Position numbers and translations under genes: made by a program
DNA from: Candidatus Lokiarchaeum ossiferum
GTDB lineage: Archaea; Asgardarchaeota; Lokiarchaeia; Sigyniarchaeales; Promethearchaeaceae
DNA: 32,000 nucleotides
NCBI GenBank assembly: GCA_025839675.1
Contig: CP104013.1
Span: forward strand, 5,790,001 to 5,822,000
Reading direction: 5' to 3'
Shown here: in pieces, positions 1-32,000 of the stretch
Numbering within the stretch: position 1 is the first letter of the stretch
How the letters are laid out: the number at the start of each line of letters is the position of its first letter
The notes under the pieces: generated by a model
The model's input: only the letters and a program-made list of their open reading frames with translations
What the model was told of the DNA's origin: nothing
The model's database searches: none

Positions 1-2
1 TC

Positions 3-3000
3 TCTCAATCTCCCGAAGATAAGTATTATGTGGAACTGGATTCAGCTATGCTGTTTGGTGAATATGAACAGCAAATGGAGACCTTTACCTTCACCTTTAC
101 TGTAAATGGCTATAGCCAAGCCTGGACCTATCGGTTGTATGTGGATAATGACAATCCCGAGATCACTTTTGGATTCGATCCTTCCGTTTCCGTGAGTAGC
201 GATTCGATTGAGACTTCTTTGGATGAAATACCCGTAGTCTCGCTTAGTCAACCCATAAATTTAATTCAAGATCAAACCCAGATCTCATTGGATATTTCCC
301 ACAATAATACCGCGGATTTAGCTTATCTCGAATATTATGGGCTTTTTTACCATCGGGAAAGTGATGCGGATGGATGGTTGGATTATAACGCCATTTCGTA
401 TGACCGTGGGGTTGATGGCTTTAATTGGATCCAAGATATTTCAAATGGTTTGCTCTTTGCCATTGATAAAATGATTGCCAATGGTATAACTTGGAGCACC
501 TTACCTTCGTTATCTGGAAGTGATTATCACTACCTTCAATATGTGACCGAGTGGAATGTGAATGGCCTTTCAAACACATATTTCAATGAAGAAATGACCT
601 CCGCTCAAACAGACTTTGCCTCAAACTTGAGCCTGTTACTTTCCTATTTAACTACCGATCAACTGAGTAGTGCCTATGATCTAATGTTAAGGACTATCAA
701 ACCGCATTTAACGGAGCTCGCAACCAATGAATACGATGTACCGTGGGAAACTCCCGAAAAAGTCGTGTTTGGAACCTATTTTTCGGATGATTTAGCAACA
801 TATACTCCAACAATTAATCTGGAAGGTTTTCCCGATGGGTATTTTCAGCTCGGAACAAGCATTACTGATCATGTCGGATTACGAGATGAAAGTGTATCGC
901 CTCTGTATTTCTTGGAAAACAATCTCCCCACGTTCCAAATTGTTTCTCCTGCGGATAACGAACAACTGGTAATTTTACCCGATCAATGTAATTATGTGAA
1001 TTTTTCGATGTATGTGCCTGACCGTGATATTCGCTCGATTGCCTTAACTAATATGGTCATGTTTGATGATCTGGTGACGGAAGATTTAACTTTTGATATG
1101 GGGCAAGATTTGCCCAATCATCGAGTCGACTTCGGATTCAATCTCTCCGAAGCCATATCCAATACAATTGTGAATACCTATGTACTCAACCCACAATGTG
1201 CATGGACCATCACTACTGAAGATTTTGCAGGACGGATCTATACGCAAACCCGCACGTTTACCTGTGTGCAAATTCCAGATCACATTGGTCCTCAATTTTT
1301 GAATTATACGGTTCCAGATGCGTCCGCCCTCTGGACCGAAGGATGTGATATTGTTTTAAATATTACTGATTTTGGCAATCCTGTATTTGATGTAAATATG
1401 ACTTATGTTGGGGATGATGTGGCTTCTGGAATCCGATACTTGGAAGTGTGGCTTTCAGAAATCCCTCAAAATCTAGATCCTAGGCAAATTTACTTCCCGA
1501 TTATGGACTTTGAAACCACGGGAGATAGTTCCATGCTGGATAATTTTCTTGGTTTTATCATTACCTCCGAATCTGATGGTACATATATCTTCAATCCCGC
1601 GAAAATGAACAAGTTTTGGGCGAAATATGACGGGGATGGGCAATATACTTTTATTGTACGGGCTTTTGATCAGAATTTTAATGCAGAACTTATCACCGTT
1701 GATTTAAATATTGTGCAACCTCGCTTAAACCTCCCAGCTAATACTCCGGTGCCAACCATCGGAAGTGATGAATGGTTAAACCTTACTTTATCCAATCTTG
1801 GAGATCAAGTGGTGAGTGTTGAAATGCTGCTTTATACAGACATTACGGCCAGTTTCTTAGCTCCATGGTCATTAAGCGACTATGAGGAAGCAACCGAGAA
1901 TTTAATTGATCATCCGACGGATCCCGATGCCCTTCCAGCCTGGAATTCTTTGCGAATCCATACAACCATTCCCTATCTTGATCTGCCTGATTTGAACAAG
2001 AATCTGCCTGCTGCGAAAGGATACAAAATGGATTCCACATGCAATCCCTCGACGTGGAGCAGCAATGTTTATAGCTATACCCGAGTACTAGCATATGAAC
2101 CCCTAACAATGGGGGAGATTCTCACGTTTTCAGCATGGATCTATGTCTCTGAAGATTTTAATGGAGATTGGGCACGAATATCATGTGAAGGTGTTATTTC
2201 TGGGACGTCCTATTATAATTTAGCGAAAAAAGGGACGTGGCAGAAGGTCGAATTAACAGTTACGGCCAGTTCTACAGGAGAGGGTCATGGTTTCTTCTAT
2301 TTCTCAAAAAATGGAATTACTGATTTTTCCACTTTAACGGGGTATGTCATTTATCTGGCCCCCCAAGTGGAAAAGAAGGCATATGCGACACCTTTTGCTG
2401 ATGGCTCACGACTACCCATGCGATCCCAGATCTTATATAATTCTACCTCTCAGACAGAATATCAGTTCTCCTTCGCAGGAATTACCGAAGAAACCTATTA
2501 TGTGAATTATCAAATCATCCAAACCGATGGATCTGTTATTTCCCGTCTACATCAAGTTTCGTATCCCGATCACGTTGTGGAAGAATTACAAATTCCCAAT
2601 CATCTCCTAACCTCAGACAATACATGGTATGATCCTTATGGACTCGTGATTGATAATCACTTTCCACATGATGCCAACTGCAACTTTACGGAAGGGGATC
2701 TATGGTCAGAGATGGAAACAGTAATGATCACGTGGTTAGGGGAGACTCCTACCACGACTTCACCATGCGAAGTCTATCTACGATTTAATGGGATGGAATA
2801 TCCCCTAGTGAATAAAAGTTATACGGTGGACTGGATCACCCGTTCGGCGATTTTTACTCTAGATACGTATGAACTGCCCGAAGGGAGCCAAATTGTCGAA
2901 GCAACGGTTGTGTTTAGTAATGGGTATCAAACCAGCGTATCTCGGGTCATTATTGTTGACAATACTGCTCCCGTATTTATTCAAGATGGTATTTATATTA

Positions 3001-6000
3001 ATGGTACATCCCAATATGCCTTGAACGATTGGGTCCAGTACAAAACAATTATGTATTGCAATAATGTCGTCGAGCTGGAGATTCACGCCCAAGATAGTGA
3101 ATCGAATATCACAGCCATCGATCTTTGGGTAGAACACCAAGGTAATCTAGTTGGCTCGCTTCTTTCTTACCCCTTCAATTCTCCTTCTGTAATGGAAGCA
3201 CTACTCTATGATACGACAAGTTTAGGGGATGGGGAAGTGTATGATCTTTGCATAAAGATCAGCTCCGCAGGAGGGAGTATTACTTCCGATACAATCCAAT
3301 TATTTATCGATCGATCCGCCCCCGTGGGTGAATTTCTTACTCCTGCCACCACCACCACTTTTGGAGGTGACACAATTACCCTAGATGTCCTAGCGACCTC
3401 AAATAGTCCAATCCAACAAGTAGCCTTTTATTTCCAAACAGGGGTGGGGGGATTTTCTACTACTGACTTTTTAGGGTATGCCACCTTGCAATATGATTGG
3501 ACCACAGATCAATACCTCTATCGGTTGGACTTCGCGGATGTCGTTCAGTATCAGGGCCAAACCAATTACTTCTGGTTAGAAATCACCGATGAAGCGGGTA
3601 ATATGGCTCAAATCCCCACTTCGACACCGTGTACGATCTTACCGCAATATATCTCCTTAACGGAGGTTGAAGCGGTCTATTATATGGATCGGGATGAGAA
3701 TGCGGTGCTAACTGGAAGCCTTGAAAATTTTTATGAAGATTATGCCAATGCGATTATCAATGTTACGTTGAATATTCAAAATGGAGGCATGTTTGTGCCC
3801 ATCGGATCGGATGTGATTACGATTGATTCGACCACCGGAAACTCTGTCAATATAGAGTGGGGTGGGAATCTGCCCTTAGAATTTACCGACCTCGAAAATC
3901 TCCGTATTCCTATATCTTATGTGAGTCTCGATGGAAGTATCACATCTTGTGCCATCGATACCACTAATATTGCTGTCTGCGGAAAGTTCAACGCGACAGA
4001 TTCCCATCAAGTTGCTTTTATTACCTGTGGAACGGATCGCAGGATTCATCTTTTCTCCCATGATCCAACCACAGTGTTTGAGTGGAGTCGCTTTGATGAT
4101 ATCGATACGTATGCAGACCTCCCCGCAAAACACGTGGAAGTGGTGGATTTTGATGGAGATGGATATGATGAATTACTCTTACTCACGGCCGATCGGTTGA
4201 TTGTGGCTTCCTTTAATCGCACAACCCAAGATTGGGAATATCGAGAATTTGAATTTTCCCAATGGGCCGCAGATTTCTCGCAACCGGTGGAAGGCGTTTC
4301 CATGGGAACGAATAGTACTCACCTCTTTTTGGGATCTAGTTCTCCTCTCTTTACCGATCGAATCCTCGTAATGGAATCCCTTCCAACGGGCGATTTTTCG
4401 CTGGAGCAAGTGATCTATGCTCCGGAAGGAGAATCGATCACGGCATTTTCTAGCCTTCCCCTTGGGGATTCGGAGGATCTAACGATAGTAACTCTCCACG
4501 GTATCTATTCCCATAAGGAGGATCACTGGACCGAAATCTTCACCAGTGAATATACCTTAGTGCCAAAACTAGAGGTGGGCAATTTAGATCTAGACTCTTC
4601 CAATGAACTCCTCTTTGGAGTCTATGGGTATCAAGGCATTGATGTCATTCAAGGCAACTGGAATCTGAATACACAGTCCTGGGAGTTCATCGCAGCTCAA
4701 GCGTATTCGGACATAGCTCAAATTTATGACCTCGCCATTGGTCATGTGAATATGGATAACCGAGGACGGGCCATTATCGCCACCGATGCAGGGGTGGACA
4801 TGATCGATGTGTTAGACGATCCAACAGTGACAGCGGTAGAAGATATTTCTACCAGTCAAGATATGGAAGGCTATTATACGCAAAATGGTCTCTATGAATA
4901 TACTGATCTCGGTGCTCTGGATGACACAACCATTACAGAAATACGTGGAGAATTATCCTATACCTCGATGGGAGGTACTCTGGAAAATATATATTCCCCC
5001 GATCGGGTGAAGCTGGATGATGGATTGCATTTAGAAAGTGGTTCGATTGCAGATATAAGGGCCATTGATAATGAAGTGCTCGAAATCAGGTCCGATCACC
5101 ATGATGAAACTTCCCAACTTGGGATCGAGTTCTATTTCGATGAATTGGATTTAAGTCAAGAAACCACCTATACGCTTCAATGGCAATTTGAGGATGGTGG
5201 TTCACTGGGCTGGTTGAAAATTAAAGAAATTAAAATTTATGACCTTTATGATGTGGAACGTGTTTCTATCACCGGCACATCAGGTTTTTGGGGTGATGAA
5301 GTAGCAGAGACGGGTCTCTATGATATTGCGAGTTCAATCGGCAAAATCGAAGTCCTCATTGACAATGGTAACTTTGCCATGCCGTACATTTTTGAAATTG
5401 ATCTCATCTCACTCACCCTTCCCGACTTGAAAATGAGTGGTCCCCAAGGATACACCTCGGAGCAATTATCAACTGACACATGGGAACTTGGATCAGAACT
5501 AACTCATTGGAAACTTGATGGAAATGCTGTGGATGCTTTGGGATCTTATTCTGGAACCGTTTTAGGGGCATCTCCAACGGTCGATAGATTTAATTGTCCC
5601 AATAGTGCCCTAAATTTTGATGGTGTGAATGATTATATTACTGTTCAAAATGTGGCGGGTACATGTATAAGCGATCCTTCGATTACGGGAGAAATAAGTT
5701 TATCGATGTGGGCTTATATTGAGGGAGGTCTCTATATGGTTTCAAGCGGGGGTCAAACGAGTAGTCGTGGGATTGCCATTTCTTACCAAAATGGCAACGA
5801 ATTCATCCTTCTTCATGATGGAAATCAACAATGGATAGTATATCCTGATTGGCCCTTGAATCAATGGATTCATATCGGATTCACATGGAATGGATTTACT
5901 TTGGATTACTATCAAAATGGAGTGTTAACGTTATCGGACACTACTCCAACGAGCGCTTCTTTTTCGGACCTTCACACTGAATTGACCTTAGGAGTACCCA

Positions 6001-9000
6001 ATAGTGTAAAAACAGCTTATCATTTCGATGGAAAATTGGATGACTTACGTTTCTACGATACGGTATTATCAAGATCAGAAATGCAACAATTATCTCAAGG
6101 TCCTTTTGTAATCGAAGGGGTAAATTCAGAAAATCCTAATCCCCTCATTTCCCTTGCAACCTTGACTACTAGTGGGGATGTGACTCAAATTGCGCGGATT
6201 TTGCAACCCAATACGGCGGGATATTCACCCGCAGGAGATCTGCAAGCATTGACGGTGAACCAAGTGACTTCGGACACTTTGGGGTATGATGCTAATGGAT
6301 ATATCACCCAAAGTTTCTTTGCAGACACTCCAGTTACCACTACATCCCTCCTATCGAGACTCGGAGATTATCCTAACAATGCTTTGGTGCAAACGGGAAA
6401 TTCAATGTATGCAATAGCAGGAAGTACTTTTGATTTCTATTCGGCTCTTCCCGCAACATTGCATATCAGTCGCCATGGAACTCCTGGGTATGGGTATGGA
6501 TCAATCATGAACTATTATATTTATTACTACAGCGACAATAATCTGTTGAGATCTGTTAATGTCGATTGTTATTCAGAAGGATATGGATCAGGAGTGGCAA
6601 TTTTTGCCTTTAATGTTGATCTGAAAGAAGGCTATGTGAATGGGGAAGGTTGTAATAAAATCGGAGTAGGGGTTAAATTTTTGTATACCGATTATGGAAC
6701 ATTATCGGTTAAATGCATTCCTAACTTAGAGAATGAAGCGGATCCAAGTAATTATCCCATCGAATGGAATAATTGCTATAACAAAGTGCCTTTCGAAGCA
6801 GATATTACTATTAATCGAGGAGAACTTGGCGACATTGAGGATGTGTTAAATTATCGGCTCACCATTCCGATCGAAATTGACATGTACGGTCGTACTTTTG
6901 CCGGAACTATCACCGATTTGAATTACAATCCAGCGGTTCTATCAGCACAAAATATATTAATTCATACGTCTATTGATGGGGGAAATACATGGAATGCTTA
7001 TTCAGGAGCAAATATCGTTCAACAAAGCACACTTGCCTACAATATTGAGTTAAGTCTAACTCCATCTTCCCTTTCGATTTTTTTTTCGCCTGAAGGATCT
7101 GTTCTCATGCGCGTGTCTTTCCTTCTGGAATTTACCCATCCCTCGCAATTTGTGTATGACGGGTATGCCCTTATCCCAACCTTAAGAATCGATGCATCAC
7201 AAATTGAAGCGGAATTACTCTCGCGCATTTCGTCAAGTCTTGAATGCGATCAAACTGGATTTGAGATCTTAGAAATCCCCATTGATCGATCTCCCATCCT
7301 AGAGAATGAATTTGATATTTTCCATCCCCCTTCCAATTTTGATGCCACTTATTCGACGAGAGTACTTCTGGATCTCACATGTCCTGACTTGATATATACT
7401 GCCTACTCAGCACCTTTGGAAGGCGATATTCAAGTAAGATCTTTGGAAAGTGATTCTAATACCGTTCGATTAGATCATTTCGAAGGCTCTACATCTGCCA
7501 CTCATACCTCAGGAATTCTTTATACGACCTCAGGAGAGGAAATTGTGGGTTCAAAATCAATCATTTTACCAAGTGCTGGATCCTATGCTAAATACGATTA
7601 TAATGTTGAATTTACCTATGAAGGAACGGCTGAATGCTATTTTCGCCCTAGCACCGTCCCTATGGACAATACACTCTATGCTATTATGACCTCAGATTCC
7701 AGTGGATATCCAGGGTTGATGGTGTATATGTACAATGGAAAAATACAAGCAGGACATTATACAGATGTGGGAAATGTCGGAAAATTCTGTGGTTGGACTT
7801 ATTCCGATCCAGTATTGAATGAGAATGAAATCTACCATATTGCCTATTCGTGGAAGGATGGAGATGGTGCTTATCTTTATATTAATGGAAATCTTGTGGG
7901 TTCAAATCCCGATGATGGTGATCCCGCCAATTTCTTTTTGGATTGTTGGGGAACTTCGACTCATGTGGGAATTGGACAATGCGGATATCGTAGTTCTGTA
8001 GGCGCGGCCTTAGGTACATATGATGAATATCGCTTTAGTAATCTTGCTCGAACGGATTTTCCAACAACAATTTATACTGAAAAAACATATGATGCTTTGG
8101 AAGCCCTTTACAATGATGATCAAGTAGAAAAACTCCCTATTCGAATTTCCGTCGAGGACATTAGTTCTTCTGCTCCTACAGAAGCATCAGAGATTACGCT
8201 AGCACTTCAGTATGATGAAGGGGATGTAATTATGAATAATAATGCCTATATTGATCTAGATTCTGAGACTCATCCCTTCCCGAATGGAGTCATACCCGAG
8301 GATATTGCTTTAACTATCACCACAAAATCGAGTAATTTTGCCAGTTATCTCAGTTCAGAGCGTACTTATCGCATTTCCTACTCGTTCTGGAGTGAGACGG
8401 AAGGAGTTTGGCATCTCTTGTGTGCGTTACCTGCCTCCACACTCGATTTCTCGTTGAAAGCGGGAAGTGTCCCGACCACCGAAACCACCATTACTTATGG
8501 GGAGACGGGTCATGATCAATATTATGAACAGACTTTTGGGGTGGCTTTACCCATCGCCCAATGTGAGAATGCAAAATATCTCCAGCTGGAAATTGATGGG
8601 GAAGTGGATCATTTTCTCTGGGATACTGGAAATTGGTATGAGTATAATGCCTTCGATACCGCCGATCACGGGTTAACGTATAATCAATGGATTAGTGATA
8701 ACAATGGCAAAACCCACCTCCAAATCCATCATCCTACCAACGGATGGACGAATCTGGAAAGCTGGAATTGGACCACCTACCTTGATGGGCGATTTGCCCT
8801 TACCTATGCTTTAATCGACGGATGGGGCACCTTTGACCAAAGTCTCAACGACGAATATTATCAATTTGCTTTTCGGTTTATTATCGATCAAGGAGCCTAT
8901 CCGCAGGCCAACCATCACATGGAGGTCAACATTCGGAAAATTTCCGGAATGATCGTTCATACACGAGATCCGAATGATGTAGAATCACGGGAGAAAGCCT

Positions 9001-12000
9001 ATGAAATGTATGATGGGCGACACCTCTTTAGCATTACCCTTGGGGATACAACTTTCGATCCTAGTGCCCTCGATGCTGTCTCGATTTCGGTGGATATGGG
9101 TGTCATCATCAATATTACCACTGTGCCGGGAGGGGTGAAATTACCGATTTTAGATGAGAAGCTTGTCTGGCGACAGTTAGCGGCGGAATTCTTCTTGGAA
9201 AGCCAAATTACCACTGCCCAAGGGGAACACCTCTTAAAAAATCTCTTTGGCTCCCCTACGATTACTGCGCAAGTCATCGACGATGACTTAATCTATACCG
9301 TGTCCCAAACCCTCACGCTCTATTCCCGCAATCAAATTGCCGAATTTTTGCATTTTGAGGAAGGCGTAGGCTATTCGCTCAGAGGGCGGCTGGTGAGTCA
9401 TTTTAGTCTCCTCAACAATCGTCTCGGATCGATCCGGGTGAGTGTGCAAGCCACCGACGATTTTATTTCCGCCGCCAAAGTGGTGTATGAACGCATCAGC
9501 GAACAAGTCTCCCCCAACCAAGTGCACGATCTCACCTTGGGCGATTTAGATGATGATGGGGATCAGGATCTCCTCTTCGATGATGGGAGTGCGATCATCG
9601 TGCAACCGAATGAAGCGACCTTTGCCTTGAAACTTAGTGCGTTTAATAACGATTCCTTGGATCCTTACTTGGATCAATATTTCCTCGGATCCATGGATCT
9701 AGGCGCCCCCCATCCCAATTTCTATGGCCAAACGCAAGAATTACCCGAATTTGGAACGTCGATGACTTTACATGTGGTCGATTATTCCTATGATCTGACT
9801 TCCATTGCCCTGTATTGTGATGATGTGCTCGTCGAAACGCAATCCGTTACACAAGGCTCCAATTATTTCAGCTTTACGGTGGATACCCTTTCGCCTCTGA
9901 TTGGGGAAGGAAACCATGTGATGAAAGTCATTGCCACCGATAGTCAATCTCAAACTGGCGAAGCAAACCTCATGGTGATAATCGATCGGAGCGCTCCCAG
10001 TACCACCTTACAGATGTTAGGGGATTGGCAAGATCTGGAAGTCTCCCTTCGCACGAATCTGACGTTGGACGTAGTCGAATCAAATACGTTAATCTCCACA
10101 GAAATGCTGTTTACTAGTGTGACCGATGTTCCGATTTGTGCGTTTACGTTTGCCCAAGAGGATCTCAAAAGCATTTCTTTGCTGGAGGATGTGATTCTCC
10201 CCTCCGGCTTTGATCATGGGGCCTTTAAAATTCGCTTCTGGAGTGTCGATCAAGCAGGCAATAGTGAAATACCTACGGAGTATGCCTTTACCATCTCCTC
10301 CACCTATGATCTTACGTTCTATACCGATGAGACTTACTTGGAAGAAGAAACGACCTTATCCCGTCACGAAGGGGAGGTATTGTTTGGTCAGGTCCTCGAT
10401 CGCTTTGGCGAACCTTTACCTGAAGGTTTCCCATTGGATTTGAAATTTGAGGGCTTGAACTATATTCAGACCTCAATTCAAGGAAATTTCGGTCATTTTT
10501 CAGGACAAATTCAATCGAGTAATTTATTGACCGATGATCTCCGAACAGATTTTGCTCTGGCAAATAATGGGGGTCTTGAAGAGGAACTGGTCACTTCTGA
10601 TACCGTTGAATTCACGTTAGCGGGAGAAAACCGCTATTTTGCAGTGGATGGTCTCCGTCGATTTTATTATGGGAGTGCAAATCCCCTTACCTTAATCTAC
10701 GATCAAGTGGATCTAAGTGATTATAGTTCCCTATATTCCTTTGAAGGAATCCATGTGGAGGTCATTATTCCGAGTGCCTATCATGACGACATGGGGACCA
10801 CGTATGAGACCATTGAAATTGAATTTCGGGAGCTCGCCCATTTCGAAAATGACACCGATATCGTGACAACGTACACGGTGCCTTTTGAAACCTTATTGGC
10901 GGCCGTTAAAACATCTAATCCAACACCTTGGCAAGATATGATGGTGTCCCGAATTGGAATTGATATTGGGTTCTATAATTTGGTAGCACGGAACTCCTTG
11001 TTCAATCTAAGTGCCATTGATCAAATTCGAATTATCGGTCATGATAATGGCATTCATCCCGATTTCTCCTTAGAAGATCCTTCAAATTCGGATCAGCTTC
11101 TGGGGTGTGCAGGAATTTATCTCCTCGATCATCTGAATCAGGCCACCATGTTTTATGAGACCAATCCAAGTGGGGTCGAGTCGGTGACCTATGCTTTAAC
11201 CGCGCAATGCAATATGGGTGTAGTAGGAAACACTATTACAACCTATGCTTACCCCCTCACCATTCAGCCAAAACCATTTATGCTGACGGTAACAAGTACG
11301 GTCAACACTACGATGACTTTTGGAGACCTCTATACTTTGGAAGGCATCGAGTGGGATACGGGTTTTAATCCTACCACCACTGAAATCATCGATGATTTTT
11401 GCCTCCTCCAAGCAATTTATGAGGGCGACTCCTATCCCACTCCGATCGGTACCCCCATGGATCTTGGGATTGCCTCGGAAATGACCTTTTTAATCAACGC
11501 ATTACCTGGGGAATATACGGATCTCCACTTAAATTATTCAGGGAATGCATTATATCCCTCAACCCTCTCGGGAGAACTGCTCTCAGACCTCACCGTTACA
11601 AAAAAACCCACTCATATTGAATTGGCGAATTCAGTCCTTTCGATGGAGCGCAATAGCTCGAGCTCCCTCTTTGGGCTGGTTCTCACTACAGATCGTTATC
11701 CTCTTTTACCGGATACAGATGTATCAGTCACCCAGACATTACTGCGAGAATTTGCTGAAGGAACTCGAGGAGACTATTATTGGGGGAATTATACCTTTGA
11801 GAATGTGCTGTTAGGGTTGCTAAACGAATCGGGAGAATATGATTGGATGGAGATGGCTTTCTTGCAAGAAGGGGAAGTCTTTGTCTTCGATGTGGATCTC
11901 GCGGAAGATGGGAATTTGGAAGGAATGACACCGGGCCTCTATAGTATGGCAGTAAAATTCGAAGGAAATGCATTATATGATGCAACAGTGCAACCATTTC

Positions 12001-15000
12001 TCCTCCAAGTCAATCCTTCGGCCTTGGATATTGAAATTCGCGAAGGATTTGCGCAAAATTGGACGGCAATGGCAAATGGGTATGCCAGTTATCTGCAATA
12101 TTCGGATGAAAAAGTCTTTTCCATGAAGGTTTCCGATGCCTTTGATGCCGATCCTTGTGCAGGGTATCCCTTGTGGTATCAAGTCGGATTTACACCAAAT
12201 TCGCCCAATTTTCCACTAATGTGTGTGTCTGACAATTATGCAGATACGTGGGGTGATTATATGGAATTCCAAACTTCGGAAACGCCCGATATCTTGAAAT
12301 TTTGGCAATACATCCAAGCAAAAGATGATCGTCCGATTGCCTATCCCTACTATGATGAAGCCATGGATCAAATTATGTTCATGGCTCCCTTCGCCTATGG
12401 AATGGTGACCACCGATGCGGAGGGATTGGCGGAAGTGGTGCTCGATCCCCAAATGACGACCGAAATTGCGGAACTTTACAAAGCGATTTTCAAGGTGACC
12501 CTCGGATCCTTAGATGAAATTAATCTCTATTTCCGTGTATTTTATGATGCATCCTTCTCCCCCGACCAAATGAAAATGCCCGATTTAGTAAGTCTGGGGT
12601 ACACCTATCCTATCGAATACTTTGGCAAAGAAGCCCTTGTCTATGAAGGTGACGATATTCTCCCTACGGCCTCGATTTCCAATGGTTTCTGGACGGGTAC
12701 CAACTATCAAGACCCTTACCATTGTGGAAGTTGGGGAGAAGGAATTCTCACGATGCTGGCTGAAGATACCATGATTGTGGCGGGGTATCAAGAATTCAAC
12801 GAACCTAATTTTAACCTCGCCGCCGCCGTGGTTGAAGCCGACCTGATAGCGGAAGGCACTTACTTGCCCGAAGTCCATGGAGAAAGTAATTTCATTGAAT
12901 CTACGGGGCTTCCCACAGATAACTGGATGGAATTGGGATTGGAAATTTGGAATCAAGCCAATAGTTCCCAAGTACTCGCATATCCATGGGCGGAAATGGT
13001 CGATGATTTGGGGATCTCCACCTTTACTTGCAATGAAAATACCCTTGGATCAGCCATTGATCGATTACTCCCAGGGTTCTATACGGCCAATTATGCCTAT
13101 GAGCGGGGATCCTCGATTTATTATAATGCTCCTCACGCCGGATCAACGTCACTTTTGTTGAAAGGTGTGAACTCGGCTCGGTTGGATTCTCCGACCCATC
13201 ATCAAACCCTCTCCGAACTTATTGGTCCTGAAACGGTCAGTACGACTTCCTTAACCACGGCCGAGGGGGAGACGATCCTTGGGGAATTTGATACGAATTA
13301 TCCCACGCTTACAGGGGAATTATCCTTAGATGCGTTAAATGAAATCCCCGATAACTACAATTATACGGATCTGATCACCGTCGATTTCTTGTGGAATGGA
13401 TGGCGGGTAGGGGGCGAATATAGTTATAATCTGTCCGAATATACTGAAGCCATTCCTTTCGAAGTGCCCTTCAAATTCCAAGACGGCTATCCCGTGAATT
13501 TCTCCGTGGAAGTTGCCTTTGACTATAATCCCGAAGCCAATCTGAATTGGTCGGCTGAAATGACCGCAGCGGGGTATGAGATATGGTCAGAATATTACTT
13601 GTCGATGGCTTATAATGCCACTCTCGAAAATTGCTGGGCGAATTACGCTCCAATCAGCGATTATGCGATTATTTTGACTGAATTATCCGTGAAACAATCG
13701 ACTTTATATGATTCGGGAAATGAATGGGATCTCATGGCGGAACTTCTTACCAAATATCCGCAAGTTTCCTATGATGGGTATAATCTAAATCAAAATCCGG
13801 GAGCAGGATGGAAATATTTGAATGGGTCAATACAAGATGATATTCCGCAAGTCTCCTTGAAAATTGGAGAAGATAATGTAGAGGAGTATGTTTCAGCGAC
13901 CATTGATCAATCTGCAATTACCATTTCCTTGGATAAAGACCAAATAAGCGGATGGACCCCTGATCATAGTGAGGAATATAATGTGACCTTATCCTTCCCC
14001 GAATTATTCTCTGTAGAACGATATCAATGGAATATGAGCTATGATGTCGATGATCCGCAATTTGAGAAACATTCCCGTTTTACTCAACTTACGGGGATGG
14101 TGCTTGGGGAAAATGTAAATAAGTCTCTACGCACGGCGATCTATACCAATTCAACCTATGATGGCACCGAAGCCACCCAAGATGCCACTTATATCGGTTT
14201 GCAAGTAGGTGAAACAATGTCGCTGGTAGTGCCCGACGTATATATGCCTTGGCGAGGGGAACTACAATGGCAAGCACTCTGTCCCCAACTTCCCTGGTTA
14301 GATTATACATCTCTTGAATGGGAACTTGTTTTAACAGTACACCAATCGGCAGATCCTACCAATATCCACACCCTTTCCTGGATTCTCAACACCTCCGATT
14401 TTTCGAAAGTAGATGGAGGATTCTGGCAGGATTTAAGTACGTTCATCCCGTCGGCTTTCTATAGTTGCGATGTCAATCTGGAGCTCAACATCACTTTGCA
14501 TTCCAGTGGCGATGTGACCGCCATTTATCCGTTGTACTTGATCCATGGGTATTTGGTAGGGCAGGAAGATATTGTCACCATTTCCACCGTCTATCCTTCG
14601 GCGCTTCGAGCCAGAATGTTCGGATCGTCTTTCCTGTATTTGTATACATTGTTCGGTAAAGACATGGGTATCACAGCAACCAGTAATGATGACCAAGGCA
14701 ATACCTTGGAAAATATTAACGATATGTATTTAGAAGTACTCCCCTATACGGGAGATGCCTACGGTGTACAATCAATCACAGATATCTTAAGTGTGAAGGA
14801 TGAACGACGCTTCCTCGAATATCCCAGTGTATCGGAGGCTAATATGGATTATTGGTTCACCACCGCCTCTGGGACACCGAATTATGCCACCTATCAAGAA
14901 TTTGTGGCCGAAGATTCTCTGGGGCAGACCATGTTTGCAATGCGCTATAATGAAAGTCAGCTCGATGCGATTGAAGATCCTCGGATCTATTCGGGGTTTG

Positions 15001-18000
15001 TCAAGCTCTATGATGAAGTCCGAGTAGACGAATTTGGGACAATGCATAATGAAACCACGTTACTCCAACAACGCAAGCTCACCACTTTAGTTTATCCCGC
15101 CGTCTGGAATCAATCAAGTACTCGAACGGTTGTGGGTCCTCCGAGTGTCACCGAAGGAGGACGATTTACCATTGGAACTCCTGAAGCCCAAGTCTTGAAT
15201 TTAGCGATGGATGTCACCGATCCCGAAATGGCCCATACTGCCATTCTTGAGTATAATTTAGCGGCCAGTGATCGGGATCTTGTGATCACCCGCTGGTCAG
15301 AACGATTCTATGATCGAGGATATTCGGCGAGTGATCCCGCTTCGATCGATACAGTGCAAAAAGTATGGCCTGTGGAAAGCATATCCTATTATGATCAATC
15401 CACCATCTTAACCCATGATTGGATCACGAAAAAAGTAAGTGAGAATTATAATCCCGATATCCTTCGGGATGTCTCCAATTCGGAATTGCAATCGATTAAG
15501 ATTGACGCCAATGATGGACTGAATCCTGTGTGGAATCAAGAAGTCGAGATTCATTTTGATAGCCATTATGTCATAGCCAATCAAGTCGATACGGTGGCTT
15601 TAACCTATCGGTTCGGTCTTAAAAATTACTTTGCTTTAGGGGCCCTTGGATTTCCCGCGCGCGTGGATCTCCAAATCCAAAAAGCGGATGCATCATGGAG
15701 TACGATCGCTTCCATCGAGGATTTAAATGTCCCCTTTGAACAGGATATTGCTTGGGTGGACGGAGTGTTTACCATTTCTGAAACCGAACTGGCCACATTT
15801 ACGGAAATTGGAGGATCAATGCTTTTGGATCTCAACGATCTACGGTTTGTGTTTGACGGGTGTGGGGTACGGGGAGCAGAATTATTTATTGATCAGTTGG
15901 TCCTTACCTTGGATAATGATAAAACGCGCCTCTTTTGGGACGATGAACATATTCATGCGTACAGTGATCTGGCGGCCTTGACCCATAGTTCAGATCCGGT
16001 CGTGATCACTCAAAGTGATAATCCACAAGCCGGGCAATCGGCCAATGTGTATACGATAGTGGATAATCGCACCCAAATTCCCGAAGTAGTAGGCTATGGT
16101 GATACGGAACTATTGTTGATGAATGTGGGTAACTGGAAAAACACCTCTTGGTGGGGAGACTCTCATTATGCAGGAGCTGATGCATGGAATTCGTGGGAAT
16201 ATCTTGTGAATGAAATGGATATTTATTCGGTGGAGGGTTCCCTTGCCGAAACCGACCAACTCCACTTGGATATTACGCCCTTTTACACGGATCCGGTTAC
16301 CCGCACCCCCGAGTTTGCGTGGATGGAACTTCCTCTCTATGTATTTACCACCCAAGGGATTGACGAAATGACATTAACGTATTCATTCTCCAATGCGGCT
16401 GACGAAAGCATAACCTACAATATGACGGAATTAGTGGGTGAGAGTGGATTGTTCATGGAAACTCTCCGTCTTCAACTGCAAGGACGTTGTTTAACGGAAG
16501 TCACATGGGATTTCACTTTCCATTCTTGGGTGAGCGCAGCCGACATCTCCACAGTCGGGTTAGGGGGGATTGCCTTTTATACCGAAGCGTCTTTGGGCAA
16601 GTTAGTGTTAACAACGGATACTTTGACGCATACGCACGATTTACTCCCCACAGTCTTTACAGGGCCCACCTCCCCCTATGGGGAATATGTGAATTTGTCC
16701 TCCCTGGGTGTCTTTACCTCCTTGGATCGCATCCAGATCCAAAGTGCCCAAGGCGTCAGCGATGTCTTACACAATGGATATTATGGAAGTCCTCTCTATC
16801 TCAGTTCCTTTACGGTGGTTAGTTATAATACCACATCACTGGCCGATGTCGCCTATCATTATGCCTATAATTTTGATCCGGTGCAAAGGAATTTTGAATA
16901 TCGCATGGTCGATTGGATGGAAGCGACTCCCACTCCTGAGTCATGGGAAGGAAGCAGTATGACCACCGAAGAAATTCCGTGGTTACGTCATCAAAGCTGG
17001 GATCTCGATGGGGATGCTTCTTATGATCTCTATGTGGAAGAATTTGACGGCGAAGGGCTCGGGGAGTTCTCCAATAACAAGTTAGATAATTTTCGGGTGG
17101 ATTATACGGGCGATGGATACTATGATCTTCAAGTGACCATGGATACGACCTTGACCACTTCTCAAGTAACGACACCCACCCTTTATAATATGGAGACAAA
17201 TTTGATTGGTGAAGCCACCGGGCATTATTATGTCATGCAAAATGCCAAGGAATTCATCGAAATTTCTGAGGATACCGATGGCGATGGACGCTTTGATCTG
17301 AAATCCGAATTTTCCCTCACCGCTTCTACCATGGCCTTACCCGAATATCGAGAATATGTGATCCATAACCATCAACTCACTTCCTTTAGTGATGCCACGT
17401 GGCACAAACCGATTGCGGGGGTGGCCTATAGTGTCGATAGTGATGGGGATGGGGTGTTTGAAGAAAGTATATCCCGTACCGATCGCTGGGCGAACTCCGA
17501 ATCTATTTTGGACGAAGCCTATGAACATTGGATCTATGAATCCTATACCTATACCTATGAGGATTTTGTGGAACGGGATAACATGCTCAAGGAAAATCTT
17601 ACCTTTACCCTCTGTGGGCCCGATTATTTCAATCTCACCGAAGACGGGTTATTGCAATTTGATTCTGATGGCGAAGTGTTGTATGATCGTCCCAGTCTCA
17701 CGGCCGAAGTGATTCTGGAATATGATGTGCCTGTTCCTATTGATCCCCGGTATAATCGTACGGTGGATCGTTCTTCGTGGGAGATCGATCGGTACCCCGA
17801 ATTACTCTGCGATCCCCATGGGGTGCTTGCATGGTGGGATGGTGATCATGATGGCACTGCAGAAACCGCTTTTGTGTTTACGGAACAATCGTGGGCCGAG
17901 GATCAAATGGCAATTGCCATTTATTATAGTCGGGATGGATCGGAGCAGGTGCATATTAATAGTTTTGAGTATCAAGCCTCGGGTGATTCGCTCCTACCTT

Positions 18001-21000
18001 TGTACTGGCTGAGTGCGGCGTACGATTATGAAATTCTGACCAACATTGCGTGGGAAGATTCCAAGGATGCGTATTGGACACAAATGAAAGGCTTTATCGA
18101 TGGGCAAGGTAACAGCATGACGGCCTCTTACTATTTAGATCTGGTGCATTCAATGTCCTTGATGGGCACCTCCGCCCTTATGGGGGGTGGGTTCGGATTT
18201 ATTATGGCAGGGTATGCAGTCTACCAATATTGGACTCGTCCGTTGTTGGTCGACTTTCTTGCCGAACATCAATTATGGGGAATGCAAGAACAACCCCATG
18301 AATTTGGGCAAGAAGCGGATCGCTATGATTTCTGGGATGGGTTGGATGCGATGATCGAGGATTTCACCAATTTTGGGAATTTCCAAGATCCTCAATACTA
18401 TGTGCAATCCTTCCCAATAATTACATCCAATCCTTGGTGGGATGATACAGTGTGGCGAGAAGCGGCTGAACCGACCTTTGATACCAGTAATACAGTGGTG
18501 TCCTTCAAAGTGCCCGATATGCAAATCAGTGGGGATACGCACGAAGGCATCATTGCTTGGTGGCTCCATTGGTATGAAAACGACTGGGTGGAAAATGATC
18601 CTGTGATTCCCTATGCGAATGCGCCCCAATGGTTATGTGATTTTATCACCACCTACCTTCAATATGTGCAAACTTCTTCCGATATGGATCGACCTCCCTC
18701 GAGTTATGTGAAAACACTCTATCCTGATATCACTATTCCCCAAGCCGATTTCAATGGCGAATTGGGGCAGGGGCTCTATGCCAATGTGTGGCGAGATCTT
18801 GGGGAAGTTGAATATCAACTCCTAGAAGGCAATCAACGGGGAGTTATTGCCACCACCTTGACCACCCATCATCCCGTCTATACCGATGTGATTTTCTCCG
18901 TGGATGCTTCGGGGCGACCTCTCTTTACACCCGCTGCGACTGTGTCCCGCAATTTGAGTGATCCGATTGCTCGGACCCTCGATTATATGGAACTCGCCTA
19001 CTATGCCCAATATGCGGGTGCCTATGAAGACGCCCGTGCAAAGGATCCCACGATCATTGCGTCACAACTTGGATTACAGGTGGTGCAAGTCGTGGCCGGC
19101 GTTTTGGCTTCGAATTTGGCTGTGATGAGTTTAGATCCTGTTGGATTCTATACGAATTATGTGGTCCGGGAAGGGTTGCCTGGCATCTTGCTGGATTTAA
19201 GTCGGGAAGTGTTCGAAGAATTGGTCTTAGAAGAACTAGTCAGTTCTGCGGCCCGATCCGTGGGGATTTCTTTGGGATTGGCGAACTTGTTAGGGGAATC
19301 CTTCGGGAGTTTTGATGTCATTTCCAACATCTACAGTACAGTGGGATCTGTCGATTACAGTGATCTCTATACGGCCTTACAAACGACTACCCCGCATTCG
19401 ACCACCCAACACGCTTCTTTAAGCGAACATGTGGCAGTCTCGAGTTTTCAACACCTCTCACAGGTGAAACAAGTGGCCCAATTGAAGAGTCTCTTACAAG
19501 CTCGATCCAGTATCCATGCGCTGATCCAATTACGAACGAATGCGCGAATGATGGGAGCTTTACAGACCTTTATTAGTACCCACATGGGTTCCAATATTCA
19601 GTTGAAGCCATACCTTAGGAATCTCGAAACTATGCCAATTCTGAAGTTTACCAATCACCATTTGACCGAGGAAGCGTTCCGTTTGGAGGTTGAGGAGACT
19701 ATTTGGGAATATTCGATCGCTGGGAAGTCGGTGCAAGAATTTCTCTCGGATCCCGCTTTATTGGCCAAATGGGGGTTGACGGAATGTGGAAATGAGATGT
19801 TCTTCCAGACTGTTTTGAAAGATTTTGGATCTGTGCAATATAAAGCAGATGGTCTAGTGTATGAAGAAATCGATGGAGTATGGAGATCTCGAATGAAATA
19901 TCCTGATGAAACCTTGGGAAGTTTTCTCTCTCGAGTGGATGGTGTGGTGTTGATTGATCCTCCCCATCAGAGTAATTTAGATAAATTTATAGAAAAGGAA
20001 TCAAGTAAGGAGATTGGAGATTCTGCGGAGTTAGATCCCGAAATTGTTTTCAAGGCGTTAGTAGAATCTAAAGATCAAGAACTAACGAAATCCACTTTGG
20101 AAACAGCTACTTTCTTGATTAAGAAAAAGCAATCTTTGAAATTAGATACTGCTTTTAAAACACCTCAACAGCTAGCAAATTTGCGGACTTATAAACCAAA
20201 ATCAGATAAATCACTCTATCCTATGAAAGTCTTTAAAGAAACTCATGTTCCTACAGAAGGAGATTTTCTGCATCGGGGTGATTCTTCCTTAAAAGAAATG
20301 ATTCCAATTCAGATAGAATCGATTAATAGATTTAGGAAATACCTAAATTACATGAAAACTTCGATGTTCCGTACATTAGTTAAGCAGAAGCTAAATAACT
20401 ACGAGGCTCATTTGAATTCGCTATACTCAAAACTAGAAGTAATCGATTCAACTAATCCAACAATTGTCGATGACCATTTCCGAATATCCGAAGATCTTCT
20501 GAAGATCTTTAACACATATCTTGGATCCAACACCTATATGGTCCTTCCTGCATATGCACGTATGAAGATTTCTGGATCATTGAAAGATTTGTATAAATGT
20601 TATTGGCAAATCAATATTTTGAAGAAAGGAACTATGTTTTATGAAAATTGTCGAAAGCAAGGAAAAGGGTTTTCTTTGCTCATTGGACCAGTTTCGGGAT
20701 ATAATGAATATAACATTTGGGTAAACCCTACTTCAAACCCTTTAGAACGATATCTCTTCAAAATTACCCCAAGAGGGGGCCATCATGAAGCAGCAACGGT
20801 TCTTTCATTCATAAAAACGAAATCTTTGGGTATGCCGGAAATAATCTCTCGTTCTAGTTTTTCTCCTCAAGATTCAGTAATTGATTGTCAAACGGATGCA
20901 TTTTCAATGATCTTAGGAGACACTGAATTAAATCGTTTATTGAATCATTTGAATATTGAACTCATCAAATCTGATTCTTCAGGCTCTCTTAAACCTGATT

Positions 21001-21893
21001 TTTATGTACGTACTCAAGCGGGTGAAAATTTTATTGGAGATGCTTTAGATGCTAGTAATACCGAAGATTTGCTCAAATACTCGGTCTCCTTAGAAGGAAG
21101 TTTGTTAGGCGGAATGGCTGAATTTGGGATCTCAACTTCCACTGCGATGCAGATGGCCTTTTATCGAGATTTGAACATCATTGGAACCATCGTTCCTAAC
21201 ATTTTGCGTGAAAATTTGGAGATTTTAAATTATATCCATAAGTATGAGACTGGTAATCCGTCGCAATCCTATGAGCAAACTATTAAGGATTTGTTTAAAA
21301 ATGCCGAGTCTTGGATTCCCACTATCCTGCCCGAGTATGATTCGGAAGGGCGGTTTGAGGGATTGGATATAATGTCATCTGAGATGAAGCGTTTGAAAGC
21401 AATCGAAATACAGCAAGAATGGGGGGTGACTCTTGAAGGAATCGAAGGAGTTATCAAACCCTTCGAATATGAGTCACCAGATCTTTATTATGGGAATTTG
21501 AGGACAACAATTTCTGTTGTGAAAGATATGCGGCTTTTCTGGTTCATGGTACGCAATCCGAGTGCATCATACCAAAATATCATAGATTATTATGTCACAA
21601 TCGCAACTGACTTATATGCTGATGCTGATATCGATTCTTTCCATGGAGATACTTTTAAAGATTATTTACAAACATTATCCGATGGTCGAATAAATAATTT
21701 TCCAGCACAATTGGCTCAATTTCCTCAAATGGGAATTGTTCATTTATGTCTGGACCATTGGCTTAGTCAAGGCGGATTTAATCTCAAATTGAAAAATGAA
21801 AATGTTGATAAGATCAACGATATAATCAGGAAATTGAATGAAATTTTGATTGCAAATGGATACAATCTGCTTCCTTTCAAAGCTAAAAAGTAA
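3..21893 (+). CDS. Giant (>7,296 aa; 5' end cut by window edge) acidic multidomain cell-surface/adhesin-like protein with C-terminal membrane segment(s) and a long tail
   Basis: There is no stop codon for 21.86 kb. The frame is also open from nt 3: SQSPEDKYY precedes the GTG at nt 30 used by the ORF track, so the true start lies upstream of the window. All alternative-frame ORFs inside it are <=128 aa. The protein is D/E/T/S/Y-rich and K/R-poor with many N-x-S/T sequons. Extracellular domain types are listed as sub-features. Confidence 0.9.
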   Translation, partial: SQSPEDKYYVELDSAMLFGEYEQQMETFTFTFTVNGYSQAWTYRLYVDNDNPEITFGFDPSVSVSSDSIETSLDEIPVVSLSQPINLIQDQTQISLDISHNNTADLAYLEYYGLFYHRESDADGWLDYNAISYDRGVDGFNWIQDISNGLLFAIDKMIANGITWSTLPSLSGSDYHYLQYVTEWNVNGLSNTYFNEEMTSAQTDFASNLSLLLSYLTTDQLSSAYDLMLRTIKPHLTELATNEYDVPWETPEKVVFGTYFSDDLATYTPTINLEGFPDGYFQLGTSITDHVGLRDESVSPLYFLENNLPTFQIVSPADNEQLVILPDQCNYVNFSMYVPDRDIRSIALTNMVMFDDLVTEDLTFDMGQDLPNHRVDFGFNLSEAISNTIVNTYVLNPQCAWTITTEDFAGRIYTQTRTFTCVQIPDHIGPQFLNYTVPDASALWTEGCDIVLNITDFGNPVFDVNMTYVGDDVASGIRYLEVWLSEIPQNLDPRQIYFPIMDFETTGDSSMLDNFLGFIITSESDGTYIFNPAKMNKFWAKYDGDGQYTFIVRAFDQNFNAELITVDLNIVQPRLNLPANTPVPTIGSDEWLNLTLSNLGDQVVSVEMLLYTDITASFLAPWSLSDYEEATENLIDHPTDPDALPAWNSLRIHTTIPYLDLPDLNKNLPAAKGYKMDSTCNPSTWSSNVYSYTRVLAYEPLTMGEILTFSAWIYVSEDFNGDWARISCEGVISGTSYYNLAKKGTWQKVELTVTASSTGEGHGFFYFSKNGITDFSTLTGYVIYLAPQVEKKAYATPFADGSRLPMRSQILYNSTSQTEYQFSFAGITEETYYVNYQIIQTDGSVISRLHQVSYPDHVVEELQIPNHLLTSDNTWYDPYGLVIDNHFPHDANCNFTEGDLWSEMETVMITWLGETPTTTSPCEVYLRFNGMEYPLVNKSYTVDWITRSAIFTLDTYELPEGSQIVEATVVFSNGYQTSVSRVIIVDNTAPVFIQDGIYINGTSQYALNDWVQYKTIMYCNNVVELEIHAQDSESNITAIDLWVEHQGNLVGSLLSYPFNSPSVMEALLYDTTSLGDGEVYDLCIKISSAGGSITSDTIQLFIDRSAPVGEFLTPATTTTFGGDTITLDVLATSNSPIQQVAFYFQTGVGGFSTTDFLGYATLQYDWTTDQYLYRLDFADVVQYQGQTNYFWLEITDEAGNMAQIPTSTPCTILPQYISLTEVEAVYYMDRDENAVLTGSLENFYEDYANAIINVTLNIQNGGMFVPIGSDVITIDSTTGNSVNIEWGGNLPLEFTDLENLRIPISYVSLDGSITSCAIDTTNIAVCGKFNATDSHQVAFITCGTDRRIHLFSHDPTTVFEWSRFDDIDTYADLPAKHVEVVDFDGDGYDELLLLTADRLIVASFNRTTQDWEYREFEFSQWAADFSQPVEGVSMGTNSTHLFLGSSSPLFTDRILVMESLPTGDFSLEQVIYAPEGESITAFSSLPLGDSEDLTIVTLHGIYSHKEDHWTEIFTSEYTLVPKLEVGNLDLDSSNELLFGVYGYQGIDVIQGNWNLNTQSWEFIAAQAYSDIAQIYDLAIGHVNMDNRGRAIIATDAGVDMIDVLDDPTVTAVEDISTSQDMEGYYTQNGLYEYTDLGALDDTTITEIRGELSYTSMGGTLENIYSPDRVKLDDGLHLESGSIADIRAIDNEVLEIRSDHHDETSQLGIEFYFDELDLSQETTYTLQWQFEDGGSLGWLKIKEIKIYDLYDVERVSITGTSGFWGDEVAETGLYDIASSIGKIEVLIDNGNFAMPYIFEIDLISLTLPDLKMSGPQGYTSEQLSTDTWELGSELTHWKLDGNAVDALGSYSGTVLGASPTVDRFNCPNSALNFDGVNDYITVQNVAGTCISDPSITGEISLSMWAYIEGGLYMVSSGGQTSSRGIAISYQNGNEFILLHDGNQQWIVYPDWPLNQWIHIGFTWNGFTLDYYQNGVLTLSDTTPTSASFSDLHTELTLGVPNSVKTAYHFDGKLDDLRFYDTVLSRSEMQQLSQGPFVIEGVNSENPNPLISLATLTTSGDVTQIARILQPNTAGYSPAGDLQALTVNQVTSDTLGYDANGYITQSFFADTPVTTTSLLSRLGDYPNNALVQTGNSMYAIAGSTFDFYSALPATLHISRHGTPGYGYGSIMNYYIYYYSDNNLLRSVNVDCYSEGYGSGVAIFAFNVDLKEGYVNGEGCNKIGVGVKFLYTDYGTLSVKCIPNLENEADPSNYPIEWNNCYNKVPFEADITINRGELGDIEDVLNYRLTIPIEIDMYGRTFAGTITDLNYNPAVLSAQNILIHTSIDGGNTWNAYSGANIVQQSTLAYNIELSLTPSSLSIFFSPEGSVLMRVSFLLEFTHPSQFVYDGYALIPTLRIDASQIEAELLSRISSSLECDQTGFEILEIPIDRSPILENEFDIFHPPSNFDATYSTRVLLDLTCPDLIYTAYSAPLEGDIQVRSLESDSNTVRLDHFEGSTSATHTSGILYTTSGEEIVGSKSIILPSAGSYAKYDYNVEFTYEGTAECYFRPSTVPMDNTLYAIMTSDSSGYPGLMVYMYNGKIQAGHYTDVGNVGKFCGWTYSDPVLNENEIYHIAYSWKDGDGAYLYINGNLVGSNPDDGDPANFFLDCWGTSTHVGIGQCGYRSSVGAALGTYDEYRFSNLARTDFPTTIYTEKTYDALEALYNDDQVEKLPIRISVEDISSSAPTEASEITLALQYDEGDVIMNNNAYIDLDSETHPFPNGVIPEDIALTITTKSSNFASYLSSERTYRISYSFWSETEGVWHLLCALPASTLDFSLKAGSVPTTETTITYGETGHDQYYEQTFGVALPIAQCENAKYLQLEIDGEVDHFLWDTGNWYEYNAFDTADHGLTYNQWISDNNGKTHLQIHHPTNGWTNLESWNWTTYLDGRFALTYALIDGWGTFDQSLNDEYYQFAFRFIIDQGAYPQANHHMEVNIRKISGMIVHTRDPNDVESREKAYEMYDGRHLFSITLGDTTFDPSALDAVSISVDMGVIINITTVPGGVKLPILDEKLVWRQLAAEFFLESQITTAQGEHLLKNLFGSPTITAQVIDDDLIYTVSQTLTLYSRNQIAEFLHFEEGVGYSLRGRLVSHFSLLNNRLGSIRVSVQATDDFISAAKVVYERISEQVSPNQVHDLTLGDLDDDGDQDLLFDDGSAIIVQPNEATFALKLSAFNNDSLDPYLDQYFLGSMDLGAPHPNFYGQTQELPEFGTSMTLHVVDYSYDLTSIALYCDDVLVETQSVTQGSNYFSFTVDTLSPLIGEGNHVMKVIATDSQSQTGEANLMVIIDRSAPSTTLQMLGDWQDLEVSLRTNLTLDVVESNTLISTEMLFTSVTDVPICAFTFAQEDLKSISLLEDVILPSGFDHGAFKIRFWSVDQAGNSEIPTEYAFTISSTYDLTFYTDETYLEEETTLSRHEGEVLFGQVLDRFGEPLPEGFPLDLKFEGLNYIQTSIQGNFGHFSGQIQSSNLLTDDLRTDFALANNGGLEEELVTSDTVEFTLAGENRYFAVDGLRRFYYGSANPLTLIYDQVDLSDYSSLYSFEGIHVEVIIPSAYHDDMGTTYETIEIEFRELAHFENDTDIVTTYTVPFETLLAAVKTSNPTPWQDMMVSRIGIDIGFYNLVARNSLFNLSAIDQIRIIGHDNGIHPDFSLEDPSNSDQLLGCAGIYLLDHLNQATMFYETNPSGVESVTYALTAQCNMGVVGNTITTYAYPLTIQPKPFMLTVTSTVNTTMTFGDLYTLEGIEWDTGFNPTTTEIIDDFCLLQAIYEGDSYPTPIGTPMDLGIASEMTFLINALPGEYTDLHLNYSGNALYPSTLSGELLSDLTVTKKPTHIELANSVLSMERNSSSSLFGLVLTTDRYPLLPDTDVSVTQTLLREFAEGTRGDYYWGNYTFENVLLGLLNESGEYDWMEMAFLQEGEVFVFDVDLAEDGNLEGMTPGLYSMAVKFEGNALYDATVQPFLLQVNPSALDIEIREGFAQNWTAMANGYASYLQYSDEKVFSMKVSDAFDADPCAGYPLWYQVGFTPNSPNFPLMCVSDNYADTWGDYMEFQTSETPDILKFWQYIQAKDDRPIAYPYYDEAMDQIMFMAPFAYGMVTTDAEGLAEVVLDPQMTTEIAELYKAIFKVTLGSLDEINLYFRVFYDASFSPDQMKMPDLVSLGYTYPIEYFGKEALVYEGDDILPTASISNGFWTGTNYQDPYHCGSWGEGILTMLAEDTMIVAGYQEFNEPNFNLAAAVVEADLIAEGTYLPEVHGESNFIESTGLPTDNWMELGLEIWNQANSSQVLAYPWAEMVDDLGISTFTCNENTLGSAIDRLLPGFYTANYAYERGSSIYYNAPHAGSTSLLLKGVNSARLDSPTHHQTLSELIGPETVSTTSLTTAEGETILGEFDTNYPTLTGELSLDALNEIPDNYNYTDLITVDFLWNGWRVGGEYSYNLSEYTEAIPFEVPFKFQDGYPVNFSVEVAFDYNPEANLNWSAEMTAAGYEIWSEYYLSMAYNATLENCWANYAPISDYAIILTELSVKQSTLYDSGNEWDLMAELLTKYPQVSYDGYNLNQNPGAGWKYLNGSIQDDIPQVSLKIGEDNVEEYVSATIDQSAITISLDKDQISGWTPDHSEEYNVTLSFPELFSVERYQWNMSYDVDDPQFEKHSRFTQLTGMVLGENVNKSLRTAIYTNSTYDGTEATQDATYIGLQVGETMSLVVPDVYMPWRGELQWQALCPQLPWLDYTSLEWELVLTVHQSADPTNIHTLSWILNTSDFSKVDGGFWQDLSTFIPSAFYSCDVNLELNITLHSSGDVTAIYPLYLIHGYLVGQEDIVTISTVYPSALRARMFGSSFLYLYTLFGKDMGITATSNDDQGNTLENINDMYLEVLPYTGDAYGVQSITDILSVKDERRFLEYPSVSEANMDYWFTTASGTPNYATYQEFVAEDSLGQTMFAMRYNESQLDAIEDPRIYSGFVKLYDEVRVDEFGTMHNETTLLQQRKLTTLVYPAVWNQSSTRTVVGPPSVTEGGRFTIGTPEAQVLNLAMDVTDPEMAHTAILEYNLAASDRDLVITRWSERFYDRGYSASDPASIDTVQKVWPVESISYYDQSTILTHDWITKKVSENYNPDILRDVSNSELQSIKIDANDGLNPVWNQEVEIHFDSHYVIANQVDTVALTYRFGLKNYFALGALGFPARVDLQIQKADASWSTIASIEDLNVPFEQDIAWVDGVFTISETELATFTEIGGSMLLDLNDLRFVFDGCGVRGAELFIDQLVLTLDNDKTRLFWDDEHIHAYSDLAALTHSSDPVVITQSDNPQAGQSANVYTIVDNRTQIPEVVGYGDTELLLMNVGNWKNTSWWGDSHYAGADAWNSWEYLVNEMDIYSVEGSLAETDQLHLDITPFYTDPVTRTPEFAWMELPLYVFTTQGIDEMTLTYSFSNAADESITYNMTELVGESGLFMETLRLQLQGRCLTEVTWDFTFHSWVSAADISTVGLGGIAFYTEASLGKLVLTTDTLTHTHDLLPTVFTGPTSPYGEYVNLSSLGVFTSLDRIQIQSAQGVSDVLHNGYYGSPLYLSSFTVVSYNTTSLADVAYHYAYNFDPVQRNFEYRMVDWMEATPTPESWEGSSMTTEEIPWLRHQSWDLDGDASYDLYVEEFDGEGLGEFSNNKLDNFRVDYTGDGYYDLQVTMDTTLTTSQVTTPTLYNMETNLIGEATGHYYVMQNAKEFIEISEDTDGDGRFDLKSEFSLTASTMALPEYREYVIHNHQLTSFSDATWHKPIAGVAYSVDSDGDGVFEESISRTDRWANSESILDEAYEHWIYESYTYTYEDFVERDNMLKENLTFTLCGPDYFNLTEDGLLQFDSDGEVLYDRPSLTAEVILEYDVPVPIDPRYNRTVDRSSWEIDRYPELLCDPHGVLAWWDGDHDGTAETAFVFTEQSWAEDQMAIAIYYSRDGSEQVHINSFEYQASGDSLLPLYWLSAAYDYEILTNIAWEDSKDAYWTQMKGFIDGQGNSMTASYYLDLVHSMSLMGTSALMGGGFGFIMAGYAVYQYWTRPLLVDFLAEHQLWGMQEQPHEFGQEADRYDFWDGLDAMIEDFTNFGNFQDPQYYVQSFPIITSNPWWDDTVWREAAEPTFDTSNTVVSFKVPDMQISGDTHEGIIAWWLHWYENDWVENDPVIPYANAPQWLCDFITTYLQYVQTSSDMDRPPSSYVKTLYPDITIPQADFNGELGQGLYANVWRDLGEVEYQLLEGNQRGVIATTLTTHHPVYTDVIFSVDASGRPLFTPAATVSRNLSDPIARTLDYMELAYYAQYAGAYEDARAKDPTIIASQLGLQVVQVVAGVLASNLAVMSLDPVGFYTNYVVREGLPGILLDLSREVFEELVLEELVSSAARSVGISLGLANLLGESFGSFDVISNIYSTVGSVDYSDLYTALQTTTPHSTTQHASLSEHVAVSSFQHLSQVKQVAQLKSLLQARSSIHALIQLRTNARMMGALQTFISTHMGSNIQLKPYLRNLETMPILKFTNHHLTEEAFRLEVEETIWEYSIAGKSVQEFLSDPALLAKWGLTECGNEMFFQTVLKDFGSVQYKADGLVYEEIDGVWRSRMKYPDETLGSFLSRVDGVVLIDPPHQSNLDKFIEKESSKEIGDSAELDPEIVFKALVESKDQELTKSTLETATFLIKKKQSLKLDTAFKTPQQLANLRTYKPKSDKSLYPMKVFKETHVPTEGDFLHRGDSSLKEMIPIQIESINRFRKYLNYMKTSMFRTLVKQKLNNYEAHLNSLYSKLEVIDSTNPTIVDDHFRISEDLLKIFNTYLGSNTYMVLPAYARMKISGSLKDLYKCYWQINILKKGTMFYENCRKQGKGFSLLIGPVSGYNEYNIWVNPTSNPLERYLFKITPRGGHHEAATVLSFIKTKSLGMPEIISRSSFSPQDSVIDCQTDAFSMILGDTELNRLLNHLNIELIKSDSSGSLKPDFYVRTQAGENFIGDALDASNTEDLLKYSVSLEGSLLGGMAEFGISTSTAMQMAFYRDLNIIGTIVPNILRENLEILNYIHKYETGNPSQSYEQTIKDLFKNAESWIPTILPEYDSEGRFEGLDIMSSEMKRLKAIEIQQEWGVTLEGIEGVIKPFEYESPDLYYGNLRTTISVVKDMRLFWFMVRNPSASYQNIIDYYVTIATDLYADADIDSFHGDTFKDYLQTLSDGRINNFPAQLAQFPQMGIVHLCLDHWLSQGGFNLKLKNENVDKINDIIRKLNEILIANGYNLLPFKAKK
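2016..2411 (+). other. Domain in giant ORF: jelly-roll, galactose-binding-like/CBM_4_9-like module
   Basis: Segment KGYKMDSTCNPSTWSS...LTFSAWIYVSEDFNGDWARISCEG...GTWQKVELTVTASSTGEGHGFFYF...GYVIYLAPQVEKKAYATPFADGSR. The beta-strand pattern and the terminal 'Q-V-E-x-x-x-Y-A-T-P-F' resemble CBM/tail-fibre-type jelly rolls. Assignment is by eye only. Confidence 0.35.
2760..3640 (+). other. Domains in giant ORF: three tandem Ig-like modules
   Basis: Roughly 90-120-aa beta-rich units are delimited by VDNTAPV (2958-2972) and IDRSAPV (3309-3323). The third unit carries ITDEAGN (DEAGN at 3588-3602). D-x-[ST]-A-P boundaries and D-x-A-G-N are typical of prokaryotic Ig-like surface modules. Confidence 0.5.
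3940..4820 (+). other. Domain in giant ORF: FG-GAP/VCBS-type (integrin-alpha-like) beta-propeller
   Basis: Blade-like repeats of roughly 60 aa are present. They include HVEVVDFDGDGYDELLLL (DFDGDGYDE at 4146-4172), VGNLDLDSSNELLFG (4574-4618) and IGHVNMDNRGRAIIATD (4738-4790). This is the D-x-D/N-x-D-G-x-x-[DE]-hydrophobic signature of FG-GAP repeats. Confidence 0.55.
5502..6096 (+). other. Domain in giant ORF: LamG / Laminin_G_3 (concanavalin A-like lectin) domain 1
   Basis: THWKLDGNAVDALGSYSGTVLGASPT...NSALNFDGVNDYITV...ISLSMWAY...NQWIHIGFTWNGFTLDYYQNGVL...LTLGV...HFDGKLDDLRFYDTVLSRSEMQQL. The motifs occur in the canonical Laminin_G_3 order: W-x-[FL]-D-G entry, F-D-G-x-x-D-Y-[IV], W-x-H-[IV]-x-x-[TV], Y-x-[ND]-G, and G-x-[IL]-D-[DE]-[LV]-R-[IF]-Y-x-x-x-L-S-x-x-E. 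Confidence 0.8.
7464..8060 (+). other. Domain in giant ORF: LamG-like domain 2 (more divergent)
   Basis: VRLDHFEGSTSATHTSG...GTAECYFRPS...NEIYHIAYSWKDGDGAYLYINGNLVGS...HVGIG...ALGTYDEYRFSNLARTDF follows the same strand and motif order as domain 1, ending in the D-E-Y-R-F-S box. Confidence 0.6.
9531..10300 (+). other. Domains in giant ORF: isolated FG-GAP-type motif followed by two Ig-like modules
   Basis: LTLGDLDDDGDQDLLFDDGSAIIV lies at 9531-9602. It is followed by LHVVDYSYDLTSIALYCDDVLV...HVMKVIATDSQSQTGEANLMVIIDRSAPS (DRSAP at 9984-9998) and ...FKIRFWSVDQAGNSE (DQAGN at 10248-10262). Confidence 0.45.
11529..12038 (+). other. Domains in giant ORF: Ig-like repeat ends (Big_3_5-like 'Y-x-G-N-x-L-Y' strands)
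   Basis: LNYSGNALYPSTLSGELLSDLTVTKKPTHIEL lies at 11529-11624 and MAVKFEGNALYDATVQPFLLQVNPSALDIEI at 11946-12038. Both match the [YF]-x-G-[DN]-x-x-[YF]-x-x-[ST]...V-x-x-x-x-[ST/A]-x-[IL] terminal pattern of 'Ig-like domain repeat' proteins. Confidence 0.4.
17001..17879 (+). other. Domain in giant ORF: membrane-proximal cluster of five DxDGDG-type (FG-GAP / calcium-binding) repeats
   Basis: The five repeats are WDLDGDASYDLYV (from 17001), VDYTGDGYYDLQV (~17098), EDTDGDGRFDLKS (~17271), VDSDGDGVFEES (~17433) and WWDGDHDGTAETAFVF (17832-17879). They are spaced roughly 30-130 aa apart. Confidence 0.6.
18150..18233 (+). other. Predicted transmembrane segment 1 of giant ORF
   Basis: SMSLMGTSALMGGGFGFIMAGYAVYQYW contains a ~22-aa uncharged Gly/Ala/Met/Phe-rich core followed by W-T-R. 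It is the first clearly hydrophobic stretch after ~6,040 visible residues. Confidence 0.6.
19050..19133 (+). other. Possible second hydrophobic/membrane-associated segment of giant ORF
   Basis: TIIASQLGLQVVQVVAGVLASNLAVMSL, preceded by ARAKD. It is only moderately hydrophobic because it contains Q, N and S, so it may be a TM helix, a re-entrant segment or a buried helix. Confidence 0.35.
19950..21890 (+). other. Compositionally distinct C-terminal module of giant ORF (AT-rich, Lys-rich, no recognisable domain)
   Basis: My hand GC counts of single 60-nt lines are: 19021-19080 52%, 19741-19800 48%, 19861-19920 38%, 19981-20040 37%, 20101-20160 25%, 20581-20640 23%, 21361-21420 35%. The protein switches from D/T/G/P-rich to K/I/N/L-rich sequence (e.g. 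LIKKKQSLKLDTAFKTPQQLANLRTYKPKSDKSLYPMKVFKE). Confidence 0.6.
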
Positions 21894-21926
21894 TCTAAAT
21901 GATTTAGAAATCTAAGGCACCAAACA

Positions 21927-21948
21927 TTTTTTATCTCGAATTTTTTTT
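21927..21948 (+). terminator. Oligo-T tracts after the giant ORF (archaeal-type intrinsic termination signal)
   Basis: A T6 tract (21927-21932) and a T8 tract (21941-21948) lie 34-55 nt after the TAA at 21891-21893. Confidence 0.35.
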
Positions 21949-21979
21949 ATAATATTAAGAATTCCACCAGATTTTGGAG
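21944..21979 (+). promoter_or_regulatory. Putative TATA-like box plus Shine-Dalgarno-like GGAG for the LRR gene
   Basis: TTTATAATATT (~21946-21956) lies about 35-40 nt upstream of the ATG at 21989. GGAG at 21976-21979 leaves a 9-nt spacer before the ATG. Confidence 0.3.
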
Positions 21980-21988
21980 CAATAAATT

Positions 21989-23818
21989 ATGAAAACTCTT
22001 AAACCTACTGTAAAAAAAGTTAACTCCTCAATTTTTTCCTATTATCAAGAAAAGTTGGTGTACTTAGCTGAGTATACTGCCCTAAAGGCAATAGAGCCCT
22101 ATCTTGCTCAATTTAAATCTGGAGAAAAACAAATATATTTTGTGAATAAACATGTTTCCACCCTCTACTTATCAGATGCGCTGCCTCCCGATCTTTTTCC
22201 CGAAATTGGTTTCTTCACTCATCTTACAACAATTCATTTTAGAAATCTTGATTCACTTACATGTTTCACGCACCTTTCCCCAACTTTAGAATGGTTACAT
22301 ATCGAATCCAAACATTTGCTCTCTTTTGAGGGGTTTCCTTCTCACTTAGACAAGCTTCAAGTCTTGTTGATTAAGTGTCCTAGCTTACACACCTTAGAAG
22401 GACTTCCCTCTATCTTGGATTCCCTTCAGTCTTTATCTATCTCTTGCAAAAGATTAAAATCTTTAAAAGGATTGCCGGAATCATCCCCTTCCCTTAGAAA
22501 TCTTGGAATTTGGGATACACCTATTGAGTCATTGGGTACCTACTTTCAACAAAGTTTTTTGTTAGAAGGAATTGGTTTAGAAAATGTTCCCATTAACAAT
22601 CTTCATAAGTTACCTTGTGAGTTGAATCATTTAGAAAAATTGGATTTGACTAATTGTGCTTTCCCGAACTTGGAAGGATTACCCCTTTCTTTACCCCGGT
22701 TAGAAAAAATGTACATTGGGATTGCATCTGATCGAGGAAACTATGAACACCCAACTGATGGTTATGATCTTATTCCATTTCACTCTGTGCAAGGTTTTCC
22801 CCAAGAAACCCCTTTGCTTGAAGAGTTATCCATCATTGGAACTGCCCTTACTTCATTAAAAGGGCTTACCCTCGCATTACCCAGACTAAATCATTTGATC
22901 ATCTCTTATAACCCCCTCCTCGTATCCATGCAAGGATTACCTAATGAGCTTCCAAATATGGAGTGGTTTGATATGGATAACAATGGCTTGCGCGATTTTC
23001 AATTTTTTCCTCGATTACCGGGAGCTCTGGAGTACCTTTCGTTCAAAAATAATCCTTTTCAATCTCTTCTAGGCATGTCGGAACATGTTTTAATAGAAAA
23101 ACACAGAAAATCTGAAATTGATCGAGTTTTTCGGCTTCCTCTTGAGTTCTCCAGGTTTGAATTAATTACTTTACATACCTCTTCCTTTGCCGCTTTAGTA
23201 GCAAATATTGCACGTTTTGATCTGATGGATGCTGAATTTGTCGGTAAGCAAAAATTTCCTCGATGTGCTGTGTCGCTCAATCTCACCCCAAAGGGATTTT
23301 TTCTTCTCAAGAAAGTGTGGGATTTTCATTGTATGAATTACGAAGCGATTTATGACGAGACCGCCTCCATGGATTACGAAATTGCTACCCTAAAAGTTCC
23401 ACGGGAGTGCACTCCTGAATCCTTCATGTTTTTTAAAACATTTCCCTCGCTATTCCTACCTCCTGATTATCAAATCTATTTTGATCAATGTGATGCCCAT
23501 CGGAAAAAGTGTGGCTGCGCAATGACTCGGTGGGATTTTGATGACCCCGCTTATTTCGCCGAAGCATCCGTGATTATCCTTTTAAAAGACGAAACTGGCG
23601 AAAATGATCAAATTTTTCTTCATGAAGCCTTCATGCGAGAATTGTATGCCTATTACCAGCTCTCGCCGATGGAATTAGCTCAAAAATATGTGGTAGAACA
23701 TTATCTGTCCGATGATGAGCGAGAGCGCCTGCTCTATGAGAAAAATACTGCGGTCATCAGATATTTGCTGCGTGAATTACCTGAGACAGACCCCATATTA
23801 GTGAAAATTCTGGAATAA
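21989..23818 (+). CDS. Cytoplasmic leucine-rich-repeat (LRR) protein with unassigned ~245-aa C-terminal domain
   Basis: 609-aa ORF starting at ATG with an upstream GGAG. I see no signal peptide or TM segment. It has an LRR solenoid (next feature). The C-terminal part (aa ~363-609, nt ~23075-23815) has no motif I recognise. Confidence 0.85.
   Translation: MKTLKPTVKKVNSSIFSYYQEKLVYLAEYTALKAIEPYLAQFKSGEKQIYFVNKHVSTLYLSDALPPDLFPEIGFFTHLTTIHFRNLDSLTCFTHLSPTLEWLHIESKHLLSFEGFPSHLDKLQVLLIKCPSLHTLEGLPSILDSLQSLSISCKRLKSLKGLPESSPSLRNLGIWDTPIESLGTYFQQSFLLEGIGLENVPINNLHKLPCELNHLEKLDLTNCAFPNLEGLPLSLPRLEKMYIGIASDRGNYEHPTDGYDLIPFHSVQGFPQETPLLEELSIIGTALTSLKGLTLALPRLNHLIISYNPLLVSMQGLPNELPNMEWFDMDNNGLRDFQFFPRLPGALEYLSFKNNPFQSLLGMSEHVLIEKHRKSEIDRVFRLPLEFSRFELITLHTSSFAALVANIARFDLMDAEFVGKQKFPRCAVSLNLTPKGFFLLKKVWDFHCMNYEAIYDETASMDYEIATLKVPRECTPESFMFFKTFPSLFLPPDYQIYFDQCDAHRKKCGCAMTRWDFDDPAYFAEASVIILLKDETGENDQIFLHEAFMRELYAYYQLSPMELAQKYVVEHYLSDDERERLLYEKNTAVIRYLLRELPETDPILVKILE
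22196..23074 (+). repeat. About 12 tandem 23-aa LRR units (69-nt period) inside the LRR gene
   Basis: The unit consensus is [LF]P..L..L..L.I....L.SL.G. Examples are FPSHLDKLQVLLIKCPSLHTLEG, LPSILDSLQSLSISCKRLKSLKG, LPCELNHLEKLDLTNCAFPNLEG and LPNELPNMEWFDMDNNGLRDFQF. Unit 8 carries a ~16-aa insertion (SDRGNYEHPTDGYDLI). Confidence 0.8.
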
Positions 23819-23838
23819 TTTCAGTAGATAAATATCTT

Positions 23839-23850
23839 GATAAAAATAAT
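23839..23850 (+). promoter_or_regulatory. Putative TATA-like box for the SIR2-TPR gene (leaderless or short-leader transcript)
   Basis: GATAAAAATAAT is centred about 26 nt upstream of the ATG at 23871. There is no oligo-T tract between 23818 and 23871, so read-through from the LRR gene is equally possible. Confidence 0.25.
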
Positions 23851-23870
23851 CTGAAGATGAATATGATATT

Positions 23871-26354
23871 ATGTTGAAAAATAAGTTTCATGAATTGATC
23901 AAGAATAAGCCTCTTACATTTTTAGCGGGAGCAGGATGTTCAGTTGATAATCCTTCAAATCTCCCCGCAGGTAGTACAATGATAAGAAAAATTATTAGAT
24001 TTACTTGTGCTCTTGAAGAAACAAATAAGTTACTTTCTCTGAAGGATTTACGTTTTGAACAACTAATGGATATATTACGAGAACAACTAGATCCTGAATT
24101 ACATATAATAGATTATTTTTCTCTAAATAAATCTCCAAATTTACAACATTTTTTTCTTGCCCAGATGATAAAACTAGGTCATATTGTTATGACTACAAAT
24201 TTTGATTGTCTAATTGAGCAAGCATTATTAGAAAGTGATATTCCAAAAGAAAAATGTAGAGCAATCATCACTCGTAAAGATTTTAAACGATATTCAAATC
24301 CATCTCTATTATTTCAGCAAGGATTTTTTGGAGTTTATAAAATTCATGGTTCCGCTCTAAATCAATTTACTAAGAAATCTACGCGTGAATCCCTAGTTGC
24401 AACAATCCAAGCTTTTGGACAAAATAAAGAAGAAAGATCCGTTTTTCAAGTAGAAAAATTCAAAAAAGAATTTTTTACTCATGTTGATGATAACAGGACA
24501 CTCGTTGTAATGGGTTATTCAGGATATGATGATTTTGATATTGTTCCCACTTTAAAATTATTAAAAGATTTTAATGCAATCATTTGGATTGAATATCAGA
24601 AACATGATAATGGACAAGAAATAATTGAAAATATCCAAGATATAGTTCCATCCCCCGAGGATAAAATAGGAAAAATTTTATACGAAATTAAGCAAATTGG
24701 TGAAATAAAAGAAATTTACAGGATAAGAGCAAATACATCTCGATTAATTACTGAATTTTTTGAAAATAAGAAAAAACCGAGAGTAAAACAATATGAAATA
24801 CAAAATTTAGATGAATGGATGGAATCTGAACTGCCGAAACCAAAAAAATTCAAAAACTACTCGATTCCGTTTGATATCTATAATAAATTACTATTTCAAG
24901 AAGATGCCCTAAGATGCGGAGAAAAAATCTTAGAAATTGCAAATAAATCCCAAAATTTAGAGCTGAAAGCAACTACATTCAATAATGTTGGGTTAATTTT
25001 TCTTAATCAAGGAAAATATGATGAAGCTTTGAAATATTTTACAAATTCTTTGAATTTCTGTAATAAATTGAGTAGTCATAAAGGAAAAGCAGCAAGGTTA
25101 AACAATATAGGTCTAGTCTATAAAATGTGTGGAAATATAGACAAAGCATTGGAATATTATAAGGATGCATTTGAAATTGATATAAAGATCGGGGATATTA
25201 AGGGAAAATCAAATAGATTAAATAATATCGGACAAATTTTAGAGATCCAAGGTGAAATAGATGAAGCAATTAGTCACTATAGAAAATCGCTAGAAATTGA
25301 TAATGAAATGGGCGATCTTCATCAAAAATCCATTAAACTAAACAATATTGGTGAATTATTGTTCAAATGTGGAAAATGGGATGAAGCCTTAGAATATAAT
25401 CATGAAGCTTTTGAAATTGCAGAAAAATTAGCTGATTTAAGAGGTGTTGCTCGTTATTTAAATAATAAGGCGAATATTTTGCTTAATAAAGGTATTTTAG
25501 AGGATTCTTTTCAATATTATCAAAAATCTTTGAATATTGCTGAAAAAATTGGGGATATTCGTTTAAAATCAAAAATATTAATGAACTTAGGAGATTATTC
25601 AGAAAAGAAAGGAAATTATGTAATTTCGGAGAAATATTACAAAAAATCATTAGATGTTGTTGATAAATTAAAAGATCCACACTTAACCGCATCAATACTA
25701 ATAAAAATGGGTGAATTGCTAAAAAATAGGGGTATTTTTGACAAATCTTTAGCCATTTTTAAAGAAGCTTGGAATAAAATTGAAAAATCAATAAATATAG
25801 AATTAAAATTTTCTTTATTATATCAGATTGGAGATGTTTTGCATTATCAGAAAGAATTAGATATGGCACTTCAATATTTTCAAAATTCTTTGAAATTTTC
25901 AAATAAAATGAAGAATAGGTCACATTCCGCTTCAGTATATAACAATATTGGCTTAATTTATTATAAAAAAAAAAAAGATTCTGATTCTCTTAAGTATTAT
26001 AATAAAGCATTAAAAATATCAAAGGAAATAGGAAATATTAGATTACAATCAAGTGTCTTAAATAATTTTGGCACATTCTATTCCGCTAAAGGGAATTATA
26101 AGGAAGCATTTATTCATTTTCAACAAGCTCTATTAATTGATGAGAAATTAGACCAACCAAAATCAAAAGCAGAATTGCTTAACAACATGGGAATAGTTCT
26201 TTTTCGATTGGGAAAAAAAGTGGAATCTCTGGTGAACTTAAAAAATGCTCTAGATACATTAAATAATGGCAATCTTGAAAATATTGGATTAGCAAATACA
26301 ATAAAAAAAAATATCAACAATATTTTGAAGAATAATCAACCTTTCTCGAACTAA
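23871..26354 (+). CDS. SIR2-like (SIR2_2 / NADase-type) domain fused to an 11-unit TPR solenoid
   Basis: 827-aa ORF. The N-terminal part carries the SIR2_2 motif series and the C-terminal part is a regular TPR array (sub-features below). I see no P-loop (GxxxxGK[ST]), TM segment or signal peptide. Confidence 0.9.
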   Translation: MLKNKFHELIKNKPLTFLAGAGCSVDNPSNLPAGSTMIRKIIRFTCALEETNKLLSLKDLRFEQLMDILREQLDPELHIIDYFSLNKSPNLQHFFLAQMIKLGHIVMTTNFDCLIEQALLESDIPKEKCRAIITRKDFKRYSNPSLLFQQGFFGVYKIHGSALNQFTKKSTRESLVATIQAFGQNKEERSVFQVEKFKKEFFTHVDDNRTLVVMGYSGYDDFDIVPTLKLLKDFNAIIWIEYQKHDNGQEIIENIQDIVPSPEDKIGKILYEIKQIGEIKEIYRIRANTSRLITEFFENKKKPRVKQYEIQNLDEWMESELPKPKKFKNYSIPFDIYNKLLFQEDALRCGEKILEIANKSQNLELKATTFNNVGLIFLNQGKYDEALKYFTNSLNFCNKLSSHKGKAARLNNIGLVYKMCGNIDKALEYYKDAFEIDIKIGDIKGKSNRLNNIGQILEIQGEIDEAISHYRKSLEIDNEMGDLHQKSIKLNNIGELLFKCGKWDEALEYNHEAFEIAEKLADLRGVARYLNNKANILLNKGILEDSFQYYQKSLNIAEKIGDIRLKSKILMNLGDYSEKKGNYVISEKYYKKSLDVVDKLKDPHLTASILIKMGELLKNRGIFDKSLAIFKEAWNKIEKSINIELKFSLLYQIGDVLHYQKELDMALQYFQNSLKFSNKMKNRSHSASVYNNIGLIYYKKKKDSDSLKYYNKALKISKEIGNIRLQSSVLNNFGTFYSAKGNYKEAFIHFQQALLIDEKLDQPKSKAELLNNMGIVLFRLGKKVESLVNLKNALDTLNNGNLENIGLANTIKKNINNILKNNQPFSN
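23907..24605 (+). other. SIR2_2-type domain with putative catalytic Asn110 and His159
   Basis: The motifs occur in canonical order. They are LTFLAGAGCSVDNPSNLPAGS (GAGCS at 23928-23942), VMTTNFDCLIEQAL (Asn110 codon 24198-24200), VYKIHGS (His159 codon 24345-24347) and LVVMGYSGYDDFDI. The same motif set occurs in ThsA, DSR-type and other defence-associated SIR2 domains. Confidence 0.75.
24969..26288 (+). repeat. Eleven TPR-like (TPR_12/LGN-type) units in exact 40-aa / 120-nt register
   Basis: The hallmark dipeptide falls at aa 371, 411, 451, 491, 531, 571, 611, 651, 691, 731 and 771. At most of these positions it is NN (NNVGLIF, NNIGLVY, NNIGQIL, NNIGELL, NNKANIL, MNLGDYS, IKMGELL, YQIGDVL, NNIGLIY, NNFGTFY, NNMGIVL). 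No indel occurs across the 11 units. Confidence 0.85.
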
Positions 26355-26557
26355 ACATGATTTTGCATACAATATTGAAGAAAAAAATTCTCATTTCACC
26401 TTCATCACCAATTACTATTGCCAAATGGGGTTTAAAATATCAACAAAGTCTATAGTTTTGAAGGTGAAGTCGATTTCAAGGTTGCTCCATATTATTATAT
26501 TTTTTTGAAGTTGGAAAAGGTAGCTACTTCCTATCTTTTTATCTAGTTCATTTTTTT

Positions 26558-27673
26558 ATGAGTTTCTTTCCAATAGAATTTGAAATCAGACGTAAATTTA
26601 TTAGAGTAGGTTATCTTTTTTTTTCTGAGACAAAAATGATCGCCACAACTCTTTTAAAAGAACCCCTTACGCCCTCTAAACGTTATCAATTCGAGAAACT
26701 TGGGAAAGGATTTCAGTTTTTGCAAAAAACTCGCTGGATTTATATCATTGTCATGGGTATCTTTTCCTTTAAGACACTTTTACAAAAAACTTTCTTTGGT
26801 CCTTTCTATGGTTGGATTGTGGATTCAAATTCAGATTCCTATTCCGGAATCCCTATGGGCCTATTAATATTTGGGATTCTTGCTATTTCAGTACCTCGGT
26901 TGATAGGAAATATAAATTTCATTGTTCAACTAAAAAGAACTGCCAAAATAATGCATGATGATCACTTCAAAAAAGCCTATCGATATCAACAAGCCCGTAT
27001 TGCTTTTTATGCCATTAATATCATCTTCATTGCTCTGATAGCGAACCGGATAATTATGTCCTTAAACAGATATTATTATTCCATAGTCGAGTATTTAGCT
27101 GCGTTCGCCCAATTTCCGACTCGTTATGGGATGGATGAAAATGTAATTGCGCTGGTAGTATTCTTTGGCTTGTTTTCATTAATGGAAAAATTAGTGAATT
27201 ACCTTACTTGGCGAGAATTCAGTTTTTGGAGTCAAAAACAGATAGATCAGGATAAAACATCTAAAAATTCCGAAATAATTCCCATGATGTTGAAGGGAAG
27301 CAAATGGATGCGTTATAGCATCATACTCATGCTTTTTGAATCTACAATTGGGAATATTGTCTTCAATCTTGGATTGAAAAAGCTTGAAAGGGGTTTTTCC
27401 TATTTTCCTAATCAAGAAGTGATGATCACCCCAATGAATTGCTTAAATCTATCAGCAATTTATCCTCACCAAGGTTTTATACCTTATCATACTACCGAAA
27501 ATACCTTTCAACGGCAGAATATCCAAAAAACCACTATCAATGATCAGCATCTTGCTACAACCTCCATTACGTCATATCCAATTCAAGAAATGGCTCAGTA
27601 TTGTGGATTCTGTGGTGTTGAACACCGATTCCAGAATGCTCAGTATTGTTGGAATTGTGGAAGAGAATTATAG
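26558..27673 (+). CDS. Polytopic membrane protein (about 5 TM) with C-terminal CxxC...CxxC zinc ribbon
   Basis: 371-aa ORF. Hydrophobic segments are WIYIIVMGIFSF, IPMGLLIFGILAISVP, IAFYAINIIFIALIANRIIM, VIALVVFFGLFSLM and YSIILMLFESTIGNIVFNLGL. The start is uncertain: ATG at 26558, or Met26 at about 26633. Confidence 0.7.
   Translation: MSFFPIEFEIRRKFIRVGYLFFSETKMIATTLLKEPLTPSKRYQFEKLGKGFQFLQKTRWIYIIVMGIFSFKTLLQKTFFGPFYGWIVDSNSDSYSGIPMGLLIFGILAISVPRLIGNINFIVQLKRTAKIMHDDHFKKAYRYQQARIAFYAINIIFIALIANRIIMSLNRYYYSIVEYLAAFAQFPTRYGMDENVIALVVFFGLFSLMEKLVNYLTWREFSFWSQKQIDQDKTSKNSEIIPMMLKGSKWMRYSIILMLFESTIGNIVFNLGLKKLERGFSYFPNQEVMITPMNCLNLSAIYPHQGFIPYHTTENTFQRQNIQKTTINDQHLATTSITSYPIQEMAQYCGFCGVEHRFQNAQYCWNCGREL
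27602..27658 (+). other. Zinc-ribbon motif at the C-terminus of the membrane protein
   Basis: CGFCGVEHRFQNAQYCWNCG is a Cys-x2-Cys-x12-Cys-x2-Cys arrangement ending 4 residues before the stop codon. Confidence 0.65.
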
Positions 27674-27886
27674 TCGTGCAATGGCAATTTCTTATCTATT
27701 TCTTCAATTTTTTTGATCATTTTTTATAAAAAAGGAAAGTAGGATTATCAACTTCCCTATCTGAAATGTTTTTGCAATACTTGGTGGCTTTCATGAGCTA
27801 TCGATTTTAAAATCATCTAAAAATCAAAAATGTAAGTGCTTCTTTATTCAAAAAACGACGTGTTGGGATAGGATAAGTTACCTATG

Positions 27887-27895
27887 TTTAAAAAA
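27887..27895 (+). promoter_or_regulatory. Putative TATA-like box for the UPF0284 gene
   Basis: TTTAAAAAA is centred about 26 nt upstream of the ATG at 27917, a spacing consistent with a leaderless archaeal transcript. Confidence 0.3.
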
Positions 27896-27916
27896 TGATG
27901 ATGCTTTTGACAAATT

Positions 27917-29005
27917 ATGGATTCAATTTTAAAAATTGGAAATCAAGGAAGATGTGATCTTTTTCTAAATCACATTGTTGGAAAGAGTCCTTTATTAGTA
28001 ACTGTGATTGGAAACACCGAAACGGGGAAAATTCCTGGGATTTCTGCCGCTGGGGCGAATCCAAATATTACTGATTTTACTCCCGCAGCTGATATAGAGT
28101 ATTTATATTATGAATTCTGTAAATGTATCCAAGGTGTTCCAGTAACTCCTACAGGTATTCCCACGCCTGGAATAATTACTAAAGCGATTATTGATCATTT
28201 AGATTTTCCTCATCTCACAGTTATTGGAGGTGTGAATATTTTCCCTTCCGCTCCCTTTATTTCTTTAGGGGGAAATGCAGGGGGTGATATTTCAACTGGT
28301 AGCGCTGTTGAAAACCCTGAAAAGATATTTGCTAATGGAGAAATTCTTGGTAAAAACCTCTCAAAAATTGCAAATTATCTTGTGATTGGGGAATCAATTG
28401 CTGGTGGGACAACTACTGCTCTTGGTGTTCTTACAGCGTTAGGTTATGATGCAAATAATAAAGTAAGTAGTTCCTTGCCAGAAAATCCATCTCGATTAAA
28501 GATTGATATTGTGACAAGTGGCTTAAAGGCAAGAAATCTGAAGAAAGGAGATTTAAAAGAAGATCCCCTTAATGCTATAAAATATTTTGGTGATCCGATG
28601 CAAGCAGCAGTATTGGGAATCATTTCTGGTGTATCTGGAAAAATTCCGGTATTATTAGCTGGTGGAACTCAGATGGCAGCAGTACTCGCTCTTGCACAAA
28701 ATCTAAATCCTAATTTAATTTCAAACGTGGCTATAGGAACGACAAAGTGGATTGTTAACGATGAAAGTTCAGATATTTTAAATTTAATAAATCAAATCAA
28801 TCCTACGGTTCCCATTTTGGCTGCAAATTTCAACTTTGGAGATATAAAGTATGAAGGATTAAGAGTTTATGAAACTGGAATGGTAAAGGAAGGGGTTGGG
28901 GCAGGAGGATGTGCAATTGCGGCTATAATGACCGATCCTAAGAAAATGACCATTGACATATTGCAAAAAGAAATAGAAAAAAAATATGAGCATTTATCCC
29001 TTTGA
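27917..29005 (+). CDS. UPF0284 family protein (TIGR00303-type, archaeal CobT-like nicotinate-mononucleotide phosphoribosyltransferase homologue)
   Basis: VIGNTETGKIPGISAAGANP, VIGESIAGGTTTALGVLTALGYDA, LLAGGTQMAAVLAL and VKEGVGAGGCAIAA match the conserved blocks I remember from MJ1598-type UPF0284 proteins, and the length (362 aa) fits. Confidence 0.85.
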   Translation: MDSILKIGNQGRCDLFLNHIVGKSPLLVTVIGNTETGKIPGISAAGANPNITDFTPAADIEYLYYEFCKCIQGVPVTPTGIPTPGIITKAIIDHLDFPHLTVIGGVNIFPSAPFISLGGNAGGDISTGSAVENPEKIFANGEILGKNLSKIANYLVIGESIAGGTTTALGVLTALGYDANNKVSSSLPENPSRLKIDIVTSGLKARNLKKGDLKEDPLNAIKYFGDPMQAAVLGIISGVSGKIPVLLAGGTQMAAVLALAQNLNPNLISNVAIGTTKWIVNDESSDILNLINQINPTVPILAANFNFGDIKYEGLRVYETGMVKEGVGAGGCAIAAIMTDPKKMTIDILQKEIEKKYEHLSL

Positions 29006-29046
29006 AATCCCTTCAGATTTCAGGTAAATTAATGAACCCTTTTTTT
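29003..29046 (+). terminator. Hairpin plus T7 tract between convergent genes
   Basis: TGAAATC (29003-29009) pairs with GATTTCA (29016-29022) across a 6-nt loop. A T7 tract at 29040-29046 lies just before the stop codon (29051-29053) of the convergent gene. Confidence 0.4.
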
Positions 29047-29050
29047 AACG

Positions 29051-30454
29051 TTAATTTTTGATGTATAGATATCTGTCGTAAGTTACACTGCTAATTTTAC
29101 CTGTATTATTGTCTCTATAAAATTGGATCTTGGGAACAGGTGGTAGTTGGGCCAATCCAAGGGTGAAGGTAAGATTCAAGATATCCTTAGGTATCAATGG
29201 AAATTTTAGACTTCCATCATCAATTTGTAGTTTAGCCCAAAGAACTCCTCCTTCTAACAGTATTTCTGCACTATAAAGATCATGAGGGGCATAGTATTTA
29301 CCTTGAATTTCATCTAAAATGGGTTCCACTTGTAATTCTTTCAATTCTTGGTGTGGATCCTTACCCAAAATGATAGCAAGCGCATATCGTGCGATTATTG
29401 AAGGGGAAATATTGCATGAATTTTGGCCTACGTAGATCCCAAGGTTGAGATCAGGGGCTAAAATTAAAGATGTGCAACTCGTTCCTAATCCTCCTCCATG
29501 GTGGACTAATTTAGTCCCTAAATAACTATCATCTATTACCCAACCTAAGGCATATTTTCCTTCGGGAGTAAGTCCATAAGGGCATGAAATAATTGGATCC
29601 CATAGTTTGGAAAACATTTCATCAGTCAAAATTTCTTTTCCATCCCATTTTCCTCGGTTTAAAATCAATTGGGCATATTTAAGCATATCATTAGCAGAAA
29701 TATTTAAGCCGCCAGGAGCTTGTAAAAACTCATACATAGAAAGATTTACGCGCCTGAGAGATTGCTTACCATCTTGAGTCTTAGGTAAATATCCAACGAT
29801 TTTATCGTTCAAAGGATCCTGATCATACTCTTCTTTTGAAAATGTCGCTCTTTTGATCTGTAAAGGCTCAAAAATTAGTTCTTGTATGTATTCAGAATAT
29901 TTTTTGCCCGTTATGTTTTCAATAATGAAGCCTAAACAAGTGAACATATCATTATTATAGAAGAATTTTTCTTCAGGTTTGAAGAGATTGTAGTCATCGG
30001 GGGCACTAATATGGTAGAAAAAGTCATCTTTGGTTGCAACAGGATAAATATTTTTAAAATCGCCTAAATTATAAAACATCTGGGCTAATTGGGCGTCTGC
30101 AGCAGGAATTCCAGAAGAATGCGACAGTAAGTGTTTCAATTTAATTTCTGGATGGTTGGAAAAGGGAGGTCGTGAAAGATAAGTTGCCACACTTTCTTCT
30201 AAGGAAAGTTTTCCTTCTTGAACCAATTTCATAATGGCAAAAGCAGTAATGGATTTAGTTACACTCGCAATCCCTATTAGTGTGTCTGCAGTCATAGAAA
30301 GTCCTTTTTCTAAATCGCGATATCCATAACCACGAGCGTGCAATACTTTATCTCCTTGAATTATTCCTATAGAAAGGCCTGGGACCTTTTTTTTCCGCAT
30401 TGTTTTCCGAATAAAATTTTCGATTTTTGTAAGGTTTTCAGGTGAGATTGGCAT
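29051..30454 (-). CDS. Serine hydrolase of the beta-lactamase / penicillin-binding-protein (class C-like, PF00144-type) family
   Basis: 467-aa ORF. The S-x-x-K nucleophile box (IGIASVTKSITAF), a Y-x-N box (FFYNNDMF) and a third box at the KTG position (LVHHGGGLGTS) occur in the expected order. There is no obvious signal peptide. Confidence 0.85.
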   Translation of the reverse strand: MPISPENLTKIENFIRKTMRKKKVPGLSIGIIQGDKVLHARGYGYRDLEKGLSMTADTLIGIASVTKSITAFAIMKLVQEGKLSLEESVATYLSRPPFSNHPEIKLKHLLSHSSGIPAADAQLAQMFYNLGDFKNIYPVATKDDFFYHISAPDDYNLFKPEEKFFYNNDMFTCLGFIIENITGKKYSEYIQELIFEPLQIKRATFSKEEYDQDPLNDKIVGYLPKTQDGKQSLRRVNLSMYEFLQAPGGLNISANDMLKYAQLILNRGKWDGKEILTDEMFSKLWDPIISCPYGLTPEGKYALGWVIDDSYLGTKLVHHGGGLGTSCTSLILAPDLNLGIYVGQNSCNISPSIIARYALAIILGKDPHQELKELQVEPILDEIQGKYYAPHDLYSAEILLEGGVLWAKLQIDDGSLKFPLIPKDILNLTFTLGLAQLPPVPKIQFYRDNNTGKISSVTYDRYLYIKN

Positions 30455-30922
30455 CTTTTATCAATTTATTCTAATCATTTCTAGTAATTAAACAAAAATG
30501 TTTGAGAAAGAGAGAGAAAAAAAGGAGAAAAAAGGAAATTAATGATTATTCCCTGTCCATATGAGATAGATAACTGCTCATCCATTTGGAATTCGTCTTA
30601 AACGGAGAAATTATTACAATTTGGTTTAAATCAAATATGAAATGGTAGAAATATGGGTGTTTTTTCCTTTAGAAATATCTAAGTTTTGTTCTTTTTTTTT
30701 TCCCAATTCTTTAACCTTCTTTTCCTTCTATTGTCTATTTCTTCACTGATTGAGTCTTAGGGAATAGATATTTATCACGGAAAGCTATACGATTTTTAAT
30801 TAACCTCTCATTATGTCTGATCAAATGGGAGAAGAAAAGAAAAAAGTTAATTATAGGTTGAAAAACTGTGCCTATCGCATGGATACAGTGAGAACTGCCT
30901 CACAAACCTCCGTTAGAATTCA

Positions 30923-32000
30923 TTACGATGTACTATTTTTATTTTTTGAACCTTTCCTTCTTATAACAATTCCCAAGAGTAATGATAAAACCATTGGTAA
31001 TGTGGAAAAACCAGAAATATTTTTTTTTTCCTCAACTACATTTGTTTTTTCTGTGGTCGTTTCTTCTGTAGATGTCTCTGTTGTGTTGGCTTGAATTTCT
31101 TCTTTGTTGACAGTCAAGATTACAGTGTTATTTGATGAATTTCCATTTATATCATAAATCAAAATAGTTATTTCATAGGTTCCAGGTTCTAATCCATTTG
31201 GGATTGAAAAAGTGATTTCTGCCCCACTTGTCCATATAGCTTCAGATTCTATTTCAGTCCCATTCATGTATATCGAGTAATTAGTTGGATTAAGCTCTAC
31301 CACAATCCAAGAAATGATAGTGTCCAAATAATTTTCATCAATATTAAAATCTGATGGATATTTTATGATAATTGGTGCCTTGTTATCAATGGAGACGGAG
31401 AAAACTAAAGGAAAATTATCAAATCCATCCCCTTCACCTCTAATTTTGTAAGGTATATTCCAGATAATTCCATTATTCTCCGCGTCACTATAAATGGATG
31501 TATATTCTTCACCCCAAAAATTTCCAAAACCATTTTTATCCCATTCATTTCCTTCACACATCCCCGTTTCATTCGCTTGTATTAACTGATTATTTTGAAT
31601 ATTATTTCTATAAATCGTGTTATTATTACTGTTTATTAAGATCAAACCAATTTCCAAATTAAATTCGATACAATTATAATGGCATTCATTGTCATTGGAA
31701 CCAAATAAATACAACCCATATTGATTATATTGAACTGTATTATTGGAAATAGTACTAAAGAGTGAATTAAATAGTGCAATTCCAGCAGTACTCATTGATG
31801 CTATGTTTTTTGAAATACTACTCGTATGAGAATACGTTAGTGCAATTCCTACCGTATTGTTCCCAACTTCATTTTCGATTATAGTGGAATTATCTGAGTT
31901 AGACACCATGATCCCCATGCCTTGACAATCATTAACATAATTCTCAGATATTGAAATAAAATCAGTCTCTAGGATGTGGATTCCATGATTTGAATTTTTT
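30923..32000 (-). CDS. NosD-like right-handed parallel beta-helix surface protein with Ig-like domain, Thr/Glu-rich linker and C-terminal anchor (5' end beyond window)
   Basis: The frame stays open to nt 31999: ...KNSNHGIHILETDFISISENYVNDCQG precedes the Met used by the ORF track. PbH1-type repeats are present (NSTIIENEVGNNTVGIAL, STISNNTVQYNQYGLYL, NTIYRNNIQNN). There is a NosD-like GFGNFWGEEY...DGFDNFPL box, then an Ig-like module, then the linker and anchor. Confidence 0.85.
   Translation of the reverse strand, partial: KNSNHGIHILETDFISISENYVNDCQGMGIMVSNSDNSTIIENEVGNNTVGIALTYSHTSSISKNIASMSTAGIALFNSLFSTISNNTVQYNQYGLYLFGSNDNECHYNCIEFNLEIGLILINSNNNTIYRNNIQNNQLIQANETGMCEGNEWDKNGFGNFWGEEYTSIYSDAENNGIIWNIPYKIRGEGDGFDNFPLVFSVSIDNKAPIIIKYPSDFNIDENYLDTIISWIVVELNPTNYSIYMNGTEIESEAIWTSGAEITFSIPNGLEPGTYEITILIYDINGNSSNNTVILTVNKEEIQANTTETSTEETTTEKTNVVEEKKNISGFSTLPMVLSLLLGIVIRRKGSKNKNSTS
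30926..31015 (-). other. PGF-CTERM-like C-terminal sorting/anchor signal (variant 'SGF')
   Basis: The linker ANTTETSTEETTTEKTNVVEEKK is followed by SGFSTLPMVLSLLLGIVIRRKGSKNKNSTS, i.e. a small-G-F tripeptide, a hydrophobic helix and a basic tail. This is the layout of archaeosortase (PGF-CTERM) substrates. Confidence 0.45.

Follow-up and report, generated by a model that had tools for sequence, protein, structure and literature searches.

A giant repeat-free surface protein of Candidatus Lokiarchaeum ossiferum that looks like part of a polymorphic-toxin-like system

The window analysed here is a stretch of 32,000 nucleotides from Candidatus Lokiarchaeum ossiferum B-35, a cultured Asgard archaeon whose closed genome carries the locus. 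Relatives of the giant protein have swappable toxin-like ends, each with a partner gene, and the protein therefore has the appearance of a so far undescribed weapon with which archaeal cells compete. Its small family is, to judge by the sequences, built like polymorphic toxin systems and not like a plain adhesin. We consider it probable that the ORF encodes both stalk and warhead of a polymorphic-toxin-like system in archaea, new in Asgard. Neither Asgard polymorphic toxins nor the giant gene were the subject of any paper in the literature covered, to which the 2019 mBio survey on polymorphic toxins in archaea did not belong.

The reading frame and the ectodomain

The C-terminal 7,296 codons and the stop codon of the giant gene occupy nt 3-21893 of the + strand, as located by ORF scan and in the assemblies. 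Frame 3 is free of stops from nt 3 to 21890, and the stop codon follows at nt 21891-21893. Given the base composition of the window, the expected spacing of stops is 15.8 codons, and the log10 probability of 7,296 stop-free codons is -206.9, i.e. about 1e-207. An earlier note, made from the letters alone, had proposed a single uninterrupted ORF that continues past the edge of the window. Both points are borne out, the full-length gene call on a 70,865-bp contig of the same organism being 9,702 aa, of which the window holds the last three-quarters and the N-terminal 2,406 aa lie outside, beyond its left end. The neighbouring locus tag suggests that the gene is NEF87_004916 in the B-35 genome. 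Two details of the note stand in part. The ORFs in other frames are all short, as it had said, but the longest open stretch within the ORF has 154 codons (minus strand, nt 12588-13049) and not 128 aa at most. The statement on an AT-rich background has to be qualified, the flanks having 27-37% GC, the ORF body 41-47% and the window as a whole 40%.

Where they overlap the window (up to 20 kb), Logan assemblies from four sequencing runs match it at 100% identity, and the giant-gene locus is also present on a contig longer than 1 Mb. The protein aligns collinearly with other giant proteins over 5,461 of its 7,296 residues at 24-29% identity. Since the four assemblies are identical to the window and the frame is conserved at the protein level, a mis-assembly, the risk pointed out in the note, is unlikely.

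The impression gained by eye that the protein is non-repetitive was confirmed at both the DNA and the protein level. Tandem Repeats Finder returned just four trivial matches of 15-19 nt in the window, and the direct-repeat search gave two chance pairs of 30-34 nt and nothing longer. In self-BLASTP of the protein, cut into 300-aa segments, no off-diagonal match was found at E<0.01, and the best match at relaxed settings had E=0.05. A repeat-built giant adhesin of the Bap/SiiE/LapA/halomucin type was therefore rejected, as neither tandem nor dispersed repeats are present.

The ectodomain is acidic and bears Ig and LamG modules; it comprises about 8,450 residues, some 6,050 of them within the window. 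The domains that had been named from the letters fared unevenly. The Ig-like domain is a bacterial Ig-like Big_7 domain at aa 1107-1170 (nt 3321-3512, +) that exceeds the Pfam cut-off. The two LamG domains were found as Laminin_G_3 at aa 1876-2026 (nt 5628-6080, +; whole-protein E 8e-23 for the two copies jointly) and at aa 2536-2684 (nt 7608-8054, +; E 2.4e-9). Both copies lie on a segment of about 1,000 aa (aa 1667-2680, nt 5001-8042, +) that is absent from the collinear giant relatives. Motifs of the DxDGDG type were located at aa 1382, 3181, 5757, 5812 and 5946. At curated thresholds the FG-GAP propeller and the jelly-roll find no support. For an integrin-like seven-bladed propeller there is one FG-GAP_3/FG-GAP match at aa 1344-1392 (nt 4032-4178, +), which at 20.6 bits lies below the cut-off of 26.9. 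For the jelly-roll nothing was found beyond a sub-threshold match to the NCBIfam family GTA_spike_fiber at aa 628-798 (nt 1884-2396, +); aa 619-823, within which it falls, have no counterpart in the other giants. A sequence search against PDB chains gave noise alone. The N-terminus of the paralogs has a signal peptide and a lipobox-like Cys.

The gene is thus a real one of giant size, without repeats, and its product has a mostly extracellular character. In describing it as a giant surface protein the earlier note was right on its size and extracellular-like character, but it overlooked the C-terminal 1,250 residues, where most of the functional information lies. They contain a membrane anchor, an Asp-Pro junction common to the family and a swapped tail of 642 aa whose compositional history is distinct, and the gene of a leucine-rich-repeat (LRR) partner adjoins.

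The membrane-proximal module, the junction and the tail

An exhaustive search of 1.84 billion proteins with the conserved module yielded 32 family representatives in all. The members with a named source are few in number and all Asgard, and several of the relatives are collinear giants. The L. ossiferum genome has two paralogs of 7,593 and 9,702 aa. A metagenome scan for the family gave no match. In the species-representative genomes, a set to which L. ossiferum apparently does not belong, neither the 500 aa at the start of the window protein nor the module of the paralog had a match.

The membrane-proximal module that defines the family spans aa 5681-6654 (nt 17043-19964, +) and is 62% identical to that of P0001, the closest homolog. 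A beta-rich domain with DxDGDG-type motifs (aa 5695-5999, nt 17085-17999, +; AlphaFold2 pLDDT mostly 65-89) is followed by hydrophobic zone 1 (SLMGTSALMGGGFGFIMAGYAVYQYW; aa 6052-6077, nt 18156-18233, +), modelled as helix-break-helix. This zone is probably a membrane hairpin, because its counterpart in most relatives is 33-50 aa long with a Pro or Gly at the centre. Next comes a Trp-rich acidic loop of 273 aa (aa 6078-6350, nt 18234-19052, +), ectodomain-like in composition and sequon density, and then the strongest transmembrane helix (aa 6351-6375, nt 19053-19127, +), which has a hydropathy of 1.83 and corresponds to helix 669-697 of the model. The pre-junction region (aa 6376-6654, nt 19128-19964, +) is sequon-free and mostly helical, with a small beta unit at its end, and its final 70 or so residues are near-identical to P0001. 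Foldseek with the model of the conserved module found no match in the PDB at E<=0.001. The positive-inside charge counts flanking the membrane segments are inconsistent across the family and were therefore not used for topology.

The Asp6652-Pro6653 junction (nt 19956-19961, +) belongs to the motif [LFMI][VI]-D-P, often with a further P next, which is present in 22 of 22 family sequences. It is the common breakpoint of homology, DNA identity and GC3. In bins of 100 aa the window protein is 37-76% identical to P0001 ahead of the junction and 0-25% identical past it, and similarity as a whole goes from about 70% to noise level. At the DNA level the closest homolog is 82% identical as far as nt 19963, with no identity further on, and GC3 changes from 0.465 upstream to 0.305 downstream. 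A sharp C-terminal switch among close relatives and a conserved motif that opens the variable domain are features by which polymorphic toxins are recognised in PMC3482391.

The variable C-terminal tail of 642 aa (aa 6655-7296, nt 19965-21890, +; GC3 0.316) is the presumed effector. It has no match in Pfam, NCBIfam or PADLOC, which speaks against the toxin-system reading. A word-index search for homologs of the tail was empty, and its single-sequence AF2 model has a pLDDT of 36. Eighteen tails, 185-946 aa in length, fall into about 10 groups unrelated by BLAST. The majority are very long (590-950 aa) and unclassifiable. These long tails show weak, patchy mutual similarity, for example between the window tail and P0039 (E 8e-5 in an 18-sequence database), so that part of the tail polymorphism may be due to fast divergence of one large module and not to cassette replacement.

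Some of the tails could be related to toxins. The tail of P0035 contains PF14424 Toxin-deaminase (E 4.5e-13; 50 bits versus a cut-off of 29.6), and the same family was matched by the tail of the same-genome paralog NEF87_004486 at E 5.9e-6, under the Pfam cut-off. The deaminase-like tails have D-x-E in place of the usual H-x-E, a point against the toxin-system reading. The tails of P0021 and P0024 match Colicin_D below threshold (E 1.7e-3 and 0.058), with nearly the full model covered.

N-glycosylation sequons were tallied as observed versus expected numbers, region by region, with control motifs. The ectodomain has 221 sequons (188 expected) and the loop 20 (14 expected). They cease at the transmembrane helix aa 6351-6375. 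From this helix to the junction there is 1 sequon where 24.4 are expected; all tails together have 3 against 91.9 expected (P about 2e-35), and the window tail has 0 against 5.3. For control motifs in the tails the observed/expected ratios are 0.78-1.14, and the LRR partners contain 46 sequons with 42.5 expected. The purging of sequons past the transmembrane helix implies that the region C-terminal of it would be exported. The tail composition is cytoplasm-like (K+R 11.4%, similar to the LRR protein), which argues against the toxin-system reading. Neither the neighbour genes nor the 7,296 visible residues were found to contain a recognised trafficking or secretion module (T5SS, T6SS, T7SS or Sec-only).

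Partner genes and competing explanations

The leucine-rich-repeat protein NEF87_004917 (609 aa, nt 21989-23818, +) begins 95 nt past the giant gene and has no signal peptide. It is the sole member of its 90%-identity cluster, whereas the flanking core genes do have counterparts, and PADLOC gave no match for it. From its position and type it is a candidate for the cognate partner or immunity protein of the giant gene's tail. LRR proteins are common across Asgard genomes, an observation that weighs against the toxin-system reading.

An LRR-type gene adjoins the tail in 11 of the 13 loci with a visible neighbour, and a SUKH gene directly follows the deaminase cassette. The downstream immunity gene described in PMC3482391 thus has its equivalents here by position alone, as an LRR gene at 95 nt and a SUKH gene after the deaminase. 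Orphan cassettes that keep a piece of the conserved region, another feature listed in PMC3482391, occur as arrays at two loci and singly at two more (L005 and L009). In one array (L006) at least four ORFs made of a junction fragment plus a tail alternate with five LRR genes; in the other (L008) the order is deaminase, SUKH and a further fragment. In the 10 kb downstream of the giant gene there is no orphan cassette, which again counts against the toxin-system reading.

The next gene, which encodes a SIR2_2 and TPR protein of 827 aa (nt 23871-26354, +; GC 0.27, GC3 0.18), closes a strain-specific block. The sole segment shared with the second L. ossiferum genome, CP163304.1, is nt 26434-30546 (95.3% nucleotide identity), and everything to the left of nt 26434 is missing there at the syntenic site. 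The block of giant gene, LRR gene and SIR2-TPR gene is thus accessory in character. A mobile element with a tRNA target was rejected because the window has no tRNA.

A mechanism can be proposed for such a polymorphic-toxin-like system. The giant ectodomain would reach and bind neighbouring cells. The C-terminal region would be exported at some stage, and for this reason would have to remain glycan-free. It might be released at the Asp-Pro bond and then be active inside the target cell, while the cytoplasmic LRR protein would neutralise the matching tail in sister cells. Recombination in the conserved pre-junction sequence would swap tail-plus-partner cassettes, and the outcome could be strain-level competition or kin discrimination. 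A bolder proposal, which we put forward tentatively as a possibility, is a contact-dependent weapon of the Asgard archaea's own, independent of bacterial secretion systems, with an anchored stalk of about 1 MDa, a glycan-free cargo, an Asp-Pro cut and LRR immunity. The repeat-free stalk, anchored by lipid and helix, would keep the cargo at the membrane. The cargo would be pushed or fused into the neighbour, possibly via the vesicles, protrusions or cell bridges made by these organisms, and strains would shuffle cargo-plus-immunity cassettes.

An alternative without a toxin, which we hold to be unlikely, is a giant adhesion or matrix receptor, whose ectodomain binds partner cells or surfaces and whose tail is cytoplasmic, the LRR protein being an integrin-like adaptor to signalling or the actin cytoskeleton. 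The Ig-like, LamG and FG-GAP-like modules together with the membrane anchor would suit a receptor, and so would the tail composition, which fits cytoplasmic proteins, and the lack of a toxin signature in the window tail. LRR domains are general protein-binding modules, and in L. ossiferum complex surface proteins, contacts between cells and a crawling that depends on adhesion have been described (PMC9834061; bioRxiv 10.1101/2025.11.30.690169). However, a cytoplasmic domain should show the expected number of sequons, as the LRR partners do, and the tails have 3 versus 92. In addition, in relatives the tail position is occupied by a toxin deaminase with SUKH immunity and by Colicin-D-like domains, the tandem orphan arrays of tail and LRR have no obvious signalling role, and the block is strain-specific.

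Somewhat less probable again is non-lethal self/non-self recognition, in which the variable tail and the LRR protein form a matching pair that distinguishes kin from non-kin at contacts or cytoplasmic bridging. Polymorphism, cassette arrays and strain specificity fit this explanation equally, most long tails have no enzymatic signature, and there is an archaeal precedent in the hypervariable modules of Thermococcales, for which a role in self/non-self recognition has been proposed (PMC8416519). Nevertheless, the classifiable tails are classic toxins with classic immunity genes. Variation in recognition systems usually affects the exposed ectodomain, which in the present family is the part that is conserved. 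An artefact, be it a chimeric assembly, a multi-gene read-through or a decaying pseudogene, might be suspected from the extreme length of the gene, from the almost complete lack of database annotation and from a word-index search in which the first 1,200 aa of the window matched nothing, their own protein included, but it is hardly credible in view of four independent assemblies that are 100% identical over the common parts, a closed genome with the locus, a stop-free run with a chance probability of about 1e-207 and the 5,461 residues collinear at 24-29% identity with other giants, the 7,593-aa paralog of the same genome among them.

Polymorphic toxin systems are held to be rare in archaea and borrowed, being bacterial in origin (Zhang et al. 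2012, PMC3482391, where Rhs toxins of Methanosarcina are recorded), whereas the source-named members of the present family are Asgard. L. ossiferum has complex surface proteins that are unexplained (PMC9834061), and for these the giant proteins are concrete candidates. The scaffold of the giants is unlike any known, and the genome that encodes the paralogs of 7,593 and 9,702 aa is closed and comes from a cultured organism. The findings bear on how competitor and kin are distinguished by cells whose partner contacts are central to models of eukaryote origin. Loss of sequons past a transmembrane helix is a signal read from sequence only and could serve in the search for exported effectors of further archaea. 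The long unclassified tails and the LRR partners offer a reservoir of uncharacterised effector and inhibitor domains. If the Asgard archaea do have such a weapon of their own, a device that delivers protein into another cell would be among the complex surface proteins visible in cryo-tomography, and it would exist in the lineage that gave rise to eukaryotes.

Comparison with known systems

The CdiA proteins of contact-dependent growth inhibition, which use type V secretion, are very large surface filaments with a C-terminal toxin behind a VENN motif; the adjacent gene encodes a cytoplasmic immunity protein, there are orphan CT/immunity arrays, and the toxin-bearing half is withheld until target contact. 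The giant protein shares with CdiA its size and surface location, a motif-marked C-terminal domain, an adjacent partner gene and orphan arrays. Withholding until contact in the manner of CdiA could, by analogy, be one way to reconcile a tail that is cytoplasm-like yet sequon-free. However, the visible 7,296 aa and the neighbours have no TPS domain, FHA repeats, CdiB partner or VENN motif. Moreover, L. ossiferum is single-membraned, and the body of the giant protein is non-repetitive. Membership of CdiA or two-partner secretion was therefore rejected, no Pfam or NCBIfam match of the kind occurring in the 7,296 aa and no such gene in the neighbourhood.

In Rhs toxins an Asp-Pro motif (PxxxxDPxGL) marks the toxin, and autoproteolysis frees the C-terminal toxin. 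Teneurins, membrane-anchored giant adhesion proteins, are descendants of the Rhs/YD-repeat toxins. The tail boundary of the giant protein also contains Asp-Pro, but no RHS/YD repeats were detected in the visible part, the junction [LFMI][VI]DP(P) has the D-P dipeptide alone in common with the Rhs motif, and cleavage is here putative. Since the RHS repeat shell and the PxxxxDPxGL motif are missing, membership of this group was likewise rejected.

Halomucin, SiiE, LapA/Bap and Giant1-5 of Apilactobacillus (PMC12863079) are, like the giant protein, thousands of residues long, located at the surface, acidic and provided with Ig-like modules. Typical giant adhesins have many near-identical tandem repeats, in contrast to none here, and the Asgard protein adds a transmembrane anchor and a polymorphic tail. 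Two archaeal systems are similarly strain-variable and active at contacts or the cell surface, namely the contractile injection system/T6SS of haloarchaea (PMC11566945) and the hypervariable Ig-protein module found in Thermococcales (PMC8416519). Their proteins and delivery logic are unrelated to those described here, and the window has no contractile machinery. The SitA polymorphic toxins pass between touching, membrane-fusing myxobacteria by TraA/B-mediated outer membrane exchange (PMC5562445). They would be a possible analogue if Asgard delivery used membrane fusion, vesicles or cell bridges, by analogy alone and with no homology to the Asgard giant.

The closest comparison is with the bacterial polymorphic toxin systems described in PMC3482391. 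The Asgard stalk differs from these in having no RHS, filamentous-haemagglutinin, PAAR, LXG or known trafficking domain in its visible part, and its anchor consists of membrane segments of its own, with no known secretion system nearby. The source-named members are Asgard, and most tails are 590-950 aa long and unclassifiable. The layout is nevertheless that of PMC3482391, with a constant long 5' gene body, a motif at the start of the variable C-terminal domain, a candidate immunity gene directly downstream and orphan cassettes in which a remnant of the conserved region persists. Members of the family have Toxin-deaminase and Colicin-D-type domains together with SUKH and LRR partners; Imm-LRR and SUKH alike count as recognised classes of immunity protein (PMC3482391).

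The giant gene and its genomic setting

The giant gene lies in frame 3 of the plus strand, where nt 3-21890 are free of stops for 7,296 codons up to the stop at 21891-21893, and the reading frame is still open at the left edge of the window. At the base composition of the window, stops are expected every 15.8 codons, and a run of this length has a probability of about 1e-207, which bears out the single uninterrupted ORF (nt 3-21893) of the earlier note. The longest stop-free stretch in the other frames inside the ORF, antisense to it at 12588-13049 on the minus strand, has 154 codons and exceeds the 128 aa given there as the upper limit; it probably results from the composition of the coding strand. 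The AT-rich background described in the same place is found in the flanks (27-37% GC) but not in the gene body (41-47% GC). The claim that the gene is non-repetitive was upheld: Tandem Repeats Finder gave merely four trivial matches of 15-19 nt, a direct-repeat search two pairs ascribed to chance, and self-BLASTP of 300-aa protein segments no off-diagonal match at E<0.01 (best E=0.05 with relaxed settings).

The expected extension beyond 7,296 aa is found in a 70,865-bp contig, in which the full gene is annotated with 9,702 aa, so that its C-terminal 75% lies in the window. Contigs of four independent sequencing runs, located via the neighbouring LRR protein, agree with the window at 100% identity wherever they overlap it. 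The downstream neighbours match NEF87_004917, NEF87_004920 and others exactly in Candidatus Lokiarchaeum ossiferum B-35, a cultured Asgard archaeon with a closed genome of 6,035,313 bp. Its position suggests NEF87_004916 as the locus tag of the giant gene.

A second L. ossiferum genome, CP163304.1 (L012; 6,274,825 bp), is similar to the window at nt 26434-30546 only, with 95.3% identity, and has cobalamin and ABC-transporter genes to the left of this segment. Since there is no counterpart left of 26434, the giant gene together with the LRR and SIR2-TPR genes forms a block that is strain-specific at this site. At ≥90% identity, CP163304.1 encodes counterparts of the CobT-like and serine-hydrolase neighbours, but none of the LRR and SIR2-TPR proteins. 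No tRNA genes were found in the window. The SIR2_2 and TPR protein of the strain-specific block (827 aa, 23871-26354, plus strand, GC 0.27, GC3 0.18) weakly matches defence candidates with SIR2 in PADLOC. The first gene right of the island boundary (26558-27673, plus strand) encodes a multi-pass membrane protein of 371 aa, conserved in the second strain, with a small Cys-rich zinc-ribbon-like C-terminus and a weak DUF7577 match. The CobT-like/UPF0284 phosphoribosyltransferase gene (27917-29005, plus strand) is also present in L012, where it adjoins a complete cluster for cobalamin salvage and ABC transport; the giant-gene block of B-35 stands between this gene and whatever is located farther upstream. 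The window right of 30546 likewise differs from CP163304.1. This region, not common to the second strain, contains a NosD/right-handed beta-helix surface protein (30923-31999, minus strand, running off the right edge; 892 aa in contig L001) with Big_13-like modules, a linker rich in Thr and Glu and, at the C-terminus, a hydrophobic anchor with basic residues after it.

Domain organization and the protein family

Curated models cover very little of the visible protein. One Big_7 Ig-like domain (aa 1107-1170, counted from the left edge of the window) and two Laminin_G_3 domains (aa 1876-2026 and 2536-2684) confirm the Ig-like and double LamG modules named in the earlier note, but FG-GAP, like Big_13, GTA-spike-fibre and OmpL47-type, gave sub-threshold matches only. 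A sequence search of the PDB with the window protein gave no match. The sequence up to approximately residue 6350 is strongly acidic and contains little Lys and Arg (K+R 4.1%, D+E 14.5%). The last ~900 residues have an ordinary cytoplasm-like composition, with K+R of 11.4% in the tail (aa 6655-7296) versus 9.4% in the neighbouring LRR protein. The sole strong hydrophobic helix spans aa 6351-6375. A weaker, Gly-rich hydrophobic zone (zone 1) lies at aa 6052-6077. In most relatives it has 33-50 residues with a central Pro or Gly, which suggests a hairpin; the loop after it has the composition of the ectodomain.

The AlphaFold2 model of the conserved module, aa 5681-6654 (20-sequence alignment, mean pLDDT 61.5), consists of a confident beta-rich domain (model residues 15-320), a helix-break-helix across zone 1, a long helix at model residues 669-697, which covers the transmembrane segment and is followed by low-confidence helices, and a small beta unit directly before the junction. 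Comparison of this model with the PDB by Foldseek gave nothing significant. The tail modelled alone had a pLDDT of 36 and was not used.

A word-index search with aa 6000-7296 gave one homolog, P0001 (1,558 aa, ENA metagenome), and an exhaustive HMMER search with aa 5681-6654 against 1.84 billion representative proteins gave 32 proteins only. The family members with a named source are Asgard archaeal, being assigned to L. ossiferum or to genomes labelled 'Promethearchaeota archaeon'. The same L. ossiferum genome encodes a paralog of 7,593 aa, NEF87_004486 (P0014/P0044), and therefore has at least two such giants. This paralog lies outside the window, is collinear with the window protein at ~27% identity and has a deaminase-like tail (D-x-E ... 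PCxxC). Another giant, P0043, has 7,451 aa; further relatives of 2,300-4,200 aa are probably cut off by contig ends. The giants follow the window protein in the same order with 24-29% identity, covering 5,461 of its 7,296 residues. Specific to the window protein are aa 619-823, the LamG region (aa 1667-2680) and the tail. Both complete giants start with a signal peptide followed by a lipobox-like motif, LASGC in NEF87_004486 and FGSAC in the other, which supports an extracellular, lipid-tethered N-terminus for the family.

The junction, the tails and their partner genes

The conserved module ends at the junction Asp6652-Pro6653. The window protein and P0001 share 37-76% identity per 100-aa bin over aa 5681-6654 and are nearly identical in the last ~70 residues before the junction, and directly after ...SRVDGVVLIDPP the identity drops to noise. 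In the DNA, the identity is 82% up to nt 19963 and then ends. GC3 is 0.465 over the 600 nt preceding the junction and drops to 0.305 over the 600 nt following it. With 0.316 for the tail and 0.348 for the LRR gene, these two are closer to each other than either is to the gene body. All 22 family sequences extending to the junction carry the motif [LFMI][VI]-Asp-Pro, often with a second Pro after it.

The tails after this point range from 185 to 946 aa, and the 18 of usable length fall by BLAST into about ten unrelated groups; the long ones are weakly and patchily linked by phmmer (window tail and P0039, E 8e-5 in the 18-sequence set). The tails that could be classified are short. That of P0035 matches PF14424 Toxin-deaminase above the curated cut-off (E 4.5e-13) and that of NEF87_004486 just under it, while in P0021 and P0024 the tail aligns with almost all of the Colicin_D model at sub-threshold scores.

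An LRR-type gene stands beside the tail in 11 of the 13 loci with a visible neighbour (the window, L005, five in L006, L009, L013, L014 and L016); the other two have a SUKH neighbour and an unrelated gene. In the window this gene (nt 21989-23818) begins 95 nt 3' of the giant gene. The LRR partners are 21-55% identical among themselves and have no signal peptides. In L006 at least four ORFs, each a pre-junction fragment with a differing tail, alternate with the five LRR-type genes. Directly after the deaminase cassette lies a gene of SUKH, the classic immunity family, and then an ORF opening with a pre-junction piece. The stand-alone 'orphan' genes of L005 (10001-14677, 1,558 aa) and L009 (10001-12856, 951 aa), each followed by an LRR gene, open abruptly within the conserved module and have no signal peptide.

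Imm-LRR and SUKH are listed immunity classes (Zhang et al. 2012, PMC3482391), and toxin-immunity pairs travel as cassettes, recombining onto a constant 5' gene body (PMC3482391). The architecture of the giant-gene family, with toxin domains recognised in the relatives, matches that description point by point, the delivery module excepted.

Sequon depletion, proposed mechanism and comparison with known systems

The N-x-S/T sequons were counted against the expectation from each segment's own composition. The numbers observed and expected are 221 and 188 in the ectodomains upstream of the module, 32 and 22 in the module before zone 1, and 20 and 14 in the loop. From the transmembrane helix to the junction they are 1 and 24.4 (P 6e-10), and in all 18 tails 3 and 91.9 (P 2e-35). 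The window protein itself has 54 sequons at aa 1-6350 (54.2 expected) and 0 at aa 6376-7296 (6.8 expected). Control motifs in the same 18 tails have observed/expected ratios of 0.78-1.14, and the LRR partners (46/42.5) and the cytoplasmic neighbours in the window (17/14) are at expectation. The switch coincides exactly with the transmembrane helix. Sequon depletion spans nt 19128-21890 of the window and the tails of relatives P0001-P0039.

A purely cytoplasmic domain has no reason to lose sequons, and we infer that the C-terminal region would at some stage be exposed to the archaeal oligosaccharyltransferase on the outer face, and would have to stay glycan-free. This would be expected for cargo crossing into another cell. 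The exposure could be constitutive, in an N-out/C-out arrangement in which the loop is inside, or it could be triggered, the tail first being kept inside as in bacterial CdiA.

The ectodomain of ~8,450 residues could reach and bind other cells, and the exported cargo would be the region after the transmembrane helix, in which aa 6376-6654 may have a role in entry or translocation. The Asp-Pro bond is a possible release site of the tail; a DPxGL motif is the cleavage site of Rhs toxins, and self-cleavage at Asp-Pro occurs in some RTX proteins. Sister cells would be protected by the LRR protein, and recombination at the conserved pre-junction sequence would swap tail-plus-partner cassettes. Membrane fusion, vesicles or cell bridges are possible routes of the cargo into the target, considered because vesicles and protrusions have been described for L. 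ossiferum.

According to a preprint, Asgard archaea hold most archaeal genes of >10,000 aa, which are not analyzed there. One relevant 2019 survey aside, the literature search gave no paper on the family, the junction, the LRR pairing or the sequon signal. The system is of high interest, since its host is in culture and its predictions lend themselves to direct testing.

The defining features of CdiA, of an Rhs protein and of a repeat-built adhesin were looked for in the visible 7,296 residues and are absent, and all three were rejected. Polymorphic toxin systems are described as rare in archaea (PMC3482391). The giant system differs from such systems in having no recognised trafficking module in these residues or in the neighbouring genes, and its variable domain is recognisable as a toxin in the relatives only. 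With four of the five sequence-level features of such systems found, the giant system appears to work like a polymorphic toxin system.

Follow-up and report, generated by a model that had tools for sequence, protein, structure and literature searches.

What kind of protein is encoded by the longest gene of Candidatus Lokiarchaeum ossiferum, and what might the C-terminal end of that protein, which changes abruptly between close relatives, be for? Very few Asgard archaea have been brought into culture, Ca. L. ossiferum among them, and Lokiarchaeia of the family Promethearchaeaceae are the closest cultivated relatives of eukaryotes. The organism has "complex surface proteins" in place of an S-layer, and its cells adhere to surfaces, crawl on them (PMC9834061, PMC13716822) and make contact with partner cells. 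Adhesion, crawling and partner contact are behaviours invoked in models of eukaryogenesis, and the gene described here (gene A), together with its two paralogues, provides concrete candidates for these "complex surface proteins". Its 3′ part lies in a 32,000-nt stretch of the genome, hereafter the window.

The first-pass annotation of the window had noted one uninterrupted reading frame from nt 3 to 21893, open at the 5′ edge, and this proved to be an understatement. In a whole-genome ORF scan the frame stays open for a further 7,371 nt, to genome position 5,782,632, and the full ORF comprises 9,753 codons (29,262 nt; 29.3 kb), not just more than 7,296, with its stop at window position 21893. 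At window positions 3-21893 lie the 3′ three quarters of what is a single intact gene and the longest ORF of the genome, the next two having 9,602 and 7,597 codons. Residue numbers below refer to the full protein, residue k corresponding to window nt 3k-7371. As annotated, ORFs in other frames are short, none of those within the window part of the gene reaching 150 aa. The "AT-rich background" of the annotation holds for the closed genome (6,035,313 bp, 33.6% GC) but not for the ORF itself, at 40-47% GC; at about 44% GC some 5% of random codons are stops, which excludes a chance origin of the frame. Nor is there a sign of the mis-assembly against which the annotation had cautioned: 20 kb of the window (4001-24000) recur in the Logan contigs of four RNA-seq libraries, all from the same 2025 study, with zero indels and a sole difference, T>C, in one run, and the published assembly is circular, built from Nanopore and Illumina reads and polished with Pilon. 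Contigs from RNA libraries are not strict proof of transcription of gene A, and the missing cover of the intergenic part after its stop in contigs of runs X3 and X4 is not usable as a transcript end.

Table 1. Features of gene A and of the gene downstream of it, in window coordinates; residues are those of the full protein A.
Feature	Residues	Window position	Strand	Basis or remark
Giant gene A, 3′ part (7,296 codons and stop)		3..21893	+	ORF listing
Ig-like domain, Big_7	3564-3627	3321..3512	+	Pfam 30 bits, cut-off 24.1
FG-GAP-like stretch with DFDGDG motif	3801-3849	4032..4178	+	Below threshold, 15 bits against 22.1
Central variable segment	~4123-5222	4998..8297	+	No alignment with paralogues; lower GC3
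Laminin_G_3 domain 1	4333-4483	5628..6080	+	Pfam 63.6 bits, E = 3e-17
Laminin_G_3 domain 2	5002-5141	7635..8054	+	Pfam 28.9 bits, cut-off 27.6
Most conserved stalk block	6400-7560	11829..15311	+	Predicted structure: string of divergent beta-sandwich domains
Membrane-proximal beta domain, conserved	8109-8459	16956..18008	+	Invariant D-x-D-G-D-G motifs of Ca-binding type; part predicted as OspA-like meander sheet
Gly/Ala-rich hydrophobic helical hairpin	8495-8545	18114..18266	+	Conserved motifs on either side, W..(I/M)D and YQY.(I/L)RP
Acidic, Trp-rich alpha/beta domain	8560-8770	18309..18941	+	Composition, model
Last N-glycosylation sequon, conserved, N-L-S	8774	18951..18959	+	Family pattern N-[YLFIA]-[ST]-[DN]-P; none after
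Helix "TM2", moderately hydrophobic or amphipathic, Gln-containing	8808-8826	19053..19109	+	Splits sequon-bearing from sequon-free parts
Acidic helix motif FEELVLEE...GLANLLGES, conserved	~8859-8890	19206..19301	+	Model
Pre-tail alpha/beta domain, conserved	8980-9111	19569..19964	+	Ends in junction motif ...VDGVVLIDPP
Variable orphan tail (642 aa)	9112-9753	19965..21890	+	No homologue in the sets searched; GC3 0.25-0.35; zero sequons
LRR protein gene (LRR609, 609 aa)		21989..23818	+	No signal or TM segment; starts 95 nt past gene A stop

Upstream of the window, protein A starts with a basic region with TM segments that is peculiar to this copy. Signal- or TM-like segments follow at residues 648-666 and 1098-1150, identified by hydropathy only and kept in paralogue B and in family member G; paralogue C begins at the second helix of the hairpin at 1098-1150. 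Protein A has, on hydropathy only, the export or anchor signal looked for in a polymorphic toxin system. Hydropathy, composition and two AlphaFold models (mean pLDDT ~74) are consistent with a layout in which a small ectodomain would be followed by the conserved TM hairpin 1098-1150 and then by some 7,300 aa of stalk. This part is acidic (pI ~4.1), poor in lysine (1.7% against a genome mean of 7.6%) and rich in N-x-S/T sequons, which are enriched along most of its length; genome-wide, ORFs with TM or signal segments carry sequons at 1.27 times expectation. The signal- or TM-like segments and the acidic, lysine-poor, sequon-rich stalk support the annotated view that a single, very large gene encodes a protein exposed at the surface.

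Giant adhesins of the classical kind consist of dozens of near-identical tandem repeats, and protein A does not: Tandem Repeats Finder detected none in the gene, and self-BLASTP of 300-aa tiles against the whole protein, evaluated at E < 1e-3, gave no off-diagonal match better than E = 0.009. The description "non-repetitive" is thus accurate at the sequence level and fails at the level of fold, where the model of the only stalk block folded, residues 6400-7560 (1,161 aa), shows divergent beta-sandwich domains strung one after another; it resembles alpha2-macroglobulin/complement MG chains, as well as repeat proteins of the Ig, FN3 and cadherin-like types. Paralogues B and C are likewise free of internal sequence repeats. 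Only about 4% of protein A is recognised by Pfam, and almost nothing in B and C. The two LamG domains and the Ig-like domain named in the annotation lie above Pfam cut-offs, the second Laminin_G_3 domain (PF13385) passing the gathering threshold as a tile and scoring 26.2 bits in a half-protein scan. Its DxDGDG motifs were likewise found again, five of the type D-x-[DN]-x-[DN]-G occurring at residues 3839, 5638, 8214, 8269 and 8403. Its FG-GAP propeller was not recovered and would have to be a divergent one: no FG-GAP match in Pfam exceeds the sub-threshold score given in Table 1 (FG-GAP_3, 14.2 bits at best against 26.9), and the conserved DxDGDG region at residues 8109-8459, which is distinct from the FG-GAP-like stretch 3801-3849, models as a meander beta-sheet and not as a recognised propeller. 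For the model of residues 8080-9120, VIA-align found only this OspA-like sheet (model residues 28-241, Z 9.7, near background) and barely covered the remaining domains, and Foldseek against PDB and AFDB clusters gave no match at E <= 1e-3. Teneurin, Rhs/YD, CdiA-EC869-like and Ca-binding/VCBS entries among the top Foldseek rows are too weak to count as evidence. With tandem Big or cadherin-like giant adhesins and with halomucin, protein A shares the format of a huge acidic beta-sandwich surface protein with LamG-type, lectin-like domains, Laminin_G_3 being the commonest domain in archaeal proteins of more than 5,000 aa (PMC11573180); it differs from giant repetitive adhesins in lacking near-identical tandem repeats and in its low Pfam coverage.

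Two parts of the protein vary. The central variable segment, which carries both LamG domains, sits in a sequon-poor zone (residues ~4000-6000) and may represent the membrane-distal tip. The second is the tail, which ranges from 350 to 1,100 aa across the family and is preceded by a junction motif of the pattern [DA][GS]-h-x-h-(I/V)-D-P, conserved in 8 members.

Among 1.84 billion representative proteins the gene A family had 59 matches, in Promethearchaeaceae-type genomes only, and a scan of 400 Asgard genomes gave matches in 6 of 13 genomes of the same family, plus one weak match. The L. ossiferum genome holds three copies, A and its collinear paralogues B and C. Family members are 7,600-10,100 codons long and align collinearly, with 25-31% identity; Ca. 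Harpocratesius repetitus has a counterpart of 10,103 aa, and a Promethearchaeum MAG has a partial one of at least 3,998 aa. A word-indexed protein search with residues 2800-6700 of the window protein returned no match, not even the protein itself (the A tail likewise none), and A, B and G were not seen, by length, among the 59 matches, so that absence from these sets says little.

This family context was not part of the first-pass annotation, which also made no mention of a swappable C-terminal tail with a linked LRR gene or of the tail's lack of sequons. What is new here is a C-terminal tail that differs past "IDP" at residue 9111, together with the LRR gene linked to it. The comparison with P0003, a stand-alone, 5′-truncated module, shows the change most directly: its body is 62% identical to A residues 8138-9111, 38 of the 40 final residues being equal, and the two are unrelated past "IDPP". 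P0003 joins an A-type body to a B-type tail and a B-type LRR gene, and LRR type hence tracks tail type, not body type. A, C, H and P0003 each have an LRR gene directly downstream and B has two, and sub-threshold LRR matches adjoin two more loci (G and P0009), with only about 25 LRR loci in the whole L. ossiferum genome. The LRR partners measure 310-677 aa, and those of A, B, C, H and P0003 have no signal or TM segment. At the B locus the order is tail, LRR333, an orphan ORF and LRR310, the orphan ORF sharing 69% identity with the final 170 aa of the B tail; no such orphan cassette was found downstream of gene A. GC3 is about 0.5 in the body of gene A and falls to about 0.28 at the junction, and the same fall occurs in P0003. 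From these sequence patterns we infer that tail and LRR gene have probably been exchanged as a cassette.

The tail itself gave little hint of its function in similarity searches. That of protein A has no match in Pfam, the ESM Atlas, 400 Asgard genomes or a set of 5.8 billion proteins; searches of PDB sequences with the A tail, the C tail and a B-type tail-end profile gave nothing below E = 0.2, and an ESM Atlas feature search with the region of A past the last helix and with the B-type tail end gave no usable match. Among 20 further family tails none matched Pfam at the curated cut-off. The one hint of a toxin domain comes from the tail of paralogue C, which scores 25.5 bits for Toxin-deaminase, below the cut-off of 29.6, and has a PCxxC motif.

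A second property sets the tails apart. The conserved last sequon stands about 30 aa ahead of the last helix, and beyond it only 2 sequons are observed against some 170 expected in about 24 family members. L. ossiferum ORFs without TM segments show an observed/expected ratio of 0.97, with 1 of 137 free of sequons, and the LRR partner proteins are normal too (28 observed, 24 expected). This depletion suggests, indirectly, that the tail is exported. Lysine at 6.5% over residues 8830-9753, near the genome mean of 7.6%, was also counted in favour of export. A sequon-free tail is also a simple signature, which could flag exported, unglycosylated cargo in other archaea.

Our preferred reading, to which we give an even chance, is that gene A encodes a giant surface stalk with a swappable tail and a cognate LRR partner, and that the pair may be an archaeal analogue of the CdiA/Rhs-type polymorphic toxin systems. 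The stalk would hold a binding tip away from the cell, and the region past the last helix would be exported but kept free of glycans. The tail would be a swappable effector or recognition module, of putative activity, passed on contact with another cell, and inside the producer cell the LRR protein would be the cognate partner that binds the tail or gives immunity to it. More tentatively, and with somewhat less than even confidence, Promethearchaeaceae Lokiarchaeia may carry a home-grown contact-dependent system for effector delivery or kin recognition, in which repeat-free proteins of about 10,000 aa bear a glycan-free, recombining C-terminal cargo matched by a cytoplasmic LRR immunity protein or receptor. 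Such a system would be a functional parallel to CdiA, Rhs and teneurin, with no homology of stalk, trafficking or toxin parts in the searches run. Were the cassette reading true, Asgard archaea would possess a polymorphic system of their own, with LRR partners, for effector transfer or recognition between cells, a class of systems that archaea were believed almost to lack would gain an archaeal member, and there would be a testable molecular handle on how partners, kin and competitors are told apart.

Like the CdiA, Rhs/YD and MafB-type systems (Zhang et al. 2012, PMC3482391), the locus features an exported stalk protein of very large size, a pre-tail domain that is conserved and ends at a sharp junction motif, and C-terminal domains that differ between close relatives, here A and P0003. 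It also shares with them a cognate-type gene directly downstream that co-varies with the C-terminal domain and has a putative immunity role, Imm-LRR being a recognised immunity class of polymorphic toxin systems (PMC3482391). The B locus, though not that of gene A, adds a candidate for their orphan cassettes of tail and partner. Unlike them, it occurs in an Asgard host, such systems being described as generally absent from archaea (PMC3482391); its stalk consists of unique beta-sandwich domains with no RHS/YD or FHA repeats; protein A has no known trafficking, pre-toxin or toxin Pfam domain; toxicity and immunity are putative; the usual sizes of tail and partner are exceeded several-fold; the tail comes after a hydrophobic hairpin and a helix; and it is sequon-free. 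An archaeal parallel may be the VARTIG modules of Thermococcales, which, as far as their description in PMC8416519 goes, comprise a large Ig-domain protein with a C-terminus made hypervariable by recombination and variable downstream genes, in an organisation resembling polymorphic toxin systems. VARTIG modules, compared with gene A by description only, belong to a different lineage and have an Ig domain as their variable part, against a non-Ig tail here, and that description mentions neither an LRR partner nor a protein of about 10,000 aa (PMC8416519).

Several observations weigh against delivery of an effector. No tail in the family has a recognised toxin or enzyme domain, that of A having no homologue at all; tails and LRR partners are far above the sizes of typical toxin/immunity pairs; the A locus itself has no orphan cassette; and the topology is drawn from hydropathy and from models of middling pLDDT. 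In particular, the helix at 8808-8826 could be a true stop-transfer anchor, which would leave the tail cytoplasmic and not deliverable. The alternative that survives best, which we consider unlikely, takes it as such: the protein would be an adhesion or sensing receptor whose stalk binds substrate or partner cells and whose cytoplasmic tail is coupled, with the LRR protein as adaptor, to signalling or to the actin cytoskeleton; the two would co-vary only because each binds the other. The hydropathy of the helix (KD19 1.83 in A, with a family range of 1.15-2.07) is ambiguous and, in A and the most hydrophobic relatives, agrees with such an anchor, and lysine recovers to 6.5% over residues 8830-9753, near the genome mean; flanks of the helix are mixed across the family in a positive-inside check. 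A receptor would also fit the absence of signal peptides from the LRR partners and, in an organism without an S-layer, the "complex surface proteins" seen by cryo-ET and the actin-based adhesion and crawling (PMC9834061, PMC13716822). A cytoplasmic tail, however, does not account for the near-total loss of N-x-S/T, because cytoplasmic ORFs of this genome show no depletion, and the helix of three family members (G, P0011 and P0012) is more polar than a standard anchor would allow. The sharp conserved swap junction and the orphan duplicate of tail end and LRR gene are, moreover, hallmarks of conflict systems and not of housekeeping receptors.

Less probable still, and in our judgement improbable, is a passive structural or protective coat, a glycosylated giant stalk in place of the S-layer that L. 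ossiferum lacks in ordered form (PMC9834061), with variation of centre and tail due to drift or virus-driven diversifying selection and the LRR gene unrelated. The huge, acidic, sequon-rich beta-sandwich chain would suit this role, and giant archaeal proteins of the halomucin type are thought to be protective (PMC11573180). Against it stand the adjacency of LRR genes at 6-8 independent loci, given only about 25 LRR loci in this genome, the match of LRR type to tail type, the orphan cassette at the B locus, the conserved junction motif with its GC3 break, and the sequon-free tail. An artefact (mis-assembly, a decaying pseudogene or an in silico gene fusion, one candidate being an A-only N-terminal region of 640 codons that may belong to another gene) is very improbable and, for the window part, already largely refuted. 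In its favour, related genomes contain no homologue of those codons, B and C begin at the equivalents of A residues 630 and 1125, the predicted start codon is only provisional, and the two large protein databases searched lack A, B and G. Against it, the frame runs through 9,753 codons without a stop, collinearity with paralogues and orthologues extends along the full protein, the closed assembly rests on long reads and polishing, short-read contigs from an independent source are free of indels across 20 kb, and the N-terminal region has a GC3 of 0.45-0.48, as unusual as that of the body.

Giant genes have been described before in Asgard archaea, in the Aloposons Otus and Ephialtes of Heimdallarchaeum, where they lie in tandem by a tRNA integration site with a MinD/ParA gene set upstream (Wu et al. 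2022, PMC8813620). The A locus is set apart from these by its gene context: it has no tandem giant pair, there are no tRNA genes in the 50 kb around gene A (upstream stretch and window), no MinD/ParA gene set is present among the upstream ORFs scanned, and the protein is of surface type with a linked LRR gene. A mobile-element reading of the locus was set aside, given the lack of a tRNA in the 50 kb examined. The neighbours of gene A are NYN, TSP3-repeat, NACHT, LRR and SIR2-TPR genes.

The first-pass annotation had described an uninterrupted 21.9-kb ORF for a protein of more than 7,296 aa running past the window edge, and both claims have held. Window nt 3-21893 is a single open frame of 7,296 codons, still open at its 5′ edge and enclosing no other ORF of at least 150 aa; walked upstream in frame, it opens at genome position 5,782,632 and reaches 9,753 codons (29,262 nt), with the first in-frame TTG (codon 15) and the first ATG (codon 52) as candidate starts. 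This gene, A, is the longest ORF of the genome (one contig, 6,035,313 bp, 33.6% GC, of which the window spans 5,790,001-5,822,000), followed by its paralogues B (9,602 codons) and C (7,597 codons) and by an ORF of 4,920 codons. The 'Ca. Lokiarchaeum ossiferum' Loki-B35 genome is a circularised, Illumina-polished Nanopore assembly (PMC9834061). Window 4001-24000 is matched at ≥99% identity by Logan contigs of four RNA-seq libraries, all from a single 2025 study, with no indel and one difference, a lone T>C at 17569 in an X4 contig of depth 11, where the other three runs agree with the window. These contigs support the intact frame, though they are not strict proof of transcription. Contigs of two runs (X1 and X2) break with 30-nt overlaps at window 6621-6650 and 7163-7192; the same 30 nt also occur in other high-depth contigs as loose ends, with no joint or indel reported. 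A shared k-mer at which the assembly graph branches probably accounts for the breaks.

The alignments of B and C to A are collinear, in blocks of 25-31% identity that span nearly the whole length of both paralogues. Likewise collinear are G, a 10,103-codon ORF of Ca. Harpocratesius repetitus FW102, and H, a contig-truncated ORF of at least 3,998 aa in a Promethearchaeum MAG. Across 400 Asgard genomes, a profile of A residues 8000-9000 detected members in 6 of the 13 further genomes that belong to the host's own GTDB family, gave one weak partial match in a sister family, and found nothing in the remainder, including 0/135 in the largest of the sister families. When every prokaryotic species was represented by a single genome, only four loci emerged, all in Promethearchaeota, and an exhaustive HMMER search gave 59 matches among 1.84 billion representative proteins. 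None of these matches is as long as A, B or G (9,600-10,100 aa), whereas they include a 7,585-aa protein whose BLAST results resemble those of C; the query itself was absent from the results of a word-indexed protein search. The very longest members may be missing from these protein sets, so that protein-level surveys may under-count the family. Asgards hold most archaeal proteins above 10,000 aa (West-Roberts et al. 2023); giant Asgard genes have been counted before, and A sits in a published genome, but the literature searched contains no description of this giant-protein family.

Coordinates of gene A, its paralogues, its predicted parts and neighbouring genes.
Feature	Location	Strand	Remark
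A	genome 5782632-5811893	+	giant ORF
B	genome 752834-781642		giant paralogue (L012+L013)
C	genome 5268740-5291533		giant paralogue (L014+L015)
A first 640 codons	L002:1-1920 = genome 5782632-5784551		upstream of window
TM-like segments	A 229-247, 507-551, 648-666		hydropathy
TM-like hairpin	A 1098-1116 and ~1130-1150; B 469-516; G 559-608		hydropathy; in A, basic loop after first helix
Big_7	A 3564-3627		Pfam
Laminin_G_3	A 4333-4483		Pfam
Laminin_G_3	A 5002-5141		Pfam
Central segment	A 4123-5222		non-aligning
D-x-[DN]-x-[DN]-G motifs	A 3839, 5638, 8214, 8269, 8403		
Beta domain, invariant Asp/Gly motifs	A 8109-8459		AlphaFold2 model, confident
Three long helices, last two a Gly/Ala-rich hydrophobic hairpin	A 8495-8545 (hairpin)		AlphaFold2 model
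Alpha/beta domain	A 8560-8770		AlphaFold2 model
Long helices with conserved FEELVLEE...GLANLLGES motif	A 8808-8826 (moderately hydrophobic helix)		AlphaFold2 model
Disordered linker	A 8895-8978		AlphaFold2 model
Small alpha/beta (pre-tail) domain	A 8980-9111		AlphaFold2 model
NYN-domain protein gene	L001:728-1885	+	upstream of A
NACHT NTPase gene	L001:6091-9162	+	upstream of A
SIR2-like domain fused to many TPR repeats	window 23871-26354	+	two genes downstream of A
Beta-lactamase-family gene	window 29051-30454	-	window 3′ end
NosD/right-handed beta-helix gene, Big_13-like region	window 30923-31999	-	window 3′ end

The first 640 codons of A are an open frame with the same unusually high GC3 as the body; they are strongly basic (pI 9.4-10.5), carry three TM-like segments, are absent from B and C, and lack homologues in 13 related genomes. 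B starts at the equivalent of A residue 630 and C at the second helix of the hairpin, which is kept in B and G. Between roughly residues 1156 and 8500 lies an acidic stretch (pI about 4.1) with 1.7% Lys, against a genome mean of 7.6% and first percentile of 2.1%; most of its 500-aa windows hold more N-x-S/T sequons than expected. A non-aligning central segment of about 700-1,400 aa occurs in every family member; in A it contains both LamG domains and lies in a sequon-poor zone: residues 4001-5500 hold 2 sequons against ~14.6 expected, and the four 500-aa windows of ~4001-6000 (window 4632-10631) hold 0, 0, 2 and 2 against 4-6 expected each, between enriched stretches of stalk. B, C and G show a matching dip at the corresponding point along the stalk, despite the lack of alignable sequence in that zone. 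Since both stalk ends look membrane-associated, we infer that the central segment is a membrane-distal, ligand-binding tip. G has one strongly hydrophobic segment mid-stalk (residues 4251-4269 of the 10,103-aa ORF, L009+L010; also L027).

The protein had also been called non-repetitive, which applies to its sequence and, in the one block folded, not to its structure. Tandem Repeats Finder reported no repeats in the ORF, and 300-aa tiles searched by BLASTP against the full-length protein gave 65 diagonal matches and no off-diagonal match better than E = 0.009. The most conserved stalk block (residues 6400-7560; AlphaFold2, 17-sequence alignment, mean pLDDT 74.7) is predicted to be nearly all beta, and matches multi-domain beta-sandwich chains: alpha2-macroglobulin and complement C3/C5 in the PDB (E down to 1e-11) and Ig-like, FN3, cadherin-like and DUF11 repeat proteins among AFDB clusters (E down to 1.7e-17), with the low TM-scores expected when single domains match and their mutual arrangement differs. 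The modelled block is thus structurally repetitive though unique in sequence. Among the domains named at first pass, the two LamG, the Ig-like (Big_7) and five DxDGDG-type motifs were recovered, while FG-GAP stayed below threshold (15 bits vs 22.1); Pfam domains cover about 350 of 9,753 residues.

The C-terminal module up to the tail (residues 8080-9120; AlphaFold2, 36 sequences, mean pLDDT 74, pTM 0.65) has no significant structural neighbour by Foldseek in the PDB or AFDB clusters; the sole VIA-align match, covering part of the beta domain, is an OspA-like meander sheet (Z 9.7). Across the family its hairpin is a hydrophobic stretch of 40-50 residues, and the later helix (8808-8826 in A) is Gln-rich and moderately hydrophobic only (KD19 1.15-2.07). 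A second, stop-interrupted copy of this membrane-proximal module in Ca. Harpocratesius repetitus (G011:1337888-1339108) may be a decayed orphan.

Beyond this module the family members diverge abruptly. P0003, a stand-alone 1,558-aa gene on a 31-kb metagenome contig, is 62% identical to A residues 8138-9111, with 38/40 identities over the last aligned residues, ending ...VDGV..IDPP, and is unrelated thereafter. The junction motif [DA][GS]-h-x-h-(I/V)-D-P ends the pre-tail domain in at least 8 members, and GC3 falls there in both A (from about 0.5 to 0.25-0.35 at residues 9060-9110) and P0003 (0.47-0.56 to 0.34-0.39). Tail types are shared by B, G, P0003, P0006 and P0044; by P0009, P0024 and P0031; by P0012, P0013 and P0058; and by P0030 and P0032. 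The tail of A has no relative in anything searched, including Pfam, PDB sequences, the ESM Atlas, the 400 Asgard genomes and a 5.8-billion protein set. Directly downstream on the same strand lies an LRR gene without signal or TM segments in A (609 aa), B (333 and 310 aa), C (471 aa), H (677 aa) and P0003 (336 aa), LRR loci numbering only ~25 among ~5,100 genes of the genome; in G and P0009 the downstream LRR matches are below threshold. P0003 combines an A-type body with a B-type tail, and its LRR protein aligns end to end with those of B and not with that of A. The two LRR genes of B, 51% identical to each other, enclose a 206-aa ORF that shares, over its residues 38-206, 69% identity with the final 170 aa of the B tail itself; the tails of G, P0003, P0006 and P0044 end in this same domain of about 170 aa.

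A further peculiarity of the tails concerns glycosylation. The last sequon of most of ~25 members examined is a conserved N-[YLFIA]-[ST]-[DN]-P (N8774 in A), ~30 residues ahead of helix 8808-8826, and the next 525-1,417 residues are sequon-free with two exceptions (one in the last three residues of P0013), against a summed expectation of ~170. Genome ORFs without TM segments have an observed/expected ratio of 0.97, and only 1/137 of them with an expectation of at least 5 is sequon-free; TM/signal ORFs have a ratio of 1.27, and the LRR partners carry 28 sequons against 24 expected. On the simplest reading of these counts, the region past the helix would meet the N-glycosylation machinery on the outer membrane face and be selected to stay glycan-free. 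Lys is near the genome mean in A residues 8830-9753 (6.5%), which together with the sequon loss suggests a module that passes through the outside yet works inside a cell.

The swappable tail, the junction and the linked gene, with the orphan cassette at the B locus, are the defined organisation of polymorphic toxin systems, among which Imm-LRR is a listed immunity class (PMC3482391). By this analogy A may be an archaeal counterpart of contact-dependent polymorphic effector systems, a reading to which we give about an even chance. The giant membrane-anchored stalk would present a variable binding tip, its C-terminus would carry the hydrophobic-hairpin module and a recombining cargo, and the cytoplasmic LRR protein would be the cognate partner of that cargo. 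No recognised activity was found in the tails; the one lead is a sub-threshold Toxin-deaminase match (BURPS668_1122 family, 25.5 bits vs 29.6) at the extreme C-terminus of C (~7515-7565, L015:7543-7695), which includes a PCRSC (PCxxC) motif with no clear H-x-E motif seen upstream. Against an effector system stand the chance that helix 8808-8826 really anchors the protein, the unusual size of tails and LRR partners, and the lack of an orphan cassette at A itself. In the main rival reading A would be a receptor for adhesion or sensing, its tail cytoplasmic and its LRR protein an adaptor. This would suit an adhering, crawling organism, but leaves both the sequon loss and the orphan cassette unexplained, and we consider it rather unlikely. 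A passive coat protein fits the data less well and is improbable; an artefact also fits less well and is very improbable indeed. The literature searched gives no account of the collinear architecture without sequence repeats, the IDP junction, the pairing of tail types with LRR types, the orphan cassette or the sequon-free tail.

All three giant paralogues are outliers in codon composition, in differing directions. Against a GC3 of 0.272 ± 0.041 (99th percentile 0.386) in genome ORFs of at least 400 codons, A has 0.41-0.52 in most bins, with lower values in the central LamG insert (0.33-0.38) and in its tail (~0.35), the mean of B is ~0.34, and C, at 0.14-0.21, is mostly under the first percentile. 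Such differences between old paralogues of one genome may reflect separate horizontal acquisitions from relatives, or gene-specific pressures. The A locus is flanked by defence-type genes (SIR2-TPR downstream, NACHT and NYN upstream). Upstream of B (L038, genome 744906-750612), three paralogues of 618-642 aa that share 44-55% identity stand in tandem; the first, which was scanned, encodes an SBP_bac_5 extracellular solute-binding protein.

What the first reader, a model, noticed from the sequence alone, without database searches (positions are those of the whole stretch)
3..21893. 21.9-kb uninterrupted ORF, still open at the window edge: a >7,296-aa, apparently non-repetitive giant surface protein
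One reading frame runs without a stop from nt 3 to 21893 in an AT-rich background, where random ORFs are short; other-frame ORFs here are <=128 aa. This puts it among the largest prokaryotic genes. Typical giant adhesins are built from dozens of near-identical tandem repeats, but I see no long near-identical repeats by eye. The domains I can name are all divergent single or low-copy modules: Ig-like, jelly-roll, FG-GAP propeller, 2x LamG and DxDGDG repeats. Several kb remain unassigned.
Basis: partly seen in the sequence, partly recalled or inferred. Interest (0 to 1): 0.8.

Follow-up and report, generated by a model that had tools for sequence, protein, structure and literature searches.

The report
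Giant Lokiarchaeal polymorphic-toxin-like surface protein
The open reading frame is real and even longer than reported (9,702 amino acids, the largest gene of the cultured Asgard archaeon 'Ca. Lokiarchaeum ossiferum'), and comparative evidence indicates it is a huge non-repetitive surface stalk carrying a swappable C-terminal toxin-like cassette, paired with a leucine-rich-repeat immunity-like gene next door. That would be a kind of contact weapon barely known in archaea.

Summary
**Observation: confirmed.**
- Window 3..21893 is one open frame. In the closed 6,035,313-bp genome it runs from 5782632 to 5811893, giving 9,702 aa from the first ATG.
- It has no internal repeats at DNA or protein level.
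- It has two colinear paralogues in the same genome (9,602 and 7,597 aa) and a 10,103-aa relative in another genus. The family was found in only one Lokiarchaeal family.

**What it is.** N-terminal membrane anchors are followed by about 7,400 aa of acidic, lysine-poor, glycosylation-sequon-bearing beta-sandwich stalk (2 LamG, Big_7). Then comes a sequon-free C-terminal module of about 980 aa: hydrophobic helices, a conserved pre-tail domain ending in [LIVMF][IV]DP, and a variable tail.

**Evidence for a polymorphic-toxin organisation.**
- Tails differ completely between close relatives.
- GC3 drops from 0.48 to 0.31 about 50 codons before the junction.
- Every family locus with room to check except two (L057, L059) is followed by a cytoplasmic LRR gene, or by a SUKH gene in L062.
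- Orphan "tail end + LRR" cassettes exist.
- Two relatives carry a BURPS668_1122-type deaminase toxin domain with intact motifs.

**Caveat.** The toxin activity of this copy's own tail is inferred, not shown. It matches no known fold.

**Verdict.** New variant of a known kind. Interest 0.78.

The parts
3..21893 (+). Window part (7,296 codons plus stop) of the 9,702-aa giant gene. The gene starts 7,216 nt upstream of the window, at genome 5782785 (= L002:10785).
3..18146 (+). Window part of the acidic, lysine-poor (1-2% K), sequon-bearing extracellular stalk. The whole stalk is full residues ~1100-8450.
   Evidence: Composition. Sequons 77 observed vs 66 expected. All-beta AF2 slice.
1884..2396 (+). 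Weak, sub-threshold match to a phage head spike fibre / jelly-roll-like domain (NF048003).
   Evidence: 28.8 bits, cut-off 36
3321..3512 (+). Big_7 Ig-like domain.
   Evidence: 33.9 bits, cut-off 24.1
4032..4178 (+). Single FG-GAP-like repeat containing VVDFDGDGYDELLLL. It is sub-threshold.
5625..6080 (+). Laminin_G_3 (LamG) domain 1.
   Evidence: 66.5 bits
7608..8054 (+). Laminin_G_3 (LamG) domain 2.
   Evidence: 36 bits
8382..11981 (+). Stalk slice modelled by AF2. It is almost all beta, and Foldseek matches strings of Ig/FN3/macroglobulin-type sandwiches.
17271..17855 (+). Cluster of three D-x-D-G-D-G calcium-site-like motifs (window 17271, 17436, 17838) just before the hydrophobic region.
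18147..18233 (+). Glycine-rich hydrophobic stretch 1 (full 8455-8483).
   Evidence: Hydrophobic stretches at matching positions in parA and parB.
19050..19313 (+). Hydrophobic helices 2 and 3 (full 8756-8782 and 8822-8843). The sequon-free C-terminal module begins here; the last sequon is at full 8723.
19440..19964 (+). Conserved pre-tail ('pre-toxin') alpha/beta domain. It is the only confidently folded part of the C-terminal model.
19806..19808 (+). GC3 change point (0.48 upstream, 0.31 downstream), inferred to be a recombination breakpoint.
19950..19964 (+). LIDPP, the family-wide [LIVMF][IV]DP boundary motif between the conserved body and the variable tail.
19965..21890 (+). Variable C-terminal tail (642 aa). 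It is lysine-rich, has zero N-x-S/T sequons and matches no known domain.
21423..21890 (+). P-type C-terminal domain (~155 aa), the predicted effector. It is the part kept in orphan cassettes L022 and L064.
21894..21988 (+). Intergenic spacer with T-runs and a TATA-like TTTTTTTATAATATT about 45 nt before the next start codon.
   Evidence: read by eye
21989..23818 (+). 609-aa cytoplasmic LRR protein, the predicted cognate immunity / partner gene.

Best explanation
The ORF is the window part of a 9,702-aa protein of 'Ca. Lokiarchaeum ossiferum'. It is organised like a polymorphic toxin (contact-dependent antagonism or discrimination) system.

Proposed anatomy (inferred from composition and comparison):
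- Hydrophobic segments in the first ~1,100 residues anchor the protein in the producer's single membrane.
- About 7,400 residues of divergent, non-repeated beta-sandwich, LamG and Ig-like domains form a glycosylated extracellular stalk.
- The last ~980 residues are an exported but glycosylation-free cargo module. It holds glycine-rich hydrophobic helices (possibly for entering a target membrane), a conserved pre-toxin domain ending in [LIVMF][IV]DP (possibly a processing site), and a variable tail whose last ~155 residues are the effector.
- The cytoplasmic LRR protein encoded 95 nt downstream would bind and neutralise that effector in the producer and its kin.
- New tails are swapped in by recombination within the conserved pre-toxin domain, using stand-alone or orphan cassettes.

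Shown here: the anatomy, tail polymorphism, gene linkage, orphan cassettes, bona fide deaminase and SUKH in relatives, the GC3 break and the sequon depletion.

Inferred only: toxicity of this copy's tail, neutralisation by the LRR protein, the export route, cleavage at D-P, and the identity of the target.
For: 1. Polymorphic C-termini behind a conserved body.
- P and its closest relative P0002 are 62% identical over 972 aa up to '...SRVDGVxxIDPP', then unrelated.
- P0009 and P0011 are 73% identical up to 'LVDP', then unrelated.
- At least 8 tail classes follow the same [LIVMF][IV]DP motif.

2. GC3 falls from 0.48 to 0.31 at P0001 aa 6602, about 50 codons upstream of the motif.

3. Linked partner gene.
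- A cytoplasmic LRR protein lies immediately downstream, on the same strand, for P, parA (two copies), parB, G135 (weak), L021, L056, L060, L061 and L063.
- Only about 25 LRR_8 ORFs exist in the whole genome.
- Imm-LRR is a named immunity class.

4. Orphan cassettes.
- mid_A is 69% identical to parA's last 170 aa and sits between LRR_A1 and LRR_A2, which are 53% identical to each other.
- L022 carries a 119-aa ORF 61% identical to P's end, followed by an LRR609 orthologue at 57%.
- L064 carries a remnant 28% identical to P's end, with an in-frame stop, followed by an LRR609-like gene at 34%.
- Roughly 1,000-aa ORFs that start with the pre-toxin domain occur in L056-L059.

5. Canonical toxin and immunity domains in relatives.
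- P0009 scores 48.7 bits on PF14424 Toxin-deaminase (cut-off 29.6). It is followed by a SUKH gene and then another cassette.
- parB's C-terminus is homologous to it and keeps the clade signature RxxDxExK + CxxC.

6. N-x-S/T sequon counts.
- 13 tails: 2 observed vs 51.7 expected.
- Pre-tail segments: 5 vs 29.9.
- Stalk and LRR partners are at or above expectation.
- Only 2.7% of genome ORFs of 500-1,200 aa have no sequon.

7. The stalk slice folds as strings of beta-sandwiches like those of giant adhesins.
Against: - P's own tail has no Pfam, NCBIfam, PDB-sequence or Foldseek match. Its AF2 model is poor (mean pLDDT 46).
- Most tails are 600-1,000 aa, far longer than typical toxin domains.
- Hydrophobic stretches precede the tail. 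If an odd number of them span the producer's membrane, the lysine-rich tail would be cytoplasmic, next to the cytoplasmic LRR protein.
- No secretion, processing-protease or HINT domain was found.
- The deaminase/SUKH contigs come from metagenomes of unknown taxonomy and match P only through the pre-toxin domain (~30% identity).
- parB's Pfam score is below the cut-off.
- There is no expression or activity data.
- Kin and paralogues are not independent observations.
- I could not read Makarova et al. 2019 (mBio), the survey of archaeal polymorphic toxins.
Confidence: 0.65

Rival explanations
1. It is a structural or adhesive envelope protein anchored at both ends. The C-terminal hydrophobic helices span the producer's membrane, the lysine-rich tail stays in the cytoplasm, and the LRR protein is an adaptor linking it to signalling or the cytoskeleton. 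No toxin is involved.
For: Hydrophobic segments lie at full 8455-8483, 8756-8782 and 8822-8843, and AF2 predicts long helices there. The tail's composition and GC3 resemble ordinary cytoplasmic genes. The LRR partners lack signal or TM segments. L. ossiferum has no S-layer but does have complex surface proteins.
Against: A cytoplasmic tail gives no reason for the near-total loss of N-x-S/T (2 vs 51.7), while the LRR partners sit at expectation. This model does not explain non-homologous tails behind a conserved junction, orphan tail-end + LRR cassettes, or deaminase + SUKH in relatives.
Confidence: 0.15
2. It is a self/non-self (kin) recognition device rather than a weapon. The variable C-terminus and its LRR partner act as an allorecognition tag, as proposed for VARTIG in Thermococcales or as in teneurins (toxin-derived but non-lethal).
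For: It rests on the same polymorphism and cassette evidence. Most tails have no recognisable toxin fold. L. ossiferum lives in cell-cell contact with partners. describes the VARTIG precedent.
Against: Relatives carry a deaminase with intact catalytic motifs plus SUKH immunity, which is a killing module. A cytoplasmic partner gene fits neutralisation better than surface recognition.
Confidence: 0.13
3. It is cargo of a mobile element or defence island, like the 'aloposon' giant genes of Heimdallarchaeum, with a function tied to the element.
For: GC3 is far above the genome norm. Neighbours include NACHT, SIR2-TPR and NYN genes. The Asgard literature notes giant genes on mobile elements.
Against: There is no tRNA gene in the window and no tandem giant pair, ParA or integrase among the neighbours scanned. 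No homologue was found outside one Lokiarchaeal family plus one weak hit in the same order (G279), out of 400 genomes of the phylum. The three paralogues sit in different contexts.
Confidence: 0.04
4. It is an assembly artefact or a decaying pseudogene read through by chance.
For: Giant ORFs are sometimes assembly chimeras.
Against: The frame has 9,753 stop-free codons in a 33.6% GC genome. Homology to three other giants is colinear. The assembly is closed and hybrid. Composition and sequon patterning are domain-specific.
Confidence: 0.02

Closest known systems
Polymorphic toxin systems (Zhang, de Souza, Anantharaman, Iyer & Aravind 2012, PMC3482391), e.g. CdiA/CdiI, Rhs and WapA, including their Imm-LRR and SUKH immunity classes
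   Same: It has a long surface stalk, then a conserved pre-toxin boundary motif, then a variable C-terminal domain. An immunity-type gene lies immediately downstream and co-varies with the tail. Orphan and stand-alone cassettes exist. BURPS668_1122 deaminase + SUKH occur in family members.
   Different: No TPS/FHA, RHS/YD, PAAR, LXG, HINT or protease domain was detected by Pfam. The stalk is non-repetitive. The pre-toxin domain and most tails are new. Tails are unusually long. The host is an Asgard archaeon with a single membrane, and the 2012 survey found such systems nearly absent from archaea.
Giant repeat adhesins (e.g. the 1.5-MDa Marinomonas ice-binding adhesin MpIBP; PDB 4p99, 5irb)
   Same: Size, extracellular location, strings of beta-sandwich domains, acidic composition and a few Ca-site-like motifs. 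They are among the top Foldseek hits.
   Different: Those proteins are built from dozens of near-identical tandem repeats and use a type I secretion signal. This protein has no detectable repeats and has N-terminal membrane anchors.
Archaeal 'huge proteins' with Laminin_G_3 (PMC11573180) and the 'many unrelated giant genes across Asgard archaea' (PMC8813620, Extended Data Fig. 7)
   Same: It is an archaeal protein of more than 5,000 aa whose only strong Pfam domain is Laminin_G_3. Twelve such proteins are counted in Lokiarchaeota, and their function is stated as not understood.
   Different: Those papers catalogue sizes and domains only. As far as I could read, none describes the tail polymorphism, LRR linkage or cassette organisation.
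VARTIG module of Thermococcales (PMC8416519)
   Same: It is an archaeal large surface protein with a hypervariable C-terminal part and variable downstream genes, compared by its authors to polymorphic toxin systems.
   Different: VARTIG varies an Ig domain and lacks known toxin domains. Here, family members carry a deaminase toxin and SUKH/LRR partners. No sequence relationship was found.
Omnitrophota giant proteins (bioRxiv 10.1101/2023.11.21.568195)
   Same: They are very large, mostly unannotated, membrane-associated and largely extracellular, and structure prediction is needed to see their domains.
   Different: Those reach 30,000-85,000 aa, have many transmembrane regions and SecA-like domains, and are linked to predation. 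None of these features was found here.

Membership tests
Polymorphic toxin system (sensu Zhang et al. 2012) | Conserved N-terminal/central part with non-homologous C-terminal domains among close relatives | tested here: met
   P vs P0002: 62% identity up to IDPP, then unrelated. P0009 vs P0011: 73% identity, then unrelated. At least 8 tail classes.
Polymorphic toxin system (sensu Zhang et al. 2012) | Conserved pre-toxin boundary motif or domain marking the swap point | tested here: met
   [LIVMF][IV]DP is present in all 12 sequences that reach the junction. The GC3 break lies ~50 codons upstream.
Polymorphic toxin system (sensu Zhang et al. 2012) | Cognate immunity gene immediately downstream, co-varying with the toxin | tested here: met
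   An LRR gene follows about 10 loci and a SUKH gene follows P0009. Pairs co-vary: 61%/57% and 28%/34% for the P type, 69%/53% for the parA type. The immunity function itself was not tested.
Polymorphic toxin system (sensu Zhang et al. 2012) | Orphan or stand-alone toxin-immunity cassettes | tested here: met
   mid_A + LRR_A2, L022, L064, the L056-L059 ORFs that start with the pre-toxin domain, and the L062 cassette array.
Polymorphic toxin system (sensu Zhang et al. 2012) | C-terminal domain belongs to a toxin family or is demonstrably toxic | tested here: inconclusive
   Met in relatives: P0009 passes PF14424, and parB is sub-threshold but has intact RxxDxExK/CxxC. Not met for this ORF's own tail, which has no hit. 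Toxicity cannot be tested here.
Polymorphic toxin system (sensu Zhang et al. 2012) | Recognisable secretion or delivery apparatus (T5SS, T6SS, T7SS, Sec plus anchor, etc.) | tested here: inconclusive
   Only N-terminal hydrophobic anchors or signal-like segments were seen. No dedicated secretion domain or neighbouring gene was found.
CdiA (T5SS contact-dependent inhibition) | TPS domain, FHA repeats, VENN motif, CdiB partner | tested here: not met
   No such Pfam hit in P, parA, parB or G135. No outer membrane in this organism.
Rhs / YD-repeat toxins and teneurins | RHS/YD repeats forming a shell; DPxGL aspartyl autoprotease motif | tested here: not met
   No RHS/YD Pfam hit. The shared 'DP' at the junction is only an analogy.
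Giant tandem-repeat adhesins (Bap/SiiE/MpIBP type) | Dozens of near-identical tandem Ig-like repeats | tested here: not met
   No repeats by BLASTN, BLASTP, TRF or phmmer.
Aloposon giant proteins (Otus/Ephialtes, Heimdallarchaeum) | Tandem giant genes next to a tRNA integration site, with a ParA-like gene set upstream | tested here: not met
   No tRNA in the window. It is a single giant gene with different neighbours. No homologue was found in other Asgard families apart from one weak hit in the same order (G279).
BURPS668_1122 deaminase toxins (PF14424) | RxxDxExK in helix 2 and CxxC in helix 3 (PMC3239186) | tested here: not met
   This applies to the window's own protein, whose tail has no PF14424 match. 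The signature is present only in paralogue parB and relative P0009.

The most novel reading that the evidence does not exclude
Lokiarchaeaceae, the family containing the cultured Asgard archaea, deploy a previously undescribed class of contact-dependent toxin-delivery proteins. Each is a ~7,600-10,100-aa non-repetitive, N-terminally membrane-anchored glycoprotein stalk tipped by a glycosylation-free translocation-plus-toxin module. That module is exchanged by recombination at a new [LIVMF][IV]DP pre-toxin domain and neutralised by cytoplasmic LRR proteins. This would be the first polymorphic toxin system characterised in Asgard archaea. These giants may be the 'complex surface densities' seen by cryo-ET, and they may mediate kin discrimination or antagonism during the cell-cell contacts central to syntrophy and to models of eukaryogenesis.
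Probability: 0.5. Interest if true: 0.85.

Novelty: new variant of a known kind. Interest (0 to 1): 0.78.

Why it matters
- **A gap in archaeal biology.** Polymorphic toxin systems are a major currency of bacterial conflict. The 2012 survey found them nearly absent from archaea, and a 2021 paper states that the predicted archaeal systems had not been characterised experimentally.
- **A testable organism.** This candidate sits in one of the very few cultivable Asgard archaea, so toxicity, immunity, surface location and strain competition can all be tested.
- **A function for unexplained proteins.** It would assign a function to the largest gene of the genome and to the 'LamG huge proteins' whose role is called not understood. 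It may also identify part of the unusual S-layer-free surface seen by cryo-ET.
- **New parts for the toxin field.** These include a new pre-toxin domain, several new candidate toxin domains, LRR proteins as the dominant immunity type, and sequon avoidance as a sequence signature of exported cargo that must stay unglycosylated.
- **An unusual protein.** About 7,400 residues of non-repeated yet colinearly conserved stalk is itself an unusual structural problem.

Tried and rejected
**Searches that found nothing**
- Word-index homology search with the conserved core (region 2765-5101) and with a 1,200-aa slice: no hits at all.
- phmmer of the whole protein in three pieces against PDB sequences: nothing.
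- Family-profile searches (A1, A2, A5) against PDB sequences: nothing credible.
- Pfam on the paralogues and G135: almost empty apart from the sub-threshold deaminase hit, Big_7 and coiled-coil noise.
- NCBIfam: only sub-threshold hits.

**Structure prediction**
- The AF2 model of the C-terminal 1,200 aa was poor (mean pLDDT 46) and Foldseek on it was meaningless (E>0.3). The fold of P's tail is therefore unknown.

**Readings considered and rejected**
- A cytoplasmic-tail-plus-adaptor reading was my first idea, from hydropathy and lysine content. I demoted it after the sequon, orphan-cassette and deaminase/SUKH results.
- An aloposon-like mobile element was rejected.
- Repeat-adhesin membership was rejected.

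**Left open**
- I could not obtain Makarova et al. 2019, so prior mention of this family there cannot be excluded.
- The real start codon is unresolved: ATG at 5782785, or a start near M598 in front of a signal-peptide-like segment.
Full report
**1. The observation**

Window nt 3-21893 is a single open frame of 7,296 codons that runs off the 5' edge. No other-frame ORF inside it exceeds 128 aa. The window is positions 5,790,001-5,822,000 of a one-contig archaeal genome of 6,035,313 bp with three SSU rRNA genes. This is exactly the size and rRNA count published for 'Candidatus Lokiarchaeum ossiferum' Loki-B35, assembled from short and long reads (PMC9834061).

In the genome the frame is open from 5782632 to the stop at 5811891-3, which is 9,753 codons. 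The first ATG, at 5782785, gives 9,702 aa. It is the longest ORF of the genome. The genome is 33.6% GC, but the ORF is 40-47% GC. Its GC3 is 0.42, above the 99th percentile of other ORFs (0.39; median 0.27).

The 'non-repetitive' claim is confirmed:
- Self-BLASTN returns only the identity hit.
- Self-BLASTP at E<=10 returns nothing off the diagonal.
- TRF finds only trivial microrepeats.
- phmmer of 250-aa fragments against each other finds one weak pair.

**2. A family, not a singleton**

The genome holds two colinear paralogues. parA lies at 752834-781642 (9,602 aa) and parB at 5268740-5291533 (7,597 aa). Both are 25-31% identical to this protein in the aligned blocks, which cover most of its length. 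Another closed genome of the same family but a different genus (G135) has a 10,103-aa colinear relative.

A scan of 400 genomes of the phylum with the conserved core found matches in only 5 of 13 genomes of the same family, plus one weak hit in the same order. A scan of 154 genomes of the order with the pre-tail domain hit only that same family. Many of these genomes are fragmented, so absence is not proven.

Conservation is spread evenly along the stalk (about 25-33% identity), with variable islands at roughly 3000-3200, 4100-5200 and 7400-7800 and at both ends. The three paralogues have very different GC3 values (0.42, 0.35, 0.17), which I cannot explain.

**3. Anatomy**

*N-terminus.* Residues 1-500 are basic (net +43) and carry hydrophobic stretches at 178-196 and 456-496. 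Further hydrophobic stretches follow at 597-615 and 1047-1065. parA begins at about residue 574 of this protein and parB at about 1074, each with an N-terminal hydrophobic segment. The first ~575 residues are therefore an extension unique to this copy. The segment M598-PFVSVLFLIACVPSITLS looks like a signal peptide, so the true start is unresolved.

*Stalk.* Residues ~1100-8450 are strongly acidic, with only 1-2% lysine. Pfam recognises just two Laminin_G_3 domains and one Big_7. FG-GAP appears only as two sub-threshold single repeats. There are five D-x-[DN]-x-[DN]-G motifs, three of them clustered just before the C-terminal module. An AF2 model of residues 5200-6399, built on nine homologues, has mean pLDDT 61 and is almost all beta. 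Foldseek matches strings of Ig/FN3/macroglobulin-type sandwiches, including CD109, alpha-2-macroglobulin, C3, the MpIBP ice adhesin and a grappling-hook protein. E-values are about 1e-8 but TM-scores are only about 0.1, as expected for flexible multi-domain chains. Neither single-sequence nor profile searches found any solved relative.

*C-terminal module.* After glycine-rich hydrophobic stretches (8455-8483, 8756-8782, 8822-8843) comes a conserved alpha/beta domain (about 8886-9060). It is the only confident part of the C-terminal AF2 model, at pLDDT 73-90. A 642-aa lysine-rich tail follows.

**4. Why I read it as a polymorphic-toxin-like system**

(a) *Few relatives, and they stop matching at one point.* An exhaustive HMMER search of 1.8 billion representative proteins with the last 817 aa found only ten relatives. 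Eight of the ten match only the conserved pre-tail domain. Of the other two, P0004 matches only the tail end, and P0002's second matched stretch was not located.

(b) *Tails diverge behind a shared motif.* The closest relative, P0002 on metagenome contig L021, is 62% identical over 972 aa up to '...SRVDGVxxIDPP' and unrelated afterwards. P0009 and P0011 are 73% identical up to 'LVDP' and then diverge. In all 12 sequences that reach this point, the conserved part ends in [LIVMF][IV]DP. Behind it I count at least eight unrelated tail classes.

(c) *A composition break inside this ORF.* GC3 changes from 0.48 to 0.31 at P0001 residue 6602, about 50 codons upstream of LIDPP. This is what recombination within the conserved domain would leave.

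(d) *A linked LRR gene.* An LRR protein is encoded immediately downstream, on the same strand, at these loci:
- this gene (609 aa, window 21989-23818)
- parA (two copies)
- parB
- G135 (weak)
- L021, L056, L060 (weak), L061 and L063

None of the seven LRR proteins examined has a hydrophobic segment, so they are cytoplasmic. The genome has only about 25 LRR_8-positive ORFs. 'Imm-LRR' is a named immunity class in the polymorphic toxin literature.

(e) *Orphan cassettes.*
- Between parA's two LRR genes, which are 53% identical to each other, lies a 183-aa ORF 69% identical to parA's last 170 aa.
- On metagenome contig L022, a 119-aa ORF 61% identical to this protein's last 118 aa precedes an LRR609 orthologue at 57%.
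- On L064, a remnant 28% identical to the last ~155 aa, broken by an in-frame stop, precedes an LRR609-like gene at 34%.
- Several relatives are ~1,000-aa ORFs that begin with the pre-tail domain.

(f) *Canonical toxin and immunity parts occur in the family.*
- P0009 (pre-tail domain + tail) passes the Pfam threshold for PF14424 Toxin-deaminase (48.7 bits vs 29.6).
- It is followed by a SUKH-family gene and then by another pre-tail cassette.
- parB's extreme C-terminus is homologous to that tail.
- parB scores 24-25 bits on PF14424, below the cut-off.
- Both sequences keep the clade signature RxxDxExK ... CxxC described for BURPS668_1122 deaminases, for which SUKH is a listed immunity partner.

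(g) *Glycosylation sequons.* The table compares observed N-x-S/T counts with shuffle- or composition-based expectations.

| Region or set | Observed | Expected |
|---|---|---|
| This protein, 620-1040 | 10 | 5.1 |
| This protein, stalk 1100-8450 | 77 | 66 |
| This protein, tail 9061-9702 | 0 | 5.3 (P=0.002) |
| 13 tails of all classes | 2 | 51.7 (Poisson 5e-20) |
| Pre-tail segments, from the second hydrophobic stretch | 5 | 29.9 |
| Seven downstream ORFs (six LRR partners + mid_A) | 19 | ~19 |

In this protein the first sequon is at 624 and the last at 8723, with none in the final 979 residues. Genome-wide, ORFs of 500-1,200 aa have an observed/expected ratio of 1.16, and only 2.7% have no sequon.

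Established knowledge: archaeal N-glycosylation acts on the outer face of the membrane. My inference is that the C-terminal ~1 kaa is exported and is under selection to stay unglycosylated. That fits cargo that must cross a target membrane. It does not fit a cytoplasmic tail.

**5. Mechanism proposed**

- The protein is inserted by its N-terminal hydrophobic segments.
- The glycosylated beta-sandwich/LamG stalk projects from the S-layer-free surface.
- The distal, sequon-free module carries membrane-active helices, a pre-toxin domain whose D-P boundary may be a processing site, and the effector.
- The cytoplasmic LRR protein protects the producer and its kin.
- Cassette recombination diversifies the tails.

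The architecture and the comparative pattern are shown. Every functional step (toxicity, immunity, delivery, cleavage, target) is inferred. The effector of this particular copy matches no known family, and neither does the commonest tail class, class I with its conserved YGxKKD ... WWxN.

**6. Rivals**

- *Doubly anchored envelope protein with a cytoplasmic tail and an LRR adaptor.* This fits the hydropathy and the lysine content. It does not fit the sequon depletion, the cassettes or the deaminase/SUKH members.
- *Non-lethal kin-recognition device.* This remains possible and overlaps with the main model.
- *Mobile-element cargo.* Unlikely.
- *Assembly artefact.* Unlikely.

**7. Comparison with what is known**

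The protein works like a polymorphic toxin. It is not a member of the CdiA, Rhs or repeat-adhesin families, because their defining domains are absent.

- *Giant Asgard genes.* The literature I could read notes giant Asgard genes and archaeal 'LamG huge proteins' only as catalogue entries of unknown function.
- *Asgard polymorphic toxins.* Seven held papers contain both 'Asgard' and 'polymorphic toxin', and none has both terms in its title or abstract.
- *Prior surveys.* The 2012 survey found such systems nearly absent from archaea.
- *The 2019 archaeal survey.* It could not be read, so prior listing of this family there cannot be excluded.

I therefore rate it a new variant of a known kind.

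**8. Verdict**

The best explanation is held at 0.65. Interest is 0.78.

Noticed in passing
window 23871-26354 (+): An 827-aa protein with a SIR2_2 domain followed by many TPR repeats. Its GC3 is very low (0.18). It looks like a defence-type NADase/TPR protein just downstream of the LRR gene.
   Followed up: no
L002 6091-9162 (+) = genome 5778091-5781162, upstream of the window: A 1,023-aa NACHT NTPase. Further upstream are a NYN-domain protein (L002 728-1885) and an 898-aa protein with a TSP3_bac repeat (L002 3246-5942). The giant gene therefore sits among conflict-type genes.
   Followed up: no
genome 752834-781642, 5268740-5291533 and 5782785-5811893: The three colinear giant paralogues have GC3 of 0.35, 0.17 and 0.42 in a genome whose median is 0.27. 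This spread between paralogues in one genome is unexplained.
   Followed up: partly
L002 10785-12500 (full residues 1-~575, upstream of the window): This copy alone has a basic ~575-aa N-terminal extension with four hydrophobic stretches and no sequons. Residue M598 begins a signal-peptide-like segment that aligns with the start of parA. The true start codon is open.
   Followed up: partly
L021 10001-14677 (metagenome ERZ26802894 NODE_477): The closest relative of this gene's C-terminal part is a 1,558-aa ORF that starts at the equivalent of residue ~8101. Unrelated genes lie upstream on the opposite strand, and a different tail and LRR gene lie downstream. It is either a truncated copy or a large cassette.
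   Followed up: partly
L062 1356-3834 (metagenome ERZ4220937 NODE_14102): An array of pre-tail domain + Toxin-deaminase, then a SUKH immunity gene, then a second pre-tail cassette whose pre-tail domain is 80% identical to the first. This is a textbook polymorphic-toxin cassette array using this family's pre-toxin domain.
   Followed up: yes
window 29051-30454 (-) and 30923-31999 (-): A 467-aa beta-lactamase-family (serine hydrolase) gene, and a NosD/right-handed beta-helix protein with a Big_13 domain that runs off the window end.
   Followed up: no
genome 3666742-3681504, 712448-722710 and 3427311-3436766: Other very long ORFs (4,920, 3,420 and 3,151 aa) that show no BLAST similarity to this family.
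   Followed up: no
window 21894-21988: The spacer before the LRR gene has T-runs followed by TTTTTTTATAATATT about 45 nt upstream of the ATG. The LRR gene may therefore have its own promoter (read by eye).
   Followed up: no
genome-wide (G000): About 2.7% of ORFs of 500-1,200 aa contain no N-x-S/T sequon at all, although 5-6 would be expected. These could be a way to find other exported-but-unglycosylated proteins.
   Followed up: no

Follow-up and report, generated by a model that had tools for sequence, protein, structure and literature searches.

We find that a giant gene of Candidatus Lokiarchaeum ossiferum shares a conserved module and a short junction with its homologues and that, by sequence comparison, the C-terminal tails following the junction are non-homologous. 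The LRR gene next to the giant gene co-varies with the tail.

The window analyzed here (32,000 nt of contig CP104013.1, from strain B-35) begins inside the giant gene. The first ~2415 codons lie upstream of the window start, and amino acid numbers refer to the in-window ORF (Table 1). On an identical public contig, the gene call gives a full product of 9702 aa. In a Pfam scan covering all 7287 in-window residues, Laminin_G_3 and Big_7 were the only domains. Because the body is acidic (net charge −10 per 100 aa), lysine-poor (K 1.6%) and carries these two domains, it is presumably an ectodomain.

Table 1. Features of the giant-gene locus in window coordinates.
Feature	Position	Strand	Description
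Giant ORF	30..21893	+	7287 aa in window; without upstream in-frame stop
Body of giant gene	30..19766	+	5′ end cut by window
Family-defining conserved module	17130..19766	+	aa 5701-6579
Hydrophobic Gly-rich segment H1	18153..18227	+	aa ~6042-6066; family-conserved
Hydrophobic segment H2	19053..19127	+	aa 6342-6366, IIASQLGLQVVQVVAGVLASNLAV; kept in all members
Junction block	19767..19964	+	aa 6580-6645, ...WGLTECGNEMFFQTVLKDFGSVQYKADGLVYEEIDGVWRSRMKYPDETLGSFLSRVDGVVLIDPP
Variable C-terminal tail A	19965..21893	+	642 aa plus stop; host-like codons, K 7.9%
Spacer, 95 nt	21894..21988	+	T6 (21927) and T8 (21941) runs
Partner NEF87_004917, LRR protein, 609 aa	21989..23818	+	59% identical to the L005 LRR protein after the tail-A remnant
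SIR2_2-TPR protein, 827 aa	23871..26354	+	last gene of the strain-specific island
Island right boundary	26425..26434	.	homology to sister strain CP163304.1 begins

Module, junction and tails of the giant gene

The module and junction together span ~950 aa (aa 5701-6645) common to the five family members. Within the module, identity is 61% to the homologue P0001 and 31-38% to P0002 and the members at loci L003 and L004. The alignment with P0001 (956 aa, 61% identity) breaks off exactly at ...VDGV(V/A)(L/F)IDPP; past IDPP the two proteins give no alignment. The "IDP" motif closing the conserved module lies at aa 6642-6645, and homology ends at nt 19,964, within the interval of 19.8-20.0 kb where the initial annotation had predicted conservation to stop. 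The x-IDP junction is present in 5/5 members, and ...IDP is a new conserved junction motif. At synonymous sites the junction is far less diverged than the body: its 198 nt are 90% identical to those of locus L001 (dS 0.43), compared with 62% for the body (dS 2.8). DNA identity holds at ~90% through the entire block and is then abruptly lost. RNA structure at the junction (fold z = +0.69, no Rfam hit) does not explain its low dS.

Two hydrophobic segments lie in the conserved module. H1 is a weak candidate for a transmembrane or re-entrant segment, and H2 is the strongest transmembrane candidate. Upstream of H2, net charge is −10 to −12 per 100 aa in all members (K 1.6-3.3%); downstream of H2 and in the tails it is −0.3 to −5.4 (K 4.8-7.9%), like the cytosolic neighbors. 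The conserved module has no significant match in Pfam, NCBIfam, PADLOC, PHROGs or PDB, and an AlphaFold2 model from a 3-sequence alignment was unusable (pLDDT 29).

The tails of the five members measure 642, 587, >747, 789 and 1028 aa, differing in length by up to 440 aa, and their open frames of 590-1030 codons are kept in DNA of 32-37% GC. No similarity was detected in any of the 10 tail pairs with BLASTP, phmmer --max or Smith-Waterman alignment with shuffles (best p~0.015 before correction). The initial annotation recognized no domain in the C-terminal module, and we likewise found none in tail A or the other tails. All five lack matches in Pfam, NCBIfam and PDB, PHROGs returned a single non-significant match (tail D, E = 0.089), and tail A has no match in PADLOC. 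The motifs HExxH, GxSxG, Walker A and CxxC are absent from the tails, except for one GxSxG in the L002 tail. A single-sequence AlphaFold2 model of tail A was unusable (pLDDT 35).

Tail A matched nothing in a search of 5.8 billion proteins. Among 1.84 billion representatives, exhaustive searching with HMMER recovered its sole relative, the 119-aa remnant P0003 at locus L005, which is 61% identical over 118 aa (61-65% between the two genomes). The estimates of dN (0.27 for tail A, 0.35 for the body) and dN/dS (0.24 for tail A) show that the tail is under purifying selection and evolves at an unexceptional rate. As this rate is close to that of the body, we read the lack of homology between tails as replacement. 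The L005 remnant of tail A and its LRR gene is truncated and lies at the syntenic site, and may be a decayed orthologue, not a displaced cassette. We found no extra junction copies or orphan tail cassettes downstream in the window or in L001-L004, and no case of the same body with different tails in near-identical strains.

The family known so far consists of the five members, the remnant at L005 and one fragment (L006). Searching with a profile of the five aligned members brought in no others, and a first metagenome scan gave no match. A metagenome search with the motif D[VI]xVPIDPRYN, written as a degenerate DNA pattern, recovered only L006, a 1.6-kb fragment that is 55% identical to the module and ends short of the tail; the same pattern found nothing in viral contigs.

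The composition step within the open reading frame

An abrupt composition switch inside the ORF had been described in the initial annotation, and the GC3 step, permutations and an amino acid control all agree that it is real. GC in 300-nt windows is 0.46-0.52 at 18.9-19.8 kb and 0.32-0.38 at 19.8-21.0 kb. Maximum likelihood puts the GC3 changepoint at codon 6594 (nt 19809; 0.479 to 0.312, LLR 28). A scan of adjacent 150-codon windows places the step at nt 19818, where its delta of 0.28 is the largest in the gene; none of 300 permutations of the codon order went above 0.26. The changepoint (19809-19818) thus sits at the 5′ end of the junction, and homology stops at its 3′ end. The tail GC3 expected from the codon preferences of the body is 0.457, against an observed 0.287. 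A smooth GC3 profile after amino acid control, named beforehand as the outcome that would count against a break, was not seen (Cochran-Mantel-Haenszel, tail vs body, z = 7.3, p~3e-13).

Parts of the original description need adjusting. GC is low across 20101-20640 as stated, but the quoted 23-25% holds for just three of the nine 60-nt lines, the lowest ones; all nine span 0.23 to 0.42, with a mean near 0.33. For the residue shift from D/T/G/P to K/I/N, the rise is confirmed from body to tail (K 1.7 to 7.9%, I 4.9 to 8.3%, N 3.6 to 6.1%), but D and T drop modestly and G and P hardly move. The tail does share the codon usage of the downstream genes (RSCU r = 0.79, vs 0.21-0.30 for the body). It is not the compositionally foreign part of the gene: tail codons are host-like, and the body deviates from the genome.

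Body and tail differ in 4-fold codon families alone, 2-fold families being identical. In L001, which carries an unrelated tail, GC3 drops at the same position (0.54 to 0.26), and drops are also found in L002 (0.36 to 0.23), L003 and L004. The step would arise because body and tail are under different codon regimes, the body holding an unusual, actively maintained codon bias and the junction and tail using ordinary host codons. Neither horizontal transfer from a GC-rich donor nor GC-biased gene conversion fits as the origin of the step, given this restriction to the 4-fold families. Selection against oligo-T terminators was rejected as the cause of the body bias because A-ending codons are depleted too; T5+ runs in the body are somewhat depleted. 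The locus is a clear natural case of two codon-usage regimes kept within one ORF.

LRR partner gene and strain-variable island

An LRR gene comes next after the tail in 4/4 loci with downstream DNA. The encoded partners are 336-677 aa long and have neither a signal peptide nor a transmembrane segment. The initial annotation had suggested that the downstream gene would vary together with the tail, and LRR similarity does follow tail identity. NEF87_004917 is 79.6% identical in nucleotide sequence over 960 nt to the LRR gene of L005, has no BLASTP match to the LRR protein that follows the unrelated tail of L001, and shows repeat-level matches only (27-37%) to those of L003 and L004. Its ~60-aa C-terminal motif is common to the partners in L003 and L004. 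The T6 and T8 runs in the spacer resemble an archaeal oligo-T terminator, which suggests that the LRR gene may have its own transcript. TPR proteins are also encoded downstream in L003 and L004.

The locus belongs to a strain-variable island of ~35 kb that is wholly missing from the near-identical sister strain CP163304.1 (95% identity overall, 99% in CobT, beyond the island boundary). That strain is without the giant gene, the LRR gene and the SIR2-TPR gene.

Candidate readings and comparison with known systems

We put the chances at roughly even that the tail is a swappable, polymorphic-toxin-like module co-inherited with its LRR partner. The giant gene would then be modular, consisting of the conserved ~950-aa module, which contains the two hydrophobic segments and closes with the IDP junction, and of a replaceable ~640-aa tail, and the tail would be inherited with the next gene, encoding a putatively cytosolic LRR protein. 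Recombination at the junction would exchange the tails, each moving with its LRR gene as one cassette. As the variable 'business end', the tail could be an effector or a recognition module, which the cognate LRR protein would bind specifically as an immunity, neutralizing or chaperone partner, and the whole may work like the polymorphic toxin/immunity cassettes CdiA-CT/CdiI and Rhs-CT/RhsI, or VARTIG. The recombining-cassette idea of the initial annotation thus gains from the architecture, the unrelated tails and the co-varying gene, but since no tail contains a toxin or other domain, 'toxin' applies by analogy only. The oversized tails and partners, the lack of orphan cassettes, the tiny family and the junction of L003 and L004, not specially conserved between these two, speak against this reading. 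The constant C-terminal motif of the LRR partners argues against an immunity role, which would not require one, and the charge and K switch at H2 hints at a cytoplasmic tail, unsuited to a delivered toxin.

A receptor-like alternative is in our view possible but rather unlikely. Here the acidic N-terminal region would be extracellular, H2 would form a single pass, and a ~280-aa conserved juxtamembrane region and the tail would be cytoplasmic, with the LRR protein as adaptor. The variable part of the LRR protein would bind the tail and its constant C-terminal motif a common downstream component, making the tail a signaling or scaffolding module and not a delivered effector. Consistent with this are the switch across H2 in all members, the likeness of the post-H2 region to cytosolic neighbors, the constant motif, the recurrence of TPR proteins downstream and the LRR partners' lack of signal peptides or transmembrane segments. 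However, the signaling domains of receptors are normally conserved, and it is conflict or recognition systems that typically show full, non-homologous replacement together with a partner that co-varies. Nor does the positive-inside rule lend support (slightly more K/R before H2 than after), H1 may be a second pass that would put the tail outside, and the composition contrast may equally reflect the codon regimes of body and tail.

Three further origins of the break were weighed. It is improbable that ordinary divergence of a weakly constrained C-terminus, drifted to AT-rich host composition beside a merely conserved LRR neighbor, produced the tails. Such drift would suit their lack of recognizable domains, the low AlphaFold confidence and the comparison of L003 with L004, two paralogues from one MAG, in which the junction is not specially conserved and identity falls gradually near the module end (0.72 to 0.38). 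It does not suit the passage from 90% nucleotide identity with L001 to unalignable sequence within a few bases, the conservation and dN/dS of tail A at about the rate of the body, the long frames held open at low GC, the length gaps between tails, or an LRR similarity that follows tail identity. Recent fusion of a free downstream gene in L. ossiferum by stop-codon loss, also proposed initially, is very improbable. In its favor, the tail has the composition of neighboring genes, and in L002 body and tail are separate ORFs. The L002 break, however, comes from a frameshift within the junction, at a (TA)4 run; the rest of the junction motif can be read in the other frame, upstream of the ATG of the downstream ORF, so that the split is secondary. 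Our gene, P0001, L003 and L004 are all fused with the same junction motif, and the composition changes ~150 nt before homology ends, within conserved coding sequence. An assembly chimera of two unrelated sequences joined at ~19.8 kb, for which nothing speaks beyond the abruptness of the change, has a negligible probability. Contigs assembled independently from the sequencing runs SRR22273278, SRR32148622 and SRR32148623 show 100% identity to the window from position 11,989 on, with the junction inside the matching stretch, which excludes the join that the initial annotation had wanted checked at 19.7-20.1 kb; the reading frame is moreover continuous, and other genomes carry the same junction with a different tail.

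Like the polymorphic toxin systems (CdiA-CT/CdiI, Rhs-CT/RhsI; Zhang et al. 2012, PMC3482391), the locus combines a very large surface-type protein and a conserved scaffold with a short conserved junction leading into unrelated C-terminal modules (in five homologues), a co-varying gene directly downstream (LRR in 4/4 loci, a putative immunity gene) and a strain-variable island. LRR proteins are a recognized immunity class in such systems (Imm-LRR). Archaea are reported to possess polymorphic toxin or recognition systems only rarely (PMC3482391). The locus differs in having no TPS, FHA, VENN, RHS/YD, PAAR or LXG and no known toxin or immunity family, in tails and partners 3-5 times the usual size, in lacking downstream orphan cassettes, in the constant C-terminal motif of its partner, and in its Asgard archaeon host, where tail export is putative. 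The Rhs/CdiA-type protein suggested by the initial annotation is not supported, the Pfam scan of the 7287 aa revealing no Rhs, CdiA or VENN features. The junction is IDP and not VENN, Laminin_G_3 and Big_7 are the only domains, and the archaeal host has no outer membrane, all unlike CdiA/CdiB. There are no RHS_repeat hits, and the D-P pair in the junction is not part of PxxxxDPxGL.

The only comparable archaeal module that we found is VARTIG of the Thermococcales, a large Ig-domain surface protein with a C-terminus made hypervariable by recombination and variable downstream genes (Makarova et al. 2021, PMC8416519). Its authors call it organized like a polymorphic toxin system, of unknown function, and found no counterpart outside Thermococcales (PMC8416519). 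Both are archaeal loci with a large surface protein, a variable C-terminus and one or more genes following. In VARTIG the variable part is an Ig domain of the large protein arCOG07710 (compared here by its description), whereas the 590-1030-aa tails are non-Ig, without any Pfam hit or known domain; the partner here is consistently an LRR protein, and the lineage is Lokiarchaeia. Giant genes (>3000 aa) occur in Asgard genomes, those of the Aloposons among them, and some are carried by elements that are mobile or vary between strains (Wu et al. 2022, PMC8813620); the giant gene described here likewise belongs to an Asgard genome and a strain-variable island. The Aloposon features given there (tandem giant genes, four conserved upstream genes including a MinD/ParA ATPase, and tRNA-site integration) are not seen in the window part of the locus, the upstream side lying outside it, and the matching passages of that paper make no mention of a junction, swappable tail or LRR partner.

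More tentatively, and with some doubt, the locus may represent an Asgard PTS-like surface system built entirely of unannotated parts, in which membrane-anchored giants, their interchangeable, non-homologous C-terminal modules of 600-1000 aa and matched, co-varying LRR proteins form allele-like pairs for contact-dependent antagonism or self/non-self recognition among Lokiarchaeia cells or syntrophic partners. The locus adds about 1,600 aa of family-specific sequence without a known fold. Because the host is a cultured Asgard archaeon, it is open to experiment, and B-35 can be compared with the island-less sister strain (GCA_041410205.1). If LRR partners bind the variable tails specifically, this would be archaeal LRR-based specific recognition. 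If the proposal of a PTS-like system is true, it would be the first of its kind in the archaeal lineage nearest to eukaryotes, with an LRR recognition scaffold and no bacterial-derived components.

Codon regimes within the giant gene

Coordinates of the giant gene, its parts and the associated features
Feature	Position	Strand	Description
Giant ORF	nt 30-21893	+	7287 codons in the window
H1	aa ~6042-6066		weaker, glycine-rich hydrophobic segment of the conserved module
H2	aa 6342-6366		strong hydrophobic segment of the conserved module
Junction block	nt 19767-19964		198 nt, IDP motif
Tail A	nt 19965-21893
LRR protein NEF87_004917	nt 21989-23818	+	directly downstream of the giant gene; Candidatus Lokiarchaeum ossiferum B-35 (6.04-Mb genome)
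SIR2_2-TPR gene	nt 23871-26354	+
P0001	locus L001, 10001-14677		homologue of the conserved module, 1558 aa
P0002	locus L002		homologue of the conserved module, 1427 aa

No in-frame stop lies upstream of the giant ORF start in the window, and the identical gene on the public contig is called as 9702 aa; the window therefore lacks about 2415 N-terminal codons. Near 19.8 kb, GC content (300-nt windows) drops from 0.46-0.52 to 0.32-0.38. The maximum-likelihood GC3 changepoint is at codon 6594 (nt 19809; 0.479 to 0.312, LLR 28), and the step at nt 19818 (delta 0.28) is the largest GC3 step of the giant gene, exceeding the maximum of 300 codon-order permutations. With amino-acid composition fixed, the step persists: tail GC3 is 0.287, compared to 0.457 expected under body preferences (CMH z = 7.3). 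These analyses confirm the abrupt intragenic switch reported in the initial annotation, including its turn to K/I/N-rich sequence (mainly K, 1.7 to 7.9%; I, 4.9 to 8.3%; N, 3.6 to 6.1%), but the GC of 23-25% given there was too strong, as single 60-nt lines span 0.23-0.42. Independent assemblies of three other sequencing runs reproduce the window with 100% identity from nt 11,989 on, break included, which excludes an assembly join, and the chance that an assembly error underlies the break is close to nil.

Relative synonymous codon usage (RSCU) of the junction block plus tail correlates equally with the downstream genes of the window (r = 0.79) and with the genes flanking L001 (0.79). Body RSCU correlates at 0.21-0.30 with these same genes and at 0.81-0.86 with the L001 body. 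Thus the likeness of the tail to its downstream genes stands, but it is the body that is anomalous, the tail being host-like. Only 4-fold families differ: in these the body (8430-19766; L001 10001-12760) favors GCC, GGG, CCC, ACC and GTG; in 2-fold families (D, E, N, Q, Y), body and tail are A/T-ending to an equal degree and resemble host genes. As the bias is common to the window and L001 despite saturated synonymous sites (NG86 dS 2.8 in the body), both lineages must be actively maintaining it. Neither a GC-rich donor nor GC-biased conversion explains it, since the 2-fold families would then have shifted as well. The GC3 drop recurs at the corresponding point of L001 (0.54 to 0.26), though the tail there is unrelated, and in L002 (0.36 to 0.23), and is weaker in the paralogous loci L003 and L004.

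Two further irregularities were observed. Within tail A (21057-21600), GC3 climbs from ~0.27 to 0.40-0.45 near nt 21057 and is 0.18 over the last 80 codons, so the tail may be composite. A second host-like codon block (5430-8316, GC3 0.27-0.35), whose 3′ edge (nt 8316) ranks second among the GC3 steps of the giant gene, overlaps Laminin_G_3 domains and may be another inserted module.

Non-homologous tails behind a conserved junction

A search of 5.8 billion proteins with tail A alone finds no relative. A query just upstream of it matches two proteins, P0001 and P0002; a scan of species-representative genomes adds L003 and L004, both in one Promethearchaeum sp. MAG, and a metagenome pattern search yields one short fragment, L006. 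The window protein is 61% identical to P0001 over 956 aa, and the alignment stops exactly at LSRVDGV(V/A)(L/F)IDPP (aa 6645, nt 19,964), with no alignment beyond, placing the end of conservation within the 19.8-20.0 kb interval initially proposed. A junction ending in x-IDP is present in 5/5 members (the window gene and those of L001 to L004), followed by 642, 587, >747, 789 and 1028 aa. No pairwise similarity among the five tails was found by BLASTP, phmmer --max or Smith-Waterman against shuffles (closest pair p~0.015, uncorrected for ten comparisons).

Along the body, nucleotide identity between the window and L001 is about 50-75%. The junction block reaches ~90% (dS 0.43), and this identity is lost after ATTGATCCTCC. 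Its RNA folding energy is not unusual (z = +0.69) and it has no Rfam match. The GC3 changepoint (19809-19818) sits at the 5′ edge of the block, so the low-GC3 unit comprises junction and tail. The junction may be a homology arm travelling with the tail cassette, which would fit such a unit; as a caveat, it is not especially conserved in L003 and L004.

In L002, a frameshift within a (TA)4 run divides the gene exactly at the junction (L002 6520-6570, Logan contig of SRR14865926). As the junction motif runs on in the downstream ORF's frame, the split is secondary, and could be genuine (a pseudogene or a split gene) or an error of sequencing or assembly. P0001 is a complete gene of conserved module and tail only, with divergently oriented genes upstream; either module and tail can exist without the giant ectodomain or P0001 is a truncated relic.

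As in the initial reading, no domain is recognizable in the C-terminal module: neither tail A nor the conserved module matches Pfam, NCBIfam, PADLOC, PHROGs or PDB sequences, and for the other four tails no Pfam, NCBIfam, PHROGs or PDB match is significant. AlphaFold2 models (pLDDT 35 and 29) were unusable for fold comparison.

The LRR partner and the strain-variable island

The next gene after the tail encodes an LRR protein in 4/4 loci that reach past the tail, with no signal peptide or transmembrane segment predicted. The partners in the window (23650-23818), L003 (12199-14232) and L004 (5611-6642) have in common a ~60-aa C-terminal motif, YY..SP.ELAQ.Y...P..L..EE..RL.WE...LP..DPIL, which has no counterpart in Pfam. 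Two LRR-plus-motif units are fused in tandem in the L003 partner, and the motif is absent from that of L001.

The sole tail-A relative in an exhaustive search of 1.84 billion representatives is P0003 (119 aa, 62% identity to tail residues 524-639), on L005, a locus recovered from the sample that also yielded L001. P0003 is a 3′ tail remnant only, because stops close the upstream frame, and covers only the last 118 codons of tail A. The LRR gene that follows contains an in-frame stop and is 59% identical to the window LRR (79.6% at the nucleotide level over 960 nt). The window LRR has no BLASTP match to the L001 LRR and only short, LRR-repeat-level matches (27-37%) to those of L003 and L004. 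The downstream gene thus varies together with the tail, a point that the initial reading had proposed to test.

In the pair of LRR genes associated with tail A, the N-terminal ~200 codons (window 22004-22600, L005 10482-11200) are 29-45% identical in amino acids (dN 0.64-0.95) and the remainder 63-84%; this divergence could mark a diversifying LRR surface or decay of the L005 copy, given its in-frame stop. The 95-nt spacer between giant and LRR genes (21894-21988) holds T6 (21927) and T8 (21941) runs resembling archaeal oligo-T terminators; the coding strand of 14399-20858 has zero T5+ runs.

Window 26434-30546 has 95% identity (99% in CobT) to a sister genome (GCA_041410205.1, CP163304.1), which lacks the giant, LRR and SIR2-TPR genes; their absence defines a strain-variable island of ~35 kb (30-26434 within the window; right boundary ~26425-26434). 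The cobalamin-biosynthesis cluster of the sister genome directly adjoins the orthologue of the 26558-27673 gene. The tail-A remnant of L005 adjoins this same cluster (80.6% identical to the sister-strain locus), and so probably represents an orthologous locus in decay.

The SIR2_2-TPR protein has weak PADLOC matches to SIR2 defence proteins and a very low gene GC (24-30%); L003 and L004 likewise have TPR proteins past the LRR gene. The SIR2_2-TPR gene may represent a third component, or else a defence gene unrelated to the tail and its partner. The product of the next gene, 26558-27673, has 4 TM segments and faintly matches SLATT_4 (E = 0.017). Sister-strain homology stops again at 30546 (30546-32000, sister locus 12631 onward), where the window carries a minus-strand NosD/beta-helix gene and the sister flavodoxin genes, a second strain-variable spot.

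Interpretation of the modular locus

The locus combines a scaffold and a junction, both conserved, with tails of no mutual homology and a linked LRR gene that co-varies with them, all within a strain-variable island. We give roughly even chances to a swappable effector or recognition tail with a specific LRR binder. By analogy, the pair would work as polymorphic toxin/immunity cassettes do; polymorphic toxin systems are known to include LRR immunity proteins (PMC3482391). The main rival, a variable cytoplasmic tail with an LRR adaptor, is possible but doubtful. Across the family, sequence before H2 is very acidic and lysine-poor, and the post-H2 region and tails resemble cytosolic proteins; this composition switch hints at a predicted N-out/C-in topology with a cytoplasmic tail. 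However, the charges flanking H2 do not support this topology, and the difference across H2 could instead be an effect of the two codon regimes.

Simple divergence of the tails is improbable, and a recent gene fusion as their source still more so. The tail-A fragment has a dN of 0.27 and dN/dS of 0.24, comparable to the body (0.35 and 0.12); by this measure the tails are under purifying selection and do not evolve unusually fast. Replacement best explains their mutual non-homology.

The recombining C-terminal cassette proposed initially is thus upheld in its architecture and co-varying downstream gene. The locus resembles VARTIG, an archaeal module (PMC8416519), but belongs to none of CdiA, Rhs or VARTIG, whose defining domains were tested and are absent. 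A literature search found no paper describing this locus. Architectures of this general kind are already known; the novelty here is a modular architecture like that of polymorphic toxin systems in an Asgard archaeon, with unannotated parts, large tails and LRR partners.

Follow-up and report, generated by a model that had tools for sequence, protein, structure and literature searches.

Described SIR2 systems and the Lokiarchaeum protein

Prokaryotic immunity makes recurrent use of SIR2 NADases as an executioner module, and human relatives of these enzymes are the FAM118 proteins. To our knowledge, those that have been characterised are all bacterial, and all are wired to SLOG, APAZ/Argonaute, HerA, STAND or a DSR2-type sensor. 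We know of no characterised member of the immune-type SIR2 branch that is not a NADase of a conflict system, and of no characterised immune SIR2 NADase that is not driven by oligomerisation. Activation of a SIR2 NADase via a sensor domain or by tetramerisation has precedents in DSR2 and SPARSA (PMC11850899, PMC11452484).

The window analysed here is a stretch of 32,000 nucleotides from Candidatus Lokiarchaeum ossiferum (contig CP104013.1, 5,790,001 to 5,822,000). It holds a complete gene (23871..26354, + strand, ATG to TAA) encoding a protein of 827 aa, of which identical copies are present on 6 public contigs. The reading frame and the positions of four SIR2_2 motifs within it, as proposed in an initial annotation, were borne out when the sequence was re-read. 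The layout of the protein is an N-terminal SIR2_2 domain, then eleven TPR_12 repeats, then a cap helix. This wiring differs from the described ones: SIR2 is placed directly on a canonical peptide-binding TPR superhelix, and this in the archaeal lineage closest to eukaryotes. NCBIfam has no model for the protein and gave sub-threshold TPR matches only. No defence catalogue lists the SIR2-TPR family, and literature search brought up no paper on it: none with 'SIR2-TPR' was found, and the Asgard-defence and SIR2 papers retrieved do not describe it.

By sequence, the closest solved relative is the SIR2-APAZ protein of SPARSA from Geobacter sulfurreducens (GsSir2, PDB 8jkz/8in8; profile E=6e-7), with which the GAGxS loop, TTNFD and KIHG align residue for residue. 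The PADLOC SIR2 matches of the window protein are also to Argonaute-associated SIR2 models only. However, the window protein has no APAZ, and its C-terminus is a TPR array. The window ORFs between 21.9 and 32 kb include no short Argonaute, nor was one found among 144 neighbours of the relatives. Nucleic-acid-guided activation as in SPARSA cannot apply to SIR2-TPR in the same way.

DSR2 of Bacillus subtilis shares the order of the parts: a single polypeptide starts with a SIR2 NADase and ends with a sensor of alpha-helical repeats, and an NTPase is absent. It was to this type of protein that the initial annotation had compared the gene, and the SIR2 fold of DSR2 does superpose on that of the window protein (8wkt, TMq 0.53; also 8xff; Foldseek). 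But the likeness is in SIR2 alone and is no better than that to ThsA or SIR2-HerA, and by sequence the domain is nearer to SIR2-APAZ. Outside SIR2 no homology was detected: DSR2 has a MID and a solenoid CTD, whereas the window protein has a canonical TPR_12 array and no MID equivalent, and there is no DSR2 entry in the 50 best Foldseek matches of its C-terminal half. At E<=0.01, PADLOC matched the protein to none of its DSR models. The two also differ in size (about 1000 aa in DSR2, 827 aa here), and here the host is archaeal and a defence-island context is absent. We hold it most improbable that this is a true DSR2-family protein with a homologous sensor for a viral tail-tube-like protein and a DSR2-type tetramer, and a specific kinship with DSR2 is not supported.

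ThsA of Thoeris and the Sir2 of SIR2-HerA (Nezha) have the same immune-type SIR2 fold (8wld, E=2e-6; 8wc0, E=4e-5; 6lhx). In contrast to Thoeris, the window protein lacks a SLOG or Macro domain and is not adjoined by a ThsB/TIR gene, and in contrast to Nezha neither the window nor the commonest neighbour families include a HerA gene.

Two further architectures combine an effector with TPRs. In the Effector-TPR-GreA/B-C-PIN conflict system, the variable effector can be SIR2 and the constant part is a TPR, GreA/B-C and PIN C-terminus (Kaur et al. 2021, eLife, PMC8195603). The N-terminal effector is fused directly to TPR and no NTPase is present, as in the window protein, but the latter has neither GreA/B nor PIN (Pfam), and its TPRs end in the cap helix. 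The SIR2-STAND/NLR-type proteins (bacterial NACHT/Avs, bNACHT; eukaryotic SIRim-NACHT-TPR, Bonhomme et al. 2024, bioRxiv 10.1101/2024.09.18.613514) likewise have an N-terminal immune-type SIR2 and C-terminal TPR or other repeats as sensor. They differ in their central NTPase, and no NACHT, NB-ARC or AAA match was found in the window protein.

The SIR2 module and its active site

Residues 1-327 (23871..24851, + strand) form an immune-type ('SIRim') alpha/beta module with a helical insertion, as found with Pfam, AF2, Foldseek and a PDB profile. In the Pfam search, a check proposed with the initial annotation, SIR2_2 (PF13289) was matched over residues 105-221 at E=3.6e-9, its 37.3 bits exceeding the gathering cut-off of 24.5, and TPR_12 (PF13424) was matched in 8 stretches (E=7.5e-71). 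The annotation had taken the N-terminal 245 aa as the SIR2 part. The domain was right but its boundary was not, because after a strand at 234-242 the sheet continues with strands at 251-254 and 281-287. In the relatives the first ~340 residues are kept as one unit, and the AF2 model of residues 1-345 had a pLDDT of 85.7 and a pTM of 0.87.

The four motifs are all on the + strand. GAGCS (residues 20-24, 23928..23942) is the Rossmann NAD-binding loop. TTNFD (residues 108-112, 24192..24206) contains Asn110, with its codon at 24198-24200, and Asp112. KIHGS (residues 157-161, 24339..24353) contains His159, with its codon at 24345-24347. MGYSGYDD (residues 214-221, 24510..24533) lies on the strand and loop after the beta strand 209-214.

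A single-sequence PDB search with residues 1-343 gave nothing at E<=1, and the PDB relatives came up with the family profile: SIR2-APAZ, the Sir2 of Sir2-HerA, ThsA and FAM118B. The best Foldseek matches of the SIR2 model were SIR2-HerA (E=2e-6), ThsA (EcThsA) and DSR2, with E values from 2e-6 to 1e-4, while sirtuins in the same comparison had E of about 1e-2 or worse. There is no sirtuin Zn-ribbon in the protein, whose only cysteines are Cys 23, 46, 113 and 129 with no CxxC pairs, and PF02146 did not match it (Pfam). By sequence and fold the module belongs to the immune-type (NADase) branch and not to the sirtuins.

In the alignment of the family profile with PDB, Asn110 in TTNFD corresponds to N142 in the TTNFD of GsSir2, and His159 in KIHGS to H186 in its KIHGD. 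In GsSir2, N142A abolishes the NADase activity and H186A is inactive (PMC10781750), so the two residues are well supported as the catalytic pair that the initial annotation had named. Across an alignment of 255 relatives, N110 and D112 are each kept in 251/251 and H159 in 251/253. G20, G22 and S24 of GAGCS are invariant where aligned, and G215, Y216, G218 and D223 are nearly so. The near-invariance of N110, D112 and H159 means that strong purifying selection acts on the active site. It is most likely that the protein hydrolyses NAD+ via an Asn110/His159 dyad.

Certain SIR2-like domains serve as nucleotide sensors, and the fold might have been kept here only to bind NAD or as a structural part of a TPR adaptor, without catalysis. 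But in the 255 diverged relatives the NAD loop and the Asn, Asp and His residues show essentially no variation, as is usual where an active site works. We regard such a dead scaffold as very improbable, and the domain is intact, as had been assumed.

The TPR solenoid and its possible ligand

In the full-length AF2 model (pLDDT 91.3, pTM 0.84) SIR2 leads straight into an all-helical TPR solenoid of 25 helices (residues 328-820, 24852..26330, + strand), which is also supported by Foldseek and TPR_12. Repeat alignment divides it into eleven in-phase 40-residue units of TPR_12 type (residues 362-801, 24954..26273, + strand) with the consensus xxxxKAxxLNNxGxxLxxxGxxDxALxYxxxALxIxxKxx and a unit-to-unit identity of 29% on average. 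The C-terminal cap helix GLANTIKKNINNILK (residues 806-820, 26286..26330, + strand) is seen in the AF2 model and in the alignment of relatives, and seven residues follow it to the protein end. A similar version of its tail, ...NIxxIKx, is present in full-length relatives. Neither a Walker A motif (motif scan) nor an NTPase family (Pfam) was found in the 827 aa, in agreement with the earlier description of the remainder as a TPR_12 solenoid with no NTPase.

The best structural matches of the C-terminal half (Foldseek) are the TPR superhelices of TONSOKU/TSK (TONSOKU-H3.1), OGT and LGN/Pins. The identity of 17-20% is compatible with generic TPR similarity. The LNNxG of the consensus is reminiscent of the Leu-Gly-Asn repeats in LGN, which binds extended peptides in its groove in the LGN-NuMA/Inscuteable complexes. 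These proteins are eukaryotic scaffolds and, unlike the window protein, have no enzymatic SIR2 domain. The ligand of the TPR superhelix is most likely a protein or an extended peptide.

We propose, giving it about an even chance, that SIR2-TPR is a stand-alone ligand-gated NADase with sensor and effector in one protein, for which a conflict role is plausible. It would be a cytoplasmic single chain that works alone, having neither an NTPase nor a conserved operon partner. Binding of the protein or peptide ligand in the eleven-repeat superhelix would relieve autoinhibition and/or drive self-association of SIR2, and the activated SIR2 would then deplete NAD+, leading to growth arrest or death. 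It is from the domain type only that we infer the role in defence.

The Asgard family and its genomic neighbourhood

The family was defined by a conserved ~340-residue N-terminal SIR2 module (profile E<1e-90) with a TPR_12 array directly after it and then a conserved cap helix. The window protein has all of these, with E=5.7e-146 against the family profile. At 50% identity the family comprises at least 583 clusters, the window protein being a singleton. The SIR2 module is N-terminal in 202 of the 210 members with a complete module, and the median length is 766 aa. The number of clusters, the several paralogues per genome and one tandem pair show that the family is a lineage-specific expansion.

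A survey of the phyletic distribution, also proposed with the initial annotation, found the family almost confined to Asgard archaea. The named relatives are all from Asgard MAGs or the cultured Promethearchaeum syntrophicum MK-D1 (locus L089), and the second gene downstream of SIR2-TPR encodes an archaeal-type CobT, which scores 364 bits with TIGR00303 (cut-off 240); the archaeal context assumed from the sequence is confirmed by both. No sign of recent horizontal spread was found among the family matches, and viral contigs yielded nothing but 4 distant SIR2 matches at 25-29% identity. Some members are fused to or adjoin LRR, TIR or DUF4062 modules. TBP and UBC N-terminal fusions in a few relatives were not trusted and may be gene-calling mergers.

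The two halves of the protein have diverged differently within the family. In the clade of the window gene the TPR identity is 41% versus 58% for SIR2, the lengths are 705-1106 aa and the repeat number is variable. The faster divergence of the TPRs and the range of lengths are as expected for a sensor. In the group A subfamily, TPR identity is 73% versus 69% for SIR2, and in 8 species the length stays within 707-709 aa. This conservation suggests a stable, possibly endogenous ligand.

The neighbours of the window gene are an LRR protein and a membrane/zinc-ribbon protein. All-against-all clustering of ~1,200 ORFs from 89 loci showed no conserved operon partner common to the family. An apparent 'TIR cluster' of neighbours turned out to be TIR, LRR and Roc-GTPase multidomain proteins chained together by single linkage and was discarded. 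LRR-TIR, TIR-LRR-Roc and TIR-STAND-LRR genes do lie near some members, and at one locus (L004) two TIR genes and a NUDIX gene adjoin SIR2-TPR. In the 144 immediate neighbours the commonest families are OsmC, FAD oxidoreductases and hydrolases, and PADLOC found there 2 TnpB-like, 2 Csx1-like and 2 viperin-like radical-SAM genes and 1 RT. Two subfamilies are in conserved housekeeping-type synteny in 8-11 species, with OsmC, CCG-domain, metallo-beta-lactamase, Roadblock/LC7, PHP and ATP-grasp genes. Because no neighbour is conserved, known defence genes are few and two subfamilies have housekeeping synteny, the genomic context does not support a defence-island gene. A hint in the opposite direction comes from LRR genes, which are weakly enriched beside family members and in one case fused to SIR2-TPR. 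The initial annotation had held that homologues consistently embedded in housekeeping rather than variable contexts would speak against its reading. This is so in part, for the two subfamilies, which are distant ones only 35-40% identical to the window protein, but the clade of the window gene is more variable in length and in TPR sequence, so that a sensor-like reading stays plausible for it.

It is also possible, though we give it clearly less weight than the stand-alone NADase, that SIR2-TPR is an endogenous regulator. SIR2 would then modify a host partner by ADP-ribosylation or deacylation, or tune NAD+/ADP-ribose signalling, and TPR would recruit the partner, as part of an expansion of Asgard signalling like that of small GTPases, LRR and TPR proteins. 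The ortholog groups with housekeeping-type synteny, the near absence of known defence genes among the neighbours, group A with its TPRs conserved like SIR2, the almost entirely Asgard distribution with no sign of recent transfer and no close viral copies, and the resemblance of the TPR half to eukaryote-type scaffolds that bind endogenous peptides (TONSOKU-histone H3.1, LGN-NuMA) all point in this direction. However, the characterised members of this SIR2 branch known to us are conflict-system NADases, the Zn module of protein-deacylating sirtuins is missing, and conserved synteny was seen for the distant subfamilies only. The window protein itself is a singleton with variable repeats and fast-diverging TPRs, which is less typical for housekeeping. 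For its fast-diverging clade, a conflict or immunity role remains our leading guess.

More tentatively still, the whole NTPase-less SIR2-TPR repertoire, with hundreds of vertically maintained lineages, might be an Asgard system of innate immunity or programmed dormancy analogous to NLR repertoires, in which the TPRs directly sense viral or danger-associated peptides and NAD+ is depleted in response. It could connect evolutionarily to the eukaryotic SIR2-(NACHT)-TPR proteins. If the family is immune, it would be a major and abundant addition to the sparse picture of Asgard antiviral defence and a simple NTPase-free model of ligand-gated NAD+ depletion. If it is regulatory, it would offer the first example in which housekeeping signalling has recruited SIR2 domains of the immune type. 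The two roles can be tested, since cultured Asgard strains such as MK-D1 carry members.

The LRR gene immediately upstream (21989..23818, + strand) encodes a protein of 609 aa with LRR_4 (Pfam) and is a possible but unproven partner. It is on the same strand and ends 52 nt before the SIR2-TPR start, which would fit a co-transcribed two-component system where the LRR protein, as sensor or adaptor, signals to the TPRs of the SIR2 effector. LRR genes make up 4/144 of the immediate neighbours versus 4/639 farther away (Fisher p=0.04; 5/144 immediate neighbours by Pfam), and one relative (P0138) is a real single-ORF LRR-SIR2-TPR fusion. But the association is statistically marginal, in fewer than 5% of the loci, and LRR genes are common in these genomes. 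The orientation relative to SIR2-TPR also differs between loci. The LRR gene is immediately upstream at one locus (L021) and downstream at three (L009, L053, L071). The window LRR protein has no homologue at the other family loci, and its C-terminal 245 aa have none in 5.8 billion proteins. On both counts the LRR protein was rejected as a conserved partner, and we consider the two-component arrangement unlikely.

When CobT was used as a probe for the syntenic site in related genomes, it found relatives 38-60% identical only and no shared synteny. No tRNA genes and no meaningful flanking repeats that would mark the boundaries of a mobile island were found around the window gene. The GC3 of the SIR2-TPR gene is 0.18, the lowest in the window, and that of its neighbours is 0.22 to 0.42.

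Domain layout and predicted active site of the SIR2-TPR protein

The SIR2-TPR gene (23871-26354, forward strand) is a complete ORF, opening with ATG and closing with TAA, for a protein of 827 residues. The initial annotation had described this ORF with four SIR2 motifs, and all of them were present exactly at the positions it gave: GAGCS (residues 20-24), TTNFD (residues 108-112, including Asn110), KIHGS (residues 157-161, including His159) and MGYSGYDD (residues 214-221). Its domain reading was also correct and the feature is real, with the motifs in place and Pfam matches to SIR2_2 (PF13289; 37.3 bits, gathering cut-off 24.5 bits, E=3.6e-9) and TPR_12 (PF13424; E=7.5e-71, in eight stretches). 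The protein had further been described as having no oligomerisation NTPase, and neither a Pfam NTPase family nor a Walker A motif was found in it. The SIR2 part, put at the N-terminal 245 residues, was taken too short: the alpha/beta module continues far beyond this point, with sheet strands also at 234-242, 251-254 and 281-287, and the first ~340 residues are kept as a single unit among relatives. The solenoid starts at about residue 328 and contains a strikingly regular array of eleven 40-residue units in phase (residues 362-801; consensus xxxxKAxxLNNxGxxLxxxGxxDxALxYxxxALxIxxKxx), after which comes a cap helix (residues 806-820).

Search of PDB sequences with a single protein sequence as query gave no matches. 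A profile of 17 family members matched the SIR2-APAZ protein of the SPARSA system (8jkz/8in8, E=6e-7), Sir2 of SIR2-HerA (8w9l, E=0.005), ThsA (7uxt, E=0.011) and human FAM118B (9r3e, E=0.011), and classical sirtuins appeared only at E=0.07 or worse. In the profile alignment, the family TTNFD lay on the TTNFD (N142) and the family KIHG on the KIHGD (H186) of GsSir2, the SIR2-APAZ protein of the Geobacter sulfurreducens SPARSA (short-pAgo) system. The mutations N142A and H186A abolished NAD+ consumption by GsSir2, and the pair was named the catalytic dyad in the SPARSA structure paper (PMC10781750). The proposal that Asn110 and His159 are the catalytic pair agrees with this alignment, in which they fall on N142 and H186.

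The AlphaFold2 model of residues 1-345, built from 39 sequences (pLDDT 85.7, pTM 0.87), had SIR2-HerA (E=2e-6), EcThsA (E=4e-5) and DSR2 (TMq 0.53) as its top Foldseek matches in PDB, and sirtuins came at E~1e-2 only. With no more than four cysteines, all scattered (23, 46, 113, 129), the SIR2 module lacks the sirtuin zinc ribbon. Among 255 relatives gathered, N110 was kept in 251 of 251, D112 in 251 of 251 and H159 in 251 of 253. Taken together, the profile and fold matches, the missing zinc ribbon and the conservation of these three residues place the SIR2 domain, which is intact, in the immune-type ('SIRim') branch of SIR2. By analogy with the characterised NAD+ hydrolases of this branch, it would hydrolyse NAD+.

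In the full-length AlphaFold2 model, built from 46 sequences (pLDDT 91.3, pTM 0.84), SIR2 is followed directly by 25 helices. Its top structural matches were on the TPR half and comprised TONSOKU/TSK carrying the tail of histone H3.1, the superhelix of OGT and numerous structures of LGN/Pins with an extended peptide bound. The recurring LNNxG of the TPR units presumably recalls the Leu-Gly-Asn repeats of LGN. As the most economical reading of the model, the TPR half would form a groove for peptide or protein binding.

Size and distribution of the family

With residues 1-343 as query, 87 proteins were retrieved, their identity to it being 33-58%. SIR2_2 and TPR occur together in nearly all of them, and all named ones came from Asgard MAGs (Lokiarchaeota/Promethearchaeota, Hermod-, Hod- or Odinarchaeota). 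The taxonomic picture was unchanged in the family profile search. When 1.84 billion cluster representatives were searched exhaustively with an HMM, 583 matched at E<=1e-30, and the number rose to 2,095 at E<=1e-10. A survey of archaeal SIR2-TPR fusions had been suggested; the family delimited here is nearly all Asgard. Proteins range from about 600 to 3,154 residues with the SIR2 module nearly always N-terminal. The window protein is a singleton at the 50% identity cut, its nearest match being 52%. NCBI labels family proteins 'tetratricopeptide repeat protein' or 'SIR2 family protein' and nothing more specific, and NCBIfam has no model for them.

Family loci were confirmed in species-representative genomes in 271 cases; the best 80 of these 271 were all Asgard save one MAG labelled Woesearchaeota, and included the cultured Promethearchaeum syntrophicum MK-D1. 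A single MAG may carry up to five copies, and in a Hermodarchaeota MAG with at least five family members two paralogues of 712 and 759 aa stand in tandem (L023:7950-12461). The family is not strictly archaeal, because a distant relative of its SIR2 module (P0087, L098:8001-9572; 33% identity) occurs in a bacterial Eisenbacteria bin. The helical tail of P0087 is not recognised as TPR by Pfam, and apart from the Woesearchaeota-labelled MAG it is the sole non-Asgard member seen.

Unusual architectures were observed among four relatives (P0100, P0117, P0099 and P0185), some of which may be gene-call mergers: DUF4062 + TPR + SIR2 + TPR (1,477 aa), a ubiquitin-conjugating (UQ_con) domain + SIR2 + TPR, TBP + SIR2-TPR, and a 3,154-aa protein with SIR2 matched in three stretches.

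Comparison with known systems

The window protein belongs to SIR2_2/SIRim as well as to the Asgard SIR2-TPR family. On every feature of membership that could be tested it fell outside DSR2, ThsA, SPARSA, SIR2-HerA and the SIR2-STAND proteins, and on the testable ones also outside the effector-TPR-GreA/B-C-PIN system (Kaur et al. 2021). DSR2 resembles it in the outline of working. Of the DSR2-type architecture proposed in the initial annotation, the order of parts stands, but DSR2 entries were absent from the full-length model's top 50 structural matches, and the likeness is architectural, nothing more. What sets it apart is that its immune-type SIR2 effector carries another kind of sensor, fused directly to it. 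No description of the family was found in our literature search. In the accessible part of a SIRim survey with 496 Asgard genomes among its set (Bonhomme et al., bioRxiv 10.1101/2024.09.18.613514), SIRim-NACHT-TPR proteins are reported in eukaryotes and the Asgard SIR2-TPR family is not singled out. The protein is noteworthy chiefly through the size and Asgard restriction of this family.

The best-supported model is a stand-alone NADase gated by ligand, to which, as a whole, we give an even chance. The TPR groove would bind a protein or peptide, the binding would relieve inhibition and/or bring SIR2 domains together, and SIR2 would then hydrolyse NAD+. Gating and oligomerisation are proposed by analogy with DSR2, which is reported to be activated by the tail tube protein (PMC11850899), and with SPARSA, which is reported to need tetramerisation (PMC11452484). 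Within this model, NAD+-consuming chemistry under TPR control is rather probable, and an immune role is tentative.

Genomic context and possible role

We found no neighbour conserved across the family loci. The commonest families among 144 immediate neighbours were OsmC (8), FAD oxidoreductases (6) and alpha/beta hydrolases (6), followed by LRR (5 by Pfam, the window's own counted in), TPR (4) and metallo-beta-lactamase (4); known defence genes were almost absent from them by PADLOC. Two distant subfamilies show multi-gene synteny with housekeeping-type genes, conserved in 8-11 species. One of the two keeps a constant length of 707-709 residues, and its TPR half is no less conserved than SIR2 (73% vs 69%). 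The neighbour census and these conserved subfamilies speak for a cellular role of at least some family members, whereas the SIR2 domain type and the clade nearest the window protein favour conflict: the length there varies between 705 and 1106 residues, and divergence is clearly greater in the TPR half than in SIR2 (41% vs 58% identity). A purely regulatory role is unlikely on balance. Housekeeping context, which had been named as speaking against the initial reading, is found in the two distant subfamilies; the clade of the window protein is variable in length and in TPR sequence. The defence role implied there agrees with domain type and variable clade; it is unproven and only weakly supported by context.

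Some family members show signs of accessory behaviour. At L005:9284-17237, a SIR2-TPR gene, TnpB (OrfB_IS605) and three peptidase S15 genes interrupt a typical archaeal, otherwise conserved ribosomal-protein cluster (L39e, L31e ... eIF6, L18Ae, prefoldin, SRP receptor), which suggests inserted accessory DNA. Another paralogue, from a Lokiarchaeota MAG (GCA_016933055.1), has TIR_2, NUDIX and TIR_2/zinc-ribbon genes immediately upstream of it (L004:5871-11330), a Thoeris-like composition. Several members are near LRR-TIR, TIR-LRR-Roc or TIR-STAND-LRR genes. The family was not found in viral contigs.

In the window, the gene directly upstream encodes a 609-aa LRR protein (21989-23818, forward strand), 52 nt away on the same strand. 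LRR genes accounted for 4 of the 144 immediate neighbours, compared with 4 of the 639 genes lying farther away (Fisher p=0.04). One 990-aa relative (P0138, L097:4648-7620) joins an N-terminal LRR array, SIR2 and TPR in one continuous ORF, and may serve as a 'Rosetta stone' for the side-by-side LRR and SIR2-TPR genes of the window and of another family locus (L021). Other family loci contained no homologue of the window LRR protein. The last ~245 residues of this protein are an orphan domain, with no homologue detected in a 5.8-billion-protein collection. The LRR/SIR2-TPR link is a hint, not a system.

On the other side lies a 371-aa multi-pass membrane protein (26558-27673, forward strand) with a C-terminal duplicated CxxC zinc-ribbon and a weak DUF7577 match, which could be assigned to no family; its gene carries a 23-nt direct repeat (27593/27638). 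Archaeal-type CobT (27917-29005, forward strand; TIGR00303, 364 bits vs cut-off 240), an enzyme using nicotinate mononucleotide, is two genes downstream of the SIR2-TPR gene, and its relatives elsewhere had no synteny in common with SIR2-TPR. Farther upstream, a giant ORF (30-21893, forward strand) covers 7,287 aa in the window and 9,702 aa in the complete product on L001, a public contig. Its GC is 40-48% vs 26-38% in the rest of the window; Laminin_G_3 and Big_7 were its sole Pfam matches, the second half having none, and the product is probably a huge surface or adhesin-like protein. A NosD/beta-helix protein (30923-31918, reverse strand; whole gene 892 aa on L001) has an Ig-like domain, a linker rich in Thr and Glu and, at the C-terminus, a hydrophobic segment with a basic tail behind it, which is a surface-anchored architecture. 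No tRNA or repeat boundaries were found around the SIR2-TPR gene. No other gene in the window has a GC3 as low as its 0.18, but GC3 of the neighbours varies widely.
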